64,000 nucleotides of DNA from a virus, in the IMG/VR virus record IMGVR_UViG_3300010883_019551, positions 1 through 64,000 of that record. One strand, given 5' to 3'. Position numbers and translations under genes: made by a program. Below the pieces are notes generated by a model. It worked only from the letters and a program-made list of their open reading frames with translations, was not told where the DNA came from and did not search any database. Positions 1 through 64,000 of the stretch are shown piece by piece (positions within the stretch are counted from its first letter, which is position 1; each line of letters opens with the position of its first letter).

Positions 1-239
<239 letters not shown>

Positions 240-247
240 GCATTCCT

Positions 248-1858
248 CTACTTCACTTTAGTAACTGAGCTCTTAAAATTGTCCAAAGATGCTTTCAATG
301 TTGAACATGCGGCTTTAAGCTGTGCTAGCGGGAAGCCTTGATTACCCACCTCTGCGCCTGCTTGATCACAAAAAGTACCCAACATATCTGCCAAGGTATC
401 GCCCATTACTGCCGGTTCCTCTGCTTTATCTCCTAAGAATATTTGACCGTCCCTTCCATCACCGATAACAATTTCTTTCGCATCAATAAGAATCTTTCCG
501 TCTGGCGTCATCAAAATAGCACATATCTTTTCGCCTTCCTCGTCTTCTCGGATTATTCTAATTGAACCGGTTTCTTTGGGACGATCCCCGTCTTCTTGAG
601 TGTGACGTGCTATGATTCTTATTTCTGTAGACTTTGTTATTATATATGGCTTCTCATCAATAGCTTTGATGCTATGATTATCAACCATGTATCCCGGGGT
701 TACATCGTCTAAAGAAAGATTTGTATCGCCATCTGTGTTCATTGACACATAAATTCGACTTGCATCATGCATAAAATCCGGGTCGCCTTCATGAGGACGA
801 TCAACACGATTAAACTTGACATCTTTTCTAACATCATCTTTCGTGTATACAGACGGATTTTTGTCCACTTCTAACATTCCCTTCGTGTTTTTTATAACAC
901 GCGGAATTGTATCGACTAGCTTGTCATCTTTAGCATCCGGATCAGGTTCTTCCAGGGGGAATCTTCCTCGACCAGCGACGATATCAATAGTTCCTGAGAA
1001 CGGTCGAAGGCCCTCGCCTTCAGGTGTATGAGCGTTGCTGCTTTCCGGTTCCTCTGGTCTTTCTTCAATAGACCATCCTCTATCTTGACCCAAGACAATA
1101 GTTGCATTATTAGACCCCTGAAGCACAAGATCTCCCGGTCGTTTTGTAAATCTAGGGACTGGTTCCATTGTAAACGACTGCCCAGATAACGACCCAGTGT
1201 ATATCATGTCAAATGGTGGGTCTGCACCTTCTTTTTCTGTAAGTGTGGTTACTGCTTCATTGTCTGGTATTCCATTGACAAAAGCCGGGGGTCCGGGCTT
1301 CTTGCCCTCGTCCTTGTAGCCTTCATCCTCGTCTGCCCCTTCATCAGTGTCATCGGATTCAGACCCTTCTTTGTCAGAAGTTGAAGCAGGAATTCCTACA
1401 TCTTGATCAAATCTTCTTTCACCGTGTGTATAATTTACGTCTTCAACATAGTCCGGTTCGGAAATTCTTGACATCCAGAAACCAATAGTCTTGGGGGCAT
1501 CGGGAGATTCTACAAAAATCCATACCTGCTCGCCTTGTTTGAGCGGCATTTGTAGGTGTGACGGAAAGAAAGGAAAACAAACTAAGTCTCCGGGGCCGGA
1601 TTTTTCTTCACCCATAGAGATTATTCTAGCAATAACCGAGTTTCTCGGAGCGAACTCTAAAATATCTGGATTGGTTAGCGAAGTCAGTATTGTTGCAAGA
1701 TCTTCATCTGTCCTAAGTGAAACATCGTTGAGCACTTCTATAACTACAGCTCGACTTAGTATGCTCAGTGGGGGCTTATCTCTTAATTGAGATATTTCGT
1801 CCCCTATGGAGGCACCGCCGGCTGATAGCTTTTCAATGGCATCAGTTCCGCCTGACAT
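248..1858 (-). CDS. Baseplate hub/spike-like protein (gp5/GpV-like OB-fold N-terminus)
   Basis: CFPFFP...MPLKQGEQVWIF OB-fold-like motif, RPGDLVLQGSNNATIVLG segment, C-terminal IFLGDKAEEPAVMGDTL spike-like segment. Confidence 0.6.
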   Translation of the reverse strand: MSGGTDAIEKLSAGGASIGDEISQLRDKPPLSILSRAVVIEVLNDVSLRTDEDLATILTSLTNPDILEFAPRNSVIARIISMGEEKSGPGDLVCFPFFPSHLQMPLKQGEQVWIFVESPDAPKTIGFWMSRISEPDYVEDVNYTHGERRFDQDVGIPASTSDKEGSESDDTDEGADEDEGYKDEGKKPGPPAFVNGIPDNEAVTTLTEKEGADPPFDMIYTGSLSGQSFTMEPVPRFTKRPGDLVLQGSNNATIVLGQDRGWSIEERPEEPESSNAHTPEGEGLRPFSGTIDIVAGRGRFPLEEPDPDAKDDKLVDTIPRVIKNTKGMLEVDKNPSVYTKDDVRKDVKFNRVDRPHEGDPDFMHDASRIYVSMNTDGDTNLSLDDVTPGYMVDNHSIKAIDEKPYIITKSTEIRIIARHTQEDGDRPKETGSIRIIREDEEGEKICAILMTPDGKILIDAKEIVIGDGRDGQIFLGDKAEEPAVMGDTLADMLGTFCDQAGAEVGNQGFPLAQLKAACSTLKASLDNFKSSVTKVK

Positions 1859-1861
1859 GGA

Positions 1862-2239
1862 TCACCCCTTCTTACTACTATCTATCTGATCAAATAAATC
1901 ATCGGCGTTTATATTCGACTCTTTTTCTTCAGCCTTTGATATCATCTCTGCTAATCTTAAAATTTGTTCATTTGATTTACACATTCTTTCTAAATACTTC
2001 GTTAATGTAGTACCCAAAGTGATATGCTCTGAGGTGCCTGACTGCATATGTTTCCACGCATCTGTAAACAGCATGGCAGCATTTTCTCGATCAACAACAG
2101 CATTTTCATAAATTTCCTTCCACAGAACTTTCTTTTTTTCTTCTGTAGAGCTTAGGGCATCTAAGATGTCTGAGAAAGTTTCTACTTTCTTCTTTATCAC
2201 CTCTAGCTGATCCATTACTTTTGTTACGTCTTTTGCCAT
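1862..2239 (-). CDS. Hypothetical helical phage protein
   Basis: 125 aa ORF with GAGG RBS, tightly packed between its neighbours. Confidence 0.75.
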   Translation of the reverse strand: MAKDVTKVMDQLEVIKKKVETFSDILDALSSTEEKKKVLWKEIYENAVVDRENAAMLFTDAWKHMQSGTSEHITLGTTLTKYLERMCKSNEQILRLAEMISKAEEKESNINADDLFDQIDSSKKG

Positions 2240-2247
2240 AATACCTC

Positions 2248-2988
2248 TTAGAATAAATCAAATTTTCCGTCATGGCCGGTCAAACGTCTGTAGTGCTTTC
2301 TTATAGAAGACATTGCAACAGAAAGTTGTTTTGGACTTAGCCCTGAAATGTCTCTGACATATACTAGAACAGCCCGCTTATTTAGAAAGTCCAAATTGTC
2401 TACATTAGCAAATACTGTTCGAACAGCAGAAATACATGTCTTCTCAGTTTCGCTAGTAACAATCCCGGCGATTTCTTTTAGCAAATCTTGTATTAACTCT
2501 TTTCTATCTCTACTAATCAATATATCATCAGGAGCCGGCATTATTTGAGATGACTCATAAAGATAACGCTGTCTAGCAGTCATTCCATCTGGGTTGTCTG
2601 AGCTTACGTGGCGCTTGACTCGCTTTGTCTGTTGCCTGGATTTTATGATCAGCCAGTTTTTTGCAACAACGTTATAATACGAAAATGCCTTAGTCCCCTT
2701 TTCAGGTGACCACTTGTGAAGCGACTCATAAAGAAAAGATACACAATCTGTCTTAAGATCGCTAAATGAGTCATAGGGCGACTTGAATCCATAAACGAAT
2801 ATGAGATTTTCAACTAACTTGTCAAATGCCGGTTGGATGCCCTTGATGTATATTGCTTTTCTTTCCTCTGAATCTTCTGATTTTTGATACTCCACGATGG
2901 CTGCCTGTGTGTCCATGGTGAAATACATGTTTCGAGGGCCGGAGCCTCTCTTGCGCCTGATCTTGCGCTTAATTTTCTTGACTGTCAA
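2248..2988 (-). CDS. Sigma-factor region-2-like protein (T4 gp55-type late sigma candidate)
   Basis: YFTMDTQAAIVEY...KLVENLI...DLKTDCVSFLYESLHKWSPEKGTKAFSYYNVVAKNWL resembles sigma region 2 (KFDPEKG-KFSTY). Start moved to TTG at 2988 (GAGG upstream); ORF track start is 3027. Confidence 0.55.
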   Translation of the reverse strand: MTVKKIKRKIRRKRGSGPRNMYFTMDTQAAIVEYQKSEDSEERKAIYIKGIQPAFDKLVENLIFVYGFKSPYDSFSDLKTDCVSFLYESLHKWSPEKGTKAFSYYNVVAKNWLIIKSRQQTKRVKRHVSSDNPDGMTARQRYLYESSQIMPAPDDILISRDRKELIQDLLKEIAGIVTSETEKTCISAVRTVFANVDNLDFLNKRAVLVYVRDISGLSPKQLSVAMSSIRKHYRRLTGHDGKFDLF

Positions 2989-3301
2989 TTTCTTCTTCCT
3001 CCTCGTCAGCGTAAATGTCGTCATCAATAGAGGCGCCGAGAGAATTAGCTATAGTAAGAATAGAATTCCGGGTGGTTTTAAGATCGTTTACGACCTGCCT
3101 TATCTCCGGACTATCATAAAAGAGTGGTATTTCTAAAACTTTAGAAATGGACATAACCCTTTCGTCTATCACATCAAGTGACTCCTCTACTGAATCTTGA
3201 ACTTTTAAGATTACTAGACCGAAACGTATACTAAAATAAACACCAACAACCGCTAGCGCAGCCAATGAAATAATTATCACTGTAGACGCTGTTAGACTCA
3301 T
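2969..3301 (-). CDS. Small membrane-anchored coiled-coil protein
   Basis: N-terminal hydrophobic helix and acidic C-terminus; ATGA overlap with upstream gene. Confidence 0.7.
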   Translation of the reverse strand: MSLTASTVIIISLAALAVVGVYFSIRFGLVILKVQDSVEESLDVIDERVMSISKVLEIPLFYDSPEIRQVVNDLKTTRNSILTIANSLGASIDDDIYADEEEEEIDSQEN

Positions 3302-4467
3302 ACAAATTCCTTTGCGGCTTCGTTATAGGACTCCTGTATTGCAGACGGTGAAAATTTTTCTCTAATTTTCTCTTGAAGCTCTTTAGCCCATCTTGTCGGA
3401 ATATCAGGCTTTTCATAAAACTTTCTTATCTTCTTCTTCGCGTCTTTCTCATCAACAGCTGCCCAACGCGAGCCTTCAACAAATATTTGATTATCAATTC
3501 TTGATGGGTGAATGGGTGCTAAGACATACTCTACCCCTATGAATTTGCCAAGGCCTAAAAAGTCTAGGTGTCCAGACCAGTTGGTTGCTATAACAGGAAG
3601 ACCACTAGCTGCAGCTTCTAGAAGCGGGAGGCCAAAACCTTCACCCCTGGTCAACGATATCATGCCCTTTATCTTTGGGTGCACATATAAGCGCGCTATT
3701 TCTTCTTCAGACATGTTTCCATGAAGTAGATAAATTTTTGGTCCCGGGCTGTCCCCTCTGACCTGTGTGATTAATTGAGTGAGAGTTTTAGATGTTACAG
3801 CCTTGTCTATTTTTGTTGCTCGACCAGAATTAACCTTAAGCACAATACCGACATTTTTATCACCTGCAAATTCTTCACATAACCACTTAACTGTATAGAA
3901 GAGATTTTTTCGGTCATTCTCTGGATTGTTTCCTGTGAATTGACCGAATACTAAAAAATTAAAGTCTGTTTGAAAATCAATATCTAGAGGTTTCAAATCA
4001 GGTGTATCAATTACGTTGTAATAAGACTCAGAAACAACAACAATGGGTGTGGTTAATGCTCCGGATGATAAAAGCACGTTTTTAGTGTGCTGGGATGGTA
4101 CTATGATTAAGTTCATTGAGTTACAATTCTTGATCCATGAAGAATTGCACTTGTCAGTTTCAACAGCAGCTGTGACACCCACATTAAAATTTGCTATATT
4201 TGGGTCCCACTCATTTGGAAGCTGGACCTGAAAAGACACATCATACTTTGGTGTGCCGCTCGGATCTATAGAGCGAGACATTATCTCGCCCACTAAACCC
4301 CCCTTGTCTTCTGTATTAATAAGCCAGGGCGTAGCGCCCCAGGGTAGACATTGAGCTGATACATCAAAGTCATCACGAGAAAGAGCCCATTCGAATATTT
4401 GACGAGAATGAACACCATACCCAGATAGCGTCAAAAGAGGTGCCCTAACTAAAACTTTCTTCTTCAT
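3298..4467 (-). CDS. Glycosyltransferase family 4
   Basis: RGEGFGLPLLEAAASGLPVIATNWSG (EX7E motif), N-terminal SGYG. Confidence 0.9.
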   Translation of the reverse strand: MKKKVLVRAPLLTLSGYGVHSRQIFEWALSRDDFDVSAQCLPWGATPWLINTEDKGGLVGEIMSRSIDPSGTPKYDVSFQVQLPNEWDPNIANFNVGVTAAVETDKCNSSWIKNCNSMNLIIVPSQHTKNVLLSSGALTTPIVVVSESYYNVIDTPDLKPLDIDFQTDFNFLVFGQFTGNNPENDRKNLFYTVKWLCEEFAGDKNVGIVLKVNSGRATKIDKAVTSKTLTQLITQVRGDSPGPKIYLLHGNMSEEEIARLYVHPKIKGMISLTRGEGFGLPLLEAAASGLPVIATNWSGHLDFLGLGKFIGVEYVLAPIHPSRIDNQIFVEGSRWAAVDEKDAKKKIRKFYEKPDIPTRWAKELQEKIREKFSPSAIQESYNEAAKEFV

Positions 4468-4468
4468 C

Positions 4469-5722
4469 TTATATCTCCTTGAGCACCCATGGTTTTCGCT
4501 TATCTTTCCAATTTTCTGCTAGATCTAGAAGTGACTCGTGCCAAAGGTCAATAGTTGTGTCTAGAGAAAATTCTGATTTAACGTACTCACAGGCTTTATC
4601 ACCCAGCACCTTTCTTCCTTCAGGACCCTCTTCGTACATCTGCAACAGTGCATTGGCAACAGTTTCAGCAGAGACATAGTCCTCATAAATGTATGGCACA
4701 TTTTGAGACCCTACTAGCGACTTAAATTCGACATCCAAACCAATTCCATTATGAGACCCATCTCGGTGGTCTTCAACTTGTCGCCAGAGGCCCCCTGTTT
4801 TCGCGGCGATGATAGGTGTACCTGTTTGCATAGCCTCTAATGTTGAGAGGCCAAATCCTTCGGCGTAGCTTATATTAACAACACAGTCTGAAATATTGTG
4901 GAGAATGTTCATCTTTTCAAATTCAACTCTGTCAGGAGAGAAAATGATAGACGTCTCTATTCCCAGCATTTCAGCAGTCGCGTATATGTTGGGCCCTTCC
5001 GGGTCGTCTGGTTGTGTATGAAGAAGAAGGGAGGCTTTTTGATGACCGTGCTTTTCTTGAAGTTTTTCCATAAAAAGCTTCCAAGCCCAAAGAAGATCGT
5101 TTGGTCTTTTCCTCTTGGCATTTCGGTTAACCCAAAAAGCTATAAAGTGATCAGCCCGGTCAGGAGAAACAACCTGCTTCTTAAACTCAAGCTTTTGTTC
5201 CTCGGGTATTGGAAAGAAAAGTTCATTAGGAAGCGCGTGAGGGATAAAGTTTGTTTTGTCCGGGAACATATCTCTAACAAACTTATACGTCATGTAAGAG
5301 TGGCAATTAATAAGATCGGTACTCTCATATAGCACACTATTATAAGATGGAACTGGATGATTATCCCACACGTGCCAGTATGCTATAGGGCAAACCTGAT
5401 GTATTTCATCTTCCATCTCCCACAGCCAGATAAAAAATCTAGGGTCTGTGAATAACAAAAGAATATCAGGTTTTTCTACTGCTAATGTAGTCCTTATGAG
5501 ATTAGGGTCACCAAAGCCATCAATGGGCTTGATAATAAAATCATCATTAATCGAAACAGTTCGATAGTCATTATGCTTTACAGCTGCGCCAAATTGTCTA
5601 ACAGACCAGTGCCCTGGATACTTCCTTAAGAGGCCCTCTATTAGAAATCTAGATTGACACCCTACGCCTGATGTACTCAGGGCGTGATCGGCTAGCATTA
5701 AAATTTTCTTCTTTTGAATCAT
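4469..5722 (-). CDS. Glycosyltransferase family 4
   Basis: NRNAKRKR and EGFGLSTLEAMQTGTPII motifs. Confidence 0.9.
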   Translation of the reverse strand: MIQKKKILMLADHALSTSGVGCQSRFLIEGLLRKYPGHWSVRQFGAAVKHNDYRTVSINDDFIIKPIDGFGDPNLIRTTLAVEKPDILLLFTDPRFFIWLWEMEDEIHQVCPIAYWHVWDNHPVPSYNSVLYESTDLINCHSYMTYKFVRDMFPDKTNFIPHALPNELFFPIPEEQKLEFKKQVVSPDRADHFIAFWVNRNAKRKRPNDLLWAWKLFMEKLQEKHGHQKASLLLHTQPDDPEGPNIYATAEMLGIETSIIFSPDRVEFEKMNILHNISDCVVNISYAEGFGLSTLEAMQTGTPIIAAKTGGLWRQVEDHRDGSHNGIGLDVEFKSLVGSQNVPYIYEDYVSAETVANALLQMYEEGPEGRKVLGDKACEYVKSEFSLDTTIDLWHESLLDLAENWKDKRKPWVLKEI

Positions 5723-5765
5723 ACCTTCTTAGTCCATTTTTCGCAGCTATGGTTTCTTTAAGAAT

Positions 5766-5793
5766 ATCATAACTGTTCTGTGACAGCAGTAAA
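5766..5793 (-). promoter_or_regulatory. Putative promoter TTTACT-N16-TATGAT
   Basis: Intergenic, upstream of the GT4 gene at 5722; same architecture recurs at three other intergenic sites. Confidence 0.55.
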
Positions 5794-5809
5794 AGATATG
5801 TCAAATTCA

Positions 5810-6667
5810 TCACGTGCAATGTTCCGTGTCTTTGAAGTCACAAAACATACATGAATTTCTATTTTTAAGATTGAATTGCTTCTTAACCATTGATATCATG
5901 TTTCTCATTATTTTGAGCACCCTATCTATACTTTTTGGACCAGCAGAAACTTTCACTAACTCACAAATATTACCTGGCTTTGCTCCTCTTTTTAGCAAAA
6001 TAAAACCACATCTAATATCTTTGAGAGGGATGTCATGCTTTTTAGACCAAAAATGTTTGTACAGAATTAACTGTGCTGTCATTAAAATGTCTTGCTTCTT
6101 ATCTCTTCTCCAACCATACGACTGCGCTGTCTTCCAGTCTAAGATCCAATATTGTGCCCCAGCGCCCTTAGTTTTGGGCACTTTAATGATCGCATCTATA
6201 AACCCTTTGAATTTGACATCACTACCTTCTATATCTTCTCTCAACTCTTCCTCGGCCTTTACTACTTCCCAATTAGGGAAAGTCTCGTCTAAAAAGCCGG
6301 GGACTTCATCCCACATATTAGTGGCCCATTCGCACCATTCTTCAACAGGGGCATGTTTATACCATCCTGGCATTTTTTCATACCACTCTGGTTCTCCAAA
6401 CCCATGTTTTTCCCAAGCATCTGTGACATCCTTGAGAATCTTTTCTCGATCAATTGTTTGTGTTTCTAGTAATGTCTCACAACCTTCATGGACTGCAGTG
6501 CCGAAGTCTAAAAACGGTGAGGGCTCAAATACCCTAAGCTTGTCGACGTACAGCAACTTATGTCGCCAGGAGCACTCTTTCCAGTGCTTAACTTCTGAAA
6601 ATGAAATGTGAGACTTTCCGGTTGGTAAGGCCGGTTCTGAATTTTCTACTACACTTTTATTCTGCAT
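5810..6667 (-). CDS. PD-(D/E)XK exonuclease, Cas4/RecB-like with Fe-S Cys motif
   Basis: ISFSEV...EC, GTAVHE, KGFIDAI, ILDWKT, QLILY, C-terminal CMFCDFKDTEHC. Confidence 0.85.
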   Translation of the reverse strand: MQNKSVVENSEPALPTGKSHISFSEVKHWKECSWRHKLLYVDKLRVFEPSPFLDFGTAVHEGCETLLETQTIDREKILKDVTDAWEKHGFGEPEWYEKMPGWYKHAPVEEWCEWATNMWDEVPGFLDETFPNWEVVKAEEELREDIEGSDVKFKGFIDAIIKVPKTKGAGAQYWILDWKTAQSYGWRRDKKQDILMTAQLILYKHFWSKKHDIPLKDIRCGFILLKRGAKPGNICELVKVSAGPKSIDRVLKIMRNMISMVKKQFNLKNRNSCMFCDFKDTEHCT

Positions 6668-6673
6668 GTGCTT

Positions 6674-6702
6674 ATTATACCACGTATTCTAAAAATTGAC
6701 AT
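6674..6702 (-). promoter_or_regulatory. Extended -10 promoter (TGGTATAAT) 6 nt upstream of ATG; probable leaderless transcript
   Basis: Minus strand reads ATGTCA-N17-TATAAT-aagcac-ATG, with TGn directly before the -10 and no SD. Confidence 0.55.
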
Positions 6703-7567
6703 TCTGAAATTGGTTTAATTTTTGTTTTATATAATCGCTTAAGTCAATAGTAGCTGACCATCCTGTGGCAGCAGATATATCAGCCACATCTGCCAGAGTT
6801 GACCAGGCCTCACCTGGGCGCTTTTCAACGTACTTGACTTCAGATTCGAACATCTTTGTCAACTCATTTATAGAGTAGTTTTTACCAGTACCCAGCTGGA
6901 ATACTTCTGAATTCCAGCTGCCCTTGGCTAGACTTTCGAAACCACTTACAATATCAGATACATGAGTGAAATCTCGCCTTTGCTCCCCTGTTCCTGTAAC
7001 TGTCAAGGGAAAACCGGCTTCACGTTGTTTTTCGAAAACACCCACAACAGTAGCATACGCTCCGGAGGTAGGTTGCCGATCTCCATACACATTGAAAAAT
7101 CTGGCAATAACTGTCGACATGCCATAGACTTTATTGTAGAGTTCACACGTTTGTTCTCCAGTATACTTTGCAAAAGCATATGGGTTGAGCATTGGGCCAG
7201 CGTACGCGGAGCTACTGCCAGCATATATGACTTTCGCGTCGCACCTTCTTGCAAACTCTAAAACATTAGAAGTGCCCATAATGTCTATAGAGAGGTATGT
7301 GAGCGGATCCTTAAAGCTGGGCTGGATTCTGGCTAGCGCAGCGAGATGATAAATCAGATCAAAAGACTCATTTGTATATTTGTATGTGTTAATATTTCTT
7401 ACGTCATCAATCCAGTAAGCTACGTCTTCGCGCATATATGATTTGCTACTAGACTCAGAGCAGAGATTGTCCATCACAGTTACATTATATCCTGCGTCTG
7501 CCAAAGAATCGACAAGATGTGATCCGACAAATCCCAAACCGCCTGTTACTAATATTTTAGTCATCAC
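6689..7567 (-). CDS. NAD-dependent nucleotide-sugar epimerase/dehydratase (extended SDR)
   Basis: TGGLGFVGS, HLAA, YAFAK (YxxxK), RFFNVYG, RDFTHVSD. Confidence 0.9.
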   Translation of the reverse strand: MMTKILVTGGLGFVGSHLVDSLADAGYNVTVMDNLCSESSSKSYMREDVAYWIDDVRNINTYKYTNESFDLIYHLAALARIQPSFKDPLTYLSIDIMGTSNVLEFARRCDAKVIYAGSSSAYAGPMLNPYAFAKYTGEQTCELYNKVYGMSTVIARFFNVYGDRQPTSGAYATVVGVFEKQREAGFPLTVTGTGEQRRDFTHVSDIVSGFESLAKGSWNSEVFQLGTGKNYSINELTKMFESEVKYVEKRPGEAWSTLADVADISAATGWSATIDLSDYIKQKLNQFQNVNF

Positions 7568-8420
7568 TCACTGCCCTTCCTGACATTGACTCCCAGTCCC
7601 TGTCAGATCTCAAATAGTTGTTCTTTTCTTGAACTGACTCTAAAAGGTCAGCATCAACACTGTGCTGGGCACCATAATAAATCATGGCTGCCAGATCTTT
7701 GGGAAAGCAGTGCCCACCAAAACCAAAATCGCCATCTGGCCCTGGGACAGTCAAGTGGCTCTTGCCTATTCTGTCATCGTATAGCGCATACTCGCATATT
7801 TTATCATAGTCTACTCCGCCGGCGTTACATATTTGATACATTTCATTGGCAAATGTTACCTTGGTCGCCAAGAAGCAATTAATAAAATACTTTGTCATTT
7901 CTGCTGTTTCTCGTTTTGTAATTACAATGGGAATTGACGGAAAAGCTTTCCTAAACATGCTCTTAACTTTCTTGGCATAGTTGCATTTGACATTAACATC
8001 GCCGCCGATTATAATTCTAGTTTGATTTTTGAAGTCATCAAAAGAATTAGCCTCGGTTAAGAATTCAGGACTAAAAACTACAGGACACACTGAAGCGCAT
8101 GCATCCGCAATTCTAGAGGTTGTGCCGGGCGGAACTGTTGACTTCAAAACTAGAACTGGGCGATTCATATTCGGATCAGAGCATGCTGACTTATCAATTC
8201 CGGTGACAACAGATTCTAAAAGACGAGTATCGCATGCGCCTGACTTTCTCATGGGGGTTGGAATACAAACAAAAATAATGTCTGAGTTTCGACAAACCTC
8301 TTCATGCGTGCTATTACATTTAGATTCGTCGATATCATAAGTCAATACGGTGTGATAATCCTTAAGACCCTCTCTAATTGCTGAGCCTACAAAGCCTTGT
8401 CCTACTATGCCAACTTTCAT
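7557..8420 (-). CDS. UDP-glucose/GDP-mannose dehydrogenase family, short form
   Basis: GQGFVG, KSTVPPGTT, SPEFLTE, AEMTKY, GFGGHCFPKD; lacks the C-terminal UDP-binding domain. Confidence 0.9.
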   Translation of the reverse strand: MKVGIVGQGFVGSAIREGLKDYHTVLTYDIDESKCNSTHEEVCRNSDIIFVCIPTPMRKSGACDTRLLESVVTGIDKSACSDPNMNRPVLVLKSTVPPGTTSRIADACASVCPVVFSPEFLTEANSFDDFKNQTRIIIGGDVNVKCNYAKKVKSMFRKAFPSIPIVITKRETAEMTKYFINCFLATKVTFANEMYQICNAGGVDYDKICEYALYDDRIGKSHLTVPGPDGDFGFGGHCFPKDLAAMIYYGAQHSVDADLLESVQEKNNYLRSDRDWESMSGRAVSDD

Positions 8421-9289
8421 TTCTCACCGCCCCTCGCGCGTATTCTTCTAATTCTTTCGTTAGATCTCAAAACTTCTTTTATAAGTTCTGCTGTATATCC
8501 ATGTTTTTCTGCAGTCAAAACTAGAGCATTTGTGTCTTTGGGTAAACATTTTCCGGAGAATGGAGCTTTGTTTTCTGGGAATACTGCTGTATGCATCGGA
8601 TTTATTCTGGGGTCTAAGAGCCACAGTTCTCTCACTTCATTGTAGTCAATATCCATTGCTGTGCAGATCTCACTCATTTCGTAACAGAACACTATTTTGG
8701 ATGCATAAAAAATGTTCTCCATATACTTTGCCATTTCTGCAGCATCTGATGTGGTCTGACGATATGTTTTCGTGGGTCCCACAACTGGCATATAAAGATC
8801 TACAAACGCGCTAGTATCTTTGGGTTCTCCGCCAAAAGTAAAGAACGGTGTGCACTTAACATCAGTATGAAAGTCATAGGGAGTCCAGTATGAAGACTCA
8901 CCACAATATTCAGGAGAAAATACTATTCTCTTTTGGTATAAATTTCTGAGTCTACTAGTAGTTCCAACAGAAACGGTAGACTTAATAAGGATTAGCGGCG
9001 TTTTTAGCCATTGTATGGCATCTTCTACAAGACTAGAATCACATTCTCCGGCTTGGTCTGCGGGAGTGGGAACACAAATAATTCCATAATCACATGTATT
9101 TATCTCTTCTCTTTTGACAAACGATACATTGTTGTGCGGTTCAATATCGTCAATATCGTGAAAATTAGTATCAATATCTTCCGGGTCATAAGCAGGATCA
9201 TAAACTAATACGTCATAATGACTTTGAAAAAATCTTGTCATGGCTTTTCCCACGTACCCGTAGCCAATAATTCCAATACTCTTTGTCAT
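8417..9289 (-). CDS. UDP-glucose/GDP-mannose dehydrogenase family, short form (second copy)
   Basis: GYGYVG, KSTVSVGTT, SPEY, AEMAKY, FSGKCLPKD. Confidence 0.85.
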   Translation of the reverse strand: MTKSIGIIGYGYVGKAMTRFFQSHYDVLVYDPAYDPEDIDTNFHDIDDIEPHNNVSFVKREEINTCDYGIICVPTPADQAGECDSSLVEDAIQWLKTPLILIKSTVSVGTTSRLRNLYQKRIVFSPEYCGESSYWTPYDFHTDVKCTPFFTFGGEPKDTSAFVDLYMPVVGPTKTYRQTTSDAAEMAKYMENIFYASKIVFCYEMSEICTAMDIDYNEVRELWLLDPRINPMHTAVFPENKAPFSGKCLPKDTNALVLTAEKHGYTAELIKEVLRSNERIRRIRARGGEK

Positions 9290-9930
9290 TTCTTCTCCTG
9301 AAGCATTTCATCGTACTTCTTTACTTCTTCTATATTATTCGTTCTGTTGCGACTGTGTATTCTGTAGCGATACATGGGCATTGGCAAGTGAAATAGCTTA
9401 AACTTTTTTAGAAATCTGCTAATGAGATCATGACCTTCTCGCATTTTATAGTCTTCATCATAAAAATTAATATCACATAGGGACTCGTAGGTAAACATAA
9501 CAGCACATGCTATGGGGGCTTCCTTACCCGAGCAATTTTCTACTAAAACACCCACCTCATCAACTTTATTATAGTCACATGAAATAGCCTGATAGCTTCT
9601 GTTCATGTCTAAAAATCTGGACATTGTTTCTAAGAAGTATTTAGAAACATAATCGTCGCTGTCAACACGTACAAAATATCTGCCTCTAGCAACCTTGAGA
9701 ATTTTATTGAGAGATGCTGGTAAGCCTGTATTCTTTTCATTGTTCAGTAAACGAATGTTAAGATCACTTCTCATATTATTGCAAACATCTTCGAGGCGAG
9801 TACCCGGTTCGTCATTGATAATAACTACTTCAAATTTATCTTTTGATAGCGTCTGACTAGACAGACTACGCAGGCATCTATACAACCATTCTTTCTGTTT
9901 ATAACAGCATATGCCTACTGTGATCTTCAT
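9286..9930 (-). CDS. Glycosyltransferase family 2
   Basis: CLRSL, NTGLPASLN, RVDSDD (DxD). Confidence 0.9.
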   Translation of the reverse strand: MKITVGICCYKQKEWLYRCLRSLSSQTLSKDKFEVVIINDEPGTRLEDVCNNMRSDLNIRLLNNEKNTGLPASLNKILKVARGRYFVRVDSDDYVSKYFLETMSRFLDMNRSYQAISCDYNKVDEVGVLVENCSGKEAPIACAVMFTYESLCDINFYDEDYKMREGHDLISRFLKKFKLFHLPMPMYRYRIHSRNRTNNIEEVKKYDEMLQEKK

Positions 9931-10844
9931 ACCGATAAGGATCTCTTTGCTAAATCGAGAGTCGTCAAGAGGGCCTTTGTTTGGCTCTCTTTGGTTGCAC
10001 CTGCTATATGAGGTGTAATTACAACTCTATCTGACCTTTTTGACAATACTAAAATGGGGGACTTCTTAAGTCTGGGTATATTTTGTTCATTTCTTAGAAC
10101 ATCAGCACCATAAAGTATACCCCAGTCTTTGACTAAAGTAACTATATAGTCTTCGTCGACGACTTCGCCTCTAGAGGTGTTTACCACAACAGTCCCCGGC
10201 TTTATATTATCCCAGACTCCCGGTCTGATCATGCTCATTGTTTCACTTGTGAGAGAACAATTAATAGAAATGATATCACAATCCCCTATTTGTCTTAGAC
10301 TCTTGACTGATGTGTATGACATGTTAGTTACATAAGGATCATAGAAGCACACCTTCATTCCGAAAGTCTTTGCGTATTTTGCAACTTTTGTTCCAATTCT
10401 GCCAAGGCCTACTATTCCAATAGTCTTTCCATGGAGTTCGTGAGACCTTAAAAAGAGTTCGTTAGTATTAGATCTCCAACCGGCAGTGGCGTTTACAGCA
10501 TTGGTAAACTTTCTAGTCAAATTCATTATGTGTAGCCAGGTAAACTCTGCTGAAGCATGAATATCTTTTAGTGACTTCTTGTTGTCTAAGAGGCATACAA
10601 CACTAACCCCCTTGGCAATTAATGAGCTAACATCAATGTGGTTTGTACCGGTGGAAGGTGTGCCAACAACGGACAAATTTTTATAATCATCAAAGTAGCT
10701 TGTATCTAAAAACTCACTAGTCCCGGGATTGACAATTACAACTTGTGGATCTTCTGTACACAGGGTCATACCCTTTTCTAGAAGAATTTTGTCTAACTCT
10801 TGGTGCTCAAAAAAATTAACTGGGCATTCTAGCTTGACCCTCAT
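9927..10844 (-). CDS. D-isomer-specific 2-hydroxyacid dehydrogenase
   Basis: STGTNHID, GKTIGIVGLGRIG, NTSRGEVVD, ITPHIAG. Confidence 0.9.
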   Translation of the reverse strand: MRVKLECPVNFFEHQELDKILLEKGMTLCTEDPQVVIVNPGTSEFLDTSYFDDYKNLSVVGTPSTGTNHIDVSSLIAKGVSVVCLLDNKKSLKDIHASAEFTWLHIMNLTRKFTNAVNATAGWRSNTNELFLRSHELHGKTIGIVGLGRIGTKVAKYAKTFGMKVCFYDPYVTNMSYTSVKSLRQIGDCDIISINCSLTSETMSMIRPGVWDNIKPGTVVVNTSRGEVVDEDYIVTLVKDWGILYGADVLRNEQNIPRLKKSPILVLSKRSDRVVITPHIAGATKESQTKALLTTLDLAKRSLSV

Positions 10845-11542
10845 TACTTGACTCCTAACATTATTGCTTTTGCTGTTACTAAATCTATCATGGAGTCGAT
10901 ATTGACAGACACCAGTTCGTCCATGATATAGGGTCTGGACACATCTCCATTTCTAGAAAACTTTTCAACAATACAGTCTCTAGTCATAGCATAAATTGCC
11001 CCGTTTCTAATATAACAGGGCTCAAGATCCTGCCTTCTAGAGCCCTCTCCTTCAGGATGAAGACTACAAAAATCTTGTATTGTATCATCAACTATTTTCT
11101 TCATACGAACTGGATGTTTATCTTGCATTCGGCAGACAGAAATTACACTGTCAGCGCCTGTTGTCACTAATTTTTTATGTGCTTCCTTGATATGAAAAGC
11201 ACCTCTAAGCGGTGCTACACATGGAAGCTCTACAACGTAATCATATTTTTTTTCGAACAATCTTTCGCATTCCACAACAGCATGTTTTAGCGCGTCTCTA
11301 GACCATACATGATCTAGGGAGAGCTCCGGGGGTCGAGAGAACGGTACTAATGCTCCGCATTCCACAGCGACTTCAGCAATTTCTGGAGAGTCTGTGCTCA
11401 CAACAACTTCATCAAAAACGTTGCTGTCAAGTGCTGCTTTTATCGTGTAATAGATTAAGGGCATTCCATGCAGATCAATGATATTCTTTTTTGGAATTCC
11501 TTTAGACCCACCTCGGGCCAGAATTATTGCCAAAGATTTCAT
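10844..11542 (-). CDS. neuA: CMP-N-acylneuraminate (ulosonate) cytidylyltransferase, NeuA/PseF family
   Basis: [32 protein letters not shown]. Confidence 0.85.
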
Positions 11543-12249
11543 ATAAACACTCCTGAATTTCTATAGACATGGTGCAACTGATTCCCCATATCTCTGAGCT
11601 GGATTAATTCGTCTAAGTCCATGGACCCTATATGATCGTTGCCGACCATGCTTTTATCAAGCGTAAAGTGCTTTTCAACATAGAGCGCGCCCCGGGACAC
11701 ATGATGAAGACAATTTGCTATTCCATAAGAATGATCACTTACACCGACAACTGGATACTCATACGATCGATGCTTGGCGCTCTTTTGATCGAGAATACTA
11801 GTTGGATATTTTGATACACAATTAAAGTATAATACATTTGGGCTTTCAAACGGAAGATCCGACGCATTCCAAAAGCCTAAAGAAGTAAAAGTAGGCAGTC
11901 CTGTTTTGATAATATCTTTGCAAAGATCTTGTTCTTTGACCACAGTTCTACTTGCAATCTTAAAAAAGCCTACCCCAAGATCAAGACACCACTCAAGTTT
12001 TTCCTCATCAAAAACAGATGCAAAAAACTCAATATCGTAAGCATTGCAAATGGTCTGTATGTCATACACTTGTTCATAAGTGAATTCATTTCTAGCCCGG
12101 GATGTATCGCCGAAGACCCTTACAGAATCATATAACTGAAACTTTGCAAAGTCCGCGCCACCTAAAGAAGCTTGGCGTATTAGCTCTTCTACCAGACGAA
12201 AATCACCATTATGATTGATTCCTATCTCTGCTATGATCTTAATTGACAT
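11539..12249 (-). CDS. neuB: N-acetylneuraminate/KDN-type synthase (NeuB family), no SAF domain
   Basis: [38 protein letters not shown]; only 236 aa. Confidence 0.85.
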
Positions 12250-12290
12250 ATATTCTTACCTTCTTGATTATAAACTGCAGTTGCATCGTT

Positions 12291-13562
12291 TTATTTAGAA
12301 ATTCTCATTATTATGCCTTGATGTTCTAGCACAGACGAAGCTGAGACTACTTCTTCCATTCTTATGCCGCTGCGGTTAGCAATATCTAACAGATCGTTGT
12401 GGCCATCGCTGTAACTTAGCACCCACTTAATTGCTGTTTGAGAAACTTGATTTACTCTTTGACCCCCAGTCTTTCGATAAAGACCTCGCTTCCCCAGCTG
12501 GGGCTCACATTTAGAGTATGTGTTAATATAAGTGTTGTTTTTTTCCAAGGTATCAACAAACGACAAACAAACACTAGTCATTTCCCTTAGCGAATCTTCA
12601 CTAATTACGTCAAAGTTGTCTGCAGATGTGTGATATTCTTCGAACTCCCCGGGAGGTGTTCTCATTAGAGTTACTACGGGCAAGTTAATACCTGGAGAAC
12701 AATACTGTCTTTCATCAGAGCCTATAGGAGAAAAGTCGTTTTCTTTGTACAACAAACCCATGTCATCAAGAACTATTTTCATTGCCTTGTCCGAAATAGA
12801 AGTCTTCTGGCGGCTCTTCTTGAATGTTATCGGAGCCCTATTACCGGTACACGTAAGATTAACTCCCGCTATAATTTTAGACAAGCTTTTTTCATTTTTC
12901 GAAAGCCATGTAATTGCGCCGATGGTCTCTGGGAGGAACAAAAGTCTATACGTGTGTCTGTGATTTTTATTGGCTAGCTCTTGCGCTAGCTTTATCATAA
13001 CAGAAACACTGCTTAGATTGTCGTTGCACATTGATGGATGACACACGTACGTAGAGAATATAATTTCCTTCCCGGAGGTGCCTGGAAAGACTGCCTCTGC
13101 GTATGTTAAGCTTCCATTTTTATGAGATGCATCAATATACGCACGATACTTTCCTTCTGGTAAGCTGTCTAGGGTATTCTGTGATAGGCAGAACGCCCAC
13201 GACCGGTCATAATACATTGTTCTATAGGGTATCCAGCTTGGATGATCTGGGAGGGTGTGGATATGCTCTTTGAGCAAACCTAAAGTCAGACTTGTATTAA
13301 TGCGCTTGCTATAACTCATTACATGCAGATTGTTTTCCTTAAATTGCGCTATCTTTGACCCATCTGGACAGACTATGTAGGCATCGTGAATAGCCCATTC
13401 TTCCGGTACTTCCCAGTCAAAAACTTTAGTGCCAGTTTCCACCTCATAAGTCTCTAGCGGAATGTACTTAGAAATTATTTCAAATGTCTTTCTTACACCA
13501 GTACCTGTAATAGATCTACAAATAGGGTATAGCTCTTCTATGAGCTCTAGATGACTAATCAT
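12291..13562 (-). CDS. DUF4910/DUF2172 aminopeptidase-like protein with C-terminal HTH
   Basis: RSITGTGVRKT, VFDWEVP, HPSMCNDNLS, GSDERQY, EYHTSAD, EPQLGKRGLY; family often found in nonulosonic-acid clusters. Start at ATG 13562 preferred (ATGA overlap). Confidence 0.85.
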   Translation of the reverse strand: MISHLELIEELYPICRSITGTGVRKTFEIISKYIPLETYEVETGTKVFDWEVPEEWAIHDAYIVCPDGSKIAQFKENNLHVMSYSKRINTSLTLGLLKEHIHTLPDHPSWIPYRTMYYDRSWAFCLSQNTLDSLPEGKYRAYIDASHKNGSLTYAEAVFPGTSGKEIIFSTYVCHPSMCNDNLSSVSVMIKLAQELANKNHRHTYRLLFLPETIGAITWLSKNEKSLSKIIAGVNLTCTGNRAPITFKKSRQKTSISDKAMKIVLDDMGLLYKENDFSPIGSDERQYCSPGINLPVVTLMRTPPGEFEEYHTSADNFDVISEDSLREMTSVCLSFVDTLEKNNTYINTYSKCEPQLGKRGLYRKTGGQRVNQVSQTAIKWVLSYSDGHNDLLDIANRSGIRMEEVVSASSVLEHQGIIMRISK

Positions 13563-14380
13563 GGGCGGCCCCACACTTCAGTTGCAGTCATCATTGTTTT
13601 GTTTCGTACTTCCCCAGAGCTAATGGTGGGAACTGATACACTGTTCTTTAATTCCACTAGACCCGCACTACTTAATGTAGACAGCGCATTTTTATACGAT
13701 CCCTCATTACACCCATCAATATCAAATCTTTGGTGGAACTCTATGATGACTAAGTCTAGACCGTTTAAGAATGATTTATTCTCTTCTAGAAATTGAAATT
13801 CTCCACCCTCGATGTCAATAATGAGAACATTAAATTTCTTCTGGTGCTTTTCTTCTAATTGCTCAACAGTAACCACGGGTAAGTGCACAAAATCAAAGTC
13901 GAATTGATTAATAGAATAGTCTTCTTTTTTTACCTCTGAATCAACCTTAGCGCAGAGGGTAGCCATTTCGTAAGCATTATGACCGAGCCCATCATTATGA
14001 ATCATTGTTGAGCCGGATTGGGGAGCTCCGGACGCTGGATAGTATTTACCGCTATGTTCTCTGAACACTAGACAATTTTCGATGGCATAAGCTGATGCGT
14101 TCTTTTCTTTATTGACACCCAATACCTTAGCTGTCACAGGATTTGCTTCTACAGCAACATGATTACTCTTGTTACTCAGCATACTATTTGCAACTGCACT
14201 TACAACTCCAATACATGCACCTAATTCTAGAATAACATCATCGGGTTTAAGATATCTTTTACACAGCTCAACCTCAGAAGATTCCCATACTCCGTACTCC
14301 AGGGCCTCTAGTGCCCTGTCAGACATCGGCATATTACATGTAGTAAATTCAAATTTACCTACTTTGAAAAACTTGTACAT
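13559..14380 (-). CDS. FkbM-family SAM methyltransferase
   Basis: LELGACIG, VEANP, IDIEGGE, IEFH. Confidence 0.85.
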   Translation of the reverse strand: MYKFFKVGKFEFTTCNMPMSDRALEALEYGVWESSEVELCKRYLKPDDVILELGACIGVVSAVANSMLSNKSNHVAVEANPVTAKVLGVNKEKNASAYAIENCLVFREHSGKYYPASGAPQSGSTMIHNDGLGHNAYEMATLCAKVDSEVKKEDYSINQFDFDFVHLPVVTVEQLEEKHQKKFNVLIIDIEGGEFQFLEENKSFLNGLDLVIIEFHQRFDIDGCNEGSYKNALSTLSSAGLVELKNSVSVPTISSGEVRNKTMMTATEVWGRP

Positions 14381-14382
14381 AA

Positions 14383-15138
14383 CTACTTCCTGTGTCTTAT
14401 TCTCGACATTCGCTTTCTTTCTCTAGCATCAAATAGATGAATGTGCTCGTTTGGCAAAAGTTGCAAACATATTGCATCTCTGTAACCCTTTTTACAATAG
14501 TTTCCCTTGTGTACGATGTTATTGTTAAAAGCAATTGTTGAGCCGGCCGGGCCTGTGAGTTTCTTTTCTCTACCCACAGTTCCCATGGGCATTAGTTTTC
14601 CGTCGGATTCTTTGAAACGTGGACCGCGTAATCCTGAGGGCTTTTTGCTAGTTGGGCATGCATTTAATTTGTGTGGTACAAACTCAACAGGATCCCACAC
14701 ACCAAAGGGCCCCTGACTTGGTCCTACATCATTTAGATAAATAAAGAGTCTGAAGTCTGCATCATGTGTGTTATCAGTGTGCCACGTTTCAGACAGCCAC
14801 ATTGTTTTATTTTTCATCTCATATGCCACATCCTCATACCCACAGCCTCTATCAGTCGCCTTAATAGTGGGGTAAAGACGATAAACTTGAGCATTTGTGA
14901 TTACACACTGATACTCTTTTGCTATTTTTTCGAAGTCAGCCCAACAAAACTGAAGATCATGGAGTTCTCTTCGTAGCTTTTGTCCTTCCCATGTGTAAGA
15001 ATCAAAATCAGTTTGATTCTCTCCTCTAGTAAACATGCTAGCAACCTGTGCTGCGTATTTTTCTGCAAACCAGGCGTATCTTGTGTCTATAAAAATCTTT
15101 GCCCTGTTAACACCTATGGGAAGTGGGGGTCTTTTCAT
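14383..15138 (-). CDS. Fe(II)/2-oxoglutarate dioxygenase, PhyH-like
   Basis: WHTD (HxD), FIYLNDV, GP, GPAGS...HKG...R. Confidence 0.75.
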   Translation of the reverse strand: MKRPPLPIGVNRAKIFIDTRYAWFAEKYAAQVASMFTRGENQTDFDSYTWEGQKLRRELHDLQFCWADFEKIAKEYQCVITNAQVYRLYPTIKATDRGCGYEDVAYEMKNKTMWLSETWHTDNTHDADFRLFIYLNDVGPSQGPFGVWDPVEFVPHKLNACPTSKKPSGLRGPRFKESDGKLMPMGTVGREKKLTGPAGSTIAFNNNIVHKGNYCKKGYRDAICLQLLPNEHIHLFDARERKRMSRIRHRK

Positions 15139-16136
15139 TCAGCGGGTTCCTTCTCAATAATACCTTGAGCTTCCATAGACTCAAATGCATCCACCCAGCC
15201 TGCAAATCTTATACCCTTATCATCAATATACACGCGAGCTCTTGGTTTTTCGCTAGTCACCTTGCCTACAAACTTAGCCATGTCATATTTTTCTAACCAT
15301 TCCCAGACTAATTGTGTGCCTGTTTTGCCATTGACCAAACCTCTATCAGGTTTTGACTTGCATGTATTGATGATGACTGTATAATTGTCTGAAAGTCTTT
15401 TGAGTGCTTCGTAAGCTCCCTCAATTGGCACATCATATATCGTTCCATCATAATACCCTTTAGAGCATTTATGAATAACACCGTCAAAATCGACGCTGAT
15501 GTTGACTTTCTCATCCGGATAGCTATGCTTTCTAATTTTCCCACCCTTCCAGTTGATCTTTTCTAGATCTTCTGGGGAATTCTGTCCTATCGCAGGACAC
15601 TCTTTTCCGGAGCCATGGGTTAATTCATATGTAAGTAATAAAGTTAAAACCTCAGCTGTGTGGTAGTATTCTGCTCCCAGTATAACTTTCGACAAACCGC
15701 TAATCTCAACTGGAATATCCAGTGAGGTTATCATGGCAATTTGCATTCCATGATCGTTCGCCCATTGCAGTGCCTTAAGCACATCACTGGAATTTCCTGA
15801 TGAAGATACTCCTAAGACTAAAGACTTTTTCATTTGTGACTTTGTTCTTGTGCCTGTCCTACAAAACAACCACTGTACCATCCACTGATCAAAGCTGGAG
15901 TCATTGATCAAAGACGTCGCAACAACAGCGCTTCCGGGGCACATTGCATTTTTAGTTCCATTAGAAAGGCGTGTAATATCAACAGCAGCATGGTCAGCAA
16001 CAGCTAAATTGCCACCATGTCCTAACACATAAATGTCATTGCAATTATTAAACTTTTCTTGTAGATCTTTCCAGTCTGGAGTGTTGACAACTCTTACAAA
16101 CTTTTCATCAATATTTTCGAAATTAAGCATTGTCAA
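15135..16136 (-). CDS. SIS sugar-phosphate isomerase (GmhA-like) fused to a HAD phosphatase
   Basis: N-terminal GHGGNLAVADH and SSSGNSSDV (SIS/GmhA-like); C-terminal SVDFDGVIH...KPRARVYIDD (HAD). Confidence 0.8.
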   Translation of the reverse strand: MTMLNFENIDEKFVRVVNTPDWKDLQEKFNNCNDIYVLGHGGNLAVADHAAVDITRLSNGTKNAMCPGSAVVATSLINDSSFDQWMVQWLFCRTGTRTKSQMKKSLVLGVSSSGNSSDVLKALQWANDHGMQIAMITSLDIPVEISGLSKVILGAEYYHTAEVLTLLLTYELTHGSGKECPAIGQNSPEDLEKINWKGGKIRKHSYPDEKVNISVDFDGVIHKCSKGYYDGTIYDVPIEGAYEALKRLSDNYTVIINTCKSKPDRGLVNGKTGTQLVWEWLEKYDMAKFVGKVTSEKPRARVYIDDKGIRFAGWVDAFESMEAQGIIEKEPAE

Positions 16137-16815
16137 TTGCCTCTGTGTGTGATTCTATCATTAGCGTTGTGTCCATTCCCAATGCCAGAACTCCGTACCC
16201 ATCATATTTCGGTATCTCTCTAGCGATATCGGAAGGAATGTGTATACCCATTTTATGTTTCCCAACAGATGATACAACTTTGTCTAGATACTTGTGATAT
16301 AAATCATGATCAAACTGACCTGGGATTCCCAAGCTTGATGTTAGGTCATAAGGGCCTACGAGATAATAGTCAAAATTTCGGCTAGCAATTTGTCCTATAT
16401 TGTCGACTCCTTTCTTAGACTCAATCTGTGCTATCAATAGGGGCTTTTTTGTATCTAAAGGTTCTTGACCCCACTTATTTTGTCGAACTAGTCCCATGCC
16501 TCTTCGGCCGGTGCTTTTTTGGCTTGGGTATAAACACATGCTAGTAATTTTTTCTGCCTGAGCATGTGTCTCAACAGTAGAGAAAATAAGGCCATCAGCG
16601 CCTGAGTCTAGACAGATTCTTACCATAGTCACTGTTTCTTCCGCTAATCGAACAAAACATTTCTTTCCAGAAAGCGTCACAACTTGAATACACGATGTCA
16701 ATGTTTCATTATTAAATGACCCATGTTCTGTGTCTATTACTACTCCGTCACAATCTAAATTTGCAAGAATTTCACTTACAATAGGCGATGGTATCTGCTG
16801 CCATGTCAGTATCAT
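16123..16815 (-). CDS. HpcH/HpaI class II pyruvate aldolase
   Basis: IDTEHG, LDSGADG, GRRGMG, QIESKKGV, GPYDL. Confidence 0.85.
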   Translation of the reverse strand: MILTWQQIPSPIVSEILANLDCDGVVIDTEHGSFNNETLTSCIQVVTLSGKKCFVRLAEETVTMVRICLDSGADGLIFSTVETHAQAEKITSMCLYPSQKSTGRRGMGLVRQNKWGQEPLDTKKPLLIAQIESKKGVDNIGQIASRNFDYYLVGPYDLTSSLGIPGQFDHDLYHKYLDKVVSSVGKHKMGIHIPSDIAREIPKYDGYGVLALGMDTTLMIESHTEAIDNA

Positions 16816-17528
16816 ACAAATAACTCCTCTAGTTTTTTTCTAGGGTACACATGTAAAGCTCCTCCCACAGAGGCATTAAAAATTTTTACGCCCACATTTT
16901 CTGTCATTCTTTTCGCAAGCATATGAGCCTCATGCGAATGTATATCACCGAGTGGGTCATATTTTATAGGATTATACTTGGGGTCAAAATTTGAAGTAGT
17001 AGGCCCAAATCCTAAATCACAACCCAAAAGATATATTTCTTTGAATCCCATATAAGCTGCCAATTGTATACAAGTTAATAGAATCGTGCCCCACTTAGTT
17101 GCTGTCTCCATTGGATTATTTGACCAGTATTCATCAGGGTACGGATAACCTGCTCTTCCACCGGTGGATTTAATCATGTATACGTGATCTAATTTTTTGC
17201 AATCATTGAAAAAGCTTTTTGTTGTGCTATTGATGTCTACAGAATCGCTGTTAAAAAAGCATGGAATTTCTAGCTCGACGTTTTTATTTGCAGACAACAA
17301 CCAGTCATATCGGTAGATATCTGAGCTTACCATAACATAAAAACTGGGGTGCCAATTTCTTTTTTCGTATAGTAGGGATAATTTATTGCACCCAAATGTA
17401 TACTCATCTCGCAGAAGATCTAGATTTGTCTTGTTAAGACTTGGACCATTTCCCAGGATAAAACATCGTTCGCCTTTATGAATCCCTTTATATTCTTTTT
17501 TGTTTTTAACAATCTTCGCTTTTTTCAT
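16812..17528 (-). CDS. DUF115/MptE-like (Maf-type) ulosonic acid transferase candidate
   Basis: RCFILGNGPSL, QLAAYMGFKEIYLLGCD; start at ATG 17528 preferred over 17564. Confidence 0.75.
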   Translation of the reverse strand: MKKAKIVKNKKEYKGIHKGERCFILGNGPSLNKTNLDLLRDEYTFGCNKLSLLYEKRNWHPSFYVMVSSDIYRYDWLLSANKNVELEIPCFFNSDSVDINSTTKSFFNDCKKLDHVYMIKSTGGRAGYPYPDEYWSNNPMETATKWGTILLTCIQLAAYMGFKEIYLLGCDLGFGPTTSNFDPKYNPIKYDPLGDIHSHEAHMLAKRMTENVGVKIFNASVGGALHVYPRKKLEELFV

Positions 17529-18228
17529 TCGTGCCCTCGATCGTCTTCCAGTACAAAATTTCACCTAAAGTGAATTGCCATTCATAGTCAATATCAAATG
17601 ATTCAAGCTCAGGAACAATATAGAGCGCAGGATCAGAATTCTTAAAAGATCCCATCCAAATATTGTCTTTGATTATATCTAGTCGACTTCCGTACATCGT
17701 ATGGGCAGCTTCATATGTCGGTGCGACTGCCTTTGTGTTCATTATAGTCTGGCCTTCTGGCCAGGGTGTTACCATACTACCCTTGTCATTCCAAAAATAG
17801 TTTCTTTTGTCAATAACAGCCATAAGACCGCGCTCTTCTTGATCTAGATAAGCTTGAAAAAATCCATCAATTGACGCTGTTTTAAGCAGAGGATTGCATG
17901 CACTTACTAATACAACATACTTGAACTTGTCCGGCAACTTATTGTGCCACTCGTATATTGTCTGGAGGCTGTTATCATTTGTAGCAGACTCCTCAGATCT
18001 TTCAAATATATTCACGCCGTGCTTGACAGCAACTTCCTTGAGCTCGTTTTCGTATACAGAAACAAAGAAATTTTCTTTTGGTATCACACTGGACGCCAAT
18101 ATTTTTTTAATGCCAATCTCAAATAAAGATGAACCGCAAAACTCTCGAAGCATTTTTCGAGGAACGCGCTCAGAACATAGACGCGCCTGGATTATTACTG
18201 CAACTTCATCTACTGATTTCACTCCCAA
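17506..18228 (-). CDS. CMP-ulosonate cytidylyltransferase (NeuA/KdsB-like), second paralog
   Basis: QARLCSERVPRKM, CNPLL, FDIDYEWQF. Confidence 0.8.
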   Translation of the reverse strand: MGVKSVDEVAVIIQARLCSERVPRKMLREFCGSSLFEIGIKKILASSVIPKENFFVSVYENELKEVAVKHGVNIFERSEESATNDNSLQTIYEWHNKLPDKFKYVVLVSACNPLLKTASIDGFFQAYLDQEERGLMAVIDKRNYFWNDKGSMVTPWPEGQTIMNTKAVAPTYEAAHTMYGSRLDIIKDNIWMGSFKNSDPALYIVPELESFDIDYEWQFTLGEILYWKTIEGTNEKSEDC

Positions 18229-19007
18229 ACTCCTGATAATGCTGTTTTGATCTTGTCATGAGCGTTAACCAGCGTTTCAATTCTGTCAAGATTGATTTGA
18301 CAATCTCCATCGGAGACAGCGGAGGAAGGCTCAGGATGACATTCCGCAAATATTCCGTTATACTGAAACACGTCTGTTCCTAGCAAGAATCTCTCGGCAA
18401 GATCGCTGCGCCCTTGTATTCCATAAACATCTCTGCTTCTTTGGGTTGAGTGGGTGCAGTCAATAAAAACCTTATCATAGTGTTCTTGAAGTACGTCGAC
18501 AATGTCAAAGTCTACCAAGAGTTTGTGATAGCCATGCATGGTTCCACGCTCTGTAATCCATACTTCTGCATTTTCATTGGTCTCACGGACCTTATCAACA
18601 GAAACCACTAGATTATTTGGTCCTAACCACTGTCCCTTTTTAATATTGACAACATCAAAATGTCTAGCACATTCTACTACAAGATCTGTCTGACGACACA
18701 AAAATGCTGGGATTTGAATGCAATCAATAGTGCCCGCTAGCTTCTCAACTTGCCAGACCTCATGAACATCTGTGCATAGTCGAACACCAGGATGTCTATT
18801 TTTTACTTCTCTAAAGATTTCTAGACTTTCCTCTAAGCCCGGACCTCTGCCTCCATGGAGTGAGGTTCTATTGGCTTTATCAAATGATGCCTTCAAGTAC
18901 CAATCACGGCCGTTCATAACTCGAGCTAGCTCGTCAGAAACCTTGAAATAGTTCTCTCTGTTTTCTATAGAACAGGGTCCTAAAACCCATGTTGTCTCAT
19001 CTTTCAT
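18219..19007 (-). CDS. kdsA: 3-deoxy-D-manno-octulosonate 8-phosphate synthase
   Basis: GPCSIE, KASFDKANRTS, QIPAFLCRQTDL, NIKKGQ, ERG, DCTHS, ECHP, DG. Confidence 0.92.
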   Translation of the reverse strand: MKDETTWVLGPCSIENRENYFKVSDELARVMNGRDWYLKASFDKANRTSLHGGRGPGLEESLEIFREVKNRHPGVRLCTDVHEVWQVEKLAGTIDCIQIPAFLCRQTDLVVECARHFDVVNIKKGQWLGPNNLVVSVDKVRETNENAEVWITERGTMHGYHKLLVDFDIVDVLQEHYDKVFIDCTHSTQRSRDVYGIQGRSDLAERFLLGTDVFQYNGIFAECHPEPSSAVSDGDCQINLDRIETLVNAHDKIKTALSGVWE

Positions 19008-19046
19008 CTTTAATTCCTTGTATACACATCAGTTGCGCTCATATCA

Positions 19047-19706
19047 TTATAGCCTGTCTAGGCCTGCTTTGTACACTTTCACACAGGTATTCCAGTCATC
19101 TTCGTAATCAATGTCTAGAGACTCGGGAAAAGATGTCTCATAAAAGTATGGATTGTTCCCAACACGACGGCCTGTTTTCATAAATTTGTCTGCATCAAAC
19201 ATGTAAAAGAGAGAGTTTTCTCTATAAACCTCTTTCAGCTCCTGAGTTGGCAACAATATTTCTGGATCGTGGTTGTGAGGACACATAACTCCTTTTTCAT
19301 TTGTCCATAGGCGTTCTTGTATTACATCACACGCTGTGACAGAATCATGATGTGCTAGTTTAGAAATTGCAGACTTCAAAGTTTCCGGTCTTATAAAAGG
19401 ACTCGTGACATGAACCTGACAAATGGGGCCGGCTACTATGAACTGCATTATAAAATCGGTTATAAGACTACAAACAGAAATGTTATCTCCTAAAAGACTT
19501 GGGTTTCGCTCATATCCTCTTACATGGCTTAAGCTGGGATTGTCGGCGATTTCGTCTAATATCTTGTAGCTATCAGTATCAACATATACTTCAAAATCCC
19601 TAAGACGACTCAAGGTATGCACATAAAGTGGAACACCACCAAAGTCTCTAAAGTTTTTATTAGGTACTCTATTAGAATTCTCTTTTATGGGAACAAATAC
19701 CTTCAT
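19047..19706 (-). CDS. CMP-ulosonate cytidylyltransferase, third paralog
   Basis: PIKENSNRVPNKNF, DTDS, HVTSPF, PTQEL, ENS, DIDYEDD. Confidence 0.8.
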   Translation of the reverse strand: MKVFVPIKENSNRVPNKNFRDFGGVPLYVHTLSRLRDFEVYVDTDSYKILDEIADNPSLSHVRGYERNPSLLGDNISVCSLITDFIMQFIVAGPICQVHVTSPFIRPETLKSAISKLAHHDSVTACDVIQERLWTNEKGVMCPHNHDPEILLPTQELKEVYRENSLFYMFDADKFMKTGRRVGNNPYFYETSFPESLDIDYEDDWNTCVKVYKAGLDRL

Positions 19707-20506
19707 ACATACTTTACCCGCAAGTGTTCTGGCAGGTTAACTAAATGTTCAGGTGTAACTTTGATTATTTCTTCAAGGTGATCTAATTTCAGCTTACTGG
19801 TTTCGAATACTTCCTCGGGGAATAAAAGATTTATGTCACCTACTGATGCTCTGTTGATTGCATCTTCTCTTTCTTCAACAATAGCATGAGCCATCCATGA
19901 TGAAATAGCAGCATCATGGCTAAAACCATCATATAAACTCGGAGGCTCTTCTCGATAGTAGTGAGGTCTTAGACATGATTTAGAATCGTCGCCGCCAAAG
20001 AAGCTAAAGCCGTATGTTGTTGTAGGAAGCCCAGCTGCCTTATGCCCTTCCATGGCTGTGATAACTGCCAGATATCCCGTTGTCCAATTACACACCCTTC
20101 CATCTGATCTTCGTCTAAACTGGCGCTCAGGAAGTACTCTAACTAATGACTTTTCCATGTTGAGAATTGGCGGTCCGATCTCCTTGTACACAGGGCCGTC
20201 CCTTCTAGTGGCATCCCACTTTTTCTTAATCCACACTTCTCTAAACTGGGTTCCGTCACGAAACGCTATTTCATAGTTTTTGGCTCTGGCCCAAATATCT
20301 GTCTTTGTCCCAACATACTCTTCGTAACCTTTAATTTTATAGCTATTGAGCCTAACAACTGTTCGAAATTGATCAATAATTGGGCCATACCTGTTAAGAA
20401 GCACACTTGGTGCGTTTCCGATTATTATACAACCTGATGTCAGATAGTCTAGATCTCCGCCGTATTTTTCTTCCCAGTCTTTCTTTAGTGTTTTGTAGTC
20501 TGACAT
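19703..20506 (-). CDS. GT29-family sialyltransferase-like protein
   Basis: Sialylmotif L (CIIIGNAPS...ID...VVRLN...GYEEYVGTKT), motif S (TTGYLA...YGF), motif III (HYY), motif VS (HAIVEE). Confidence 0.8.
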   Translation of the reverse strand: MSDYKTLKKDWEEKYGGDLDYLTSGCIIIGNAPSVLLNRYGPIIDQFRTVVRLNSYKIKGYEEYVGTKTDIWARAKNYEIAFRDGTQFREVWIKKKWDATRRDGPVYKEIGPPILNMEKSLVRVLPERQFRRRSDGRVCNWTTGYLAVITAMEGHKAAGLPTTTYGFSFFGGDDSKSCLRPHYYREEPPSLYDGFSHDAAISSWMAHAIVEEREDAINRASVGDINLLFPEEVFETSKLKLDHLEEIIKVTPEHLVNLPEHLRVKYV

Positions 20507-21553
20507 TTATTCCTCGCTTAGTTTATCAATTATGTCTTTAGCAGCCATTACACATGTGTCTATCTTTCCAGAGAACACATTTATTATTTTTGGACCTGAA
20601 GATGACACGATGGTGGGTCTTCCATCAGTATCGTCCATGTTAGGTAGCACTGCTCTTACAGTGTACATGGACCCCTTGTATACCGCATCTGATAGAGAAG
20701 GGATATACTCTTTTCCCGTTTCAATAAATTTGGACCAGTTTGATTCAGCCGGATTGATAATAAACCCTCTGTTTAAGTCCTTGATCATGCTAACTGGTAC
20801 TTTGGGAAAGTGTCCTGTGTTGCTATAATGAATTGCGTGTACAACATTTCCCAAAAGAGACAGACCGCTGCGTCCGTACGGATCAACACACATAAAAGGA
20901 CCGTCCATAACAACTATGCTTTTATCCTGAATCTTACGGGGCATTTCTACCCCTATCTTTTCGCATACTTCGAACTGATAGTCAACCCTATTTTCCTCAT
21001 CTAACAGTTCATTAATATTAGCGTATGTACAGTTCAGAACAATATCAAAATTTTCAATATCCTTTTTTGTAAATTTAGTAGCCCAAAGCTTATTAACTCT
21101 AGAGCTCATGAGTCGTAGCCAACATGTATTATACACATTGTGATAGTCTAAGAGGGCTTCCCTTACTTTGACAGTCAATGCTATTTTATCATTATTTACA
21201 TGCTCAAAGTTGTCTACTACTTCATAATCTAAATTAAACGTGTCACAAAACTTGAGGTACTCATCTGGAGACACCATGCTGCCTTCATTAGAAATGCAGT
21301 AATAGTGATCATAGTCATCTACAACAGACTTCCTATACTCATCTACAAAAAAATCAATTGAATTTAGTAATGCTGTAACTGTCTCAGGACTTCTTGGATA
21401 ATGATATCCTCGGTGAAGCCTTAACTGATTTGTACGAGAGGCAGATGTCATAATGTCTTTTCTAGACTCGTAAAGGGTTACGTCATGTTTATCACTTAGC
21501 TTAAGTGCTATGGTTACCCCAAATATGCCGGCGCCGACAACAGCGATCCTCAT
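20507..21553 (-). CDS. FAD-dependent oxidoreductase (DAO-like)
   Basis: VVGAGIFG, NQLRLHRGYHYPRS, SGKIDT. Confidence 0.85.
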   Translation of the reverse strand: MRIAVVGAGIFGVTIALKLSDKHDVTLYESRKDIMTSASRTNQLRLHRGYHYPRSPETVTALLNSIDFFVDEYRKSVVDDYDHYYCISNEGSMVSPDEYLKFCDTFNLDYEVVDNFEHVNNDKIALTVKVREALLDYHNVYNTCWLRLMSSRVNKLWATKFTKKDIENFDIVLNCTYANINELLDEENRVDYQFEVCEKIGVEMPRKIQDKSIVVMDGPFMCVDPYGRSGLSLLGNVVHAIHYSNTGHFPKVPVSMIKDLNRGFIINPAESNWSKFIETGKEYIPSLSDAVYKGSMYTVRAVLPNMDDTDGRPTIVSSSGPKIINVFSGKIDTCVMAAKDIIDKLSEE

Positions 21554-22401
21554 TGTCTTACTCCGTCGATGAACTTTAATATTTTCTTAGATAAATCTAG
21601 ATTATTATAGTCCATGTTATTGTCGACTAAAGATAAAAAATTATCCCGCTGTATATCTAAAAGATTGTTGGCAGCGTTAGATGATACTTCAACTTCATCA
21701 TGCGCAAAGAATCCGGGGGTCCACATGTATAAACCGTTTTCTGTTTCATATACTACAGTCTTGTGTCTGGTTTTGCTTTTCCTATCAATATCAATTACAG
21801 CCTCGACTTCACCCATACTGAAGCTTAGAATACATGCGTCGTCTGAAATACTGCTTGATACTAAACTTTTCTCATGAAGATCCGGTGTGCCTAAGCTGTC
21901 AAAAAGTATTGATAGCTCATGACTGGCTAGATTTAAGAGAATATCATTATCAAAACTTCCCCATTTCTTCCAAACAAATGATGCCTTTTGGATCTTTGTG
22001 GTTGTCAAAGCATGCTTAAAAGACATGTAAGCAGGATCTGCAAGATACAAATAGTTTACTAGACAAACTTTATTATCTCGTGCGCATTCGATTCTTTCAA
22101 TATCTGGAACAGATGCGGCGGCCGGTTTCTCTAGCAAAATGTGCTTGTTGTGTTCTAGACACTGCACAGCAATATCTGGCAAATCGTCAATAGGCACAGC
22201 TATGACAATACAGTCAATCTCATCGTCGCCTAGTAGGTCGTCTATAGAAGAGAAAATTATATTGGGAAGTATTGTTCTTATTTTTTCTAGGTTGAGTTCA
22301 TTGCCGGCGGACACTACTCTTTTGACGTTTCTCTTTTTTGAGAAGCTTCTCGCAATATTACGCCCCCAGCGGCCAGATCCTATTATACCGACACTTTTCA
22401 T
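21550..22401 (-). CDS. Gfo/Idh/MocA NAD-dependent oxidoreductase
   Basis: GSGRWG, KHILLEKP, NLASHELS. Confidence 0.85.
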   Translation of the reverse strand: MKSVGIIGSGRWGRNIARSFSKKRNVKRVVSAGNELNLEKIRTILPNIIFSSIDDLLGDDEIDCIVIAVPIDDLPDIAVQCLEHNKHILLEKPAAASVPDIERIECARDNKVCLVNYLYLADPAYMSFKHALTTTKIQKASFVWKKWGSFDNDILLNLASHELSILFDSLGTPDLHEKSLVSSSISDDACILSFSMGEVEAVIDIDRKSKTRHKTVVYETENGLYMWTPGFFAHDEVEVSSNAANNLLDIQRDNFLSLVDNNMDYNNLDLSKKILKFIDGVRQ

Positions 22402-23315
22402 TAAAACAATTGTAACACGTGCTTGAAGTATTGGTCAATGCAATCTTCCCAATTTTTTGGCTCTAGAGCACTATTTTTTTCGAATTTGTTTTTCTTAAGT
22501 CGGTTTATAAGCTCATCGAATGATCTGTACACATGATTCTGTCCAACCATTTCAACAGCACCACCTGAATTCCACAGGGCATAAGTTGGAATTTCGCATG
22601 CGAGGCTCTCAATGATATGATTGGGTCCAGGATCGTGTCGAGAAGCAGAAATATACACGTCATAACGGGAAAGCTTTTCGCCTAAGTCCTTTCCGAATGT
22701 AGGTGGAATTATAACAGTATTTTGAAACTTTGCTTTTGTTCGACCGATATAGGTGAATGTGTAATCATTATTGACTTCTAACCACTTATCGAGCATTTGA
22801 TACACATCTTGCCCCTTGAGCGGATTATCGGACCAATGATGCGTTACTAAGTTTATTTTTCCATTATCTAATTTTGGCCTGGGACAGAAGTGTTCCTTGT
22901 TTGTCCCAGAGTACACCACATGATTTCTGAGACATCTCCAATCTTCTTTGGTATGATAGTCCATTATCCAGTTAGAGATAAACACACAAAGGTCTGTAAC
23001 CCCACTGGCGGCGGTTATCACAGGATCTATATCGTTGTCTAAACCTTTTCGTTGATCACACTCATTAATTCTATAGACAACTTTTGTTTGTGGCCGAACG
23101 GCTTTGTATTGTGCTATCTCATTAATCGATATTCCCATCTCATCATATCTTGGGTCAATCATAAAAATAAGATCAATACTTTCGTCCAGCTGATATACGG
23201 GCGTGAAGCCATACTTGGGTGCATATTTGTGGATAGCTTTAACAAAGTTGTTTCCGCCGCCCCACGGACCTTCTACCGGGTTTCTATTGATTAGTATTTT
23301 TTTGTTTCCACTCAT
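22401..23315 (-). CDS. GT-B glycosyltransferase (GT4-like)
   Basis: PWGGGNNF, HHWSDNPLKG, DPGPNHIIESLAC. Confidence 0.75.
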   Translation of the reverse strand: MSGNKKILINRNPVEGPWGGGNNFVKAIHKYAPKYGFTPVYQLDESIDLIFMIDPRYDEMGISINEIAQYKAVRPQTKVVYRINECDQRKGLDNDIDPVITAASGVTDLCVFISNWIMDYHTKEDWRCLRNHVVYSGTNKEHFCPRPKLDNGKINLVTHHWSDNPLKGQDVYQMLDKWLEVNNDYTFTYIGRTKAKFQNTVIIPPTFGKDLGEKLSRYDVYISASRHDPGPNHIIESLACEIPTYALWNSGGAVEMVGQNHVYRSFDELINRLKKNKFEKNSALEPKNWEDCIDQYFKHVLQLF

Positions 23316-24504
23316 CTATTACTCCATAAACACTTTCCAAGTACAGACCGGTTGAATTAAACTCTGCAGCCCCTTCAAGTGTTTCTTTTAGAAATTTGTC
23401 TCTTTCTTCTTTTTTGTCTTCCCACTTATCCAAGACATTAAAGAAGTCCTCATGAACTGATATCGTTCCGTGATAGTTTTCAAAGTTTGCTACATTGCCC
23501 ATTTCCCTTATGATAACTGTTGGCTTGTCAACCTGTAAAGCTTTGAGACACATTGTAGAACCATAAGAAATAATACACTTTGAGTTTGATATAAGCCAAT
23601 TTTCTGCATACTCATCTGCTGTTATAACAAGCGGCATATTCGGGTCAAGTGATGCCCTGTTCTTTGTTACCATACTTTGAAGAAGGTGTACTAGAGCAGC
23701 TTCTTCTTTATTTTTTTCAGATGAGTCAATGATTCTGGGCGGGGGTTTTACCTTAAAGACGACTGGAAGTCTATAACGTTGCCACAAATCATTTATTTGT
23801 AAATTTTCAACGATAGTCATATCTGTTGTCATTCCGTCAAAGTCAACTCTATTAAGAACTATAAGAATATGAGAGTCTGTCTTTACCTCTGCTCTAATCA
23901 AATCATTTGAAGGAATTCCTGTGGTCATTATGTGATTATCAATATCATAAGCCTTGAGCCTATTTCTATCATATTCGCCGTAAATACAGAGCTTGTCATA
24001 AATTTTTCCCTGCTCTAGGGCAACAAACTTCCAAAGCCTTTCATTGTCAACATTGCCATGAATATTAGCAATTACTGGGATGTTTCTTTTTTTCATCTCT
24101 TCATAGAACGGTTCGAAAATAATCTTTGGAACTTGGTGACCTGCTGTTCTGGAGTCGTCGTATATTACACAATCAACATTAAATGTTGAAACCCTATCCA
24201 ACTCATTCACTAACGATGTTAATACATTTTCAATATCACTTTCGTACCAAATAGACACGCCTCTTTCATTAGTCACACGATTGGACCAGACTGTGTATGC
24301 ATGATCTTTGTTAAGACTATGCATTTCTTCCTTGATAACATCCACCTGGCGATTTTCGTTTATTGAATTCAAATTTGCAGCACCTAAAGCAAGAATTAAT
24401 ATATCATGAGTAATAGACAGCTGCTTAATGACGGGCATAATTCTTTCGGTGCGCCACCAATTGGTGCATAAAAATACTATACTACTTCTCATATTGGGAC
24501 TCAT
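23284..24504 (-). CDS. Uncharacterised GT-B-fold transferase (paralog of 24482-25603)
   Basis: Shares DDSR, PVIANxHGN, GxPxND and SYGSTMC motifs with its neighbour; lies in the glycan island. Confidence 0.55.
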   Translation of the reverse strand: MSPNMRSSIVFLCTNWWRTERIMPVIKQLSITHDILILALGAANLNSINENRQVDVIKEEMHSLNKDHAYTVWSNRVTNERGVSIWYESDIENVLTSLVNELDRVSTFNVDCVIYDDSRTAGHQVPKIIFEPFYEEMKKRNIPVIANIHGNVDNERLWKFVALEQGKIYDKLCIYGEYDRNRLKAYDIDNHIMTTGIPSNDLIRAEVKTDSHILIVLNRVDFDGMTTDMTIVENLQINDLWQRYRLPVVFKVKPPPRIIDSSEKNKEEAALVHLLQSMVTKNRASLDPNMPLVITADEYAENWLISNSKCIISYGSTMCLKALQVDKPTVIIREMGNVANFENYHGTISVHEDFFNVLDKWEDKKEERDKFLKETLEGAAEFNSTGLYLESVYGVIDEWKQKNTNQ

Positions 24505-25603
24505 TAATTACATCATAAACAGCTTTCACATATAAATCTGATGCATTGCAGTCTACACCACCTGTTACAGTTCTATTAAGAAAGTCAATTCTTTCGTTCT
24601 CATACTTTTCTGGATTTAGAATGTAGTCAAAATAATCTTCGCCCATCTTTACTTTTGCGTAGTAATCATCAAAATTTCCGACGTCGCCCAACTGTTCAAA
24701 TATTATAGTAGGAATTCCTGCCTGGATTGACTTAAAGCACATTGTGGAACCGTAAGATAACACACATGCTGCAGGTTCAATCAGCTTAATATCACTCTCG
24801 ATCTTGGATATTATATTATACTCGAGTCCTTCCGGAATATTATTCTCTAGCAAAGATATCTCTTTCCGCACACTATGACCAAAGCGATGTTTAAGCTTAA
24901 AAGTTACCGGTAATTTTAGAATGTCTTGGAGTTCTAGTAGGCGCATTCTTTCTAATGTCTTCTTGTCATACAAATACCAGCTGTCTCTTTTGTGTCCAGG
25001 ATTTACAAAATTAACAATAACTAAAATTTGTTCATCTGACCTCACTATGTCAGCAGCAGCATCATTATCTGGGACACCACCTAATAAGAAGAAATCTTTC
25101 TTGGTCATGTCTACTAGATTTTGTTTTTCTTTGGGCCCGAATACAAAAAGCTTGTCAAAGAATTTTTCATGCCCGACGGTTAAAACAGCATTCCAGCGCT
25201 TTGGGTCTTCATTACCATGAGAATTAGCAATGACAGGCACACCGTGCTTTTTACACAGTCTATAAAGTTCATTGAGGCCTACTTTGTCTCTAGAATCGTC
25301 AAGTATTACAACATCAGTAAGCTTATGTGGTATGTCTTTCTTAAAGATATTGATACACTCCCCTCGTAACGCAGGTAGGCCGGCCATCGTCCTGACACCA
25401 CTTGAATTTAATACTTTGCTTATTCTGTCTTTGTTCTTTTCAATTATTTCTGTGAATCTATTAGCCTTATATGGGGTTTGATCGCTTACTTGGCCGGCAC
25501 ATATTACAATAACATCATGAGTTTCAGACATCTTGAGAACTGCTGGGAACATTCTTTCAGCATTTCTATGAATAGTTGCAATGAATACTACCTTTCTTCT
25601 CAT
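24482..25603 (-). CDS. Uncharacterised GT-B-fold transferase (paralog of 23284-24504)
   Basis: Same shared motifs; FKLKHR resembles the KxHP segment of CMP-/CDP-dependent transferases. Confidence 0.55.
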   Translation of the reverse strand: MRRKVVFIATIHRNAERMFPAVLKMSETHDVIVICAGQVSDQTPYKANRFTEIIEKNKDRISKVLNSSGVRTMAGLPALRGECINIFKKDIPHKLTDVVILDDSRDKVGLNELYRLCKKHGVPVIANSHGNEDPKRWNAVLTVGHEKFFDKLFVFGPKEKQNLVDMTKKDFFLLGGVPDNDAAADIVRSDEQILVIVNFVNPGHKRDSWYLYDKKTLERMRLLELQDILKLPVTFKLKHRFGHSVRKEISLLENNIPEGLEYNIISKIESDIKLIEPAACVLSYGSTMCFKSIQAGIPTIIFEQLGDVGNFDDYYAKVKMGEDYFDYILNPEKYENERIDFLNRTVTGGVDCNASDLYVKAVYDVINESQYEK

Positions 25604-25612
25604 GTAAATAAC

Positions 25613-27253
25613 CTAGCTTCTTTGAGCGATGAGATTATACTCAGGAAAGTATAGATAGTCAATTTCTGTGCCTAAAAAGCAGTTGACAGCGTGGTTGACG
25701 TCCTCACAGATAGGCTCTCTATCATTAAAGCTAGTATTTAGAATGATTGGTACACCTGACACTTCTTCCCACTTCTTGAGAAAGTTGTAATACCACTCGT
25801 TATCTTCTTTGCGGACAGTTTGAAGGCGCGCTGTGCCGTCAAAATGAACAACAGCGGGAACTTTGTCTTTTTTATCTTCTTTGAAGCTGAGCACAAATTG
25901 CATATAGGGAGATTCTTGATATTCAGTAAACCACTCACTTACTCGCTCTTCTAGAATCGATGGCGCGAAGGGCCTAAACCACTGTCTATGTTTTACCTTT
26001 TCGTTGATTATATCTTTCATGTTAGGATTCCTTGGGTCTGCTAAAATACTTCTATTTCCCAGCGCTCGGCGCCCTGATTCAGACTTTCCATGAAATACAG
26101 AGACTATATTACCCTCGGTCAGTAGTGATGTCACTCTGTCTAAAGTGCATTCCTCAAATTTAAGATCTTTGGTTTTCATGACTTCATCAAAATGTGATCT
26201 ATCCCATACTTCGCCCAAATAGGGCGTGAAGTTATGCTTCCATTCTATTCTTGGGTTACCCAAAACTTCATGCCAGACTATTTGCGCGGCTCCTAAAGTT
26301 AAACCCCCATCGTATGGAACAGGTGGTATATACACATTCTCTACTCTGTCCCCAAACCATGACTTAATTTTTCCCATTGCAACAGAATTTAGAACGACGC
26401 CGCCAGAAAGACAGATATTTTTTGTTGATGGCGATGACTGAAGTGCATAATCAATTAATTGATAGATTACTTTTTCTGTTGCCTTCTGGAGGCTGGCTGC
26501 TAAGTCAAATACATCTTGCTCAGTTTTTCTTCCAATAGCAGCCCAGGGCTCAAGATACGGATGTTTTGGGTCTCGATCAGATGTGGCGCCGACCGGCTGG
26601 TCTAACGGCTTCATCCCTGCAGGAAGTATGTCTACTGTCAACATTCTCCAAAAATCTTCTGCATATTTATCTTTATCCCCAAGTGCAGCCATGGCCATAA
26701 TAGTACCTTCTTGACCACCCTTTGGCCAACCATTCTGTAGCTTAAAAATGTATCTTGTGATTCTAGACCAAACACCTCCAATATTAACTTCATTTGGCCT
26801 GAATGTTCTGACATGCTTCATTGAATTGTCAGATCCATGCCACAAAGTACATGCAGACTCTCCTCCATTTTCATCTTCAGCTCCGCCGCCGTCCATAGTA
26901 AGGACAATAGCATCTTTAAGATTGCTAGAATAGAAGGCATTGGCAGCATGTGCCCTGTGATGAGAAACAAAATGAAATTTCCCACCATTCTTTTCAGCAG
27001 TCTGGCATGCTTTTTCGTAAGACGCTTTGTGCTCTGTTGTCTTTCTAACAGGATGTACTGACGCATAGTGAACTATTTCGTCTGCATGCTCCGGAGAACG
27101 ATCTGTTAAGAACTTGAGGGCATCGCCTGGTGGGCATTTCTCTCTATTGTACCTCTCATATTCTGCATGGATAAGAGGTTTTCCATTTTCTAGTACGGCG
27201 AAAGAGCAGTCGTGCCCACACCAAATTCCGGCAATCTTCATTTTATTTTTCAC
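25613..27253 (-). CDS. Carbamoyltransferase, NodU/CmcH family
   Basis: HD, SHHRAHA, DGGG, SGGVVLNS, ESGRRALGNRSILADPR, RQWFRPFAPS, HFDGTARLQTV, LNTSFN. Confidence 0.93.
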   Translation of the reverse strand: MKNKMKIAGIWCGHDCSFAVLENGKPLIHAEYERYNREKCPPGDALKFLTDRSPEHADEIVHYASVHPVRKTTEHKASYEKACQTAEKNGGKFHFVSHHRAHAANAFYSSNLKDAIVLTMDGGGAEDENGGESACTLWHGSDNSMKHVRTFRPNEVNIGGVWSRITRYIFKLQNGWPKGGQEGTIMAMAALGDKDKYAEDFWRMLTVDILPAGMKPLDQPVGATSDRDPKHPYLEPWAAIGRKTEQDVFDLAASLQKATEKVIYQLIDYALQSSPSTKNICLSGGVVLNSVAMGKIKSWFGDRVENVYIPPVPYDGGLTLGAAQIVWHEVLGNPRIEWKHNFTPYLGEVWDRSHFDEVMKTKDLKFEECTLDRVTSLLTEGNIVSVFHGKSESGRRALGNRSILADPRNPNMKDIINEKVKHRQWFRPFAPSILEERVSEWFTEYQESPYMQFVLSFKEDKKDKVPAVVHFDGTARLQTVRKEDNEWYYNFLKKWEEVSGVPIILNTSFNDREPICEDVNHAVNCFLGTEIDYLYFPEYNLIAQRS

Positions 27254-28349
27254 TCCTATTTCTTATGAATTTGTTAGCTGACACTAGTGCTGATGCTATC
27301 ACCTGATCCATATCATAATACTGATACCTTGCCAGGCGGCCACCAAAAATAATGTTAGATAACTTTCTCACTTCTTTATTATACTCGTTCACTATAGAAT
27401 TGTTATGGCTATCATTGACAGGATAATATGGAATCTTATCTTTAGACCATGCAACAGGCGTTTCGTAAGTGATAACCGTATGTGGTGTCTTGACTTTTTC
27501 AAAATGCTTATGTTCTATAGATCTGGTCCAAGACACATCCTCAGAAGTGTAATTGACAACCGGAACACCTTGCACATTTTCTCTGGGTACTGTTACGTGA
27601 GAAAACTTTAATGTTCTGTACTCTAGTTCCCCATGTTTATAGTCAAAATAAGCATCCAGCGGACCTGTGTATACAACTGTTTTTGCCTTTGAAGCCCACT
27701 CTTCTTTGTTATCTAAGAAGTCAATATTAAGCTTAACGTCTATACCTTCTAATAATTTATCAAATATTTGTGTATAGCCGCCAGCTGGGATGCCACAGTA
27801 CTTATCGTTATAATAGTTTGCGTCATATGTCAAACGAAAAGGAAGGCGCTTAATAATAAAAGAAGGCAGATCTTTTGGATCTTTTCCCCACTGTTTTTTA
27901 GTATAGCCACGTATCAGTTTCTCATAGACGTCTGTACCCAGTTCAGCTAATACCCACTCTTCTAAATTCTTTGGATTTTCACATTCAATTTTTGTTTGTT
28001 CTATTTTCTCTAAAGCCTCTGCTGGTGTTGTAACACCCCACAGCTGATGAAACGTCCACATGTTGAAGGGCAAAGAATATAAGTCTCCGCGGTAGTTTGC
28101 TACAGGAGAGTAAGTAAATTGTCTAAATTCAGCAAACTGATTTACATAGTTCCAAATCTTTTCGCTGTTAGTGTGAAATATGTGTGGACCGTACTCATGT
28201 ACATTAATCCCGTTGTTATTGCTGGTATAACAATTACCCCCTATATGTGATCTTTTGTCAATAACAAGACACTTCTTTCCTGATTTTGCTGCTTCATGAG
28301 CAAAGACAGATCCAAAAAGGCCGGCACCTACAATGAGGATATCATACAT
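27243..28349 (-). CDS. glf: UDP-galactopyranose mutase
   Basis: GAGLFG, HIGGNCY, HEYGPHIFHT, GYTKKQWG, PYYPVND, GRLARYQYYDMDQ. Confidence 0.95.
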   Translation of the reverse strand: MYDILIVGAGLFGSVFAHEAAKSGKKCLVIDKRSHIGGNCYTSNNNGINVHEYGPHIFHTNSEKIWNYVNQFAEFRQFTYSPVANYRGDLYSLPFNMWTFHQLWGVTTPAEALEKIEQTKIECENPKNLEEWVLAELGTDVYEKLIRGYTKKQWGKDPKDLPSFIIKRLPFRLTYDANYYNDKYCGIPAGGYTQIFDKLLEGIDVKLNIDFLDNKEEWASKAKTVVYTGPLDAYFDYKHGELEYRTLKFSHVTVPRENVQGVPVVNYTSEDVSWTRSIEHKHFEKVKTPHTVITYETPVAWSKDKIPYYPVNDSHNNSIVNEYNKEVRKLSNIIFGGRLARYQYYDMDQVIASALVSANKFIRNRSEK

Positions 28350-28361
28350 GGTTACCTTCGA

Positions 28362-29444
28362 CTAGTCTGTTAACCACTCATCCATAAAATCTAGATTTTT
28401 GCTAGTTACGGGAATATCGGGAGTGGCCTGGGCCTCTATAGTAGATGACGATGCTGTGCCATCAAATAAAGTCACAGGTCCTTCACTGTATAGGGTATCC
28501 ATGTTGTTCTTTGTATCATACTTCAAAAGATCGCCGGCTGTATCACGAGAGTAATCCCAGCCAATGCCGTGGCACATATCTGTAAAAGAAATGGGTCGAC
28601 TACTTTGTTCTAGTTTAGCATGGTCTTCAAGCGATGTCATTTCATAGTAAAGCTCTTTTGTCCCAAAGGGTGGTAAATAGTGACCAACCCTATTATCACC
28701 TCTGACAATTGCATGCATACCTCGTGGATCATTCCAAACCGCAGCAAAAGAAGGGACATGTGGACAAAACATAAACTGTAAAAGATTGGATTGATATGCC
28801 TTTGCAGACATTACATCTTCAGCACTGGTAAATCCGTCGACTGTCTTCTCCTTAAGCTCAACAGGATAATTTCCTATCTTCTCAAAAAGCTTGGGACTGA
28901 ATAGACCTGTGGTTCCTAAGTGAATATTACTCATCTGCCAATACTTGCTTTCTGTAATTGGAGATCGCTGTGCCTCTGATCCTTGTACTATGTTAGACTC
29001 AACTGAGACCTTTCTGATAATATGAACAGACTGGTGTGCCTGATTAGACAGTGCAAAGTCAACAACAGATGCGGCAAATGCATGAGTATTAACAAGTTGA
29101 CTATCATCTTGCAAAAAACAGATGACCTGGTCGGGCTTGGTAGTTGCCCATGGCGTTTCCTGGTTGACCCTGGAAAGAATTTCATTTTTTCCTTTCCACT
29201 CATCATTAGAAGGATCTCTTTCAGGACGATATACTACTTCGTCTATAACCTCACATGTGTCTAGATATTCCTTCGCGCCGGGTTCTGTGGTGCCATTATC
29301 AACGTATATGACTCTGGTGTTTATCTTGTCAGAATATTGGTCCTTGAAGATTTGCAAACTTTTGAGAAGTGCTTTACTATACAAAAGCCTGTTACATGCT
29401 GTTATTCCTACTAAAAGATTAATATTTTCTGTTACACTATCCAC
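28362..29444 (-). CDS. GT-A fold (GT2-like) glycosyltransferase
   Basis: ACNRL, YVDNGT, FLQDDSQ, SAED. Confidence 0.65.
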   Translation of the reverse strand: MDSVTENINLLVGITACNRLLYSKALLKSLQIFKDQYSDKINTRVIYVDNGTTEPGAKEYLDTCEVIDEVVYRPERDPSNDEWKGKNEILSRVNQETPWATTKPDQVICFLQDDSQLVNTHAFAASVVDFALSNQAHQSVHIIRKVSVESNIVQGSEAQRSPITESKYWQMSNIHLGTTGLFSPKLFEKIGNYPVELKEKTVDGFTSAEDVMSAKAYQSNLLQFMFCPHVPSFAAVWNDPRGMHAIVRGDNRVGHYLPPFGTKELYYEMTSLEDHAKLEQSSRPISFTDMCHGIGWDYSRDTAGDLLKYDTKNNMDTLYSEGPVTLFDGTASSSTIEAQATPDIPVTSKNLDFMDEWLTD

Positions 29445-29448
29445 TGTT

Positions 29449-29829
29449 CTAGTCTCCCTTGTGAATTCTTATAGAGTCTTCATCAAAATGTTGAGTTGAA
29501 AATTCGTATATTTTTGTTTCTTCCAGCGCAATCATTCTGTGCTTAAGGCCTGGGTATACATGGAATGCTTGACCGGCGCCTAGAATAATACTGTTAGCTG
29601 TATCAATATCTTCGTCATCTGAGTACAACAAATTTATCTTGCCCGAATGGACAAATAAGACCTCATCTTTGATCTTGTGATAGTGCCATGAACATTGTTT
29701 GCCCTCATCGAAGAATAGAAGTTTTCCACAATATGCTGGCTTATTTACTATCCACTTTTCGTGCCCCCAACCTTTGGTGACATACTTAATTTTTGAAATA
29801 ATCATTCGCGTTGATCGCCTTATCATCAA
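29449..29829 (-). CDS. Cupin sugar(-phosphate) isomerase-like protein
   Basis: KGWGHE, CSWHYHKIKDE, KHR, EFSTQHFDEDS. Confidence 0.8.
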   Translation of the reverse strand: MMIRRSTRMIISKIKYVTKGWGHEKWIVNKPAYCGKLLFFDEGKQCSWHYHKIKDEVLFVHSGKINLLYSDDEDIDTANSIILGAGQAFHVYPGLKHRMIALEETKIYEFSTQHFDEDSIRIHKGD

Positions 29830-30124
29830 TATAAACGTCCGCGGCCGGCTTTCCCAGAAAAAGCTGGTGATATTTTACGCCCCACTCATCTAGTTGATTT
29901 GATGTCTTCTGGTAGAATAAAGATGTTGATGCTATCTGATTTCCCGAGGTTCTACCCATTCCTCTTGCAGTGCAATAAATAATTGTATTCCCTTGATCGT
30001 ACAGAGAATTGATAGTATCGATTCTTTGTCTTATGGGATAAGCATCAGTGTAGTCGGGTGTATCTCCTTCACACTGAGTACAAATAGTACCGTCGATATC
30101 GATCACATACGTCTTAGTTTCCAT
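29786..30124 (-). CDS. Capless HAD phosphatase (capsule-biosynthesis phosphatase-like)
   Basis: DIDGTIC, TARG, GKPAADVYIDDKA. Confidence 0.85.
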   Translation of the reverse strand: METKTYVIDIDGTICTQCEGDTPDYTDAYPIRQRIDTINSLYDQGNTIIYCTARGMGRTSGNQIASTSLFYQKTSNQLDEWGVKYHQLFLGKPAADVYIDDKAINANDYFKN

Positions 30125-30896
30125 TTTCTTCTATGTCCTTTTTAGTTACATTATAGACACCTAAATGTCTAACTGATATTCCTGCGCAGATATTGGCAAA
30201 CTTAATAGATTCTACCATATTTTTTGTCTCAATAAACTTTACTGATAGTGCTGCTAAGAAAGAGTCACCTGCTCCGCAAACGTCAAATACATCATGTACT
30301 TTTTTTGCCGGATACAAGCTACCTTTCCACTTTGCCCCCCTGTCGCCGAGAGTTATGATAAGCTCACAATCAGCTGGGAGGATTGACGCACGTACGTGTT
30401 CTATCTTATTGATCTTTAATATGCAGTCGCTGAAAGCTGAAAGATCACTCTTCTTGCTATCGACAAATATCGGCTTTGGTAAAATCGGAATCAGTCTAGA
30501 TAATACACTGTGTGGCAGAAATCCCTTGTTATAATCAGATATGACTGTTCCATCGAATTCGTGGGTGTTTAATACTTTGATTAGTTTATTCTGATCTATC
30601 ACATCACATTCATCGTTAGAGTCCACTCGAAGAATTTGTTGCGAAAACCTCTCGTCTAAAAATCTTTCTTTTATAATTTCTGATTCATTTGTAACACTGA
30701 CTGCCTCATAGCCCAGAGACTTTATATTAAGCGCTACATTTGCAGCCATACCCGGCTTTGTTTCTGTTTTTGTCTGAAGAAGAATTGGTACCGGAGCTTC
30801 GACGCTTAGTCGTTCACAACGGCCGAATCGATATAAGTCTAGACACGACTCACCGATTACTAGTATCTTCAATGATTTTTGTGCTTGAGTATCCAC
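30114..30896 (-). CDS. D-glycero-beta-D-manno-heptose-7-phosphate kinase (HldE kinase domain, HldA-like)
   Basis: ERLSVEAPVP, GMAANVALN, ISDYNKG, DVCGAGDSF. Confidence 0.9.
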   Translation of the reverse strand: MDTQAQKSLKILVIGESCLDLYRFGRCERLSVEAPVPILLQTKTETKPGMAANVALNIKSLGYEAVSVTNESEIIKERFLDERFSQQILRVDSNDECDVIDQNKLIKVLNTHEFDGTVISDYNKGFLPHSVLSRLIPILPKPIFVDSKKSDLSAFSDCILKINKIEHVRASILPADCELIITLGDRGAKWKGSLYPAKKVHDVFDVCGAGDSFLAALSVKFIETKNMVESIKFANICAGISVRHLGVYNVTKKDIEENGN

Positions 30897-31242
30897 TTAT
30901 TGTTCCAAAAATCACAACCTCAGCGAGGTCATTTCCCACTACCTGTTTGGGTGTATAATCACCACCCTTTACAATTATACTTGGTTTTATTCGTTGTATT
31001 AGTTCATAAGGTGTATCTTCGTCAAATATTATGACCTCATCTACACATTTCAACTCTTCTAAAAGCACTTTTCTATCATCCTGAGAGTATATCGGGCGAG
31101 TAGGGCCTTTTAGTTTTTGAACGCTTTTGTCACTATTGATGCCTACGATAACCTTATCACCTATAGAAGCACAATGCAGCAACAATTCGATATGTCCTCT
31201 ATGAATGACATCAAAGCAACCATTTGTAAAAACTATCTTCAT
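30850..31242 (-). CDS. Heptose-1-phosphate adenylyltransferase (HldE domain II, HldC-like)
   Basis: FTNGCFDVIHRGH, NSDKSVQKLKGPTRP, VKGGDY, SSTKII. Confidence 0.92.
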   Translation of the reverse strand: MKIVFTNGCFDVIHRGHIELLLHCASIGDKVIVGINSDKSVQKLKGPTRPIYSQDDRKVLLEELKCVDEVIIFDEDTPYELIQRIKPSIIVKGGDYTPKQVVGNDLAEVVIFGTISGYSSTKIIEDTSNR

Positions 31243-32177
31243 TGATTCAATAGAATATTTGTGTATTCTTTTGCTGCTTCAGAAAATTCTCTAAACGGAG
31301 AAGTAAAACCCGCCCTTCTTAGATTTGTAATGTCTGCCTTTGTGTATGACTGGTATTTGTCTTTGAGTTTTTCCGGGAAAGGAACAGTTTTAATTTTAGC
31401 CTCTGTAACAGAAGATACTATTTTTGCTGCATCCATGAAAGAGTTTGTTTCACCTGATCCGCAATTATAAATCCCTACAAATTCTGATTTTCTCATGAAG
31501 TGCATGTTAATCTTGACAATATCATCAATGTGAACAAAATCTCTCAAATAATTCTCACTTCCTTCGAAGACGTTTATTGCCTTGTTTTCTATTGCCTGTC
31601 TTGTGAACTGATTTATTGGTGAAGCCATGCCCTCTTTGTGATCTTCTCCGGGGCCATAAACATTAAAATATCTTAGTCCAACAATCTGTACGTTAGAATC
31701 AAAGCTATAGTTTCTTCTAAAGTAATTGTCAAACTCGAGTTTTGATTTTCCGTATACATTAAGCGGATTTTCGCAATCCACGTCTGCTTCAAACCCTTTG
31801 TCACCCAATCCGTAAACAGCAGCAGAGGATGCATAGATCATTCTAATATCATGTTCCATACAATGATGAAATATACCCACTGATAACGTGTAATTGGTGT
31901 CCATCATTTCATCATCATCTGGGTGTGTTGTGTCAGTTATGGCCCCTTGATGAAATATCGTTTCAATGTTTCCTATATCACAGAACTTTCCATTTTTGAT
32001 GGACTCAAGACACTTATCTTTTTCGATAATATCTTTGTAGGTACAACCCACTAGATTATTTTCACTGCCGTTTTTGGGGGAGTCAATAATATAAATGTTT
32101 TTGTAGTTCAGATCATTTAGTTTGCGAACAATGTTTGATCCTACAAATCCCATTCCGCCTGTTACAATAATACTCAA
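31239..32177 (-). CDS. hldD: ADP-L-glycero-D-manno-heptose 6-epimerase
   Basis: TGGMGFVGSN, FHQGA, YASSAAVYG, PLNVYGKSK, RYFNVYGP, MAS, YQSYTKAD. Confidence 0.9.
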   Translation of the reverse strand: MSIIVTGGMGFVGSNIVRKLNDLNYKNIYIIDSPKNGSENNLVGCTYKDIIEKDKCLESIKNGKFCDIGNIETIFHQGAITDTTHPDDDEMMDTNYTLSVGIFHHCMEHDIRMIYASSAAVYGLGDKGFEADVDCENPLNVYGKSKLEFDNYFRRNYSFDSNVQIVGLRYFNVYGPGEDHKEGMASPINQFTRQAIENKAINVFEGSENYLRDFVHIDDIVKINMHFMRKSEFVGIYNCGSGETNSFMDAAKIVSSVTEAKIKTVPFPEKLKDKYQSYTKADITNLRRAGFTSPFREFSEAAKEYTNILLNQ

Positions 32178-33007
32178 TTCAATTTACTCCTTACAGACTC
32201 TAGTATTTCAATTGGGTCATGTTTCTGAGCCTCTGAGTTGCAATGATGACAATGTGTCTTCATTCCACACGGTCCGTGGTTTTTACCTACCCATATGTTT
32301 GTATTTTGTGGGTAACATGTCATAGTGGGATGAATGAAGCCAGTATAGAGAATGACCGCCGGCGTGTCGACAGCATTTGCTGCATGCATTAAGCCTCCCT
32401 CAGATGAGACAAATAGGCGTGAGTGTTTAATAATCATTGCTGCTTCTCTAAAAGTTGTCTTTCCGGTTAGATTGACAACTCCTGACAGTGTTTTGTCTTT
32501 GGTCTCTCTTCCGACCTGAACTAAAATGTGGCCGTCTTTGATTAGTTCGTCTGCTACATACTGCCACTTTTCAATAGGGTACTTCTTATTAACAGTATAC
32601 TCATCATTTGATTGAGGCTCTATGACTATGTAACGTTTAAGATGATCCCAGTGTTTTCTAACACTTTGTACCTCATCATCACTAAAGTATAATTCACACT
32701 TGAGCTCCGGGTTCTTCACACCATAGAACTCACAAATTTGCTGTATTATGTGACAATCATGTCGATGTACAGCCCTTTGAGGCGTGTCTTGTTTGCAATA
32801 GTTTGTTCGAGGATTATTTAGCTGCATTGGAATAGCAGTGTTATTGTCAAATTCTTGAAGAATATACGGATTATTTTCAAATATTGGCGTTCGTACCGGC
32901 TTGATTAAATTTCCATGTTGCTCGAACGGAAATACTTTTCCGATGCCGGTCGACTGTACTAGTTCTCTAGCAACTGCAGTCCATGTAAGATAACCGCCTA
33001 ACCCCAT
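32174..33007 (-). CDS. GT9 heptosyltransferase-like protein
   Basis: GLGG N-terminus, NLTGKTTFREAA, EGGLMHAANA. Confidence 0.85.
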   Translation of the reverse strand: MGLGGYLTWTAVARELVQSTGIGKVFPFEQHGNLIKPVRTPIFENNPYILQEFDNNTAIPMQLNNPRTNYCKQDTPQRAVHRHDCHIIQQICEFYGVKNPELKCELYFSDDEVQSVRKHWDHLKRYIVIEPQSNDEYTVNKKYPIEKWQYVADELIKDGHILVQVGRETKDKTLSGVVNLTGKTTFREAAMIIKHSRLFVSSEGGLMHAANAVDTPAVILYTGFIHPTMTCYPQNTNIWVGKNHGPCGMKTHCHHCNSEAQKHDPIEILESVRSKLN

Positions 33008-33924
33008 TTTCCCCTCAAGACGCTTTCATATTTGTCAGCAACAATCTCTATGTTTAGATGTCTATGATCTACATCAATTATATCTGGTAAAACAACATTG
33101 GTCAAATCAATATTCGGTGGTGACGTGTAGTCTGTCAACCTATAATCGTACTCTTCTGTCTCTGGCACAATTATACCTGATGCTTTTACTATTTCTTTAG
33201 TTCCACCTGAGCTGCTACATATAACAGGACAGTTTTGTGATAGTGCCTCTACTACTACATTGGGACAATGATCTAGCCACGCTAAATGAATCATCCAGTC
33301 TGCAGCATAGAAAATTTGCAAGCACAATTCATGCGGAATATTACCCGTGTACACAATGTTTTCTTTTTTGACAATATGATCAGGGTTACTTCCCATTACA
33401 ATTAGATAACATTTCTTTTCCGGATTTTCAGATTCATATTTTAGAAATAAATCTGTGTTATCACGCAGTCTTTTCTGGCCGTGCCAATTAGAAGAACATA
33501 CAAATATAACATCATATGTGTTTCGAATATTTTTTAAGTTATCGTCAGAAACTCTGGTCTCTACAAGATCTATACCATTTGCTATGATAGAACCGGTTCT
33601 GCTTCCCCAGTGATTAAACGTCATATTTTTATCAAACTGTGTTTGCCATATTACATGGTGACAATTATCATATGACCATCTTATTCCTCTGTTCTTTGTA
33701 TGAAACTCTTCAGGGGAGAACCAAATTCCGTCTAGTCTTTGCAAAAATTTTGCACCTTTTCGTGGGTGAGAAGCAGGTTCTATAAAAGCTAAAAAAGTTT
33801 CGTAATCATCGTCGGGACCGACAAATTCGACTCCTCTTTTCTGAAGATTCAGTGCTAGGCGGTGTGCAAAAGAATTAGGACCGGATCTAGATTGGAAGTC
33901 TACATTTGAGAAATGAACCTTCAT
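32998..33924 (-). CDS. GT-B glycosyltransferase (GT4-like)
   Basis: SGPNSF, RLDG, DHCPNVVVEALS, GGTKE. Confidence 0.85.
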   Translation of the reverse strand: MKVHFSNVDFQSRSGPNSFAHRLALNLQKRGVEFVGPDDDYETFLAFIEPASHPRKGAKFLQRLDGIWFSPEEFHTKNRGIRWSYDNCHHVIWQTQFDKNMTFNHWGSRTGSIIANGIDLVETRVSDDNLKNIRNTYDVIFVCSSNWHGQKRLRDNTDLFLKYESENPEKKCYLIVMGSNPDHIVKKENIVYTGNIPHELCLQIFYAADWMIHLAWLDHCPNVVVEALSQNCPVICSSSGGTKEIVKASGIIVPETEEYDYRLTDYTSPPNIDLTNVVLPDIIDVDHRHLNIEIVADKYESVLRGKWG

Positions 33925-34646
33925 GGCATTGCCGGCGAATTATAGAATTTTATAAAGAATTGAGCACTAGGGGTTTTGTTATGTTCTCCCCATAATGACT
34001 TTGATGTTCTAGAGACCTGTGTTATCTGGAATGTCTTTGAAAGCCTTTCATACGCGAACTTAGGTTTCACCACCAATGAGACTCCAAGCTCTTCCCAGAA
34101 TTCACCAGATTCAACGTAGTCAGCTTCTGGTTCGCGCTCGTTGATTGCCATGTACAGTATACCACATCCTGCAGGTTTTAACACTCTTTCGATCTGGGAA
34201 ATATAAAATTCTGCTTCTGCCCAATGAGAGAAATGTTGAAATACTATAAAACTATAGACAAAGTCAATTGAATTATCTTCAATACTTTCAATGTTATCTC
34301 GGTGAACTAGCTCAAAATTATTGCATCCCTCTCTCTTAAGAATTTCTTCGGTGCGATCAAAGCTCTCGTGGATATCAACCCCAACTACTTTCCCAAAGTA
34401 ATTGCTAGCAGCATTTAATAGACGACCGCCGCCGAATCCAATTTCTAAAGCTGTCTTATCACGAGGGTCCCCAAGGATAGAATAAAAATCAGAAGTAAAT
34501 ATTCTATGTGAAAAATCTATAAATCCATGTTTTAGAGCATTAGAAACTGAGTCATCAATGTCAAAAAAGTTGTGAAATTCAGCTTCGTTTTCTAAGACAG
34601 ACGGACCTTTTGTCCAAACATCTTTCACTCTTTTAATATCACGCAT
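33921..34646 (-). CDS. Class I SAM-dependent methyltransferase
   Basis: LEIGFGGGR, GVDI, VFQH, RVLKPAG. Confidence 0.88.
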   Translation of the reverse strand: MRDIKRVKDVWTKGPSVLENEAEFHNFFDIDDSVSNALKHGFIDFSHRIFTSDFYSILGDPRDKTALEIGFGGGRLLNAASNYFGKVVGVDIHESFDRTEEILKREGCNNFELVHRDNIESIEDNSIDFVYSFIVFQHFSHWAEAEFYISQIERVLKPAGCGILYMAINEREPEADYVESGEFWEELGVSLVVKPKFAYERLSKTFQITQVSRTSKSLWGEHNKTPSAQFFIKFYNSPAMP

Positions 34647-35364
34647 CTGGGTCCTTGAGATTTTCGTCAGTTAAGTGCCGATTTTTCCTTGGTGTTCCCT
34701 TTCTGCACAAAATATTGATTCTGTCTGGATTAGCTATATCTTCATGATCATCTGATGTTTCTATGACATTCCATCCTGCGATATCCAGCATTGACTTGCA
34801 TGCTAATTTAGACGGATGGAATACACATGTTTGTGCTCTGTCTGCCGGAGAGTACGGTGGGTAGTGGACTTCAATAATATTCTTGTCCATGAGCTCTTCA
34901 GTTCTAGTGGTAGAGCTTTCAAATATCATATACGCGCCGTCGGCTGCTAGATCATACAATCTTTGGAGTTGTCCCATTTGATTAATGTTGTGATAGATAA
35001 CACCGGCATAAAAAATAAGGTCGTATTTGTCTTCACTTATGTATCGATCAAAATCCTGGTAGTGTACCTCAAACTTTTCTGTCTTAACGTGTGGTATCCA
35101 CATTCTATTTTCTCTAAGATATCTTTCATTTGACCTTAGCTTATTGGGACCTTCGACGCAAGTTATACTTTTTGGCTCATGGGCATCAATCAACACAGTA
35201 TGAAGACCATGCTTCGGTCCTACTTCAAAAAAATTGCAGTCGCTACAATCAATCTCAACATTACATAATGCTCTTTGAGCAAAGATCCATGTGTCGCCGC
35301 CCTCCATCTTTTTTGTAACTTCTGCGCTGCCCTGTACAAATAGGTTGTCTTTCTCAAACTTCAT
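34639..35364 (-). CDS. SAM-dependent methyltransferase (CmoB/DUF1698-like)
   Basis: FEVGPKHG, YDLIFYAGVIYH. Confidence 0.7.
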   Translation of the reverse strand: MKFEKDNLFVQGSAEVTKKMEGGDTWIFAQRALCNVEIDCSDCNFFEVGPKHGLHTVLIDAHEPKSITCVEGPNKLRSNERYLRENRMWIPHVKTEKFEVHYQDFDRYISEDKYDLIFYAGVIYHNINQMGQLQRLYDLAADGAYMIFESSTTRTEELMDKNIIEVHYPPYSPADRAQTCVFHPSKLACKSMLDIAGWNVIETSDDHEDIANPDRINILCRKGTPRKNRHLTDENLKDPDA

Positions 35365-36083
35365 TTCACAAATCCTCGCGATCTTAGATACTCACCCTCT
35401 GTCTTCTGAAACTTGGCATCGTCAGTTTGAAATGTCAAAGGGTTCATGTCAATAGTATAGTGGTACGCAACGATAGGCTCAAAATGCCAGTTGCCGGCGG
35501 ACTGGTGTAACACGGGCAAATATATTGCTTGATCACCTATGCGCTTAAAGTACTCACCATCAGCAGACCTAAAATTTTCGTCTTTGACACGTTCTATTAC
35601 ACTCTTCTTAAATGTTTTGAAGTGTGAGCTTACCCATTGATGTTCATAGGGATTAGCATCTCTTGGTAGCGGCGCTGATATGTTTTGATTTGTAAATGCC
35701 CAACGATGTTTGGTCCACAAAACATTACATCCAGTAGTTCTGTATCTATGATCGATTATAGTTAATGCATCTGAATCGCAGAGCCAGTCATCTCCATCAA
35801 GTCGACAAACAATATCATTTGTTTCACATTCTTCGAGGGACTCTAGAATATTTCTAACTTCCCACTTCTTTTCTGTATTAGTTGTTAATGATATTTGATC
35901 GTTAGAGAGACCAAAGTTTTTCTTAAAGTGTTCTACAGCTACTCTAGTTTTATCGGTTGACATATCATCTTTGATAATGATCTTCCAATTAGGATAAGTT
36001 TGTGACCAAACAGACAATAATGTACGACTAATAGTTTCTTCTGCATTAAATGCCGGCATGATAAAGACAAACCTATTACTCAT
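35361..36083 (-). CDS. Glycosyltransferase family 2
   Basis: MPAFNAE, DDMSTD, LDGDDWL; start at 36083 preferred (ATGA overlap). Confidence 0.9.
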   Translation of the reverse strand: MSNRFVFIMPAFNAEETISRTLLSVWSQTYPNWKIIIKDDMSTDKTRVAVEHFKKNFGLSNDQISLTTNTEKKWEVRNILESLEECETNDIVCRLDGDDWLCDSDALTIIDHRYRTTGCNVLWTKHRWAFTNQNISAPLPRDANPYEHQWVSSHFKTFKKSVIERVKDENFRSADGEYFKRIGDQAIYLPVLHQSAGNWHFEPIVAYHYTIDMNPLTFQTDDAKFQKTEGEYLRSRGFVK

Positions 36084-36883
36084 TTTTTCACCAAATATCT
36101 TTCGACCCATGGGCCGCCTTCATGTGTTCTATTGGAAAGAGACAAAATAATAAATCCCACATCCCGTAACATGTGTGCCATATCTCTTTCATGAAATGGA
36201 AACATATGAGCAAATTCTAATCTTGGAATTCCGGGCTCTACAGGAATTTCTACATGAAAATAAGCATCAGCATCCATGGCGTCATATACTTTCTGAAGTG
36301 CTATAAGTGGATCTGATAAGTGTTCTAGCATGTGGTAAGAAACAACTAGCGATGCACCCTTCAGATCTAGAACTTCAGAACAATTATTAAAGTCGTATTT
36401 TCGTCCATCATAGCCCATTTTTTCTGTTACACCTATGCTTAAAGGTGTCACATCATATCCCCATGCTGGTACACTGAGCTTTTCTCCATAGTGTTTCATT
36501 AGTCTCGGAACTCTAAATCCCAACTCCACAAACCCGGAATGACTTACCTTTCCAAGATTAACCTCTAAAGAGCGCCACGTGTCTTCTAGCTCATTAATTC
36601 TTACTTGATCGGCACTGTTTAGTTTCATGACTTCGTCTATCTGAGACATCACATTCTCTAAAGTGTCGTTTTCGTATATTGCTAGACTTCTAGAAGACTG
36701 TAGATCAATGTACACATCATTATCAATTCTTTCGTAGCATTGACGTGTTCCAAATGAATACTTTCGCTCAACTAGTGAGAAATTTTTGTTTGATCTAGTT
36801 TCTGACCAATTATTCTGGCCCTTGAGTGATACTAGTCTGTTAACTTCTTCTCGTAAGGACTCAAAGACTGTCTCTTTACTCAT
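36080..36883 (-). CDS. SAM methyltransferase-like protein
   Basis: VELG, GYDV, HMLEHLSDP, EIP (Methyltransf_23-like). Confidence 0.7.
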   Translation of the reverse strand: MSKETVFESLREEVNRLVSLKGQNNWSETRSNKNFSLVERKYSFGTRQCYERIDNDVYIDLQSSRSLAIYENDTLENVMSQIDEVMKLNSADQVRINELEDTWRSLEVNLGKVSHSGFVELGFRVPRLMKHYGEKLSVPAWGYDVTPLSIGVTEKMGYDGRKYDFNNCSEVLDLKGASLVVSYHMLEHLSDPLIALQKVYDAMDADAYFHVEIPVEPGIPRLEFAHMFPFHERDMAHMLRDVGFIILSLSNRTHEGGPWVERYLVKK

Positions 36884-38804
36884 TGCTTCCGAAATCCATT
36901 ACTGATGGGTGATTCGTTTTAAGTGTTAGATGCGGTGTAGGCTTAGAGAAATCAATCGGGGCATGGAATATCCACCCACCCATTTCATTAGCTAGCTTAG
37001 CCGACAATTCTTTAATATCTTCGTCTGTAACTTCTGACCATGGACGTCCAAAGAACAAATTGTTGTCTGCAGTATCTTCTTGCTGAATATCGTACAGACT
37101 CTGCCAATGCTGTGACCAGTAGTCTCTGTAAGTTCTGATCTTTCTAGGGAGATCAAACCAAGAGTAGTGATGTACACTCGGAAGTAATTGAGTGCAATTA
37201 TCAAACCACTCTTCGTATTGATCCTTGACTTCGTTATTCCCAGCTAAGGCTTGCACTCTAGCTACATGGGTCTCGTTAGTATAGAAACTAGCATGAGGAA
37301 TTACTTCATATGTTTGATTATGGATGTAATCACACCCATCAGTTCCCATCTGTGCGTAGAGATTTCCATCAGAGTCAGTTTTCTGAAGTTGTTTTGGTAT
37401 CCCATGGGTGATATGTGGCATATTTCTGGATAATCGCCACTTCCACGGGTTGACATCCATTCTAACCTTTTCTTCGCCGCCCCAGTACTCGATCACAGGC
37501 AGTGCTATTAAATCAACTTGGCCTGGGAATGCTGAGCAGAGATTACGTATCTTATCATAATCATTCTCATGGACAACCTCATCAGCATCTTGCTGCCATA
37601 GGAAATCCATAGTGCATCTTTTTCTAGCCTCAGCCTTTTGGGCACCATCGAAGACCGCAAACCTGGGATGATCCCAGTCTCTCTCTACAAGATGCACTTT
37701 AAGCTTGTCTTCTGTTTCTGACCAAGCTTGAAGATCCTCATAAGTTCCGTCGTCTGAACCACCGTCAACAATAACTACTTCATCACAGAATCCCAAAAGA
37801 GACTTGATTGACTGTTTCCATGGGTACTGATGTCTGTTGCAGTTAAATGTCGTTGTATAACCGCTGATAGAAGGTGTCCAGTTCATGTCTTGCTTAATTG
37901 TCTCCCAAAAGCGTCCTCGCGCCGCGTAAAGATATGCCTCTGTGTCAAAAGGATCGTCGGTATTAAACCAAATTTCATCCTTGTGTTGAACATTATCATT
38001 TAGATGAAGTTCGCACCCTAGCATCTGAGCTTCAATAACCATACGTGGGCATGTATCCCAGCCGGCTGGAAGATAAACAAAACCCTGGGCTTGAACTAAC
38101 TTCTCAAGTACTTGTTCATAAGGAAGACCCCAGACAACTTCATAGTCTTTATTGGTATCTTTACACCACTGTTCAGCTGCATCGGCTCCTTTGACCCAGC
38201 TAGTTGAGCCTAAAACGATCCAACCTTTTCGCTCAACATCTTTGTATTTTTCTTTAAGAACGTTAACTGCAGCAAAATATCTGTCATCAAAGACAGAGCT
38301 GAGGACAACATTATTCTTCTCTTCTAGAAAGGGAAATGTTTTATGATAGTGGTACATCTGAGCTTCAGACATCCACCAGAGCGAACGGGCACCAAACATA
38401 AATGCAGATATCATTTTACCATGCATCGATTCATTATCATCACAAGGCTTGCCTTCGATATTCTCATGCTTCTGAGGTGATCTCCACTTGCAATACTTGT
38501 AGTCATACTCAAGCATGGAATAAGAGATATTTGCCACAATTGTCGGAATCAACTCATGTTTCATGTGTGAGTAATTACCGAAAATCCAATGACAATTTTG
38601 ACCCTCTTCAAGCAGCTCAAGAGACACATCCCTAGCTCTAAGTTTGTGAATATTAAATGGACACTTCTCAATGAGTGCCTCTGAGGTCAGCTCAGCTCCT
38701 CCTACATAGTCCTCAACGAACATGTCTGAGACGAAAACTATTTCTGTTCCATCTGGTAAGCTGGCTTCTTGTTTCTGGTCAAATGGGCTCTGATTTCCGA
38801 ACAT
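36876..38804 (-). CDS. Bifunctional glycosyltransferase (GT-B N-terminal + GT2 C-terminal)
   Basis: GGAELT...DTCPRMVIEAQMLG, followed by VIVDGGSDDGT...QDADE. Confidence 0.85.
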   Translation of the reverse strand: MFGNQSPFDQKQEASLPDGTEIVFVSDMFVEDYVGGAELTSEALIEKCPFNIHKLRARDVSLELLEEGQNCHWIFGNYSHMKHELIPTIVANISYSMLEYDYKYCKWRSPQKHENIEGKPCDDNESMHGKMISAFMFGARSLWWMSEAQMYHYHKTFPFLEEKNNVVLSSVFDDRYFAAVNVLKEKYKDVERKGWIVLGSTSWVKGADAAEQWCKDTNKDYEVVWGLPYEQVLEKLVQAQGFVYLPAGWDTCPRMVIEAQMLGCELHLNDNVQHKDEIWFNTDDPFDTEAYLYAARGRFWETIKQDMNWTPSISGYTTTFNCNRHQYPWKQSIKSLLGFCDEVVIVDGGSDDGTYEDLQAWSETEDKLKVHLVERDWDHPRFAVFDGAQKAEARKRCTMDFLWQQDADEVVHENDYDKIRNLCSAFPGQVDLIALPVIEYWGGEEKVRMDVNPWKWRLSRNMPHITHGIPKQLQKTDSDGNLYAQMGTDGCDYIHNQTYEVIPHASFYTNETHVARVQALAGNNEVKDQYEEWFDNCTQLLPSVHHYSWFDLPRKIRTYRDYWSQHWQSLYDIQQEDTADNNLFFGRPWSEVTDEDIKELSAKLANEMGGWIFHAPIDFSKPTPHLTLKTNHPSVMDFGSNE

Positions 38805-38914
38805 AGTATACTGTATCCTGATTCTGTTACTGTCTTAAGAGAATCTATCTTCTTAGTTATAAGAAATAAACTGTCTCTCAGAACTGTATAAGAAGAAATA
38901 TTCTTTACTACAGA

Positions 38915-38942
38915 ATTATACACTGTCAGGAACAGGTGTAAC
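38915..38942 (-). promoter_or_regulatory. Putative promoter GTTACA-N16-TATAAT at the head of the glycan island
   Basis: Perfect TATAAT at 38915-38920 with TTAC 17 nt upstream. Confidence 0.6.
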
Positions 38943-39011
38943 CTTTCTATGTCTTAAGAGTATTCTATCTAATCTATTATATTAATAGAGCGAGAGGTTC
39001 AGTATGAGAGA

Positions 39012-42000
39012 TTAGCCACAGTAAATGTAACCATAGATACCTGATGCTTCGCCCTCAGAATCAAATGTAACATCTTGCATTGCTTTTGCAACTGTATATG
39101 AATGCATCAGATCATCATCTTGCTTCATGAGATGACCCGGGGTTGAGCTAGTGCAGAGAAGATCTCCTGTCTCAATAGTACCGCCTTCATTACAAACTTT
39201 GAATCCCTGTATATCTGTAGCATAATTTACTGATTCATCAGGGCTTTCATGCTGACGACTGTCGCCTAAGGATATTACCTTCCAAACCTTCGCATATTCA
39301 GAGTGTATATCCCAATTGTCATTCTCGTCTCGGGCAGCTTGATCATATAAATTACCCAGAGAATCGCGCCATTTTTTCGAAAACTCTTTGCTATAAGGAT
39401 CCTCCGCAGCTTCCCAGTCCTCTATAGAGTCGTATATCGGCCCATTAGTATGGGGCACTTGATATTTTCCAATATGCTCAGACTCTGAGTCGAAAATGAC
39501 CTCAGGTTGTGGCTGAATACCAAAGACACGATTAAAACCATTACCACCAATGTCTTCTGATTTATGATCGCAGAGGCGATACCAAGCAATTCCTGCTACA
39601 TTTTTTTGCTTAGGAGCTGATGATTTTTTCAGTTTGCCGTCGGTTAAAACTAGACAGTCACCCTTCTCAATTGAAGGAGCTTCGACGCCGTCTACTTTAT
39701 ACTGATGTCCATCTGAGAAGAACGCGTCCTCAGTAATGTTTCCATCTAATTGTAAACATGTGGCGTCAGTTGTCGCACGAAATACGGCTGCTTTATCATT
39801 CACCGTACTACCGGCAGGTGTTGCATATATTTGTACTCTAGTCGCGTGGGTGGAGTTATTAACCCAGGACTCATCTGCCACACACTCAACCGCACCAACT
39901 CCATAATAAGTGGAGCTTTCGGCACCTTGAAATATCATTCGACCAAGCTGGTTACCGCTGACGAGGGTACTGTCTTGTCTTCTAAGTACGAAATCAGCAG
40001 CCGATCCGTAATTGACATAGGGTCTTGTTTCAAGATAAAGACCGTTTGCACCAATTACAATGTTGGCATCTCCGCCAGAGCCCGCGAATATACTTCTATT
40101 GGACGACATGTCCAGAAACCTTAAAGTCCTGGCACCTCCGGGAGCACTGATTGTAATACCCTCAGCGGCATCATCGCTAGCATTCATCTCTAACTCAACA
40201 TGTCCGTATCCTCTATTAGCGGCCGCATCACCGATCATAGCGCCGCCCTGGACATGGAGGGCATTGAATGTCTTATCTGCCCATATCCCAGTCACATCAG
40301 TACCATTAGATGTTATACTAGCGGCCCATGACTGTCCAGTTTGAATAGCCCAACCTTCTGAGTTAGCCCCTATGTTGTTGAGCGCGTAACCTTCGGGATT
40401 TGTACCTCCGAGGATAGAAACCCAGCATTTAGCGCCAATATTAGTAGACTGAACCCATAGAGATGCAGCATCGGCGGTAGCATCGAAAGAAAGCGTAACA
40501 TTTGAAGGTGACCAGGCACCGATGTCGTCGTGGGATGATAATAATTCTACAGTAACATCACAGTCAGATGTATTTGCATTTCCGGAGCTATCGCCGCTGA
40601 GTCTAACATAAGCAATATATGTCTCTGTGGCCGCCCGAGCAGTATCTCCCAAATAAGTCTGATGTATTAGGAACGTTGTTTGATTGGTACCGTAAGTTAT
40701 GCTATTGAATGCATTTGCTATAGACGCAACTTTAATCCATTGGTCGTCGCTGCCGCTGTCATATCCCGGCTCACCCACTAGAACAGAATTTGACTTGTTA
40801 AGTCCTTTAACTATCTCAACATATCCCCCGTCCGAGATGTTGATTGCGTCATCTCCATCAGTAAATTCCAGACCGATTGTTTTAACTTTTCCAGAGACAG
40901 AAAGATCTGTGCCATCAAAAGTAAGACTAGACTCAGCATTCATAGCGTCAGCACTAGTTGCTGTTATGATTCTGTTGTTTGCACCGTTGGTCAAGAAGTC
41001 AGAGACATCGACAGCTAATGCATTTCCCGAAAGATCTAGTCCAGAACCTGCTGTTCGCGCCGGTATTACAGCACCATCAACATATGCCTTAATTGACTGC
41101 TGTGTCGCTAGCGATGTGGCGCTGTTCGAATCCATTGCATCTTCGTCTAAGACACCTGCCACTGTAGTACTAGATCCGATTTGTAAAGTACCGTCAAACT
41201 GTAAGTTGCCGCTCTCGTCCAGATCTAATATTGTAGCATCAGCACCGTTCTTAATCAAAAATTCTGCTGTGCCATTGTTGTCTGTGTCTAGATTAACAAT
41301 AACATGGTGAGGAGAATCCAACTCTAGTGTCTGTCCAGCTGCAGCTTTGAAGTGCCCGTCTCCAACAGTTATGTTGGTGCCTACTGTAAGGGCAGTAAAT
41401 TGTGGGCTAGCATCAGTAGTCACGTCCTGATTGATATTTGAGTCTGCCTCGATGTTCAATGAACCTGCAACTGTTAGTGTCTTATTAGCGTTGACATCAA
41501 TCTTTAACTCACTGCCATCTGGCGCTTTAAGGTCCCAGTTACCCCGATCGTCATCTGCAACTCTAATGTATCCGGTGATAGAACCGTTTTCTTCAATGTC
41601 TAGTCCGGCTCCAGCACCAGAAGCGGCGCCGCCGCCGTCATTGATAACAATGTTTTTATCTTTGACCAGTAAGTTAGTTGTATTAACTGTTGTTGTTGTA
41701 CCTTCAATTGTCAGATCACCGGTTATTCTAGCATTACCAGTGACATCTAAACTATGACCAGGTGTTGCTGTTCCAATCCCTACCAAACCATCATGAGTAA
41801 TACGCATGCGCTCGGTAAGTCCGTCATCACCTGCGTCGTTTGTGGCAAATGTTAGGTTAGCATCATGGTTGGCCGGGTTTGTGCTAGCAGATGTGTCCCG
41901 CTCTACACGTATGGCAGCACCAATGGAGTCCTCATCTGCCTCAGAAGATACATCGAAGGCAATACCCGCGAACGAATTCACTGTGGTTGAGAGATTCTTG

Positions 42001-43475
42001 AGGAACAGAGTAAAATCCTGTAGCTGATTGTCTGCCCCGGCGACGGTAGTCTCAGTGTGTTCTATGTGCACTCTAGAGGCCGGCCTGTTATTAGCCCAGA
42101 TAGACGAGTCAAACCCCAGACCAATCCGATCGAAGTATCCATCAACATAGAACATATGAGTATCTTCACCCGACTCTATCCTGAAGTCGAATTCCCGCTC
42201 GCTCCCCTCGTTAAAAATCACATCGGAGGTGCTGTTCGTACAGTCGATTCTCATTGCATCAATATTACTGCCATTTTGGTTTGTCTTGAATATGAGGCTC
42301 TTTTGTGAAGTCAGGTTTTGTACTGTCCAATCTCCACTATTATCCTGCTTAAAGTCGAGGGGAGTTGTGCCATCATCTTTGAAAGTGATATTAGCGCCGG
42401 CTGCGTCCAGTATGATATCAGCAGCAGAATCGATTGTAAGATCCCCGGATGTGTTTTTAATATGATTACCGACAACTGTTAGATCGCCTTGAATTGAAGC
42501 ATTCTGATCTGCATCAACTGTTATAACAAGTTCATTGTCAACGTTATAGATACGGTTGTTGCCAAGTATTAGGTTGTTGCCAATCGTAACGTTATCTGAG
42601 GTATCTAGCGTGATCGCTGTGCCACCGTCTGATGCTTTTATGGTGTTACTACCAATAGTAACGCTTCCGTCCATCTGAACGTTACCAGATTCATCGACCT
42701 CAAACTTAGAAGTTTCAGAGTTATTCCAGACGACGAACTTATTGGTACCGTCATTATCTTGATCAAGCTGAACAATGACATTGGCATCAGATCTAATTCT
42801 TAAGTTTGCATCTGTGGGTCCGTAAATGTCGCCACCGTCAACATGCAGATCACCTGCAACAGTTACATTTGTGGGAAAACTTAAGGATATGCTTCCTTCT
42901 CCTAAAGTTACATCAATCTCATTTGATGTGCCGGTGATTGCTGCATTTTCCCATCGGGACTGATTGTTATCCCATACTAGTACATGTCCAGCAGCTTTAG
43001 TTACATCTGCTGTATTGACATTTCCAATCTCGCTAAGTGTATCCGGTGTCGAGGCATCAACATAAGCCTTGATGCTTTGCTGTGTAGCTAAAGCAATTGC
43101 ACTGTTGGTTGACATGTTGTCTTCGTCTAGAATCCCGTTACATAATGAGCCAGTGCCTATCTTAAGATTTCCGGAAACAAACAGGTCTGATGCTGCGTAT
43201 GCATCGCCCATAATTTTTGCTTCACCAGAACCAGAAAGATGAATAGCAATTGCTCCGCCCTCGTCCTTAATGTCTTTACCACCTACCTGTATATCACCCG
43301 TGAGTGTAAGATTGGGCATGTCAACAGAACCAGAAACTGATATGTCCCCAGAGACATAAAGATCGTTGCCAACCGTTAAGTCACCGAAGACCTGGTCGAC
43401 TAATCCATCGACATCTAAGCTGCCGGAGATGTGGGCAGAGCCCGTAACCATTAATGTGCTGGTATAAATTCCCAT
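39012..43475 (-). CDS. Large tail/head fibre protein with probable C-terminal intramolecular chaperone (peptidase G2-like)
   Basis: 1487 aa, Gly/Asp/Thr/Ser-rich beta repeats; ATQQSIKAYVD twice; ERMRITHDGLVGIGT; C-terminal CNEGGTIETGDLLCTSSTPGHLMKQDDD...YTVAK. Confidence 0.8.
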   Translation of the reverse strand: MGIYTSTLMVTGSAHISGSLDVDGLVDQVFGDLTVGNDLYVSGDISVSGSVDMPNLTLTGDIQVGGKDIKDEGGAIAIHLSGSGEAKIMGDAYAASDLFVSGNLKIGTGSLCNGILDEDNMSTNSAIALATQQSIKAYVDASTPDTLSEIGNVNTADVTKAAGHVLVWDNNQSRWENAAITGTSNEIDVTLGEGSISLSFPTNVTVAGDLHVDGGDIYGPTDANLRIRSDANVIVQLDQDNDGTNKFVVWNNSETSKFEVDESGNVQMDGSVTIGSNTIKASDGGTAITLDTSDNVTIGNNLILGNNRIYNVDNELVITVDADQNASIQGDLTVVGNHIKNTSGDLTIDSAADIILDAAGANITFKDDGTTPLDFKQDNSGDWTVQNLTSQKSLIFKTNQNGSNIDAMRIDCTNSTSDVIFNEGSEREFDFRIESGEDTHMFYVDGYFDRIGLGFDSSIWANNRPASRVHIEHTETTVAGADNQLQDFTLFLKNLSTTVNSFAGIAFDVSSEADEDSIGAAIRVERDTSASTNPANHDANLTFATNDAGDDGLTERMRITHDGLVGIGTATPGHSLDVTGNARITGDLTIEGTTTTVNTTNLLVKDKNIVINDGGGAASGAGAGLDIEENGSITGYIRVADDDRGNWDLKAPDGSELKIDVNANKTLTVAGSLNIEADSNINQDVTTDASPQFTALTVGTNITVGDGHFKAAAGQTLELDSPHHVIVNLDTDNNGTAEFLIKNGADATILDLDESGNLQFDGTLQIGSSTTVAGVLDEDAMDSNSATSLATQQSIKAYVDGAVIPARTAGSGLDLSGNALAVDVSDFLTNGANNRIITATSADAMNAESSLTFDGTDLSVSGKVKTIGLEFTDGDDAINISDGGYVEIVKGLNKSNSVLVGEPGYDSGSDDQWIKVASIANAFNSITYGTNQTTFLIHQTYLGDTARAATETYIAYVRLSGDSSGNANTSDCDVTVELLSSHDDIGAWSPSNVTLSFDATADAASLWVQSTNIGAKCWVSILGGTNPEGYALNNIGANSEGWAIQTGQSWAASITSNGTDVTGIWADKTFNALHVQGGAMIGDAAANRGYGHVELEMNASDDAAEGITISAPGGARTLRFLDMSSNRSIFAGSGGDANIVIGANGLYLETRPYVNYGSAADFVLRRQDSTLVSGNQLGRMIFQGAESSTYYGVGAVECVADESWVNNSTHATRVQIYATPAGSTVNDKAAVFRATTDATCLQLDGNITEDAFFSDGHQYKVDGVEAPSIEKGDCLVLTDGKLKKSSAPKQKNVAGIAWYRLCDHKSEDIGGNGFNRVFGIQPQPEVIFDSESEHIGKYQVPHTNGPIYDSIEDWEAAEDPYSKEFSKKWRDSLGNLYDQAARDENDNWDIHSEYAKVWKVISLGDSRQHESPDESVNYATDIQGFKVCNEGGTIETGDLLCTSSTPGHLMKQDDDLMHSYTVAKAMQDVTFDSEGEASGIYGYIYCG

Positions 43476-46400
43476 TATTCACTCTCCTCTATTGGTTCAA
43501 GCATCATCTTAAATTTCTTTCCTGTTGTGTTGTTAATAACACAAAGATAGTCAGCTTCCTCAACAATAGTCCAATCACCTTTGTCATTTTTGAGATTCAA
43601 GTCACCGGTGTAAATATTTCGGAACCGAGATGATTCAGACCCTAAATCGTAAGTGTTGTTAGTCGCTGGAAGAATGTGCCCGGTAAACTGATGAGCGGCA
43701 TCTGCATTACTATTTACGTAATTAATAACTGTTGTATTCGGAGAGCTAATATAGCGTGACGTTCCGCCAAACTCCAAGTTTTTGGTAGCAGCCATCCTTA
43801 ACGACGCGTTATTTCCCTGAAGCCTCATAACTTCTGTTGGAGTACCGCCGTCGTTAACACCAAAAATGATGTTCCCATCAGAGACTTCACCCAGTATCGA
43901 TACTAAGCTACTATTGGCAGCCTTAGTAATATCATATCCAGGGAGTATTGAGAATACGTCTACACCCGAATTATTCTTTCCAATTAGAGGTGCTTGATAG
44001 CCTACCGCTTCGAAGGAAGCAGATAGAGCATATTGTACAGTACCAGGTGCTGCTCCCCAAGAATTAAATCTTGCGCCTGCGACCAGTGATCCGGACGCAA
44101 CAACATCGCCACCAAACGCGGCGACCTTAGTGTCTGATGAAGAGCCTCTATCAATGGTACCGGAGACATAAAAGTAGATGTCACTTGCAACTTGTTCCGC
44201 ATATTGATTAGCAGAACTTAGTGAGAACGATCCCGTGCTTCTAATTTTAAGAGTATCAGGTGACTGAGTTGCTAGCATCTCGAATGCTGTGCTAATAGCA
44301 CCTATCGAGGAAAGATCTGTTAGAGTTTTTACGCCCCCTGTAGCTGTATCTCTAAATGTAAGATCATTACTTACGCGTTGGATATAATTGTTGGCATCAC
44401 CAAATCTGATGTAGCTATTTGTCTGTAGGTCTAGATTAGTAAGTGCTAGCGCGTTAGGCGTTAATGTTCCACTAACAAAAACATCTCCCGAGTAATAAGT
44501 CTCTTCGGATTCAACATTCAATAAGTGCGATGCAAGTATTAGGTCATTTTGCTTACCCGAAACAGTAGAGTTTGAGAGTGAAACGTTAGCGCTTCCGAAC
44601 CGTACTTGTTTTCCGGGTGCCACCTTGAGTGCAGAAACATCTCCGTCAAGCCTCATAACCTCTGTCATGGTCCCGCCGTCGTTCACCATGAAGATCATGT
44701 CTTTGTCGGAAACAGAAGAAGAGAGATATAAATCAGAAGATCTGCTTCTAATAGAACCTATCTCAGTACCGCTATCTTTAAGAACCCAGTTACCTAAATC
44801 AGAGTCTAACCAGATATCTGACTCTGAATCTAGAATAACAAAACCACCCTTAGCTGTTAGACCAACTCCATCGCCCTCAATCTTTTCACCATCATTTCCA
44901 AACGTAAGGCCGATACTAGTAGGAATATTAATGTTTGCTGCGGCTGTCAGGTTAATGTCGGCGCCGGCAATCGTCAAATTAGTTCCATCGCCCTCGATCT
45001 TCTCACCATCGTTACCGAATGTAAGACCAATGTTAGCTGGGATATTAATGTCACCCCCTGCACCAACACCAAAGTGAATATCAGTTCCGTCTCCGTAGAT
45101 ATGCTCTTCAGCTGTACCAAGTTGTATTTGCTTACTACCTGAAATGGCAAGGGCTGAGGTGCTGCCATCGAGCCTGAATATCTCTGTCATGGCGCCGGCG
45201 TCATTCACCATAAAGATCATGTCTTTATTTTGCTGTGAAGAAGAAAGATATAGATTGCCTGCTCTGCTTCTAATAGACCCAAGCTCATACGACCCATCTT
45301 GAAATACCCAGTTGCCCGAATCAGAGTTCAACCAGATATCTGACTCTGAATCTAGAATAACAAAACCACCCTTAGCGGTCAATCCAAATCCGTCGCCTTC
45401 AATCTTCTCACCATCGTTACCAAACGTGAGACCTATTTCTGATGGGATGTTGATATCACCACCCACCTCAATAACAAAATCAAGCTCAGATGCAGAAACT
45501 ATTAACTTGGTTCCGTCGCCTTCAATCTTCTCACCATCGTTACCGAATGTAAGACCAATGTTAGCTGGAACGTTGATGTCTCCTCCGGCTCCGACTGTGA
45601 TCGTTAGATCTGTCCCATCAGACTCAATCTTTTCTCCGCCGCCCATGAGGATTCCGACATTAGCAGGAATCACCACATCTTCTGTCGCAGTGAGATTAAT
45701 ATTGTTTCCGGATATTGTTAAGTCTGTGCCATCACCTGATATTTTCTCCCCATCGTTTCCAAATGTTACACCAATGCCAGAAGGTATGTTGACATTAGCT
45801 TCTGCAGTTAGATTAATGTCACCTCCCTGAATTGTCAGATTTGTTCCGTCACCCGAAATATTCTCGCCGTCGTTACCGAAAGTCAAACCAATATTGGCCG
45901 GAATGTTTATATCCCCACCCGCTCCGACACCAAAGTGAATATCAGTTCCGTCTCCGTAGATATGCTCTTCAGCAGCTCCAAGCTGCAATTGTTTGCTGGC
46001 AGCGATCTTCAATGCTGAAACATCACCATCTAGTCTAAAGACCTCAGTTGGTGTGCCTCCATCATTCACCATAAAGATCATGTCTTTGTCTGAAACAGAA
46101 GCTGACAGATACATGTCGCCTGCAACGCCCTGTATCTTTCCGTATTCCGACAACGATCCTGATGCGAAGATAACTTCTCCGGAGTCCGGACGGAGCTTCA
46201 AGTAACCCATGGTTTCAAAGTCTACGCCAGAGTGATCACCATTCCATGTTTTGTTGAGATTCAGCCGCGCGTTGAGCACACCATTTCTCAAGAAGTCGAT
46301 ATCAGAACCAGCAGCATCGAGAATAATGTCTCCCCCAGAATCGAGCGTAATTTTTCCAGCTGCGTCGATCTCTAGATTATTACTTCCGTCTACTTCGATT

Positions 46401-49400
46401 TTGTTGGTGTCAGCACCGAATGTAAGACCAATTTGAGAAGGAATATTAATGTCTGCCTCTGCAGTTAGATTAATGTCTCCTCCCTGAATTGTCAGATTCG
46501 TTCCATTGCCTTCGATCTTCTCACCATCAGCACCAAACGTGAGACCAATGTTAGCTGGGATGTTAATATCACCTCCGGACGCTAAGCCGAAGTTAATGTC
46601 ATCGCCATCGCCGTAGATGTGCTCAGCACCGTCGTCATATAGATCAACCCGCCTTACTCGAACTGTACCAGGGTTACCAGAAAAGACCTCAGATGCATTG
46701 GTGGCATCAGGAATAAAAGTAAAGACACCACCCGAATCATCGTAACCCATGAAACCGGTCTTGCCGGCGGATCCATTATGCCAGTGGAATTCAATACCAC
46801 GATCCTTGTTATCATCAGATCCGGACGCTAGCTCTCCACCAATAACAATGACAGGATCATCAACACTAATTGTTGTGCTGTTAACTGTTGTTGTTGTGCC
46901 GTTGACTGTGAGGTCACCTTGAACTGTAAGGTTGTCGTTAACCGTAGTCTCTGACGTCGCATGACCAATGCTGATTGCTGTTCCTGATGTGGCGCCTACA
47001 ATAACTCTTGCTACACCGGCTCCAGCGTTGGAAGCATCAATCGTAAGATTCTTTGTGCTGCCGTGATTCGCCGCCATTGTCAAGTTAACTGAGTCAGCCG
47101 CATCTAGAGATAGAGTTGAAGTCCCGTCTATAGTAATAGCCCCGGACGCGTCAATGTCTAGAGCAACAGCATCGAAGTCTACATTACCAGATCCGTCATA
47201 AGCCAGCGCTTCAGTATCATCTCCAATAGATGCCCCGGCGTCACCACTGATTACGATCGTAGACGTGCTGTCCACAGTAACTGCACCAGAAGCATCAATA
47301 TCCAGTGAGGTTGAGTTCATGTCGACAGGAGCAGCTGTTGTTGCACCTATCTGAATAATAGCTGCGCTATCAATCGCCACAGCACCCACAGCGTCAATAT
47401 CAATTGTGCCTGCAGTTGCATTAAGTTTCAATGCCGATGCACCGGCACCCGCTGATGTAAGACGAAGTTCCTGTGTACTGCCACCAGCCACCGCGATGTC
47501 TAAGTCTTTTCCTGAAGCTGTAACGGTAATATTTGAGTCGTCAACAGCGTCTATAGATAATGTACTACCACCAAGAATATCGATTGCGCCCGACGCGTCA
47601 ATGTCCAATGTAACAGCATCGAAGTCTACATTACCAGATCCGTCGTAAGAAAGGCCTTCAGTATCATCGCTAAGAGTCGCGCCTCCATCGCCACTAATTA
47701 CGATAGTAGATGTGCTATCCATGGTGATTGCGCCCGACGCGTCAATGTCCAATGTTGTTGAGTCAATATCAATAGGTGTGTCTGTTTCAGTACCAATGTA
47801 GACTCCGGCAGATCCGTCTAAGTTTAGGCGACCTGCGTCTGCATCGATGTCGATCACTCCTTGCGCATCGAGAACTATGTTTCCATCTGCAATTACATTA
47901 AAGTGCGCAGATGCAGCATCATCATCTATTGTTGTGAATGTTGTGACACCGTGTTGTTCTATTTTAATTTCTAGCTTGTCGCCTGTGTCTTGATCATCAT
48001 GCAATGTAAGCTTTGTATTATCAACATCAAAGTCGAAGATCGTGTCAGTGGCATCGCTCATTACAACGTTACCGCCGTCGGCACTTAGATGAATATTTCT
48101 ACCAGCGTCTAGTGTAATACCACCAGCATCAGCTTGAACAAGCACAGCCGCGACGCTGGCGCCAGCATCTTCAGCACCTTGAGTATTTTTAACAGTGATT
48201 CTTTCTGAAGTTCCGGCGTTTGTAGTGATATTGATCGCGCCAGTGTTGTTAAACGTCGAGTCTAGACTTAAAGGTCCAGCAGTATCAACTGAAATTCCCG
48301 TTGTTCCGGCATCAATGTTTATTCCACCGGCAGCATTCGATGCGTTAATAGTGATAGCATTTATATCAGCTTCGCCGGCACCGATATTAACTGATCCGGC
48401 TGTGTTGACAATATCAATATCTTCACTGGCTGCACCAGCAGCTAATATATCAATACCACCAGCAGCAGCATTTATTGTAATAGCATCAGGTTCGTTTTCT
48501 GTTGATAAGAGATTAATCCCCGTATTAGAAACTAAGTCTAAGTTTTCCCCTGATGCTCCTCCAGCAACTGTAATATCAATACCACCCGCTGTGGCACTTA
48601 TTTGCAAAGCATCAGCAGCTGTTCCAGCAGATGACAAGATTAAACTAGCATCAACACCGGCGTCCATTGCTATGGTGAAATCACCATCAGCAGTAGCAGT
48701 ATGACTGATATTTGAAGCGCCTCCTGCTGAGTCAACAGAAAGAGTTCCCTCTGTATCTAGCGTTACGTTACCCGCTGCATTGATATCAAGTGTCGATGAC
48801 TCCATAACAACTGGGACATCTGCCTCAACTCCGATATTGATTCCGGTTGAACCATCTAGACTTAGTGCACCTGCATTCGCATCAATGTCAACGGCACCGT
48901 CTGCAACAACGGTAAAGTCAGCTGCCCCTGCTGCAGCGTCTACAGTTGTAATTGTTAAATCACCATTTGTACCGACGCCCAACGTGGAGTAATCATCTGC
49001 ATTATTAGAAAGCTTAAGCTGCACTGTGGATCCGTAGACTTCTAGTAAAGAATCAGGATCTGCAACACCTATACCCACTTTGCCGCTGTCTAGAATTCGC
49101 ATTCTTTCTGTAGACGCAGTGTCATCAGCTTGACCAATTGGTGATGTTACAAAGACAAGATCTGTTCCCTTAGCAGTAGAGCTGTGAGCCTCCGCCGCGT
49201 AGGCAATAATAGCTGCACCTGCTTCTGTAACAGAGTTAGGTACATTTCCATCTTCGCTATCAAATCCAATCCCGCCTAGAATGTCCCCGTCAACCGTTTC
49301 TCGATCAGCTCTGACAATCATAATACCGTTATCATTAGCAGATCCCGAAACCATTACCTGGAGTCTATTACTGGGAGAGTTTGTCCCTAACCCGATTCTA

Positions 49401-50026
49401 TCTGAGCTAGCATCTACAAAGAACGTGTACGGCTTAGTCGATGTATGAATTACAAAGTCATTTCCAGGAACAGGAGTTCCACCAGCTCCGGATCCAGCGC
49501 CGCCAATAGTTGTGTAATGTGTTGTTCCGCTAGAAATATTAAATACTGCGCCTTGATTGACATGAAGCGATCCTGAGATGTGTGCCCTATGAGGCACCAT
49601 AAGGTCGCCTCGAACGGCTTCATCGACTTGCATGACCTGACGTTCAGCATACAATGTTCCGGAGATTACAACATCTCCACCGAATAGAACAACTTTACCG
49701 CCGTGATAGTCATCTTCAAGTGCCCGGCCTGGTGAGCCAGGATGAGATCCCGTTAGAACTCTGTGAAAATTATTTCCAGCTGTTCCATCATAATATCCCC
49801 ACTGAGGGTGAGACTGCGCGCCGGAAACAAACATCCATACGTCTTTTCCCACGTTATTAAGCATGGAAGGTTCTAGTGTTCCGTCGTATTTTTGAGTTCC
49901 GCCACTGTTAACTGCATGTCGATGGTCATATACAGCTAGCCCTAGATAAGGAGTTCCAGCTGCGATACCACCCGATCCAATTAACTTGGATGTTCTTATC
50001 TGTTTGCTTCTAAAGTCTTTTGCCAT
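43475..50026 (-). CDS. Giant repeat-rich fibre protein
   Basis: 2183 aa; nine INIPxxIGLTFGxDGEKIxG-type repeats; RIGLGTNSP; GDLTVNGTTTTVN; C-terminal YDLGS...RFRNIYTGDLNL...GDWTIVE fibre tip. Confidence 0.8.
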   Translation of the reverse strand: MAKDFRSKQIRTSKLIGSGGIAAGTPYLGLAVYDHRHAVNSGGTQKYDGTLEPSMLNNVGKDVWMFVSGAQSHPQWGYYDGTAGNNFHRVLTGSHPGSPGRALEDDYHGGKVVLFGGDVVISGTLYAERQVMQVDEAVRGDLMVPHRAHISGSLHVNQGAVFNISSGTTHYTTIGGAGSGAGGTPVPGNDFVIHTSTKPYTFFVDASSDRIGLGTNSPSNRLQVMVSGSANDNGIMIVRADRETVDGDILGGIGFDSEDGNVPNSVTEAGAAIIAYAAEAHSSTAKGTDLVFVTSPIGQADDTASTERMRILDSGKVGIGVADPDSLLEVYGSTVQLKLSNNADDYSTLGVGTNGDLTITTVDAAAGAADFTVVADGAVDIDANAGALSLDGSTGINIGVEADVPVVMESSTLDINAAGNVTLDTEGTLSVDSAGGASNISHTATADGDFTIAMDAGVDASLILSSAGTAADALQISATAGGIDITVAGGASGENLDLVSNTGINLLSTENEPDAITINAAAGGIDILAAGAASEDIDIVNTAGSVNIGAGEADINAITINASNAAGGINIDAGTTGISVDTAGPLSLDSTFNNTGAINITTNAGTSERITVKNTQGAEDAGASVAAVLVQADAGGITLDAGRNIHLSADGGNVVMSDATDTIFDFDVDNTKLTLHDDQDTGDKLEIKIEQHGVTTFTTIDDDAASAHFNVIADGNIVLDAQGVIDIDADAGRLNLDGSAGVYIGTETDTPIDIDSTTLDIDASGAITMDSTSTIVISGDGGATLSDDTEGLSYDGSGNVDFDAVTLDIDASGAIDILGGSTLSIDAVDDSNITVTASGKDLDIAVAGGSTQELRLTSAGAGASALKLNATAGTIDIDAVGAVAIDSAAIIQIGATTAAPVDMNSTSLDIDASGAVTVDSTSTIVISGDAGASIGDDTEALAYDGSGNVDFDAVALDIDASGAITIDGTSTLSLDAADSVNLTMAANHGSTKNLTIDASNAGAGVARVIVGATSGTAISIGHATSETTVNDNLTVQGDLTVNGTTTTVNSTTISVDDPVIVIGGELASGSDDNKDRGIEFHWHNGSAGKTGFMGYDDSGGVFTFIPDATNASEVFSGNPGTVRVRRVDLYDDGAEHIYGDGDDINFGLASGGDINIPANIGLTFGADGEKIEGNGTNLTIQGGDINLTAEADINIPSQIGLTFGADTNKIEVDGSNNLEIDAAGKITLDSGGDIILDAAGSDIDFLRNGVLNARLNLNKTWNGDHSGVDFETMGYLKLRPDSGEVIFASGSLSEYGKIQGVAGDMYLSASVSDKDMIFMVNDGGTPTEVFRLDGDVSALKIAASKQLQLGAAEEHIYGDGTDIHFGVGAGGDINIPANIGLTFGNDGENISGDGTNLTIQGGDINLTAEANVNIPSGIGVTFGNDGEKISGDGTDLTISGNNINLTATEDVVIPANVGILMGGGEKIESDGTDLTITVGAGGDINVPANIGLTFGNDGEKIEGDGTKLIVSASELDFVIEVGGDINIPSEIGLTFGNDGEKIEGDGFGLTAKGGFVILDSESDIWLNSDSGNWVFQDGSYELGSIRSRAGNLYLSSSQQNKDMIFMVNDAGAMTEIFRLDGSTSALAISGSKQIQLGTAEEHIYGDGTDIHFGVGAGGDINIPANIGLTFGNDGEKIEGDGTNLTIAGADINLTAAANINIPTSIGLTFGNDGEKIEGDGVGLTAKGGFVILDSESDIWLDSDLGNWVLKDSGTEIGSIRSRSSDLYLSSSVSDKDMIFMVNDGGTMTEVMRLDGDVSALKVAPGKQVRFGSANVSLSNSTVSGKQNDLILASHLLNVESEETYYSGDVFVSGTLTPNALALTNLDLQTNSYIRFGDANNYIQRVSNDLTFRDTATGGVKTLTDLSSIGAISTAFEMLATQSPDTLKIRSTGSFSLSSANQYAEQVASDIYFYVSGTIDRGSSSDTKVAAFGGDVVASGSLVAGARFNSWGAAPGTVQYALSASFEAVGYQAPLIGKNNSGVDVFSILPGYDITKAANSSLVSILGEVSDGNIIFGVNDGGTPTEVMRLQGNNASLRMAATKNLEFGGTSRYISSPNTTVINYVNSNADAAHQFTGHILPATNNTYDLGSESSRFRNIYTGDLNLKNDKGDWTIVEEADYLCVINNTTGKKFKMMLEPIEESE
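44808..45376. repeat. Exact 47-bp direct repeat (44808-44854 and 45330-45376) inside the fibre gene
   Basis: aaccagatatctgactctgaatctagaataacaaaaccacccttagc occurs twice. Confidence 0.9.
45066..45973. repeat. Exact 47-bp direct repeat (45066-45112 and 45927-45973) inside the fibre gene
   Basis: acaccaaagtgaatatcagttccgtctccgtagatatgctcttcagc occurs twice. Confidence 0.9.
47165..47755. repeat. Exact 33-bp (47165-47197 / 47612-47644) and 30-bp (47582-47611 / 47726-47755) direct repeats
   Basis: aacagcatcgaagtctacattaccagatccgtc twice; gattgcgcccgacgcgtcaatgtccaatgt twice. Confidence 0.85.
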
Positions 50027-50036
50027 TTTTAGCTCC

Positions 50037-50318
50037 CTAAACTCTCTCTAGAATTTGGCCCATTGCTTGGTAATTAAACGTGATCAAAGGTTCTGAAGAT
50101 ATTGTTACAACCCACTGCCCTGTACTTTTTGAGACACTCTTTATAATAACATTTGCATTACCAAAAGCATCTGCAGCCGCTGTACTATCCGCATCACCCT
50201 GCCCAATTACAGTAATGATTGGAGGGTAGTAGTATTGACCCGTAAGTGTTACCTGTCCCACTCCAGTCGCGTCTGTTGACCCGTTTCCCGTTTCCATTGA
50301 AAAGTTCGTAAGTCTCAT
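50037..50318 (-). CDS. Small fibre-associated beta protein
   Basis: 93 aa; YYYPPIITV...NYQAMG resembles a small lectin-like fibre domain; coupled to neighbours. Confidence 0.55.
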   Translation of the reverse strand: MRLTNFSMETGNGSTDATGVGQVTLTGQYYYPPIITVIGQGDADSTAAADAFGNANVIIKSVSKSTGQWVVTISSEPLITFNYQAMGQILERV

Positions 50319-50662
50319 TATTGATCCATAAGAATTGCATGCACCGCCACTTTGCCCGTGAAGGCGTCAGAGGCCCCGATCACGACGTGAGTTCGTGCGA
50401 CCTGCTTTACATAAATATTGACGTTCTGTGTATCTCCGGTATCTCCTTCATTTACAATGAGGGCACATGTCACGCTTGGAGACCCGGAGAACGCCGATTC
50501 ATAATTGTGTGTAACTTCATCTACATTATCGAATGTTACTTCAAAAACTTCCAGCTCGAATCTTTGATTACTATAAAGCTGTGTTTTGGGCAGATGTCTA
50601 GTATATGGATATTTTTTTGAAAGACGCGCAGCGTCTCTAACCTTTAGCTTAAGTGTAGCCAT
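50318..50662 (-). CDS. Small fibre-associated beta protein (H-lectin-like)
   Basis: FSGSPSVT...NVNIYV...GKVAVHAI; GGAG RBS. Confidence 0.55.
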   Translation of the reverse strand: MATLKLKVRDAARLSKKYPYTRHLPKTQLYSNQRFELEVFEVTFDNVDEVTHNYESAFSGSPSVTCALIVNEGDTGDTQNVNIYVKQVARTHVVIGASDAFTGKVAVHAILMDQ

Positions 50663-50745
50663 GCATATTCTCCAGCACAGTGATCCTATGCTAAATATGC
50701 ATCTACTGAGGCAGGGTTAGATCAGAGATTCGTAAAGTCTTCGAT

Positions 50746-52053
50746 TTATAGCGTCTTGCTAGCAAGAGTTGCCAGCCTAGATCTTTCTCCCTTGGAGAGA
50801 TGTACATGACATGTAAGATCACTGTCACGAAGCTTATCAATTATTATTGACAAACCATTTGATCTGCTATTAATATAGGGAGTGTCTACCTGGTCTGTGT
50901 CACCCATTAATACAACTTTAGAATTTTCGCCTAGTCTGGTGACAATTGTCTTGAGCTCGTGGATCGTAGCATTTTGAGCTTCGTCTACAATCAAAAATGC
51001 GTTATTAAAAGTTCTGCCTCTAATAAAGCTTAGGGGTGCAATTTCAATTTGTCCTCGCTCTATCATAGTATTAAAGTAAGATAGATCCTTAAAAGCATGT
51101 CTAAAGTTGTCCACTAAGGGTGCCATCCATGGAGCCATTTTTTCTTGTAAATCGCCAGGCAAGAAACCCAGGTCTCTTCCGACCGGTTGGATAGATCGTG
51201 TAACAACAATTCTATCACAAATCCCTTCGTTCAAAGCATTGAGCGCACTCAGTAGAGTTAAAAATGTTTTTCCTGAGCCTGCGATGCCTGTTAAACAAAC
51301 TAGTGGAATGTCAGGATCAGTTAGCGCTGAAAGCGCAAAGTGTTGTTCCTTATTACGTGGATTAACAGGCGCAGCAGAGAATTTCCCGCGGGGGACAGAT
51401 TTTATTAGACACGAATTTTTGTATGTTGCCAAGACTGAACCGCCTCCGTTACCGGTAACAACAACAGAGCAGTTCTCATAAAGGCTAAACTTCTGTACTT
51501 CTTCCTCCATGATATCGACGGTATTATTCTCATGAAGTTCAGTGACCCTATTATCTTCAATCATAATTGCCAGTACAGATCCTTCATCTTCTGTAAGCTT
51601 TGATGTAAGATGATCCTTATAGTAGTCTTCTGCGGAAATCCCTAGAGCATCACACTTGACCCTCAAGTTAATATCCTTGGTGATGACCTTAACCTTCTTC
51701 GAAGAGTCCTCAGATTTAACGCAGAGGGCTACAGAGATGATTCTATTATCGCCCTGTCCAACATCAAGTCCCAAGTCTTTGGCTGGCTGAAGATTTTCTT
51801 GCGTCAGAATCTTAATAGTCTGATCTCTATCTTCTAATAGCACACCCTCGTCGAGGCGCCCTAAACTTCTAAGATTATCTAGAAATCTATTAACATACCG
51901 AGCTGACTCTCCCAAAAGTCCCGGAGCTTCTTTTTTCCGATCCAGCTCATCTAAAACAGTAAAGGGTAGTATTACATCATTGCCCGGGAAGGAATGAATC
52001 GACTCCTTGTCGTATAAAAGAACTGACGTATCTAGTATAAGTGATTTTCTCAA
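50746..52053 (-). CDS. phoH: PIN-domain PhoH-family ATPase (PhoH2-like)
   Basis: LDTSVL PIN start, TKDINLR, GIAGSGKT, LGFLPG, RGRT, DEAQN, GDTDQ, ERS; TTG start with AGGAG. Confidence 0.92.
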   Translation of the reverse strand: MRKSLILDTSVLLYDKESIHSFPGNDVILPFTVLDELDRKKEAPGLLGESARYVNRFLDNLRSLGRLDEGVLLEDRDQTIKILTQENLQPAKDLGLDVGQGDNRIISVALCVKSEDSSKKVKVITKDINLRVKCDALGISAEDYYKDHLTSKLTEDEGSVLAIMIEDNRVTELHENNTVDIMEEEVQKFSLYENCSVVVTGNGGGSVLATYKNSCLIKSVPRGKFSAAPVNPRNKEQHFALSALTDPDIPLVCLTGIAGSGKTFLTLLSALNALNEGICDRIVVTRSIQPVGRDLGFLPGDLQEKMAPWMAPLVDNFRHAFKDLSYFNTMIERGQIEIAPLSFIRGRTFNNAFLIVDEAQNATIHELKTIVTRLGENSKVVLMGDTDQVDTPYINSRSNGLSIIIDKLRDSDLTCHVHLSKGERSRLATLASKTL

Positions 52054-52149
52054 TGAGGCTCCTATGCTCTGTATACTCTAATCTTTTCTAGTAAATGTGT
52101 ACATGTTAATTACTCAGCGTACGTTTTCATTAAGTAAGTAGGCGAATAA

Positions 52150-52440
52150 ATGAGTGATAATTTGTTAGATGATAAAGAGACAGAAGACAAAGTTTTAGAA
52201 GGAACAACGTGTTTTAAGGAACATAAAGCTTCCGGGCAAGCCTGTAACAAAACAAGCTGCCGTTATTGGATTGACTATGATAAAAGCCACAACTGTACCA
52301 TGATTGCTGCTGATAAAGGTCCTATGACGCTGCAAGAGATCGGCGACATATTTGGTGTCACAAGAATGAGAATATGTCAAATAGAAAAATCTGTGCTGAA
52401 GAAACTTTGTTCTAGAACTGTCGACTTATCTGATTTATAA
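52150..52440 (+). CDS. Cys-rich protein with stand-alone sigma-70 region 4 HTH
   Basis: C..C...C..C cluster then MTLQEIGDIFGVTRMRICQIEKSVLKKL (sigma-4.2 consensus TLEEIG..FGVTRERIRQIE). Confidence 0.8.
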   Translation: MSDNLLDDKETEDKVLEGTTCFKEHKASGQACNKTSCRYWIDYDKSHNCTMIAADKGPMTLQEIGDIFGVTRMRICQIEKSVLKKLCSRTVDLSDL

Positions 52441-53640
52441 ACCGCCCATAAGGGTTATAGCAATAAGTCCTGGAAGTCTATCTTTAACATAGACTCCGGA
52501 GAAGAGTGTGTTTGCCCTGCCGCCAACATATGAGAATGCTGACTCCAGTCTTCTACTTACTTCTGGATCATTTGCCATATCGTTATCAACAACTAAAAGC
52601 AATACACCTGTTTCGGAATTACCGGTAGGTGACGGACAAGGTGAAGATCTTAGGCAACCCTGATATACCAGCGAGCCCAAATCATTTCTAGTTACGTCTC
52701 TAACTACTGTACTTCCTACGACCATGCGACCATCAGTACTTAGACAGCGCTCTAGATCTTTAGAGTCGAATGTTTGGATAGGCGAATGCTCTGATGCTAG
52801 CTTGAAAATTTGTGATAGAAGCTTGGCAAAGTTTTTATTCGCTGATGGGAACATGTTCATCATCCCCACCTTTCCTCTTAGCAACTGTAATTGCTTTTCG
52901 TTATCAATGATAATATGAGGATGACTAGAAACATCAGCCTTTAATGAGTCAAAGTTTCTCTTAATTGTAGGATTAAGAAGCTCTTGAGCTGTAGGCTTGG
53001 TTACTATATAAACAACCTTGCCGGCTGCCTCTATAGACTCAAGATATCTTGAAAGCGATCCGTGTAAGCTATGACATGCGCTTCCTGTTCCTCCACCTCC
53101 ACCGGCGAGGACAAAGAGCCAATCAACTTTTCCAAGGCGCGTTCTAACAGCATCTTCTACCATCGTGCTTTGTTCGCCAAGAATCTTTTTGCCTAAGTCA
53201 ATATCTTTCCCCACACCGTCTGCGCCTGGTACTACCAAAACATTGGCTTCCTCGACACCAACCGGCTGGTCCTTTTCTGTTGTATTAACCAACAAGGTTT
53301 TCGAAAACCCTAAGTCTAGAAATGCTTTAGCTAGTTTTCCACCGCCTCCGCCAACTCCAACAAATCCAGCTAAAATTGCGCTTTTAGCACTATTCTCTGG
53401 AAGAAGTCTTTCATCTGCTGCCGCCGGCGCATCATCATATGCTTCGACGAAATCAAAATCGTCTGCATCGTTGATGTAAGTGTCGTCGTCATTTCCACCA
53501 TGGTCGTTTGACATTGTCTTATCTCCTACAAGTCTATTATCGTTAGAATCTTCTACTGGAATCTGTTTCGAAACTTTCTGTTTCGATTTCATCGGTCCGG
53601 GCGGTATTTTTCCCACCAAGCTGTATGTGCTTGACCCCAT
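52435..53640 (-). CDS. Tubulin/FtsZ-family GTPase (phage tubulin candidate)
   Basis: GVGGGGG, NT, GVGKD, GGGTGS signature, IDN, FDSKD T7-like loop; no FtsZ C-terminal core peptide. Alternative start at 53514 with AGGAG RBS. Confidence 0.88.
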   Translation of the reverse strand: MGSSTYSLVGKIPPGPMKSKQKVSKQIPVEDSNDNRLVGDKTMSNDHGGNDDDTYINDADDFDFVEAYDDAPAAADERLLPENSAKSAILAGFVGVGGGGGKLAKAFLDLGFSKTLLVNTTEKDQPVGVEEANVLVVPGADGVGKDIDLGKKILGEQSTMVEDAVRTRLGKVDWLFVLAGGGGGTGSACHSLHGSLSRYLESIEAAGKVVYIVTKPTAQELLNPTIKRNFDSLKADVSSHPHIIIDNEKQLQLLRGKVGMMNMFPSANKNFAKLLSQIFKLASEHSPIQTFDSKDLERCLSTDGRMVVGSTVVRDVTRNDLGSLVYQGCLRSSPCPSPTGNSETGVLLLVVDNDMANDPEVSRRLESAFSYVGGRANTLFSGVYVKDRLPGLIAITLMGGL

Positions 53641-53681
53641 TCATTAGACTCCCTATCTTTAGATGATTAATCATATAGCTA

Positions 53682-53709
53682 ATTATACTCTTGGCTGTGT
53701 TTAAGTAAT
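53682..53709 (-). promoter_or_regulatory. Putative promoter ATTACT-N16-TATAAT for the tubulin gene, abutting the tmRNA CCA end
   Basis: TATAAT at 53682-53687, TTAC 17 nt upstream. Confidence 0.55.
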
Positions 53710-54071
53710 GGTGGAGGCGGCGGGAGTCGAACCCGCGTCCAAAATGTTTAGCATATCAGGTCATTCACAAGCTTATCTGACTTATTCCCAAATCAAAAAG
53801 GTATCTACAAATTTTCCCATTTCCTATGTAGACTTGGAAATCCACCTATTACAAATAGGGTAACCATTTTGGTCTTGTTTATTTCGATGGGACCAACCAC
53901 TTATCCTAAATTGGTTAGACGGCTTTAGGAAACCACCCGATTAAGCTGCTAGAGCGTATTCGTAATTGTCATTGTTGGCAATTAAATTGTTGTAACACTG
54001 TCAAGCCATGCGTTACCGTTGGCTGCTTGCACCCTCAAGACCTTGCACCCTGTCGAGACCGTTTCGCCCCC
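53709..54071 (-). ncRNA. ssrA: tmRNA (one-piece, ~363 nt), tag peptide (A)ANNDNYEYALAA
   Basis: 5' GGGGGCG pairs with 3' CGCCTCC-ACCA with the G3-U70 Ala determinant; T-arm GCGGGTTCGACTCCCGC; tag frame 53941-53979 ends ...YALAA-stop. Confidence 0.96.
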
Positions 54072-54079
54072 GTTATTAA

Positions 54080-54268
54080 CTAATCCTTTCTATCTTTTTC
54101 TTCCTTAATTGTTGCCTTAACAAGAGATGCAGACGCATTCTTTAACGCTCGCAAACCCTTCCGTGCTCTAACACCCGCCGAGGCGTTACCGCCGGCATTC
54201 TTATGTACATCTAGATCTAAGCTTTCAATTAGAACCTTGATTTCATTCCACTGGTCCAATACAGACAT
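54080..54268 (-). CDS. Histone H1-like protein, Hc1 family
   Basis: GNASAGVRARKGLRALK core motif; AGGAG RBS. Confidence 0.8.
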   Translation of the reverse strand: MSVLDQWNEIKVLIESLDLDVHKNAGGNASAGVRARKGLRALKNASASLVKATIKEEKDRKD

Positions 54269-54279
54269 GTTTTTTCTCC

Positions 54280-54525
54280 TTAAATGTCAGTAATTAAGCC
54301 GCCACTTTTTGGTTTTTCAACGCTGTGGTCGGTATTAATACACTCAACTATTGATATCATAGTCTCGCGGTCTTCTAGCTCCATTGCTAAAATTTCTATA
54401 ATCTTGATAATTTGACTTTGTGATACGCCATATTTCAAGATCTCCTGAACAATCTCTCTACAAACTACGTTTTCTAACGTTGCTGTTTGTTGAACAGGTT
54501 GTATTTCCTCTGCTTTGCTGTTCAC
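54280..54525 (-). CDS. Hypothetical protein
   Basis: 81 aa coupled ORF (CREIVQEILKYGVSQSQI). Confidence 0.65.
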   Translation of the reverse strand: MNSKAEEIQPVQQTATLENVVCREIVQEILKYGVSQSQIIKIIEILAMELEDRETMISIVECINTDHSVEKPKSGGLITDI

Positions 54526-54986
54526 TATACGCTCTCGCTTATGATGTAATTTTCAATCATTATTGAATCTTCACCATTCAACCTTAAAACCTTGCCCTGG
54601 ACTTCATCGTTCATCGTGTCTCGAGTCATAACAACAGTTTGCCCCCATAGCTGATTCAGATATATAAACAAAACATTCTCCCAAATCGGAAGATCACAAT
54701 CATAACTCTCTAAAATTTCTCTAAGATCTACTGGGAGCCCTCTTCGAATTTCGCTTACTGTTGTGACAGTATTGAGTTCATCTTTTCCTGTGATCATTTC
54801 TGATTTGCAAATATCATATACTTTATGCACAGCACCACAATTATTACATTGAACATACTTGGGTATAACAGTATCACTGTCATCAATCACAGAAAACACA
54901 ATGAACTTGTGAAATACAGGATCTTTTCTTCCTCTATACTGAGGTAACATGCAATGACACTGAAGTAGGTGCTGTTGTCCTCGCAT
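54525..54986 (-). CDS. Hypothetical Zn-binding protein
   Basis: HLLQCHC and CNNCGAVH...C motifs. Confidence 0.7.
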   Translation of the reverse strand: MRGQQHLLQCHCMLPQYRGRKDPVFHKFIVFSVIDDSDTVIPKYVQCNNCGAVHKVYDICKSEMITGKDELNTVTTVSEIRRGLPVDLREILESYDCDLPIWENVLFIYLNQLWGQTVVMTRDTMNDEVQGKVLRLNGEDSIMIENYIISESV

Positions 54987-54990
54987 TACC

Positions 54991-55209
54991 CTAGCCTTCG
55001 TTTTTTACAATTTTCTGAAGCATTGGAATAGAGCTAGAAAATGTTGCATCAAGCGCAGCATTGACATGCTGCATAACTAAAGCAAGATCTTCATCGCTTA
55101 TCTCCAATTCGTTTCCGTTCCTAGCCTCAAGCAACCCGCTGGCTACTTTTGTCTTAGCAACTTCCATTATGTCTAGGGTCGCTCGACCCACTTTTGTTTC
55201 AAGTGACAT
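54991..55209 (-). CDS. Hypothetical protein
   Basis: 72 aa, strong AAGGAG RBS. Confidence 0.7.
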   Translation of the reverse strand: MSLETKVGRATLDIMEVAKTKVASGLLEARNGNELEISDEDLALVMQHVNAALDATFSSSIPMLQKIVKNEG

Positions 55210-55234
55210 GTTTATCTCCTTTGATAGCTGTAGG

Positions 55235-55242
55235 TATTTATA
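55235..55242 (-). promoter_or_regulatory. TATAAATA (T4-late-like / -10) element upstream of the operon that ends in tmRNA
   Basis: Exact TATAAATA in an intergenic gap; TTTACT lies 18 nt upstream. Confidence 0.4.
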
Positions 55243-55270
55243 CAGCGAGGCAACCGACTAAGTAAAATTA

Positions 55271-55765
55271 CTATTTCGCATGCCAATCAGCGACACTCGT
55301 CGCTGCCCATGAATCGGGCTTAGCAACAAACTCAACGCCGACAGCACAGGCCCAGTTTCTAATAGTTCTAGTAAATTTAGTTGTTGGGTATCTTTCGTCT
55401 GTGTTAGTGTCAGAGTGCATAACAATTTTTCTATTGGGAAACTTGGTGTATATCTCTTGTGCCATGGCAATGGATCTTGCTGCTTCTTCCATTATTCTAT
55501 CTGCTAAATTGGTAAATTTTCTATTGGGTGTTTCTCTGGAAAAATAATAGAAAGCTCCATGACCTTGCTCGTATAAACAAATGACAGTTGCAAAAACATG
55601 GTTACCATTAGTCCCTTTCTTTATATGAGAGTCAGTACCAATATGAATAGAATGAAAGTTATTCTTTGCAATGACCTTGATGATATCTTCTAACGACAGT
55701 ACGTTGTCTTTAGACGGGGATCTCCATTGGTTTCTCCACCTTGTCTTTTTATCATCCTTCATCAA
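55271..55765 (-). CDS. Ribonuclease H-like YkuK (DUF458) family protein
   Basis: IGTDS, FATVI, RIMEEAARSI, HSD, KPDSWAATSVAD. Confidence 0.88.
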   Translation of the reverse strand: MMKDDKKTRWRNQWRSPSKDNVLSLEDIIKVIAKNNFHSIHIGTDSHIKKGTNGNHVFATVICLYEQGHGAFYYFSRETPNRKFTNLADRIMEEAARSIAMAQEIYTKFPNRKIVMHSDTNTDERYPTTKFTRTIRNWACAVGVEFVAKPDSWAATSVADWHAK

Positions 55766-57185
55766 TCATTAACCATGCACCTATTTTATTCATCATCACT
55801 GCATTTGCAATTCCAACTCTGAAGGCACATGCCATGCCCGGCGGAGAGAAACTAGTAATGTTTGAATCTATAAGTTTGCTAAGTACTCGGTCTGTTATGG
55901 GATCTATTTTTTGTTCTCTACACTTTCGCAGATTTGTTAGGCCGTAACGGGATGCTTGGCTATACATTCTTATGATTGTAGATATTCGATCTTGTCTAAT
56001 GCCACGTGATGATCCATGCTCTTTACCCAGGGTTATCGTCACACCTGAAGACATTAAGGAAAATATTCTTTCTTGTAATATTGATCGCTGCTCCCTAAGA
56101 CTCTCTTCAACACCCTGGCTCTGCTCCGGTGTAAAATCGCCAGTCTCATCCTCAGAATTTCTAAACGTTGCAGATAATTTATTTTGGATATTGTTTTTGT
56201 GAGATGTCACTCGCCCAGCAGCGCCCCGGTTCTCTATGGAGATTTCTTTAGGTGTAATACGGATATGATCAACTGATTTCAAATCATCCCACTCAATAGT
56301 GCTTATGAGTTCGCCCTTAAGGGAGGAAACAACATCACACCTACTACATACAGCAATGTCTACTAACTGATTAATTCCTCTAATGTCATAGGGTACTATA
56401 ACGGGAATAACATTTAGCCTGCCCTTAGAATGATTCACAGCTAGAGTATTAGTGACATCATCGTTAAAGCCTCTAGCAAATATTACAGCAGATTGCCCGG
56501 TTCTGAAGGACTGGTCCATAATATTATGAATTTCAGAGACTGACTCAACAATTCCGTCGATGCATACAATCTTAGATTTGTACAAAGAAACCAGCGATGT
56601 TTCTGCAGCTGACCAGAATAAGTCGCTTGAAGTAACTTTTATCACATACCCACTAGTGGAAGCAATCACTGTATGGATTCCAACTTCATCTAGTAAGTTG
56701 GCACTCGATGTCCCAGCCATTTCCAGAGTATTCTTAACAATCTCTATTTCGTATTTAGACCCAACAATTTGTTCAATAGACTCAAAGATATCTTGACTGC
56801 TGACACGCCTCGAGTTTATGCCGATCGATCTGTTTAATTTCGAATAGTCATACGAAGAACGTACGTTCATTAATTTATTTTTCTGAAATGATTTGCTAGA
56901 CTCGAGGAGGGCCAACAATGATATGATCCCAGACCCAGCCCATAGTCCTTCTGATGTCACCACTGTGTTAATCAATAGGTTTCTAAGGGTCTGATTCTTC
57001 GAATCATTAGGGATCAATTCTGTGATTACCCTTAGCACATCTCCGGGCAGCGCTTGAATTACTTTTTCACCATACAAAAAAGAAAGTTGATGACGCAGTA
57101 TGCCATCAACTTTCCCCTGTGTTTCATTGAGAAGTAATCTTATATTTTGGTCTATCTCACTTCGGAGTAATACTGATGTCGACAT
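55752..57185 (-). CDS. Divergent chaperonin (GroEL/Cpn60-like) lacking the GDGTTT ATP motif
   Basis: Apical-domain-like segment IVCIDGIVESVSEI...AVIFARGFNDDVTNTLAVNHSKGRLNVIPV...LVDIAVCSRCDVVSS; LQERI; no GDGTT. Confidence 0.7.
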   Translation of the reverse strand: MSTSVLLRSEIDQNIRLLLNETQGKVDGILRHQLSFLYGEKVIQALPGDVLRVITELIPNDSKNQTLRNLLINTVVTSEGLWAGSGIISLLALLESSKSFQKNKLMNVRSSYDYSKLNRSIGINSRRVSSQDIFESIEQIVGSKYEIEIVKNTLEMAGTSSANLLDEVGIHTVIASTSGYVIKVTSSDLFWSAAETSLVSLYKSKIVCIDGIVESVSEIHNIMDQSFRTGQSAVIFARGFNDDVTNTLAVNHSKGRLNVIPVIVPYDIRGINQLVDIAVCSRCDVVSSLKGELISTIEWDDLKSVDHIRITPKEISIENRGAAGRVTSHKNNIQNKLSATFRNSEDETGDFTPEQSQGVEESLREQRSILQERIFSLMSSGVTITLGKEHGSSRGIRQDRISTIIRMYSQASRYGLTNLRKCREQKIDPITDRVLSKLIDSNITSFSPPGMACAFRVGIANAVMMNKIGAWLMIDEG

Positions 57186-57195
57186 AAAACCGACC

Positions 57196-57459
57196 TTAGT
57201 TCAAGTCAGTGTTACTATTTCGACCAGAACTTCCTAGTGCGTTTAGGAATTTACCGATTGCTTCACCGGCATCTGTAATTGACTGAGCTGTGCCTTCAAT
57301 TGTTTTTGCCTGCTCTTGCTTTGCTTGCTGTTCTAGGCCGAGCCTCATTATTGCACCGAGTATTCCTAAACTAAAGAATACCCATCCTGGAATTATCTGA
57401 CCACCAACCAATAATATAGCTGATGACAATGTTAACACTTCTGGCATTTGAATCTTCAT
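57196..57459 (-). CDS. Small two-TM membrane protein
   Basis: Hydrophobic N-terminal hairpin; AGGAG RBS. Confidence 0.7.
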   Translation of the reverse strand: MKIQMPEVLTLSSAILLVGGQIIPGWVFFSLGILGAIMRLGLEQQAKQEQAKTIEGTAQSITDAGEAIGKFLNALGSSGRNSNTDLN

Positions 57460-57470
57460 GAAATCTCCTT

Positions 57471-59408
57471 TTAGCTATCACGCCACAGATTATTACTGGC
57501 ATAAGTTAAAATCTCTTCTGCAGAGTCTGCATTATACCCGTACTCATCAATCATAACCTGCACCATGTCACTGTATTTCTTTTGTTGATCATCATCTCTA
57601 GTCTTAGACTTTGTGACGATTCGTGCCATGTCTTTGACAGATGAGATAAGATACGATTCAATTGCTTCCTTGAGCGGCTCATACGATGTGTAATCAACTG
57701 TGTCATTTCTTCTCATTCTAGCAAACATGTAAGCTGTAACATCACTTCTGAATCCGTCTCTAGCTGATCCTGTGATTCCGATCTGTTCTTCGATTGACTT
57801 CATGAAGTTTTCGTCGGGTTCCATTTCCTGCTTAGTGATCTGATCTTTAAGCTTCTGACGTGTTGTGTAAGCTTCTGCATTATCTAGATACGCATCAAAC
57901 AAGGACTGGGCTTGCTCTTCATAAGCAGTAATAAACGCCTTGGCAATTTCTGTCTCAAGAATTTTAAGGTATTCTTCTCTTACTACCTGTTGAATAAGCT
58001 GTAAGCATGTTTCCTTAAAGTCCTCATCTATTAATTGCTCTTTGATCTGCTTTCTGAGAGAGTTAATAATAGATACCGGCGTGATAATATTTTTTTCTGC
58101 GTCTGACAAAGCATTGTCGATGGCCTTCATAATAAATCTCGTTGAGATTCCGGACATACCTTCGTTTGGTGCTTCCTCTCTAAGATCTCGAATATCAACC
58201 TTCTTTACACGCCCCTTTTCAATAACATCATCGCCGTTATAAATTTTCATCTTTGTCAAAATATCACACTTTTGTGATTGCTTAAGACGAGACATAACAG
58301 AGAACATTGATGCAACACGAAGTGTGTGAGGTGCGATATGTGAAGTGAAGTCTGATCTACCGAGAATTTTCTCATAGATCCGCATTTCCTGATCTAGCTC
58401 TAGAACATACGGGACATTAATCTTTACCACACGGTCTAGAATAGCCTCGTTGGTGTGTTCGCTCTGAAATCTATTCCACTCTGACTCATTACAGTGGGCC
58501 AGAATGACCCCATCAAAGTGAAGCATATCATGCTTACCGGGACAGGGAACTCTCTTTTCCTGCGTTGCTGTAATAATAGTATGGAGAAATTCAATTTCAT
58601 TTTTGAATACTTCAACTAGCTCAACAATACCTCGATTACCGATATTGAACGCGCCTGTCAAGGAGAGGACACGTGGGTCGTCTTCTGAATATCGATCCAG
58701 CTTGGAGATATCTTCTGAGCCGATTAGAACACCGACATCTTGGCTGTTAGCATCCATAGGTGGAACTGATGCAATTCCACGACGTCCTCGCTGGGAAAAC
58801 GTGGACTCAACGACAGTATACTCTTCGTACTTTCCTTCAAGCTCATGCATTAACTTGTGGCGCGCAATAGGACTAATATCGCCCTCGATCTTTGTGCCAA
58901 GTGCCTCTTCAAATTTCCCGCGTAAGCCTCGAGGAATCAACTGCAAGGGTTCACCTCGTTGTGGGTCACCTTCAAGATGGTAATACGACAGTTGTTCTAT
59001 AGACTCCTTAATATGTTCTGTTAATGCAGATTTTCCAGCACCAACAGGACCCATTAAAAGAATAACCTGGCGTGATTCTTCGCCTCTTTTAGCCGCTGAC
59101 TTGAGAAACCTCATTATCTTTGCGATGACTCGCTCATGACCAAAAAATTCGGTTTGGAAATAATCGTAAATCTTGATGTTGTCACCATCAAATATTTTAT
59201 TTTTACGAATATCAGACTCAGGCATTGTCTCCATACCATAATCCATAATGGCATGATATAGGCGCTTATGCGCTAGTTTAGTGATACTAGGATCTTCCTT
59301 GACCAAGTCAAAATAGTCTAGAAGCGTTCCCTTGAACTTTTGCTTCTTTTTCTTACTTCTCTGAGTCTTTATCAGATCTAAAAATTCATTTTTCTTCTTA
59401 GTAGCCAT
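57471..59408 (-). CDS. prkA: PrkA/YeaG family AAA+ ATPase / serine kinase
   Basis: LMGPVGAGKS Walker A, SQDVGVLIG, NRGIVELVEVFK, EAILDR, EGMSGISTRF. Confidence 0.95.
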   Translation of the reverse strand: MATKKKNEFLDLIKTQRSKKKKQKFKGTLLDYFDLVKEDPSITKLAHKRLYHAIMDYGMETMPESDIRKNKIFDGDNIKIYDYFQTEFFGHERVIAKIMRFLKSAAKRGEESRQVILLMGPVGAGKSALTEHIKESIEQLSYYHLEGDPQRGEPLQLIPRGLRGKFEEALGTKIEGDISPIARHKLMHELEGKYEEYTVVESTFSQRGRRGIASVPPMDANSQDVGVLIGSEDISKLDRYSEDDPRVLSLTGAFNIGNRGIVELVEVFKNEIEFLHTIITATQEKRVPCPGKHDMLHFDGVILAHCNESEWNRFQSEHTNEAILDRVVKINVPYVLELDQEMRIYEKILGRSDFTSHIAPHTLRVASMFSVMSRLKQSQKCDILTKMKIYNGDDVIEKGRVKKVDIRDLREEAPNEGMSGISTRFIMKAIDNALSDAEKNIITPVSIINSLRKQIKEQLIDEDFKETCLQLIQQVVREEYLKILETEIAKAFITAYEEQAQSLFDAYLDNAEAYTTRQKLKDQITKQEMEPDENFMKSIEEQIGITGSARDGFRSDVTAYMFARMRRNDTVDYTSYEPLKEAIESYLISSVKDMARIVTKSKTRDDDQQKKYSDMVQVMIDEYGYNADSAEEILTYASNNLWRDS

Positions 59409-59426
59409 GTTTATGGTTCTCCGATT

Positions 59427-60737
59427 TTATATTTCCCAAATGTCACCTTCGACTTCAGTATATAGTTTGACAACGTCACCCCAAAGATGACTAATATGAA
59501 GCACAACTTCATCAGCATGCCCCAAATCTATGTCTCTTCCATCGTGATCGTGTCTTAATACTAATACATTCCCATCCTCTACATCGTCTACGTAAATAAC
59601 AGGTATCCCGTTTGTTCCAACTTGTGAAATAAGATCATCTCTAACCTTTTTCCACCCGCCTTCGTCGGAGATGTCTGTTATCTCAAGCTGCTCCTTGTTC
59701 TTAGCGTAGCTAAACAATCCTAAATCGTAACAGTCTTCTTGTGTAAGGTATTGTCGTAAAAAAGAGACATCATGTGCTGTTTCTCTTGCAAGAAAACATT
59801 CTTCTATACCATGCCTCTCTTCGATACGCTTGAACATTTCGAAGCCAAGGTGATAAGGATTTAAGCCGCCGATATGAGGGCGAACAACTTGATTGTGACT
59901 CTTAAGAAACGGGATATGGTACTCTTGAGGTAACTCTAGTTTGTGCATAAGGCGATAGTGCCAAAACGATGCCCACCCTTCATTCATAATTTTAGTTTGC
60001 ATTTGGGGAATGAAGTACTTTGCTTGGTCTCTGCATATTTCTATTACATCCTGTGTCCAAGGCTCTAGCTTCGCATGATTATTAACAAACTCTAGTACAT
60101 CATAATTGGGCTCTAGAGGCACTTTGTTAATATCAAATTCTGAATAAATTCCGTCCTCATCGTTGTTTATTATATCAACGTACTTCTGTCTTATCTGTTT
60201 TTCTGTCTGTTTCATGAAAGGATAGCGATCAGTTTGAAACTGTACAGCATGACATGCGTCAAGAATTTTTTCTACTTTTTCAATACCAATGTTGGGATTC
60301 TCTACATACTTTTGAATTCGTTTCTTACCATTTCGAAATCTCTGTATAACAGTACCAGCTCTAGTATCTTGGAACATCCTGTTGTTCTTAAAGAAGTCAG
60401 AATGTCCCACACAGTGACACATGATAAGAAGCTGTAGGTATGCTGGGTTTTCTCTCATTAGATAGGCGATGGATGGGTCGCTGTTAATAATGAGTTCGTA
60501 TGGAAGACCTTCCTGGCCCAGATTATATTTTTGATGTGTTACTTCAAATGTCTTGCCATGTGACCAGTGACCATAATGAGATGGCATGCCATGATACGAC
60601 ATATGACCAATCATACTATAGTAATCACAAATTTCATAATTGATAGGATACCAATCAAGACCTTCTGACTGTGCCAGGTCAATAATCTTGTCATCCCATT
60701 CTGTAAGAAAATCTGTATTCCAGTCTACATTAAACAT
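59427..60737 (-). CDS. spoVR: SpoVR/YcgB family protein
   Basis: GMPSHYGHWSHGK, YELIINSDPSIAYLM, HCVGHSDFFKNN, TKIMNEGWASFWH, NPYHLG. Confidence 0.95.
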   Translation of the reverse strand: MFNVDWNTDFLTEWDDKIIDLAQSEGLDWYPINYEICDYYSMIGHMSYHGMPSHYGHWSHGKTFEVTHQKYNLGQEGLPYELIINSDPSIAYLMRENPAYLQLLIMCHCVGHSDFFKNNRMFQDTRAGTVIQRFRNGKKRIQKYVENPNIGIEKVEKILDACHAVQFQTDRYPFMKQTEKQIRQKYVDIINNDEDGIYSEFDINKVPLEPNYDVLEFVNNHAKLEPWTQDVIEICRDQAKYFIPQMQTKIMNEGWASFWHYRLMHKLELPQEYHIPFLKSHNQVVRPHIGGLNPYHLGFEMFKRIEERHGIEECFLARETAHDVSFLRQYLTQEDCYDLGLFSYAKNKEQLEITDISDEGGWKKVRDDLISQVGTNGIPVIYVDDVEDGNVLVLRHDHDGRDIDLGHADEVVLHISHLWGDVVKLYTEVEGDIWEI

Positions 60738-60738
60738 T

Positions 60739-61938
60739 TTATGCGGATCCCGCCGGAATTGCTACTCTTTTACCAAGTAGTTTCTTGAATGCCGGCCAGA
60801 TGTCTTCCTTCTGATGAATCTTTACAATCTTAAGACGCTTGTCTTTAATTGTTTCATAAGTCGACGACATTCTTGATCCCTCAGATATCCACTTAAGTCT
60901 GTCTGAATCCGGCTCAATTTCACAATAGCCAAACAGCTGACATTTTTCTTTAATTGTCTCTGCTATTTTAATAGTTGCTGGTAGATCTGATGGCCAGTTA
61001 TCCCCATCTGAGCACTGGAAAAGATAAACGTTCCATGCAGAAGGATGATATCTCTTGTCAATAATTTCATTGACTTTCTCCAGACCTGATGAAACTATGG
61101 TGCCCCCACTATTCCCTCTTCTAAAGAATCTGTCTTCATCAACTTCGTAAGCAGAAGTATCATGTGCAACAAATACTACTTCACAATTTTCGTACCGGTT
61201 ATTGATAAAGTGATAAAGAAGAAAGTAAAAGCTTCGGGCTAAAAATTTCTTATGCTGGGTCATTGAACCAGAGATATCCATTAAAAAGAAGATAACAGCG
61301 TTAGAGGATTCTTTGAGTGTCTTTTTTATGTGACGATATTTGAGGTCATTTTGATTGAATAGAAATCTTTCTCCATCATCTTCGCCGCCCTCTTCAATCC
61401 TTCTTTTTTCCGCTGCCTTCTTTCTCCTGATCCTATTGACCGCAGTCTTTTTCTTATCAAGGCGAGGCCGTATTCCATCATTACGATAACCGTGTCTTTT
61501 CCATTTCTCTCCGGTCACGTTTGTGATTGACTTTCTCTCTAAGTCCGGAAGCTCTAGATCATTAAAAAGATAGTATGTCAACTCCTCAAGCGTAATTTCT
61601 ACTTCGTAGTATTCTTCACCTTGCTCATCGCCTGCCTGATTACCTTGACCTTGCTGACGCTGCTGAGCATCTCCTATCTTTTGTCCACGCTTAATATCTT
61701 TGCCTGGAGCAGACCCTACTTTTTTATTTTGATTGTTATCGCCGTAGACAAATCGGTACTCTTTGATTCCTCGAACTGGGATCTTAATCTTCTTCTTGCC
61801 GTCCTGGCCAATAATAGACTCTTCAGCAACAATACTGTGTACACCATCCTTGATGGCTTCTTCTATTTTTTTGTTATGCCGACGTCGGTCAGATGCCGAT
61901 CTGTCTGCGTTTGTATTGTGTTCTCTGAAAATGGACAT
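60739..61938 (-). CDS. yeaH: YeaH/YhbH (DUF444) vWA-domain protein
   Basis: DRRRH, ELPDL, MDISGSM (MIDAS), SGGTIVSSG, WNVYLFQCSDGDNW. Confidence 0.95.
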   Translation of the reverse strand: MSIFREHNTNADRSASDRRRHNKKIEEAIKDGVHSIVAEESIIGQDGKKKIKIPVRGIKEYRFVYGDNNQNKKVGSAPGKDIKRGQKIGDAQQRQQGQGNQAGDEQGEEYYEVEITLEELTYYLFNDLELPDLERKSITNVTGEKWKRHGYRNDGIRPRLDKKKTAVNRIRRKKAAEKRRIEEGGEDDGERFLFNQNDLKYRHIKKTLKESSNAVIFFLMDISGSMTQHKKFLARSFYFLLYHFINNRYENCEVVFVAHDTSAYEVDEDRFFRRGNSGGTIVSSGLEKVNEIIDKRYHPSAWNVYLFQCSDGDNWPSDLPATIKIAETIKEKCQLFGYCEIEPDSDRLKWISEGSRMSSTYETIKDKRLKIVKIHQKEDIWPAFKKLLGKRVAIPAGSA

Positions 61939-61950
61939 AATTCTACTCTA

Positions 61951-61978
61951 AGTATGGTCTGGGATTTGCTGCAGTAAA
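61951..61978 (-). promoter_or_regulatory. Putative promoter TTTACT-N16-CATACT for yeaH-spoVR-prkA
   Basis: Fills the 44-nt intergenic gap; same spacing as the other three copies. Confidence 0.55.
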
Positions 61979-61982
61979 TCTC

Positions 61983-62981
61983 TTATGTATCATTAACGAC
62001 ACTCCTTGCCCACAATATTGCCGGCTTGAGGTAATCATAAACGCGGTTCTCCATGAAGTCCCAATCAACCCATGCAGCAGCATGATGTTCAAAGACTCCA
62101 GTGTGAGGATTTTTCTTAACTGCTGGGTCCTGTGTTGTTTCTGCAATGTATACTGTAATATTAGCTTTACCAGAAATTAATTTGGGCTCTTTACCCCATC
62201 TAAAATTAAGTTCTGAGATATCGGCTTCTTCTAGAGTTTCTCTGAGAGCTGTTGAGAAAGTGTCTTCCCCTTCTTCAATGCCGCCCTTAGGGATATCATA
62301 CTTGCCATAAAGTCTAAGACCCAGAACTTTCCATTCTTCGTCTATTCTTTTGACGACAACCACGCCGGCGCCATCAGGCAAGTTATTTTTTGTGATCTTT
62401 ACAGACATCTTGTCTTCCCTTAGAATTGTCCTGATGATCTTCTTCAAGTAAGAAAAAGATTCAGCAACTAGCGTTGATTGAAATTTGATACCAGAGTCAT
62501 CTACAACTCTTTTAATAGCACGTATATTGTTAGCATTGTCTTCATAGACATGCACTAAATCATAGTCGCCTGTCTTAATTCGACTCATGACATACTTTGC
62601 CTTTACCATTGGGTTTGAGTCACCGACAGCCTGGATATCAATACCGGTAAGACCTTGATCTTGAAGATACATTCTGACCGGTTTATCTGCAGCCCGGGCA
62701 GTAAGAATTACTATGTTCTCAACCCCATGCTTAGCTATAGCATTATTCAATGCGCCAAAAGTGCTATCGATAGGCTCAGCGCCAGGAGGATATGAATCAA
62801 ATTCGGCGTAGTCGAATTCATCATCGCGCTCCGCAGTGTACTCAGCATACTCTTCAGTACTCAGCATCTCTTCGGATCCGTCGCTGTGAATTACCCTAAC
62901 ACGCGCTGTTGATTTAATCAACGTGTCGTCAAAGTCAAATATCGATAGTACATTTCCCAAATCTTTCCATCCTACTGACAA
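61983..62981 (-). CDS. HAD-like phosphatase fused to a NUDIX hydrolase
   Basis: IFDFDDTL, ILTAR, YEDN (HAD); GGIEEGEDTFSTALRETLEE (Nudix box). Confidence 0.85.
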   Translation of the reverse strand: MSVGWKDLGNVLSIFDFDDTLIKSTARVRVIHSDGSEEMLSTEEYAEYTAERDDEFDYAEFDSYPPGAEPIDSTFGALNNAIAKHGVENIVILTARAADKPVRMYLQDQGLTGIDIQAVGDSNPMVKAKYVMSRIKTGDYDLVHVYEDNANNIRAIKRVVDDSGIKFQSTLVAESFSYLKKIIRTILREDKMSVKITKNNLPDGAGVVVVKRIDEEWKVLGLRLYGKYDIPKGGIEEGEDTFSTALRETLEEADISELNFRWGKEPKLISGKANITVYIAETTQDPAVKKNPHTGVFEHHAAAWVDWDFMENRVYDYLKPAILWARSVVNDT

Positions 62982-63459
62982 GAGAAGAGCTGCTTTGAAC
63001 CTTGCTGCCTCCTACATTAAATAGGACCTCACACTTAATAACATCACATACTTTAGATTCAGGCACATTTTCGAAAGAATCTCGGTCACCGCCCTTGCAA
63101 AAAAAGTCAGGAGAGAGAATTTCTAATGCACCGCACACAGTTTGACTTTCATCATTCCAAAGTACTGCAAAGTCTACGCTACGGAATCCAGAAATGATCT
63201 CTAGACGTTCTTTCTCATCCATGAAGGCAAACCCCTTCTTCCGTTCTAAGAACCCATCTCCGTTAACTATGATCACTGTAAGGGCATCCTCATGGCGGTT
63301 CCAAGAAATACTACGCATTTCATCGAAACATCTTAAGTGTCCCACGTGTACAGGATCAAACCCACCGGATGTAGCAAATATCTTTTTGCCCGGATGCCAC
63401 TTGTTCAAATGTGCCTTAAAGCGTTCGATATCTGTAAACCCTTTTATTTCTTGAGACAT
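62935..63459 (-). CDS. Cytidylyltransferase-family nucleotidyltransferase (TagD/RibL-like)
   Basis: SGGFDPVHVGH (HxGH), KGGDR, KVQSSS. Confidence 0.85.
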   Translation of the reverse strand: MSQEIKGFTDIERFKAHLNKWHPGKKIFATSGGFDPVHVGHLRCFDEMRSISWNRHEDALTVIIVNGDGFLERKKGFAFMDEKERLEIISGFRSVDFAVLWNDESQTVCGALEILSPDFFCKGGDRDSFENVPESKVCDVIKCEVLFNVGGSKVQSSSSLVSRMERFGKCTIDI

Positions 63460-64000
63460 GATTGAAATCCCTCTGGAAAGTATTGTTTATTTCTAGAGTA
63501 GAAGTAGCCAAAGTCTGAGTCTAAAATGTAGGTAACCGCGTGGTCATGATCGCTTCTTACACTTCGTCCGACTGCTTGCACAATTGTCTTTGCAGTCTGG
63601 AGAGGATACCACCACTTCCATTTATGCATGCGCTTTTTGACCAGCTTATCACCAAGATATGGATAGGGTACTTTGCATACTACTTGAAATCTACTTGCTT
63701 CGTCTACTAAGTCCACACCCTCTGTCATCGAAGGCGAAAGCAAAACAGTGGGCTTCTTTGACGTCAGATGTTTCTTAAGCACTTCTTCTCTGTTGGTCGA
63801 GTCATGAATAAGAATTCGTCCGGACTTGATATTGCGCTTAAGATAGTTTGCGATTTTATAAGAATGAGCATGAATGATACCCTTTTCATTCTCGTGTTGT
63901 TCTAGAATGCTCTCAATTGCCTGGGCTAGTTTTGGTAGAGTTTTGTCAATTTCTTTGTAAGACATCTTTCCGATAGCAAAAGAAAGAATGGGTCGATTCT
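63444..64000 (-). CDS. DinG/XPD-family helicase, C-terminal part (runs off window)
   Basis: KGIIHAHSY, SMTEGVDL, KVPYP, QAVGRSVRS..D...TYILD; frame stays open to 64000. Confidence 0.9.
   Translation of the reverse strand, partial: NRPILSFAIGKMSYKEIDKTLPKLAQAIESILEQHENEKGIIHAHSYKIANYLKRNIKSGRILIHDSTNREEVLKKHLTSKKPTVLLSPSMTEGVDLVDEASRFQVVCKVPYPYLGDKLVKKRMHKWKWWYPLQTAKTIVQAVGRSVRSDHDHAVTYILDSDFGYFYSRNKQYFPEGFQSCLKK

Follow-up and report, generated by a model that had tools for sequence, protein, structure and literature searches.

What acceptor receives the products of some 35 kb of sugar genes carried by a phage? The window analysed here, 64,000 nucleotides of IMG/VR virus record IMGVR_UViG_3300010883_019551 (contig of 79.7 kb in full), contains such an island at positions 3298-38804, which a first-pass annotation described as about 40 co-oriented, coupled genes building an LPS-like coat on phage particles. 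Indeed, the island comprises 40 ORFs, all on the minus strand, with 32 of the 39 gene junctions overlapping or separated by ≤3 nt and a largest gap of 87 nt. The contig is part of a marine jumbo phage genome with a T4-like core; the phage identity claimed earlier agrees with the IMG/VR record, the T4-type Gp23 capsid genes of its relatives and one relative (G005) whose 293-kb genome is complete and bounded by terminal repeats. The junction between fibre gene and island is spanned by contigs of two independent marine runs. Promoter scans gave results at chance level, and the island sequence occurred in no RNA run.

Enzymes of the island

Profile searches of the island ORFs against Pfam and NCBIfam matched nucleotide-sugar synthesis, tailoring enzymes and transferases (Table 1), with routes to Kdo, ADP-heptose, UDP-Galf, further ulosonic acids and uronic acids, and with the methyl- and carbamoyltransferases and oxidoreductases that had been proposed. 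The Kdo, heptose and Galf routes of the first-pass annotation were recovered with KDO8P synthase, ADP-heptose 6-epimerase and UDP-galactopyranose mutase, which exceeded curated NCBIfam equivalog cut-offs; the proteins of the nonulosonate-like route (9927-12249) all stayed under theirs. In the heptose region (29786-32177), the models of rfaE domains I and II were the best matches, under their cut-offs, and a match to the EcbF/BcbF phosphatase was weak; a GmhA match (35 bits) falls in the block 15135-17564. Judged from these families, the soluble, phage-encoded enzymes are predicted to produce CMP-Kdo, ADP-heptose, UDP-Galf, at least two more CMP-ulosonates and uronic acids.

The estimate of roughly 13 transferases was accurate: 13 GT domains are spread over 12 proteins (three GT4, two GT2, one GT9, one GT29-like, one MptE/Maf-like, one weak GT1_4, two paralogous GT-B-like proteins and the two domains of the 642-aa enzyme). 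The GT-B-like paralogues align to one and the same place in relative G001, and an Atlas structure search placed them at TM 0.65-0.77 to Glyphos_transf, Capsule_synth, Epimerase_2 and GT1 clusters. The GT29-like protein matched ST6GalNAc2 and ST3Gal1 in the PDB by sequence, with the matches confined to motif L. The GT2 gene at 35361-36110 directly follows the anchor gene in most relatives, the putative GT-B gene at 22401-23315 is kept in many, and the conserved 360-aa protein has no family match in Pfam or NCBIfam. The portrayal of the block as a glycan factory needs one correction, as the gene at 5810-6667 encodes a nuclease and no sugar enzyme.

Table 1. Features of the island and its flanks, by position in the window (all on the minus strand)
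Position	Feature	Basis
248-3301	conserved downstream genes	kept in G001-G006 and many loci
248-1858	probable baseplate hub or spike, 536 aa	OB fold like central spikes, Z 6-7
within 248-3301	259-aa and 125-aa proteins	
2969-3301	single-pass membrane protein, 110 aa	predicted TM helix; directly after GT4 pair
3298-4467, 4469-5722	two conserved GT4 glycosyltransferases, 3' anchor	PF00534, PF13692, PF20706
5810-6667	PD-(D/E)XK nuclease, 3' anchor with the two GT4 genes	PF12705, 74.6 bits
6689-7567	SDR epimerase/dehydratase	
7557-8420	short NDP-sugar dehydrogenase	TIGR03026, 202.5 bits (cut-off 189.8)
8417-9289	short NDP-sugar dehydrogenase	
9286-9930	GT2	
9927-10844	D-2-hydroxyacid dehydrogenase, nonulosonate-like route	PF02826
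10844-11542	PseF-like cytidylyltransferase, nonulosonate-like route	PF02348
11539-12249	short NeuB-family synthase, 236 aa, nonulosonate-like route	PF03102
12291-13574	DUF4910/M28/HTH_47 protein	
13559-14380	FkbM methyltransferase	
14383-15138	unknown protein, 251 aa	
15135-16136	SIS-domain isomerase-like protein	PF01380 (weak)
16123-16815	HpcH/HpaI aldolase	PF03328
16812-17564	MptE/Maf-like putative ulosonate transferase	PF01973, 46.6 bits
17506-18228	KdsB/PseF-like cytidylyltransferase, Kdo route	PF02348
18219-19007	KDO8P synthase, Kdo route	NF003543, 244.4 bits (cut-off 242)
19047-19706	CMP-ulosonate synthetase	PF02348; coupled to GT29-like gene
19703-20506	GT29-like sialyltransferase	PF00777, 43 bits
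20507-21553	FAD oxidoreductase	PF01266
21550-22401	GFO/IDH/MocA sugar oxidoreductase	PF01408
22401-23315	putative GT-B transferase, weak	PF13692, 20.6 bits, under cut-off
23284-25603	two paralogous GT-B-like transferases, 406 and 373 aa	structure search; no Pfam match
25613-27253	NodU-type O-carbamoyltransferase	PF16861, 214 bits; PF02543
27243-28349	UDP-galactopyranose mutase (Glf)	TIGR00031, 407 bits (cut-off 303.75)
28362-29444	360-aa protein, kept in relatives	28-46% identity in G001, G005, G006
29449-29829	cupin, weakly WbuC-like	PF07883; TIGR04366, 19.7 bits
29786-32177	ADP-heptose 6-epimerase match	TIGR02197, 330 bits (cut-off 274.6)
32174-33007	GT9 heptosyltransferase-like, 277 aa	PF01075, 69.8 bits
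32998-33924	GT4 glycosyltransferase	PF13692, PF00534
33921-34646, 34639-35364	two SAM methyltransferases	PF13489, PF08241
35361-36110	GT2 glycosyltransferase	PF00535, 63.8 bits
36080-36883	class I methyltransferase, weak match	PF13489, 24.5 bits (cut-off 27 not reached)
36876-38804	bifunctional glycosyltransferase, 642 aa, 5' anchor	Pfam GT2 and AF2 model
39012-50026	two giant fibre-like ORFs, 1487 and 2183 aa	phrog_697 structural protein, E 2.9e-33
50746-52053	PhoH-like gene, conserved upstream boundary of variable region	phrog_2765, E 6e-97

The slot, its flanks and membrane functions

A new finding is that over 40 related contigs hold the island in one and the same slot. One end is formed by the 642-aa GT-B/GT-A anchor enzyme and the other by the nuclease and two GT4 genes, the latter end adjoining baseplate genes. 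Homologues of the anchor enzyme were found in all 43 related loci (46-68% identity) and those of the GT4 gene at 3298 in 33 of 43 related records, with the nuclease seen in every relative whose 3' island end is visible. In the AF2 model of the anchor enzyme (pLDDT 91.3), residues 18-310 adopt a GT-B fold (Z 20.4 to 6kih, 19.6 to BshA) and residues 307-622 a GT-A fold (Z 15.2 to SunS). The cassette between the anchors ranges from 5.2 to 36.1 kb in 34 contigs, the present island being the second largest, and the core transferases are retained even in the minimal 5.2-kb islands. Relatives swap the cassette in a manner reminiscent of O-antigen loci in bacteria. The best explanation for the island is a hypervariable glycan assembly locus of cassette type, belonging to a lineage of marine jumbo myophages whose core is T4-like.

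The flanks are less uniform. The PhoH-like gene is present in 31 of 43 related records, whereas the giant-ORF flank varies between relatives and lies outside the conserved frame. The ORFs had been called Ser/Thr/Asn-rich fibre genes, but only the 2183-aa ORF matches phage structural/fibre proteins, those of cyanomyoviruses with YadA domains included, and the Ser/Thr/Asn enrichment is moderate (24-25% versus 17.6% background). Across the lineage, the argument from fibre adjacency does not hold: PhoH and the first island gene are direct neighbours in seven related contigs, five of which carry measured islands of 14-30 kb, and in one relative fibre-like ORFs adjoin only a minimal 5.2-kb island. 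Nor does island size rise with fibre content (Spearman -0.23, p 0.31, n 21). On the other side, evidence for the proposed baseplate gene (248-1858) is weak, consisting of the OB fold, an Atlas lead to Gp5_OB at 0.91 and, in the relatives, a gp6-like wedge gene that lies three genes further downstream.

A Kyte-Doolittle scan of the whole contig detected no multi-pass membrane protein, in line with what the first-pass annotation had noted for the island, supporting the view that the island enzymes are all soluble. HMMs for Wzx, Wzy/WaaL, WaaA, KpsC/S and the two initiating-transferase families matched the control genomes but neither the contig nor four large relatives. These include the complete 293-kb relative, in which no export or lipid-carrier gene completes the locus elsewhere. 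Missing exporters fit virion glycosylation and host-glycan remodelling alike, however, since the latter could rely on the host's own MsbA, Wzx or WaaL.

Candidate acceptors

Our tentative choice of acceptor, with less than even confidence, is a protein in the virion's fibre or baseplate complex. The glycan would be assembled in the cytoplasm straight onto an acceptor common to the whole lineage, with the conserved transferases laying the base and cassette enzymes then extending and decorating it. Retention of the core transferases in minimal islands suggests such a shared acceptor, for which a phage-made molecule would be an easier fit than varied host surfaces. Also in favour, the locus shares its orientation with the baseplate spike/wedge genes that immediately follow it, on this contig it lies directly downstream of fibre-like genes, and the four large relatives encode no membrane glycan machinery. 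Against a virion acceptor, no island enzyme belongs to a protein-specific family, the fibre adjacency is neither conserved nor scales with island size, and a homologous cluster in Flavobacterium phage immuto lies ~22 kb from baseplate genes, beside lysis and small early-like genes. Furthermore, the GT9 protein scores higher against LPS heptosyltransferase II (44.5 bits, cut-off 134.6) than against Aah/TibC (24.9 bits, cut-off 200), both far under the cut-offs, as holds for every NCBIfam equivalog. Kdo and L,D-heptose are hallmark sugars of the LPS core, which likewise counts against a virion protein.

Together with the GT9 enzyme, these sugars are signatures pointing to the host envelope, where soluble phage transferases could act at the cytoplasmic face on lipid-linked intermediates of the host, either its lipid A-Kdo core or Und-PP-linked units that it has primed. 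The altered glycan would then reach the surface through host MsbA/Lpt, Wzx or ABC exporters plus WaaL, and there block superinfection or prevent progeny from adhering to debris. Since the LPS and O-antigen transferases of bacteria are soluble or peripheral as well, missing TM proteins are expected here too, and the conserved 110-aa single-pass membrane protein could tether enzymes to the membrane. We nevertheless consider this rather unlikely, given that the complete relative has no phage copy of any membrane step, that transferases conserved at 46-68% identity would require an equally conserved host acceptor, and that a site among structural genes suggests late expression, which would leave little time for export. 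Known seroconverting phages, moreover, use one to few genes, mostly for membrane proteins. In the literature, the LPS-type clusters of cyano- and pelagimyophages are usually read as serving the host envelope, also where tail-fibre genes are mixed into the islands (PMC7029224; PMC12801897).

DNA glycan hypermodification was missing from the earlier list of alternatives. Here, some or all transferases would sugar hydroxymethylated or hydroxylated pyrimidines of the phage genome for restriction evasion, with cassette diversity driven by host-defence pressure. Phage GT-A/GT-B enzymes related to those of LPS and teichoic acid glycosylate 5hmC with hexose, HexNAc, heptose, Kdo or uronic acid as mono- to trisaccharides (bioRxiv 10.1101/2023.12.21.572611), and DNA glycosylation in phage RL38J1 uses Glf and transferases (PMC13326640). 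In G005, a thymidylate-synthase homologue is closest to CMP/dCMP hydroxymethylases (82.8/69.4 bits versus ≤45.7 for ThyA) and is adjoined by a 5-hmdU DNA kinase and a C5 DNA methylase, but ~110 kb separates this cluster from the island. The conserved core includes the PD-(D/E)XK nuclease, and both 3' anchor GT4 genes also pass the Pfam GT4-conflict threshold. The GT-B domain of the 5' anchor resembles, besides BshA and 6kih, T4 alpha-glucosyltransferase (Z 16.4) and the phage HY126 GT (Z 15.4), although such matches are generic for the GT4 fold. Immuto virion DNA contains only dA, dC, dT and fdPreQ1 by LC-UV-MS (PMC10516641); these canonical dA, dC and dT, despite the homologous nuclease-GT-GT cluster, argue against a DNA acceptor. 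With 13 GT domains and methyl/carbamoyl tailoring far beyond known DNA glycans (at most trisaccharides), we regard DNA as improbable.

Another cytoplasmic acceptor, such as host proteins (for example receptors or machinery), a phage non-structural protein, or a free or lipid-bound oligosaccharide let out at lysis, would suit the soluble, cytoplasmic enzymes and the non-structural upstream context (PhoH, tubulin, tmRNA and the PrkA triad). It is without precedent at such a scale and without a specific supporting feature, and appears improbable. The observation behind the first-pass annotation is confirmed and its interpretation partly supported: the soluble enzymes, phage origin and lack of exporters stand, whereas the positional argument does not, and remodelling of host glycans could equally proceed without phage exporters. 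If a virion protein is the acceptor, each phage would wear a 'serotype'-like sugar coat.

Comparison with known systems

Like bacterial O-antigen and capsule loci, the island has conserved flanks around a replaceable set of genes for nucleotide sugars, sugar transfer and tailoring, and its sugar repertoire is similar. It lacks, however, every membrane step of these Wzx/Wzy- or ABC-dependent loci, namely the initiating transferase, the flippase or ABC exporter, the polymerase, the ligase and the chain-length regulator. Virus-encoded cytoplasmic virion glycosylation has precedents in mimivirus fibrils and mycobacteriophages. Giant-virus clusters (PMC9614988) likewise combine viral nucleotide-sugar pathways, including Kdo, with transferases and methyltransferases and without export machinery: that of CroV spans 38 kb and 34 ORFs with a Kdo pathway, and that of mimivirus has 12 genes beside the glycosylated fibril protein R135, its content differing by clade. 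They are not homologous to the island as a locus, and giant viruses infect eukaryotes, in which bacterial-like glycans aid phagocytic uptake, a role with no phage counterpart. Mycobacteriophages reportedly encode soluble GTs near structural genes and glycosylate their own proteins in the cytoplasm (Freeman et al. 2023, Cell Host Microbe, cited in PMC12619734), the mechanism proposed here. Unlike the present island, theirs is a system of few genes that uses host sugar donors in actinobacterial hosts, and experiments located its glycans on capsid and tail tube, whereas the glycan of the island is predicted from its genes.

Phage DNA-glycan clusters also combine soluble LPS-like GT-A/GT-B enzymes, a cytoplasmic acceptor, diversification in host conflict and the phage's own synthesis of donors for heptose, Kdo, uronic acid and Galf, but they are small, with one to three transferases beside 5hmC/5hoC enzymes (bioRxiv 10.1101/2023.12.21.572611; PMC13326640), unlike the distant base-modifying genes in our phage's relative. 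Immuto, which alone among cultured phages was found to have the conserved nuclease-GT-GT trio, carries a PD-(D/E)XK nuclease followed by two GT-B transferases (gp181 with 31.6% full-length identity to a 3' anchor GT4) and sugar genes; this ~11-kb cluster of a 160-kb phage has no homologue of the 642-aa anchor and no adjacent structural genes.

Similar phage glycan islands have already been published, their function likewise unexplained. Among the closest are the host recognition cluster (HRC) and LPS-type clusters of marine pelagimyophages and cyanomyophages (PMC7029224; S-SCSM2R, S-SCSM1 and P-SSM2 in PMC12801897), also hypervariable islands of tens of kb in or beside the structural region of phages with a T4-like core, which mix fibre genes with glycosyltransferases, rfaE, UDP-sugar dehydrogenase and KdsA/KdsB, as here. 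The 13 GT domains of the present island equal the count of the whole S-SCSM2R genome, called possibly the highest in a marine phage (PMC12801897). The slot differs, extending from PhoH to the baseplate spike here and from VrlC to gp14 there; and, unlike in those clusters, all 40 genes form one coupled block, three ulosonic-acid routes occur together with heptose and Galf, and conserved anchor transferases flank a swappable cassette.

Phage identity and gene content of the glycan island

The phage origin of this IMG/VR record, assumed in the first-pass annotation, is borne out by its relatives, which include a genome of 293,409 bp bearing direct terminal repeats (G005) and contigs of 242-273 kb, all carrying T4-type Gp23 capsid genes. 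The flanks of the record itself encode PhoH, tubulin, a tmRNA, a PrkA/SpoVR/YeaH triad and a helicase; PrkA homologues are found in huge metagenomic phages (480-640 kb) and in Thermus phages. Near-identical sequence is present in marine and seawater metagenomes of several studies, with no RNA runs among the listed holders. A chimeric assembly was rejected, given that synteny extends over more than 40 contigs and that the fibre-island junction is spanned by contigs of two runs. CheckV assigns the 79.7-kb record a completeness of 5%, implying ~1.6 Mb, a figure that looks unreliable; the 22-28% assigned to the relatives implies 280-370 kb, and the complete relative measures 293 kb. The island heptose epimerase HldD gave no host signal, its nearest bacterial homologues being proteins from metagenome-assembled genomes, 36-40% identical and from unrelated phyla.

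The minus strand carries nearly all the coding of the window, and the coupled island of glycan genes reported from the first reading was confirmed: 32 of the 39 junctions between its ORFs are overlapping or at most 3 nt wide, and the widest gap is 87 nt. Pfam and NCBIfam assignments place nucleotide-sugar synthesis, glycosyltransferase (GT) and tailoring genes side by side, as in surface polysaccharide loci (see the table). HldD passes its NCBIfam equivalog cut-off (330.3 versus 274.6), as does Glf; the KDO8P synthase (KdsA) passes NF003543 marginally (244.4 versus 242) and falls below TIGR01362 (238 versus 314).

Features of the window and enzyme routes of the island
Feature	Position (strand)	Description
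536-aa protein	248-1858	Probable baseplate hub/spike
110-aa protein	2969-3301 (-)	One strong N-terminal transmembrane helix, acidic tail; always directly after the GT4 pair
Glycan island	3298-38804 (-)	40 ORFs
GT4 pair	3298-4467, 4469-5722	3' anchor, with the nuclease
Nuclease	5810-6667	PD-(D/E)XK nuclease; non-sugar gene of the island
NDP-sugar dehydrogenases	7557-9289 (-)	Adjacent paralogues of 287 and 290 aa, no match to the usual C-terminal UDP-binding domain; both retained in the related contig G002
NeuB-family synthase	11539-12249 (-)	Just 236 aa; match stops at 250 of 329 model positions
642-aa enzyme	36876-38804	5' anchor
Direct repeat	38831-38961	~20 nt, twice in the 207-nt gap between fibre gene and first island gene; near-exact copies nowhere else in the window
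Giant fibre-like ORFs	39012-50026	1487 and 2183 aa
Depth anomaly	41264-41927	Contig depth ~2x in 4/4 marine runs; contigs break at 41677 and 41720
tmRNA	53709-54071 (-)	Rfam RF00023, 116.8 bits, tag peptide ANNDNYEYALAA; between the tubulin gene and small ORFs
GroEL-like protein	55752-57185 (-)	Divergent (phrog_5725, E 1.2e-11), no adjoining GroES; 25-31% identity in relatives
Kinase triad	57471-61938 (-)	PrkA/YeaG-like AAA kinase, YeaH-like and SpoVR-like proteins; kept in relatives
Kdo route		KDO8P synthase, KdsB/PseF-like cytidylyltransferase, SIS protein (Pfam/NCBIfam)
ADP-L,D-heptose route		Contiguous small HAD phosphatase, kinase, adenylyltransferase and HldD; GT9 transferase directly next
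UDP-Galf route		Glf, UDP-galactopyranose mutase (407.1 versus NCBIfam equivalog cut-off 303.75, passes)
Nonulosonate-like route		Short NeuB-family synthase, PseF-like cytidylyltransferase, 2-hydroxyacid dehydrogenase; NeuC- or PseB-type upstream enzymes absent
Third ulosonate route		HpcH aldolase, third cytidylyltransferase, GT29-like and MptE/Maf-like transferases
Uronic acids and other steps		Two short NDP-sugar dehydrogenases, SDR, oxidoreductases, cupin
Tailoring		One NodU-type carbamoyltransferase, four methyltransferases

In total, 13 GT domains were counted in 12 proteins, including both domains of the 642-aa enzyme and two paralogous GT-B-like proteins that have no Pfam match and are placed among GT-B folds by the ESM Atlas. 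The AF2 model of the 642-aa enzyme (pLDDT 91.3) comprises a GT-B domain (residues 18-310; Z 20.4 to 6kih and 19.6 to BshA) followed by a GT-A domain (residues 307-622; Z 15.2 to SunS, Foldseek E 3.5e-9). Although structure comparison gives a GT-B fold for the N-terminal domain, hhalign found no similarity between it and the GT4 family, and the enzyme had no match among cultured phages. The protein next to HldD carries a GT9 domain (69.8 bits) and scores below the equivalog cut-offs of WaaC/WaaF (TIGR02195, 44.5 versus 134.6; TIGR02193, 38.6 versus 185.3) and of the Aah/TibC autotransporter heptosyltransferases (TIGR04414, 24.9 bits versus 200). Because the GT9 fold is shared with Aah/TibC, a protein acceptor for this transferase is possible. 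PDB sequence searches with the GT9, MptE-like, GT29-like and 406-aa proteins returned nothing useful.

A fixed slot with an exchangeable cassette

The 642-aa enzyme was traced to 43 related loci, which share a constant gene order: the PrkA triad, tubulin and PhoH, then 0-15 kb of fibre-like ORFs, the 642-aa GT and a variable cassette, which is followed by the nuclease, the two GT4 genes, the 110-aa membrane protein and two proteins of 259 and 125 aa; the 536-aa protein comes next, with a gp6-like wedge gene after two more genes. Among the 34 contigs that include both ends, island length ranges from 5.2 to 36.1 kb (median 19.2 kb), and only one island exceeds the present one of 35.5 kb. At its smallest (5.2 kb), the island is reduced to the nuclease, the GT4 pair and the 642-aa GT, with three or four transferase domains, whereas the heptose, Glf plus carbamoyltransferase and ulosonate modules are present or absent depending on the relative.

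At the downstream end, the designation of the 536-aa gene as a baseplate gene is plausible, because its predicted N-terminal OB fold resembles those of central spikes (Z 6-7, a weak similarity) and the Atlas provided a lead to Gp5_OB. The AF2 model of the whole protein is poor (pLDDT 47.9), and the comparison was confined to the OB domain; a profile of the family had no match in the PDB. The 110-aa protein may act as a membrane tether or have an unconnected role.

The upstream flank varies between relatives. The first-pass annotation had drawn on the position of the island directly after giant Ser/Thr/Asn-rich fibre genes in proposing a virion target, and had suggested checking for a link between island size and fibre content. 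PhoH and the 642-aa GT lie between 68 bp and 14.8 kb apart; in seven relatives no gene intervenes, and the five of these with measured islands carry 14.5-30.4 kb of island sequence. Conversely, relative G042 has fibre-like ORFs beside a minimal island only, and island size does not correlate with fibre span (Spearman -0.23, p 0.31, n 21, relatedness ignored). Because of these observations, fibre adjacency is a trait of this phage and some of its relatives and not of the system, and the positional argument does not hold across the lineage. The composition of the two ORFs was described correctly in part: Ser, Thr and Asn are enriched, albeit moderately (24-25% versus 17.6%), but just the 2183-aa ORF matches phage structural or fibre proteins, over ~200-400 residues only, and neither Pfam nor PHROG yielded a match for the 1487-aa ORF. 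A pattern search for the fibre ORFs gave no related loci, and the 2183-aa ORF was not found in four related contigs (G001-G004).

Within this flank, the segment of doubled contig depth suggests a fibre domain that is common to other phages or variable in the population, and the direct repeat ending in CTCTTAAGACA may be a regulatory site. A scan of 33-52.5 kb for promoters and terminators gave counts at chance level, and for the T4 late motif TATAAATA the window contains a single copy versus four expected.

Export functions and the glycan acceptor

The reported lack of export machinery extends to the lineage, as judged from HMM searches, run alongside control genomes, of the 79.7-kb fragment by which this phage is represented and of four large relatives, one of them complete (G005-G008). 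None of these sequences matched Wzx (PF01943) or Wzy/WaaL (PF04932), with positive controls; the initiating transferases Bac_transf (PF02397) and Glycos_transf_4 (PF00953), detected in 10 and 12 of 14 controls, respectively; or WaaA (GT30, PF04413), detected in E. coli, Caulobacter and Bacteroides. The KpsC/KpsS-type Kdo transferase (PF05159) was likewise without a match, a result that carries no verdict on the two GT-B paralogues. A hydropathy scan covering all 79.7 kb of the record revealed no multi-pass membrane protein, and in G005 and G006 numerous hydrophobic segments occur in one protein only, a tape-measure-like ORF of ~1600 aa. Flippase or polymerase genes located elsewhere, which would have refuted the first-pass interpretation, were thus not detected in the lineage. 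For a phage, the locus is a cytoplasmic glycan factory of unusual size, and the lineage lacks export functions.

What the glycan is attached to can be stated with less assurance. A virion protein is the acceptor that we tentatively favour. Across the lineage the transferases adjoin structural genes, as in mycobacteriophage-type virion glycosylation, with the island always immediately preceding the genes of the spike and wedge. The sole cultured phage found with the conserved nuclease-GT-GT trio, Flavobacterium phage vB_FspM_immuto (31.6% identity), carries that cluster away from structural genes, which weakens the positional argument. Of the original virion-glycosylation interpretation, the phage context, the cytoplasmic glycan factory and the lack of export genes in the lineage have stood, but fibre adjacency is not lineage-wide. 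A host envelope glycan is a somewhat less likely acceptor. Islands of pelagi- and cyanomyophages that mix tail-fibre and LPS-type genes have been read as modifying the host O-chain (PMC7029224).

Phage DNA is a further candidate, overlooked in the first reading. In published work, 5hmC receives heptose, Kdo, uronic acid and also oligosaccharides from phage transferases related to LPS enzymes (bioRxiv 10.1101/2023.12.21.572611), and DNA glycosylation dependent on Glf has been published (PMC13326640). A base-modifying enzyme of the 5hmC/5hoC/5hmU type is encoded in G005-G008 and absent from the present 79.7-kb fragment. In G005, a cluster at 221.6-235.8 kb (L076, 1666-15775) encodes Pol III alpha, a thymidylate-synthase homologue closest to CMP and dCMP hydroxymethylases, dUTPase, an inositol-1-P-synthase-like protein, an FkbM methyltransferase, a 5-hmdU DNA kinase, a C5 DNA methylase, an SDR and thymidine kinase. 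Since the hydroxymethylase-like gene adjoins those of the DNA kinase and the methylase, the lineage probably hypermodifies its DNA with modified pyrimidines. However, the transferases of G005 do not lie beside these base-modifying enzymes: its island occupies 82-113 kb, ~110 kb from the modification cluster. Moreover, virion DNA of immuto, despite the nuclease-GT-GT trio, contains canonical dC, dT and dA together with fdPreQ1 by LC-UV-MS (PMC10516641), and 13 GT domains exceed any known DNA glycan. We accordingly regard glycosylation of DNA by the island as improbable, and some other target as slightly more so.

Returning to the virion as acceptor, its more specific form, which we put forward with some doubt, is that a glycan resembling LPS, composed of Kdo, heptose, Galf and further ulosonic acids and bearing methyl and carbamoyl groups, would be built cytoplasmically and directly on fibre or baseplate proteins of a jumbo phage infecting a Gram-negative host. 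Swapping of cassettes between the conserved anchor transferases would then endow related phages with different virion 'serotypes', the phage counterpart of bacterial O-antigen diversity.

Comparison with known glycan islands

Large LPS-type clusters have been reported repeatedly from marine phages, and their glycosylation target has never been demonstrated. Phage S-SCSM2R, with 13 transferases, has been described as possibly holding the top count for a marine phage (PMC12801897), and four core GT families have been described for one lineage of jumbo phages. Identity of the present lineage with the published 'moraphages' is a tentative lead, no identifiers being common to the two. The present island is a very large example of these known but unexplained phage glycan islands. 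Its lineage offers a clean comparative series, with one slot and the same anchors accommodating from 5.2 kb up to ~40 genes (36 kb), and the cassette architecture together with the cultured relative immuto makes the acceptor question directly testable. Should the virion be the target, phage particles with exchangeable sugar coats would exist, with a bearing on adsorption, decoy avoidance, grazing and particle stickiness in the sea; should the glycan instead go to the host surface or DNA, no larger case of that strategy would be known.

The host recognition cluster of T4-like marine myophages is likewise a hypervariable island of fibre and LPS-type genes in phages with a T4-like core, and the present lineage has Gp23-bearing members and a fibre region of 0-14.8 kb; that cluster, however, sits between VrlC and the neck gene gp14, whereas the present island is flanked by PhoH and a gp5-like spike. 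The giant-virus clusters, such as the 38-kb cluster of CroV with Kdo and that for mimivirus fibrils (PMC9614988), are functional analogues. Bacterial O-antigen loci share the conserved flanks and exchangeable middle, but their initiating transferase, flippase or exporter and polymerase or ligase are absent here. The conserved anchors enclosing a variable cassette, maintained across a phage lineage, are new here.

Follow-up and report, generated by a model that had tools for sequence, protein, structure and literature searches.

A mosaic phage sugar island with three candidate cassettes for CMP-activated ulosonic acids, one of them proposed to run on a pyruvate aldolase

The window analysed here is a 64,000-nucleotide stretch (positions 1 to 64,000) of the IMG/VR virus record IMGVR_UViG_3300010883_019551. 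The phage is large, marine and uncultured. Positions 9927-25603 form the core of a sugar island of ~38 kb, and all of the genes listed within them are intact open reading frames on the minus strand. The 79.7-kb contig is itself a fragment, with a CheckV completeness estimate of 5%. The genes of the island considered here are as follows.

9286-9930, minus: GT2 glycosyltransferase, last gene of the NeuB block (Glycos_transf_2, 4.1e-21)
9927-10844, minus: D-isomer 2-hydroxyacid dehydrogenase, PGDH/GhrB-like (2-Hacid_dh_C, 4.3e-36)
10844-11542, minus: CTP1, NeuA/PseF-like CMP-nonulosonate synthetase (CTP_transf_3, 4.3e-21)
11539-12249, minus: short NeuB-family PEP-dependent synthase, 236 aa (Pfam NeuB, 2.9e-32)
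12291-13574, minus: DUF4910/DUF2172 M28-aminopeptidase-like protein with a winged helix (DUF4910, 7.9e-99; HTH_47, 8.9e-24)
13559-14380, minus: FkbM-type methyltransferase (Methyltransf_21, 1.2e-10)
14383-15138, minus: protein with a PhyH-like 2OG-Fe(II) oxygenase lead (nearest Atlas cluster 60% PhyH, score 0.97)
15135-16136, minus: SIS-HAD fusion, with a GmhA-like isomerase domain (~residues 25-175) and a HAD phosphatase domain (~210-320)
16123-16815, minus: HpcH/HpaI-type class II (metal-dependent) pyruvate aldolase (HpcH_HpaI, 2.8e-19; PDB 7et8, 4e-20)
16812-17564, minus: MptE/DUF115 (Maf-like) candidate CMP-sugar transferase with a GNGPS motif (MptE-like, 4.2e-12, 46.6 bits, cut-off 34.6)
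17506-18228, minus: CTP2, very divergent NeuA-like cytidylyltransferase (CTP_transf_3, 1.2e-14)
18219-19007, minus: KDO8P synthase KdsA, metal-dependent type (DAHP_synth_1, 3.1e-43; NF003543, 244.4 bits, cut-off 242)
19047-19706, minus: CTP3, divergent NeuA-like cytidylyltransferase (CTP_transf_3, 1e-16; best PDB match 'PpNeuA' 9t4z, 4e-07)
19703-20506, minus: GT29-like (sialyltransferase-like) candidate CMP-ulosonate transferase (Glyco_transf_29, 4.1e-11)
20507-21553, minus: FAD/DAO-like oxidoreductase (DAO, 6e-09)
21550-22401, minus: GFO_IDH_MocA oxidoreductase (GFO_IDH_MocA, 2.4e-15)
22401-23315, minus: weak GT1/GT4-like GT-B protein (Glyco_trans_1_4, 5.7e-04, below cut-off)
23284-24504 and 24482-25603, minus: two paralogous GT-B-fold proteins (28% identity, 2e-51)
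29449-29829, minus: cupin (Cupin_2, 1.5e-07)
29786-30124, minus: small HAD phosphatase, 112 aa (EcbF/BcbF capsule phosphatase subfamily, 6e-12)

Three ulosonate-type condensing enzymes thus coexist here, as originally predicted, with NeuB, KdsA and HpcH each matched by Pfam or NCBIfam models. Gene neighbourhoods were compared across about 170 related viral loci. Genes of the window itself served as queries for retrieving these loci, which introduces some bias into the neighbour counts; only the searches started from CTP2 or CTP3 are free of bias as regards the synthases. Among the fetched loci, a single contig seldom carries all three synthase types, and HpcH and NeuB occur together, besides in the close relative L004, only in L165. 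Ten window genes were compared with their syntenic counterparts in L004. Nine of these show 64-92% protein identity and dN of 0.06-0.25, and HpcH is 82% identical by tblastn. Purifying selection is evident in the three genes with computable dS (the dehydrogenase, CTP1 and CTP2), where dN/dS is 0.03-0.06; for six others dS was not computable, which is read as saturation. The compared genes are therefore under constraint and not decaying.

The three cytidylyltransferases are distinct, deeply diverged CTP_transf_3 enzymes with pairwise identities of 22-30%, each retaining the N-terminal P-loop and the C-terminal xIDx motif. In a phylogenetic tree they fall in separate clades with differing neighbour genes. 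The 'KdsB-type' label formerly attached to them can be dropped, since with NCBIfam models none of the window's three is KdsB-like.

The short NeuB, the only NeuB on the contig, consists of the TIM barrel without an SAF/AFP domain. It scores 122.9 bits against the NeuB_NnaB model (cut-off 399.65), is closest among PDB entries to 6ncs (a NeuB of 290 aa), and retains motifs amounting to 19 residues together with EKH. Its end is overlapped by 4 nt by CTP1, which reaches 155 bits with the PseF model (below the cut-off of 205.7) and matches the CMP-NeuAc synthetase 6ifd at 5e-36. The dehydrogenase reaches no NCBIfam equivalog cut-off. It lies directly downstream of CTP1 in all six members of the CTP1 clade, and short NeuB, CTP1, dehydrogenase and GT2 form a conserved block in L151-L155, in which the GT2 gene keeps its position at 59-71% identity. 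Because of this block the dehydrogenase is assigned to NeuB, and not to HpcH as had been proposed; the dehydrogenase look-alikes that follow HpcH in some relatives are distant (22-29%).

HpcH is proposed to be the condensing enzyme of a third route. Its residues H31, R56, E132 and D157, which we take to correspond to the catalytic His45, Arg70, Glu149 and Asp175 of HpaI, are invariant across 14 viral homologs. At 20 distinct HpcH loci, a CTP_transf_3 gene lies at most 5.1 kb away in 18 and a SIS-HAD gene abuts HpcH in 15. The CTP3 clade gives the reciprocal picture, with HpcH near 9 of its 10 members, SIS-HAD near every one and a GT29-like gene near 8. When CTP3 served as query, HpcH was carried by all eight relatives of at least 45% identity; it directly follows CTP3 in six of these loci (two sequence lineages) and lies 5 kb off in one. 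HpcH thus belongs with CTP3 and SIS-HAD, and usually also with the GT29-like gene. This linkage gives good support to the original prediction of HpcH as the synthase of an acid that becomes CMP-activated, its product being a candidate third ulosonate. That prediction had missed SIS-HAD and CTP3 as partners; CTP2 is simply the nearest neighbour. The GT29-like gene overlaps the start of CTP3 by 4 nt. Its family alignment is confined to residues 25-71 (the sialylmotif-L region), it matches the PDB entry for ST6GalNAc2 at 3e-04, and the Atlas clusters closest to it are GT29-like families from phages, with 71-147 members.

The order CTP3, HpcH, SIS-HAD is gapless in L088, L095 and L098, and in L166 an MptE-like gene, CTP3 and HpcH are contiguous. 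In the window and L004, KdsA, CTP2 and MptE are placed between CTP3 and HpcH, and the same insertion separates the two in L167, a close relative of the window. One cassette therefore lies inside another. The inserted KdsA falls short of TIGR01362 (238 against a cut-off of 314) and contains a KANRT motif, Cys12, the His of CTHSTQ, the Glu of ECHPEP and the Asp of SDG; KANRS/T is the hallmark of KDO8P synthases, and the others are the metal ligands.

The last 10 nt of KdsA are shared with CTP2, a hint of translational coupling, and from this adjacency we infer that the two are paired. It may be, however, that CTP2 does not activate Kdo. The sole PDB match of CTP2 is the mouse CMP-Neu5Ac synthetase (8e-05), and 93 viral relatives were found. 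Within its 64-member clade, a 283-aa NeuB is nearby in 55 cases, a small HAD in 46, an MptE-like gene (within 6 kb) in 27 and KdsA in only 2, and the window enzyme keeps 63 of the 69 positions conserved in this NeuB-associated family. None of the three is KdsB-like either, but the cytidylyltransferases adjoining KdsA on other viral contigs are likewise NeuA/PseF-like. The idea of a separate activator for each sugar is thus backed by linkage only for HpcH-CTP3 and NeuB-CTP1, the relatives of CTP2 lying mostly near NeuB.

The role of SIS-HAD may also differ from that suggested by its neighbours. The contig has no other SIS gene, and the SIS domain of the fusion is GmhA-like (gmhA model, 1.2e-08; PDB GmhA 5i01, 3.5e-06 with the family profile). 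The AF2 model aligns with GmhA at TMt 0.75 and rmsd 2.5 A, and with the best arabinose-5-P isomerase SIS domain (2xhz) at TMt 0.62. Because the window also encodes HldA, HldC, HldD (1e-76 to E. coli HldD) and a GT9 protein, and no other GmhA, SIS-HAD may serve ADP-heptose synthesis. There are 1129 database homologs, with 74-87% identity among the best 120, and the motifs DFDG and YIDDK of the HAD domain show no variation. The loci L100-L107, on contigs of 28-73 kb, carry SIS-HAD and a cytidylyltransferase with no recognisable synthase. The aldolase-linked role nevertheless remains the preferred one.

The GT29 and DUF115/Maf-like candidates of the original prediction were confirmed as to family (4.1e-11 and 46.6 bits) and are predicted transferases. 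For the two GT-B paralogs, neither of which has a Pfam or NCBIfam match, paralogy and fold were borne out, but their status as ulosonyl transferases is not established because NeuC-type 2-epimerases are the closest structures. The AF2 model of 24482-25603 (pLDDT 94) has a GT-B fold, and its nearest structures (VIA) are NeuC 5zlr (Z 22.3), UDP-GlcNAc 2-epimerases (Z 21-22) and GT1 transferases (Z 20-21); hhalign found no homology between the paralogs and viral Epimerase_2. They may be either transferases or 2-epimerase-like enzymes. Elsewhere in the island, the two oxidoreductases, which are conserved in L004, are possibly sugar-tailoring enzymes. The DUF4910 protein is found, among the fetched loci, only in L004, and the oxygenase assignment of 14383-15138, a protein with no Pfam or NCBIfam match, is a lead only.

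The cupin and small HAD are accessory genes that accompany NeuB and KdsA cassettes in relatives. Of the 64 CTP2-clade genes, 46 have a small-HAD homolog nearby, as do 11 of 15 KdsA-linked cytidylyltransferases, and in L074 a cupin homolog is directly upstream of CTP2. It had been suggested that the cupin supplies mannose-6-P. The cupin itself is confirmed and recurs beside cytidylyltransferase genes, and a CTP_transf_3-cupin fusion in L006 fits a Man-6-P/Kdn route, although the mannose-6-P-isomerase signal of that fusion is weak.

Taken together, the island is best read as a mosaic whose three cassettes were inherited separately, each of them most likely making, CMP-activating and transferring its own 2-keto-3-deoxy acidic sugar; we put the probability of this reading at about one half. 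The predicted lack of NeuC, PseB and LegB holds in that neither Epimerase_2 (PF02350) nor a DegT aminotransferase (PF01041) occurs anywhere on the 79.7-kb contig. Pse and Leg amino-sugar routes are therefore unlikely, and ulosonates without an amino group (Kdo, Kdn-like) are the more probable products. Candidate enzyme sets for Kdo, a KDN-like sugar and a third ulosonate do coexist, the identities of the sugars being predictions.

In the aldolase cassette (GT29-like, CTP3, HpcH and SIS-HAD), the GmhA-like domain would convert a ketose phosphate to an aldose phosphate, and the class II aldolase would add pyruvate to give a 3-deoxy-2-ulosonate phosphate. The fused HAD domain would strip the phosphate, possibly before the aldolase step and possibly after it, before CTP3 forms the CMP-sugar and the GT29-like enzyme transfers it. 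In the inserted cassette, KdsA would condense arabinose-5-P and PEP to Kdo-8-P, which could be dephosphorylated by the HAD at 29786 or the fused HAD and activated by CTP2 or a host KdsB, with the MptE/Maf-like protein as candidate transferase. In the NeuB block, to which the dehydrogenase and GT2 belong, the substrate that the short NeuB condenses with PEP may be a hexose or hexose phosphate lacking an amino group, and CTP1 would activate the product. Given the absence of NeuC and aminotransferase, the best guess for this product is a Kdn-like acid.

Man-6-P is the precursor of Kdn, and the enzymes involved are a synthase of the NeuB type, a phosphatase and a CMP-Kdn synthetase (PMC6200933). 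One cassette of the island is proposed to use a pyruvate aldolase in place of the usual synthase, and no published paper was found describing an aldolase route to a CMP-activated Kdo- or sialic-acid-like sugar. For the SIS-HAD fusion there is a precedent in the giant virus CroV, where crov265 joins Kdo-8-P phosphatase and arabinose-5-P isomerase domains, responsible for the third and the first step, respectively, of the Kdo route (PMC9614988).

The window makes up the first 64,000 bases of a 79.7 kb contig that is estimated by CheckV to be 5% complete; since it carries PHROGs matches to PhoH and to a structural protein (2183-aa ORF), the contig is a fragment of a large phage. Its genes from about 250 to 38800 are all on the minus strand, most of them overlapping or directly adjoining their neighbours, and the majority are sugar-related. 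The original prediction placed three parallel ulosonic acid routes at 9927-25603, and the genes that it named are all borne out by Pfam, NCBIfam and PDB searches, with paralogy and predicted fold describing the GT-B pair:

10844-11542, minus strand: CTP1, a CTP_transf_3 gene (NeuA-like CMP-transferase)
11539-12249, minus strand: NeuB-short, a short NeuB-family synthase
16123-16815, minus strand: HpcH/HpaI aldolase
16812-17564, minus strand: MptE/DUF115 gene
17506-18228, minus strand: CTP2, a CTP_transf_3 gene
18219-19007, minus strand: KdsA
19047-19706, minus strand: CTP3, a CTP_transf_3 gene
19703-20506, minus strand: GT29-like gene
23284-25603, minus strand: two paralogous GT-B proteins

The observation is confirmed and its interpretation is partly supported.

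Comparison of ten window genes with L004, a syntenic close relative, gave protein identities of 64-92% for nine of them. dN/dS is 0.03-0.06 in the three genes with computable dS; dS could not be computed for six, which is read as saturation. None of these window genes has pseudogene-like features. GenBank phages yielded no DNA match to window positions 9-26 kb and no protein match to CTP2, and the only cultured relative found, Flavobacterium phage immuto (NC_055915), is distant, having in common a backbone of a PD-(D/E)XK gene and two glycosyltransferases together with a sugar island. In the window this conserved backbone, a PD-(D/E)XK nuclease and two GT4 genes (3298-6667, minus strand), flanks the highly variable island, and it is found in dozens of marine viral contigs as well as in the Baltic phage immuto. 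Both GT4 genes match the 'GT4-conflict' Pfam model. The sharing of this backbone is a hint that the host belongs to the Bacteroidota and that the island exchanges cassettes much as an O-antigen locus does.

Around 170 viral loci were fetched with CTP2, HpcH, SIS-HAD (a 333-aa fusion protein encoded at 15135-16136), KdsA, CTP1 and CTP3 as queries. Window proteins were mapped onto these loci, and local profiles and a tree were built from 130 distinct CTP_transf_3 proteins. CTP1, CTP2 and CTP3 fall into different clades of this tree, with different neighbours. They are 22-30% identical pairwise, keep the N-terminal P-loop and the C-terminal Asp motif, and score 76.2, 55.1 and 61.8 bits, respectively, for the CTP_transf_3 domain (Pfam cut-off 22.6). 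A KdsB identity is rejected for all three, whose best scores against KdsB models are 41, 35 and 19 bits (cut-offs 155-281) and which all score higher with the PseF model; nor do the KdsA-linked CMP-transferases of other viral contigs resemble KdsB. With PseF model TIGR03584 itself the window enzymes reach 155, 46 and 57 bits against a cut-off of 205.7, and the contig has no DegT aminotransferase.

The aldolase gene is closely tied to CMP-transferase genes. The CTP3 query, which does not bias the choice of neighbour genes, fetched eight relatives, all eight of them with HpcH, and a CTP_transf_3 gene lies no more than 5.1 kb from HpcH for 18 of 20 distinct HpcH proteins, the remaining two loci ending upstream. 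SIS-HAD abuts HpcH in 15 of these 20 loci, and the linkage of HpcH with CTP_transf_3 includes loci that lack SIS-HAD (L173, L166). CTP3, HpcH and SIS-HAD are contiguous in three relatives (L088, L095, L098), and GT29-like genes lie near eight of ten CTP3-clade genes. When genome contigs were searched with a profile of the HpcH alignment, only two short MAG contigs were found; both have CTP3-like genes and may themselves be viral. The aldolase cassette thus delimited comprises GT29-like, CTP3, HpcH and SIS-HAD genes, and in the window KdsA, CTP2 and MptE form an insertion in it, as they lie between CTP3 and HpcH.

HpcH has an HpcH_HpaI domain scoring 69.7 bits (Pfam cut-off 25) and falls below the equivalog cut-offs for HpaI, GarL and YfaU (89, 76 and 65 bits against 369-441). 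Its subfamily has 180 database representatives at E values up to 1e-30, 27 of them scoring above 200 bits; the long HpcH-containing proteins consist of tandem HpcH domains. Residues H31, R56, E132 and D157 do not vary among 14 viral homologs and, as matched by eye in a PDB alignment, are presumably the catalytic His, Arg, Glu and Asp of HpaI. The GT29-like protein scores 43.2 bits against a Pfam cut-off of 23, with only residues 25-71, the region of sialylmotif L, aligned.

SIS-HAD had no part in the original prediction. Its N-terminal half is closest to GmhA by sequence and predicted fold. gmhA is the top NCBIfam match of the SIS domain and KdsD/KpsF models give no match, the score against TIGR00441 (GmhA) being 35.2 bits, below the cut-off of 209.45. 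The motif is GHGGN rather than GNGGS, and D53 takes the place of the catalytic Glu. The predicted structure is a single SIS fold of the GmhA type, aligning by Foldseek to 5i01 with a TMt of 0.75 (rmsd 2.5 A, 178 columns), and GmhA entries dominate the top ranks; SIS domains of arabinose-5-phosphate (A5P) isomerases, 2xhz and 5uqi, are also among the matches, with a best TMt of 0.62 (2xhz). HAD motifs are intact in the C-terminal half, which is distantly similar to a small HAD encoded at 29786 and had no match in a PDB profile search. Among GenBank phages, proteins of Rhizobium, Streptomyces and Gordonia phages matched SIS-HAD in this HAD part only. SIS-HAD has 1129 homologs, with 74-87% identity among the 120 listed, and we read it as the 'gmhA' auxiliary gene mentioned for marine viruses (PMC9238414; bioRxiv 2024.05.16.594516). 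In one group of loci (L100-L107) the gene directly after it is a CTP_transf_3 of another clade, and a 2OG-Fe(II) oxygenase, a DegT aminotransferase and a formyltransferase are encoded next. Three contigs of this group (28-73 kb) were searched, and none has a NeuB, HpcH or DHDPS-type aldolase.

It is proposed that the aldolase cassette works along the lines of the Kdo pathway, the synthase being exchanged for a class II pyruvate aldolase. The SIS domain would convert a ketose phosphate to an aldose phosphate, to which HpcH, replacing a PEP-dependent synthase, would add pyruvate; the product would then be dephosphorylated and activated with CMP. As the same phage retains a bona fide KdsA and also a NeuB, it is simplest to suppose that the aldolase makes a third, different acid. 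A more specific version, which we consider something of a long shot, is that the SIS domain retains heptose specificity, HpcH condenses pyruvate with D-glycero-D-manno-heptose (or its 7-phosphate) to give a C10 3-deoxy-2-ulosonate, CTP3 activates this acid and the GT29-like protein transfers it. If so, the sugar would belong to a new class, its synthesis would follow a new route that needs no PEP, and it would be widespread among marine phages; the only reports so far of CMP-activated ulosonic acids whose backbone exceeds C9 come from Magnetospirillum mass spectra (bioRxiv 10.64898/2026.04.20.719630).

Two further arrangements in relatives concern L006 (3625-4764 and 7411-8874) and L090 (3094-4427). 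One is a CTP_transf_3-cupin fusion; the other, between CTP3 and HpcH, is a pair formed by HAD_2 (beta-phosphoglucomutase-like) and NTP_transferase, fused in L006 and adjacent in L090. This pair resembles the mutase and nucleotidyltransferase by which UDP-arabinose is produced for the glycosylation of phage DNA (PMC13326640).

The second synthase, NeuB-short, has a NeuB TIM-barrel domain of 112.5 bits (Pfam cut-off 22.1), keeps the metal- and PEP-binding motifs and is the only NeuB-family frame on the contig. Its 236 residues stop where the barrel does, and there is no match to the SAF/antifreeze-like C-terminal domain that is present in NmNeuB, PseI and LegI. Short NeuBs do exist, such as PDB 6ncs with 290 aa. 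NeuB-short lies under the equivalog cut-offs of NeuB_NnaB (122.9 against 399.65) and PseI (96.3 against 340.25). Since neither Epimerase_2 nor DegT genes occur on the contig, its product is more likely to be Kdn-like than Neu5Ac, Pse or Leg, and the Pse and Leg routes are rejected as unlikely on the same absence. NeuB-short, CTP1, a 2-hydroxyacid dehydrogenase and a GT2 form a conserved four-gene block in L151-L155, and CTP1 has NeuB directly upstream and the dehydrogenase after it in six of six cases. The dehydrogenase had been suggested to act with HpcH in making a third ulosonate; in view of the block it is rejected as the partner of HpcH in the window. The idea that a cupin supplies mannose-6-phosphate gains modest support: the cupin gene, which adjoins the small HAD, recurs beside CMP-transferase genes and in L006 is fused to one, with a weak mannose-6-phosphate isomerase signal.

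The KdsA in the inserted group scores 244.4 bits with NF003543, marginally above the cut-off of 242, and lies under that of TIGR01362 (238 against 314). Its translation contains FDKANRTS, GPCSIE, CTHSTQ, ECHPEP and SDG; KANRT distinguishes KDO8PS from DAH7PS, and the Cys, His, Glu and Asp are presumably the ligands of the metal-dependent class. The clade of CTP2 is large and viral (93 loci, 64 distinct proteins), and the neighbours of its 64 members include a 283-aa NeuB in 55 cases, a small HAD like that at 29786-30124 in 46 and an MptE-like gene in 27. KdsA lies beside CTP2 only in the window and in L004, and in the window it occupies the slot held by NeuB in other CTP2 loci; viral KdsA is normally accompanied by NeuA-like CMP-transferases of its own clades, a small HAD and GT29-like genes. 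The window CTP2 keeps 63 of 69 positions conserved in the NeuB-linked family and thus may not have switched to Kdo, which could be activated by a host KdsB instead. The claim that three sugars have three dedicated activators is weakened by this conservation of CTP2 with a NeuB-linked family and by the lack of a KdsB-like enzyme among the three. Further points against it are the possible heptose role of SIS-HAD, the relatives L100-L107 with SIS-HAD and a CMP-transferase but no synthase detected, the tailoring precedent of prophage EpaA/EpaB and the unestablished function of the GT-B paralogs. The MptE/DUF115 protein scores 46.6 bits against a cut-off of 34.6 and contains ILGNGPSL, a nucleotide-sugar motif of the GNGPS type.

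The two GT-B paralogs were put forward as transferases. Their predicted fold matches NeuC (5zlr, Z 22.3), other 2-epimerases (Z 21-22) and GT1 transferases (Z 20-21), a margin that amounts to a tie. The proteins at 23284 and 24482 give no Pfam match, PF02350 (Epimerase_2) is absent from the contig even at an E value of 0.1, and hhalign against an alignment of viral Epimerase_2 proteins gave a probability of 0.1, so that the paralogs are rejected as recognisable members of that family by sequence. By that narrow margin the nearest structures are NeuC-type 2-epimerases, to which the paralogs show no sequence homology; they are established neither as transferases nor as NeuC.

Several other genes of the island encode sugar-modifying functions or lie among those that do, all on the minus strand where a span is given. 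A tandem pair of UDP-glucose/GDP-mannose dehydrogenase-like genes (7557-9289; 287 and 290 aa) has the N-terminal and central domains and no match to the C-terminal domain in either copy. It is followed by an SDR epimerase/dehydratase (6689-7567), and homologs of these genes are found again in many related islands. A DUF4910/DUF2172 M28-peptidase-like gene with a C-terminal winged helix (12291-13574) lies between NeuB and an FkbM methyltransferase. Methyltransferase genes are found at 13559, 33921, 34639 and 36080, the last two below the Pfam cut-off. The ORF at 14383-15138 has no family match; the Atlas clusters closest to it consist of PhyH-like 2OG oxygenases (score 0.97) and, as a lead only, its product could be a sugar hydroxylase. 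An O-carbamoyltransferase (Carbam_trans_C, 9e-64) and a UDP-galactopyranose mutase (GLF, 1.4e-76) are encoded at 25613-28349. A near-complete set for ADP-L-glycero-D-manno-heptose, including the small HAD, occupies 29786-33007:

within 29786-33007, minus strand: HldA-like PfkB kinase (PDB 4e84, 2.6e-16)
within 29786-33007, minus strand: HldC-like nucleotidyltransferase, 130 aa (CTP_transf_like, 8e-21)
within 29786-33007, minus strand: HldD (1e-76 to E. coli 1eq2)
within 29786-33007, minus strand: GT9 heptosyltransferase, a member of the gene set

The sole GmhA-like gene on the contig is SIS-HAD, 14 kb from this set, and as the Hld genes and GT9 are present with no other GmhA, SIS-HAD may serve ADP-heptose synthesis besides, or instead of, the aldolase cassette. 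In the extreme case SIS-HAD would be a GmhA with a GmhB-like phosphatase working for the heptose pathway and HpcH a metabolic or scavenging enzyme, leaving the NeuB and KdsA routes as the only real ones. This we regard as very improbable: SIS-HAD abuts HpcH in most HpcH loci of relatives, whereas tblastn found no homolog of the HldA-like kinase or of GT9 in 32 SIS-HAD loci and an HldC-like gene in only one (L092); matches to HldD in these loci, at 22-30% identity, overlap those of another SDR gene and are hence uninformative. Nor does a catabolic role account for the linkage of HpcH with CTP_transf_3, which extends to loci without SIS-HAD, and the two roles of SIS-HAD can co-exist.

The gene content could also reflect redundancy, the SIS domain being an A5P isomerase and the fused HAD a Kdo-8-P phosphatase, with HpcH and KdsA feeding one Kdo pool, two or three CMP-transferases activating the same or a closely similar acid, and one or two ulosonates being made. 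SIS-HAD does occur with KdsA and without HpcH on two of five contigs tested, in CroV a single protein combines the isomerase with the phosphatase needed to make Kdo, A5P isomerase domains are among the fold matches, and mosaic islands make leftover duplicates plausible. However, the SIS domain is closer to GmhA in both fold and NCBIfam ranking, the CMP-transferases are divergent and differ in clade and neighbours, and the identity to L004 together with low dN/dS where computable argues against dispensable duplicates, so that this reading is unlikely, if quite conceivable. Alternatively, one or two of the CMP-transferases and their oxidoreductases might act like the prophage proteins EpaA and EpaB, re-working an existing host or phage ulosonate by epimerisation or oxidation rather than activating a separate sugar; the candidates would be CTP1 with the 2-hydroxyacid dehydrogenase, or CTP3 and the GT29-like protein with FAD and GFO oxidoreductases. 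The invariable position of the dehydrogenase after CTP1, the oxidoreductases that flank the GT29-like gene and the 2-Hacid_dh-like genes that follow HpcH in L166 and L168-L171 would fit such tailoring, which is nevertheless distinctly unlikely, given NeuB directly upstream of CTP1, the constant company of CTP3 and HpcH, the plausible synthase that, from these linkages, adjoins every CMP-transferase, and a window without a CTP-reductase fusion.

To our knowledge, CMP-activated ulosonic acids (Kdo, sialic, pseudaminic and legionaminic) are always derived from PEP-dependent NeuB or KdsA synthases, and no paper was found that links an HpcH aldolase, a cytidylyltransferase and the synthesis of ulosonic acids or CMP-ulosonates. 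If the proposed pathway is correct, the aldolase cassette is a new entry to the CMP-ulosonate class and probably yields a new sugar. Particular to the window is an aldolase cassette that is split by an insertion and accompanied by both canonical synthases, and their coexistence in one co-directional, packed gene run speaks against the aldolase making either Kdo or what NeuB makes. The window also offers three synthase and CMP-transferase pairs on one template with which to map CMP-synthetase specificity, and it places the marine viral 'gmhA' gene in a concrete pathway setting. The three acidic sugars might serve in virion decoration, in alteration of the host surface or otherwise.

Characterised members of the HpcH_HpaI family are catabolic, breaking down aromatics and sugar acids. 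The class II pyruvate aldolases HpaI, YfaU and GarL (PDB 7et8, 2vws, 1dxe) belong to the same fold family as the window HpcH, and their presumed metal- and pyruvate-binding His, Arg, Glu and Asp are likewise invariant in the viral proteins. The chemistry of HpaI, in which pyruvate and an aldehyde give a 4-hydroxy-2-keto acid, is what a ulosonate synthase requires. Unlike these catabolic enzymes, the viral subfamily is located in sugar islands beside CMP-transferases.

The canonical CMP-Kdo pathway consists of the isomerase KdsD, the synthase KdsA, the phosphatase KdsC and KdsB, and a viral version has been predicted in CroV and Fadolivirus (PMC9614988). The aldolase cassette has the same four-step logic of isomerase, condensation with a C3 donor, phosphatase and CMP activation. 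CroV, with isomerase and phosphatase domains in one protein within a 38-kb viral sugar cluster, is a precedent for SIS-HAD, and the window KdsA is a genuine metal-type enzyme with the KANRT motif. The differences are that the window lacks a KdsB-clade enzyme, its CMP-transferases being NeuA/PseF-like; that it has a GmhA-like SIS domain and no SIS+CBS isomerase of the KdsD type; that its small HAD is PNKP/EcbF-like, with no KdsC match; and that in the aldolase cassette the task of the PEP-dependent synthase falls to a class II pyruvate aldolase, which belongs to another fold family.

Kdn is made from mannose-6-phosphate by Bacteroides thetaiotaomicron BT1714/BT1713 with a CMP-Kdn synthetase, and in Prymnesium parvum (PMC6200933). 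This pathway has no amino-sugar steps and relies on a NeuB-family synthase, a HAD phosphatase and a NeuA-like CMP synthetase; it matches the widespread viral arrangement of HAD, 283-aa NeuB and CTP2, and it fits a window without NeuC or aminotransferases and the L006 cupin fusion. The window NeuB, however, is shorter at 236 aa, shares 25-33% identity with the 283-aa viral NeuBs, has CTP1 and not CTP2 as its partner and reaches no equivalog cut-off. In prophage EpaA/EpaB, CTP_transf_3 is coupled to oxidoreductases that change the nonulosonate in a glycan, tailoring an existing acid (PMC12053666). These proteins have no synthase of their own and rely on host Pse, whereas the window CMP-transferases each have a candidate synthase and none is fused to a reductase.

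Follow-up and report, generated by a model that had tools for sequence, protein, structure and literature searches.

A yeaH-spoVR-prkA gene set in permuted order on a contig from an uncultured T4-like jumbo phage of the marine environment

PrkA, YeaH and SpoVR are among the most widespread of the poorly understood bacterial systems. A stretch of DNA which is filed as viral and carries genes for all three raises the questions whether the set truly belongs to a phage, where it came from and what it may do during infection. The stretch analyzed here (the window) comprises 64,000 nt, positions 1 to 64,000 of the IMG/VR record IMGVR_UViG_3300010883_019551. An initial annotation had described three intact adjacent genes in an unusual order with a promoter of their own, and had proposed that the phage either controls host dormancy or remodels protein complexes in starved cells.

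Layout and integrity of the triad

The genes and elements of the locus are as follows:

60739..61938, minus strand: yeaH/yhbH homologue (DUF444), 399 aa; Pfam PF04285 (1.8e-117), N-terminal region and C-terminal vWA domain
59427..60737, minus strand: spoVR/ycgB homologue, 436 aa; Pfam PF04293 (8e-120) and PF24755 (SpoVR_C, 2e-06)
57471..59408, minus strand: prkA/yeaG homologue, 645 aa; PF08298 (AAA_PrkA, 4.3e-131) and PF06798 (8.7e-82)
57196..57459, minus strand: small ORF of 87 aa (orf87) with a hydrophobic N-terminal segment, starting 11 nt 3' of prkA
61939..61982, minus strand: spacer of 44 nt between a NUDIX gene and yeaH, containing the proposed TTTACT-N16-CATACT sequence and the CCATACTTA element

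The three genes are adjacent and co-directional, with the transcription order yeaH, spoVR, prkA. Only 1 nt separates the yeaH stop from the spoVR start and 18 nt separate spoVR from prkA, which has the ribosome-binding site GGAG 8 nt 5' of its ATG. As the initial annotation had stated, the genes are intact: each shows a full-length Pfam match with E < 1e-115. Residues 28-382 of PrkA correspond to positions 2-358 of 358 in PF08298 and residues 384-636 to positions 1-255 of 255 in PF06798, and SpoVR covers positions 1-405 of 407 in PF04293. The PDB entry 9xip ("Serine protein kinase") matches PrkA over residues 22-639 (E 4e-88). The PHROGs database contains families for yeaH, spoVR and prkA, and yeaH was assigned to phrog_19072 (4e-99).

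The Walker A, MIDAS and SpoVR His/Glu motifs were likewise found intact, in alignments of 133, 128 and 117 sequences, respectively. [quoted passage not shown] The MIDAS positions of YeaH (D221-x-S223-x-S225, T280 and D311) lie in columns which are at least 95% conserved, and H108, H112, E81, E156, E253, H260, H281 and D323 of SpoVR are essentially invariant. The proteins score below the NCBIfam equivalog cut-offs of cellular YeaG and YhbH: PrkA reaches 395.8 bits with NF011999 (E. coli YeaG equivalog, cut-off 576), and YeaH reaches 408 bits with TIGR02877 (spore_yhbH equivalog, cut-off 467.95), which is still its top-scoring model. The threonine whose phosphorylation by PrkC inhibits PrkA of B. 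subtilis is replaced by Ile or Val in 38 of 38 sequences of the phage clade. The phage triad is complete and apparently functional. The small orf87 is without a Pfam or PHROG match, and tblastn matches to it were located directly 3' of prkA in 16 related loci (31-74% identity). It may be an accessory member of the triad transcription unit.

The claim of a promoter belonging to the triad was not confirmed. The sequence TTTACT-N16-CATACT is present at 61977-61950, but its match to the sigma-70 consensus (8 of 12 positions) is no better than chance. A sigma-70 scan of the region gave 23 promoter-like sites compared to 26.4 expected from shuffled sequences, and the proposed site fell below the scanner threshold and is absent from the output. 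Upstream of yeaH the next gene follows at 44 nt, within a long co-directional gene array. The CCATACTTA element at 61957-61949 ends 11 nt 5' of the yeaH ATG, and it or a near copy is found at the equivalent place in the relatives L005, L006, L011 and L017. Since the element occurs only once in the window, it does not represent a promoter motif which the phage uses repeatedly. The T4 late motif TATAAATA also occurs once in the window (4 expected), with no copy near the triad. A dedicated triad promoter is therefore unsupported.

Phage setting and conservation

Related loci were found on 46 IMG/VR contigs with the order yeaH-spoVR-prkA and common flanks, in which PrkA is 61-92% identical to that of the window; trios were also present in GenBank phages. 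The common flanks are cytidylyltransferase and NUDIX genes upstream and orf87, GroEL-like, tubulin-like and PhoH genes downstream. The window's own contig of 79.7 kb contains no capsid (Gp23) or terminase gene. Gp23 and TerL are encoded together with the triad on single contigs of relatives (G001-G004 and G005:C5), and it is through these relatives and the common flanks that the triad was placed on a phage. The window can thus be assigned, as a genome fragment, to an uncultured marine T4-like jumbo phage, an assignment based on synteny and on 61-92% identity to the Gp23- and TerL-bearing relatives. The closest PrkA clusters are encoded on contigs of 288-292 kb. At least 120 protein clusters (Tara, JGI, ENA) reach ≥76% identity to the PrkA of the window, and the triad stretch is present in runs from many studies. 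In the conserved neighbourhood of the triad, which may be called "stress-like", PhoH and a tmRNA are also encoded.

A megablast of the region against GenBank phages gave zero matches; therefore, there is no close cultured relative in that set. The best cultured matches of PhoH, helicase and Gp23 are 31-46% identical, and the host signal from these three proteins leans weakly toward phages of Bacteroidota and cyanobacteria. The full tmRNA tag ANNDNYEYALAA had no match among GTDB representatives. Tags ending in NYEYALAA occur in Desulfobacterota, Geobacter, Nitrospirota and Bacteroidales, an ending too short and too scattered to name a host.

Compared with the relative L005, identity is 90-92% for the triad proteins but only 76-80% for the DNA. 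Different codons encode about half of the residues which are identical, and dN is 0.06-0.07 with saturated dS. Since synonymous sites are saturated even against this closest relative, codon-level counts were used in place of a numerical dN/dS. The triad is the locally best conserved block, with flanking genes at 55-80% identity, and these comparisons indicate strong purifying selection on it. In one metatranscriptome library, which possibly also contained DNA, three identical short contigs within prkA and orf87 were detected and give a mere hint of triad transcription.

Host DNA or a mis-assembly, which the initial annotation had named as a refuting finding, was ruled out by the recurrence of the triad in the 46 viral contigs and by the bridging of every triad junction by contigs from independent marine metagenomes. 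An artefact of assembly or binning which put host DNA onto a viral contig, or a recently captured passenger set without function, is hardly credible: the missing capsid and terminase genes and the filing of one related locus (L059) under a bacterial MAG would fit, but they are outweighed by the identical order and flanks in viral contigs with Gp23 and TerL, the spanned junctions, a uniform GC content (39-42% across the region), a nearest cellular PrkA of just 57% identity in another gene order, and the purifying selection.

Gene order and origin of the triad

In cellular genomes the gene order is different. PrkA is encoded first in 83 of 83 cellular loci examined, and all 75 complete ones have the order prkA-yeaH-spoVR, in contrast to yeaH-spoVR-prkA in the window and its 46 viral relatives. 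The permuted order is therefore unusual, as initially noted. It marks the marine phage clade.

The most similar cellular module is the one with a short PrkA, found in Bacillota (Clostridia), Bdellovibrionota and other phyla. Its three proteins belong to the same families, have full-length domain architectures and share the invariant residues of the Walker A, MIDAS and SpoVR His/Glu motifs; they are 50-57% (PrkA), 38-53% (YeaH) and 34-49% (SpoVR) identical to those of the phage. In contrast to the cellular module, the phage set is cyclically permuted and virus-borne. In SpoVR, all 37 phage sequences have Cys at position 109, where all 71 cellular sequences have Val, and the RpoS, sigma-E or PrkC control context of the host-type modules is absent from the phage locus.

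Trees were calculated with FastTree for all 133 rows and under LG+G4 for 42 rows. The marine phage clade is monophyletic (support 100). Its PrkA is far from YeaG-type sequences and is nested in the short PrkA subtype, adjoining Bacillota (SH-aLRT 92). This placement indicates that the triad was acquired once, from a bacterium with a short Bacillota-like PrkA. A cyclic permutation of the acquired set, followed by vertical inheritance across a large and abundant phage clade, is likewise indicated by gene order and tree.

Trios of these genes are already in public records, namely in phiYS40, TMA, RsoM2USA and huge phages, so that this is not a new type of system. With these GenBank phages and the PHROGs families at hand, the novelty estimated in the initial annotation was too high. 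The Thermus phages phiYS40, TMA, phiLo, MN1 and Lalka8/27 encode the trio in the same order as the marine phages, annotated as "serine kinase", "SpoVR" and "vWA domain protein". However, they have thermophilic hosts and smaller genomes, their trio lies beside head and terminase genes, and their PrkA is ~30% identical and forms a separate long-branch clade. In TMA, spoVR and prkA are separated by an additional gene. An AU test, for which the tested group was named after tree inspection and in which the Thermus branches are long, rejected a common origin of the permuted order for the marine and Thermus phages (p 6e-06). The order in the Thermus phages is apparently of independent origin. All three genes are also found in the Ralstonia jumbo phage RsoM2USA and in the huge uncultured phages LR745206, LR756502, LR756504 and LR756511, whose helicase and Gp23-type capsid are distantly related to those of the marine clade. 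In contrast to the marine clade, their PrkA is YeaG-like (gammaproteobacterial-type) or long-branch (29-32% identity) and is encoded first. In LR756502, spoVR is located ~243 kb from prkA-yeaH.

Possible functions during infection

PrkA of B. subtilis is an ATP-dependent protease whose degradation of casein depends on the Walker A motif; K108, the Walker A lysine, is needed for ATP binding and function (PMC9512850). The protease is slow, with digests of 16-24 h, and its catalytic protease residues are not defined (PMC9512850). In E. coli, the global proteolysis induced by starvation needs yeaG, according to a study which tested this gene, not yeaH or ycgB (PMC13684143). In six bacteria, the three genes yeaG, yeaH and ycgB show cofitness (Price et al., bioRxiv 10.1101/072470).

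By analogy with these systems, we propose, with a probability of roughly 45%, that the phage triad, once acquired and vertically inherited, drives ATP-dependent protein degradation or remodelling during infection. The three proteins would cooperate as they do in cells, with PrkA as the AAA+ ATPase motor, YeaH as its vWA/MIDAS adaptor and SpoVR as a zincin-like metal-binding partner. Together they would run a broad ATP-dependent breakdown or remodelling of proteins in the infected cell, a phage-run version of the YeaG-dependent protein degradation in starved E. coli, and the breakdown of host proteins would pay, in amino acids and energy, for the construction of a very large virion in nutrient-poor hosts. 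With a copy of its own, the phage would run this process independently of the RpoS or sporulation control of the host. Of the two functions suggested initially, remodelling of proteins in starved cells would fit the current literature better than control of dormancy. The link to sporulation looks irrelevant for the marine clade, because phages of this clade are spread widely through marine and seawater metagenomes.

Signalling is a rival explanation which we regard as unlikely. In this reading PrkA, together with YeaH and SpoVR, would serve as a kinase or a regulatory ATPase and would reprogram the stress, stationary-phase or dormancy state of the host, either to keep starved or dormant cells productive or to block host shutdown. 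PrkA/YeaG was originally described as a Ser kinase, and PhoH and tmRNA are encoded close by in the conserved neighbourhood. A conserved signalling pathway was proposed from the cofitness of the three genes (Price et al., bioRxiv 10.1101/072470), and PrkA of B. subtilis influences sporulation via regulators (PMC9512850). However, Zhang et al. found the C-terminal P-loop of PrkA to be degenerate and Walker A to be the sole ATP site (PMC9512850). The model of the C-terminal domain of the phage PrkA is all-helical (best fold match Z 5.8), with no match to a Lon protease or kinase fold and an empty Foldseek search against the PDB. The lack of a match speaks against a protease role of PrkA as well, but it is no proof that either fold is absent. 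In addition, the metagenomes in which the clade occurs come from marine plankton, and spore formers are rare there.

AAA+ ATPases also pair with MIDAS-bearing vWA proteins in the MoxR-vWA systems CbbQ/CbbO, NorQ/NorD and RavA/ViaA. Since this pairing is typical of MoxR-vWA chaperones, PrkA and YeaH might remodel one specific complex of the phage or the host, or load it with metal, without bulk degradation; possible targets are the giant fibre proteins or the chaperonin-like or tubulin-like protein encoded nearby; we give this reading similarly little weight. It would agree with the conserved synteny with GroEL-like and tubulin-like genes, with the position of the Thermus phage trio between head/portal genes and terminase, and with weak lid-like matches (NorQ, Mdn1, dynein) of the PrkA C-terminal domain. 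These matches (Z ~5) are, however, within noise. There is no sequence-level relation to the MoxR-type pairs, and the phage PrkA differs from them by a unique helical domain at its C-terminus. Compared with the triad, the flanking genes show much faster evolution (GroEL-like 55% compared to 90-92% identity), which argues against tight co-evolution, and the cellular module works without any phage partner.

A more specific form of proteolysis was considered for SpoVR. Its AF2 model is of high confidence (pLDDT 90.4, pTM 0.88) and places the motif H108-C-V-G-H112 on a long helix (residues 99-118), with the invariant E156 44 residues downstream. In VIA-align the top 50 matches are almost all zincins, although helical models may reach such Z values by chance. 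The best is 3o0y (Z 11.5, rmsd 3.5, 178 aligned residues), and the model superposes on zincins of the DUF885, M1, M3, M32, M4 (thermolysin) and M61 types; for DUF885, M1, M3, M32 and thermolysin, Z ranges from 11.5 to 8 over 160-200 residues. For the same model a Foldseek search of the PDB was empty, a permissive Pfam scan of 49 SpoVR proteins gave no peptidase family, and among the papers searched none dealt with PDB 9xip or with SpoVR as a zincin. In contrast to zincins, SpoVR lacks the catalytic Glu of HExxH, since position 109 is Cys or Val. Without this residue and without a sequence-level link to peptidases, SpoVR may not be a hydrolase. It is in our view quite improbable that SpoVR, as a metallohydrolase of a non-canonical zincin type, is the true hydrolytic subunit of a three-part machine, with PrkA as an AAA+ unfoldase without a recognisable protease or kinase fold and YeaH as a vWA/MIDAS adaptor. 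If it were so, an abundant clade of marine jumbo phages would run a reordered and deregulated copy of this machine, with Cys beside the first metal-binding His and no PrkC-type phosphosite. The host proteome would then be liquidated for virion building, a viral "forced autophagy" widespread in the ocean.

As a discovery the locus is incremental, but it is a well-documented example. The link of the module to ATP-dependent proteolysis and to bulk starvation-induced degradation dates from 2022-2026. In a cosmopolitan and abundant clade of marine jumbo phages, the whole triad is retained and is more strongly constrained than the adjacent genes, and this joint retention is evidence, independent and evolutionary in kind, that the three proteins function as a unit. 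From the retention in phages, the unit can be assumed not to need host-specific regulation. For biochemistry and structural work, the phage copies offer compact natural variants. If the function of the triad is indeed proteome recycling, the phages would have in it a strategy of resource acquisition which matters for viral production in nutrient-poor oceans.

Triad genes and their phage setting

ORF calls and Pfam matches agree on three intact genes transcribed in the order yeaH, spoVR, prkA, as described in the initial annotation.

60739-61938, minus strand: yeaH homologue, 399 aa (Pfam DUF444, 1.8e-117)
59427-60737, minus strand: spoVR homologue, 436 aa (Pfam SpoVR, 8e-120, and SpoVR_C)
57471-59408, minus strand: prkA homologue, 645 aa (Pfam AAA_PrkA, 4.3e-131, and PrkA C-terminal domain, 8.7e-82)

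Both PrkA profiles are covered end to end. The intergenic gaps are 1 nt (yeaH/spoVR) and 18 nt (spoVR/prkA), and a GGAG ribosome-binding site lies ahead of prkA. The top NCBIfam models were spore_yhbH, SpoVR family and PrkA, all three under the equivalog cut-offs. The triad genes truly belong to these families but are not orthologous to the proteins of E. coli or Bacillus. The Walker A, MIDAS and SpoVR His/Glu motifs reported earlier were all recovered in alignments of 117-133 phage and cellular homologues. K126 in the PrkA Walker A motif (GPVGAGKS) is invariant, and the columns of the YeaH MIDAS (D221-x-S223-x-S225, T280, D311) and of SpoVR H108, H112, E81, E156, E253, H260, H281 and D323 are at least 95% conserved.

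The window comprises bases 1-64000 of a single IMG/VR virus record of 79,699 bp. No Gp23 was found in this record. Its phage-like features are a tmRNA, two tRNAs, PhoH, a helicase whose nearest relatives are those of jumbo and huge phages, a giant protein with a match to a structural family of phages, and a glycan-synthesis cluster of about 35 kb. A PrkA scan of IMG/VR yielded 46 contigs, the largest of 254 kb, that carry all three genes (PrkA 61-92% identical). Most of them share a cytidylyltransferase and a NUDIX gene upstream and orf87 (a small ORF directly downstream of prkA), a GroEL-like gene, a tubulin-like gene and PhoH downstream. In four large relatives, a T4-type Gp23 capsid gene (about 215 bits) and the large terminase are located on the triad contig. 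The stretch is nearly identical in independent marine metagenomes from different studies, whose contigs bridge the junctions NUDIX/yeaH (61523-62272), spoVR/prkA (59109-60607) and GroEL-like/orf87/prkA (57114-57643), and GC content is flat across the triad region. Mis-assembly of host DNA or host contamination is therefore ruled out by the shared order and flanks, the Gp23 and terminase contigs, the bridged junctions and the flat GC.

Further features were found in the window and just beyond it.

3298-38804, minus strand: about 35-kb glycan-synthesis cluster of co-directional sugar-nucleotide and glycosyltransferase genes (GT1, GT2, UDP-glucose dehydrogenase, UDP-galactopyranose mutase, epimerase, carbamoyltransferase, DUF4910/M28-like), immediately downstream of two giant genes
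39012-43475 and 43475-50026, minus strand: giant ORFs of 1487 aa and 2183 aa
52435-53640, minus strand: 401-aa ORF, sub-threshold Tubulin/FtsZ GTPase match (E 1e-4, 23 bits vs cut-off 33)
53709-54071, minus strand: one-piece tmRNA (Rfam RF00023, 116.8 bits), tag peptide ANNDNYEYALAA
55752-57185, minus strand: GroEL-like ORF, 477 aa (phrog_5725, 1e-11; no Pfam match)
61983-62981, minus strand: ORF directly upstream of yeaH, syntenic in many relatives

The 2183-aa ORF matches phrog_697 'structural protein' and cyanophage YadA-domain structural proteins only over residues about 730-1410. In relatives the 401-aa ORF keeps 65-80% identity against much lower conservation of its neighbours, and so may be a PhuZ/TubZ-like phage cytoskeleton protein. 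The same tmRNA tag was found in none of the species-representative bacterial genomes, and no GroES lies near the GroEL-like ORF. The ORF preceding yeaH appears to fuse a polynucleotide-kinase-like N-terminal part (phrog_415) to a C-terminal NUDIX hydrolase. Just beyond the window, tRNA-Gly(TCC) and tRNA-Thr(TGT) share the strand of all other genes (locus L004, 3782-3856 and 5610-5685; about 65.8 and 67.6 kb of contig G000).

A promoter of its own had also been proposed for the triad. The sequence TTTACT-N16-CATACT is present at 61977-61950, in the 44-nt spacer between the NUDIX gene and yeaH, but it matches the sigma-70 consensus at 8 of 12 positions, was not listed by the promoter scan, and promoter-like sites are not in excess in the region (23 vs 26.4 expected). 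The triad is embedded in a 64-kb array of close-packed co-directional genes. The T4 late motif and the local CCATACTTA element are not repeated within the window. However, CCATACTTA or a near copy is kept at the same place in four diverged relatives, so a conserved signal may be located there upstream of yeaH. The proposal of a promoter belonging to the triad itself is not supported by these results.

Gene order and origin of the module

One genome per prokaryote species was scanned for cellular counterparts. The 83 loci found belong to Clostridia and other Bacillota, Bdellovibrionota, "delta" lineages, Binatia and others, with PrkA 50-57% identical except for one locus at 35% (L058). prkA comes first in every one, and 75 form complete prkA-yeaH-spoVR operons, whereas the order is yeaH-spoVR-prkA in all 46 viral contigs, so that the permutation noted initially is confirmed. 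The sole "bacterial" locus in phage order (L059/G005:C5; NHDW01000006.1, 305,838 bp) was assigned to the MAG 'Methylococcaceae bacterium TMED69'. On one molecule it combines the triad (PrkA 76% identical) with a T4 Gp23 capsid gene, and is therefore most likely the nearly complete genome of a jumbo phage that was wrongly binned with a bacterial MAG.

Phylogeny had been suggested for finding the donor lineage. PrkA trees recover the marine phage clade as monophyletic (support 100), nested within the short PrkA subtype next to Bacillota; with an SH-aLRT of 91-92, however, this neighbourhood is not decisive. Thermus phages share the permuted order, but their PrkA sits in a distant group on long branches, and a grouping with the marine clade is rejected by an AU test (p 6e-06). 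RsoM2USA and huge phages have a YeaG-like or long-branch PrkA and, unlike the window, the canonical order. The module was therefore acquired by phages on several occasions. There seem to have been at least two origins of the cyclic permutation in phages, and none among the cells sampled.

In the huge uncultured phage LR756502.1, prkA and yeaH are adjacent at 273.9-277.1 kb and the sole spoVR match lies at 520.0-521.4 kb, splitting the module by about 243 kb. Enterobacter phage LAU1 (MN688132.1) has YeaG and YeaH at bases 58-3287, the extreme end of a 30.8-kb 'phage' record that gave no SpoVR match; they look like prophage-flanking host DNA, not a phage-borne module.

Structural leads for SpoVR and PrkA

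The SpoVR model (pLDDT 90.4, pTM 0.88) was compared with 48,161 PDB representatives. Almost all of the top 50 matches are zincin metallopeptidases, among them DUF885 proteins (Z 11.5-10.2), M1 aminopeptidases (Z 9-10) and M3, M32, M61 and thermolysin (Z about 8-9). In the model, the invariant H108-x-x-x-H112 lies on a long helix (99-118) after a beta strand, and the invariant E156 on a helix 44 residues after the HxxxH. This predicted arrangement is the gluzincin active-site layout. The HExxH catalytic Glu is absent from the SpoVR sequences examined, no sequence-level link to peptidase families was found, and Foldseek gave no matches with this model. Residue 109, following the first conserved His (codon at about 60411-60413), is Val in 71/71 cellular short-type sequences but Cys in 37/37 marine-phage sequences, a clade-specific change at the putative metal site.

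The PrkA C-terminal domain was modelled as all-helical (pLDDT 78), with no significant match to the Lon protease domain or a kinase. A PrkA homologue has already been solved (PDB 9xip, E 4e-88); no paper describing it was found.

Constraint and possible function

Compared with the closest relative (L005), the triad proteins are 90-92% identical and their DNA 76-80%. Different codons encode about half of the identical residues; there is saturation at synonymous sites, and dN is 0.06-0.07. Identity is lower for the NUDIX protein (80%), the cytidylyltransferase (75%), orf87 (74%) and the fast-evolving GroEL-like protein (55%), whose gene keeps its place behind prkA and orf87. No other block in the neighbourhood is as constrained as the triad. 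The protein database contains at least 120 clusters from Tara, JGI and ENA samples that are at least 76% identical to this PrkA; the marine phage clade is a common one in the sea.

In cells the three genes act together, and they are cofit in six bacteria. The Walker A motif serves B. subtilis PrkA for ATP binding and hydrolysis; the protein needs ATP to degrade casein and is inhibited when PrkC phosphorylates T217 (PMC9512850). This position is Ile or Val in 38/38 phage-clade sequences, and Ile also in many cellular ones. E. coli yeaG is needed for starvation-induced, global, non-specific degradation of cytoplasmic proteins, which supplies new protein synthesis (PMC13684143). By homology, the likeliest role of the phage module is to drive the degradation or remodelling of proteins during infection. 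Taken together, the SpoVR zincin matches and the PrkA structural results permit, without proving it, a model in which PrkA would be the motor, YeaH a MIDAS adaptor and SpoVR a metal-dependent partner.

PHROGs families already exist for all three proteins, and the GenBank phages annotated with a vWA protein, "SpoVR" and a "serine kinase" include phiYS40, TMA, phiLo, MN1 and Lalka. In the RsoM2USA paper, PrkA and SpoVR are separate entries and the trio draws no remark. The phage-borne trio is a kind already on record, of which the window is a solid, well-characterised example. Its value lies in the clade-level evidence of three genes as one selected unit, in the gene-order signature and in the SpoVR fold lead.
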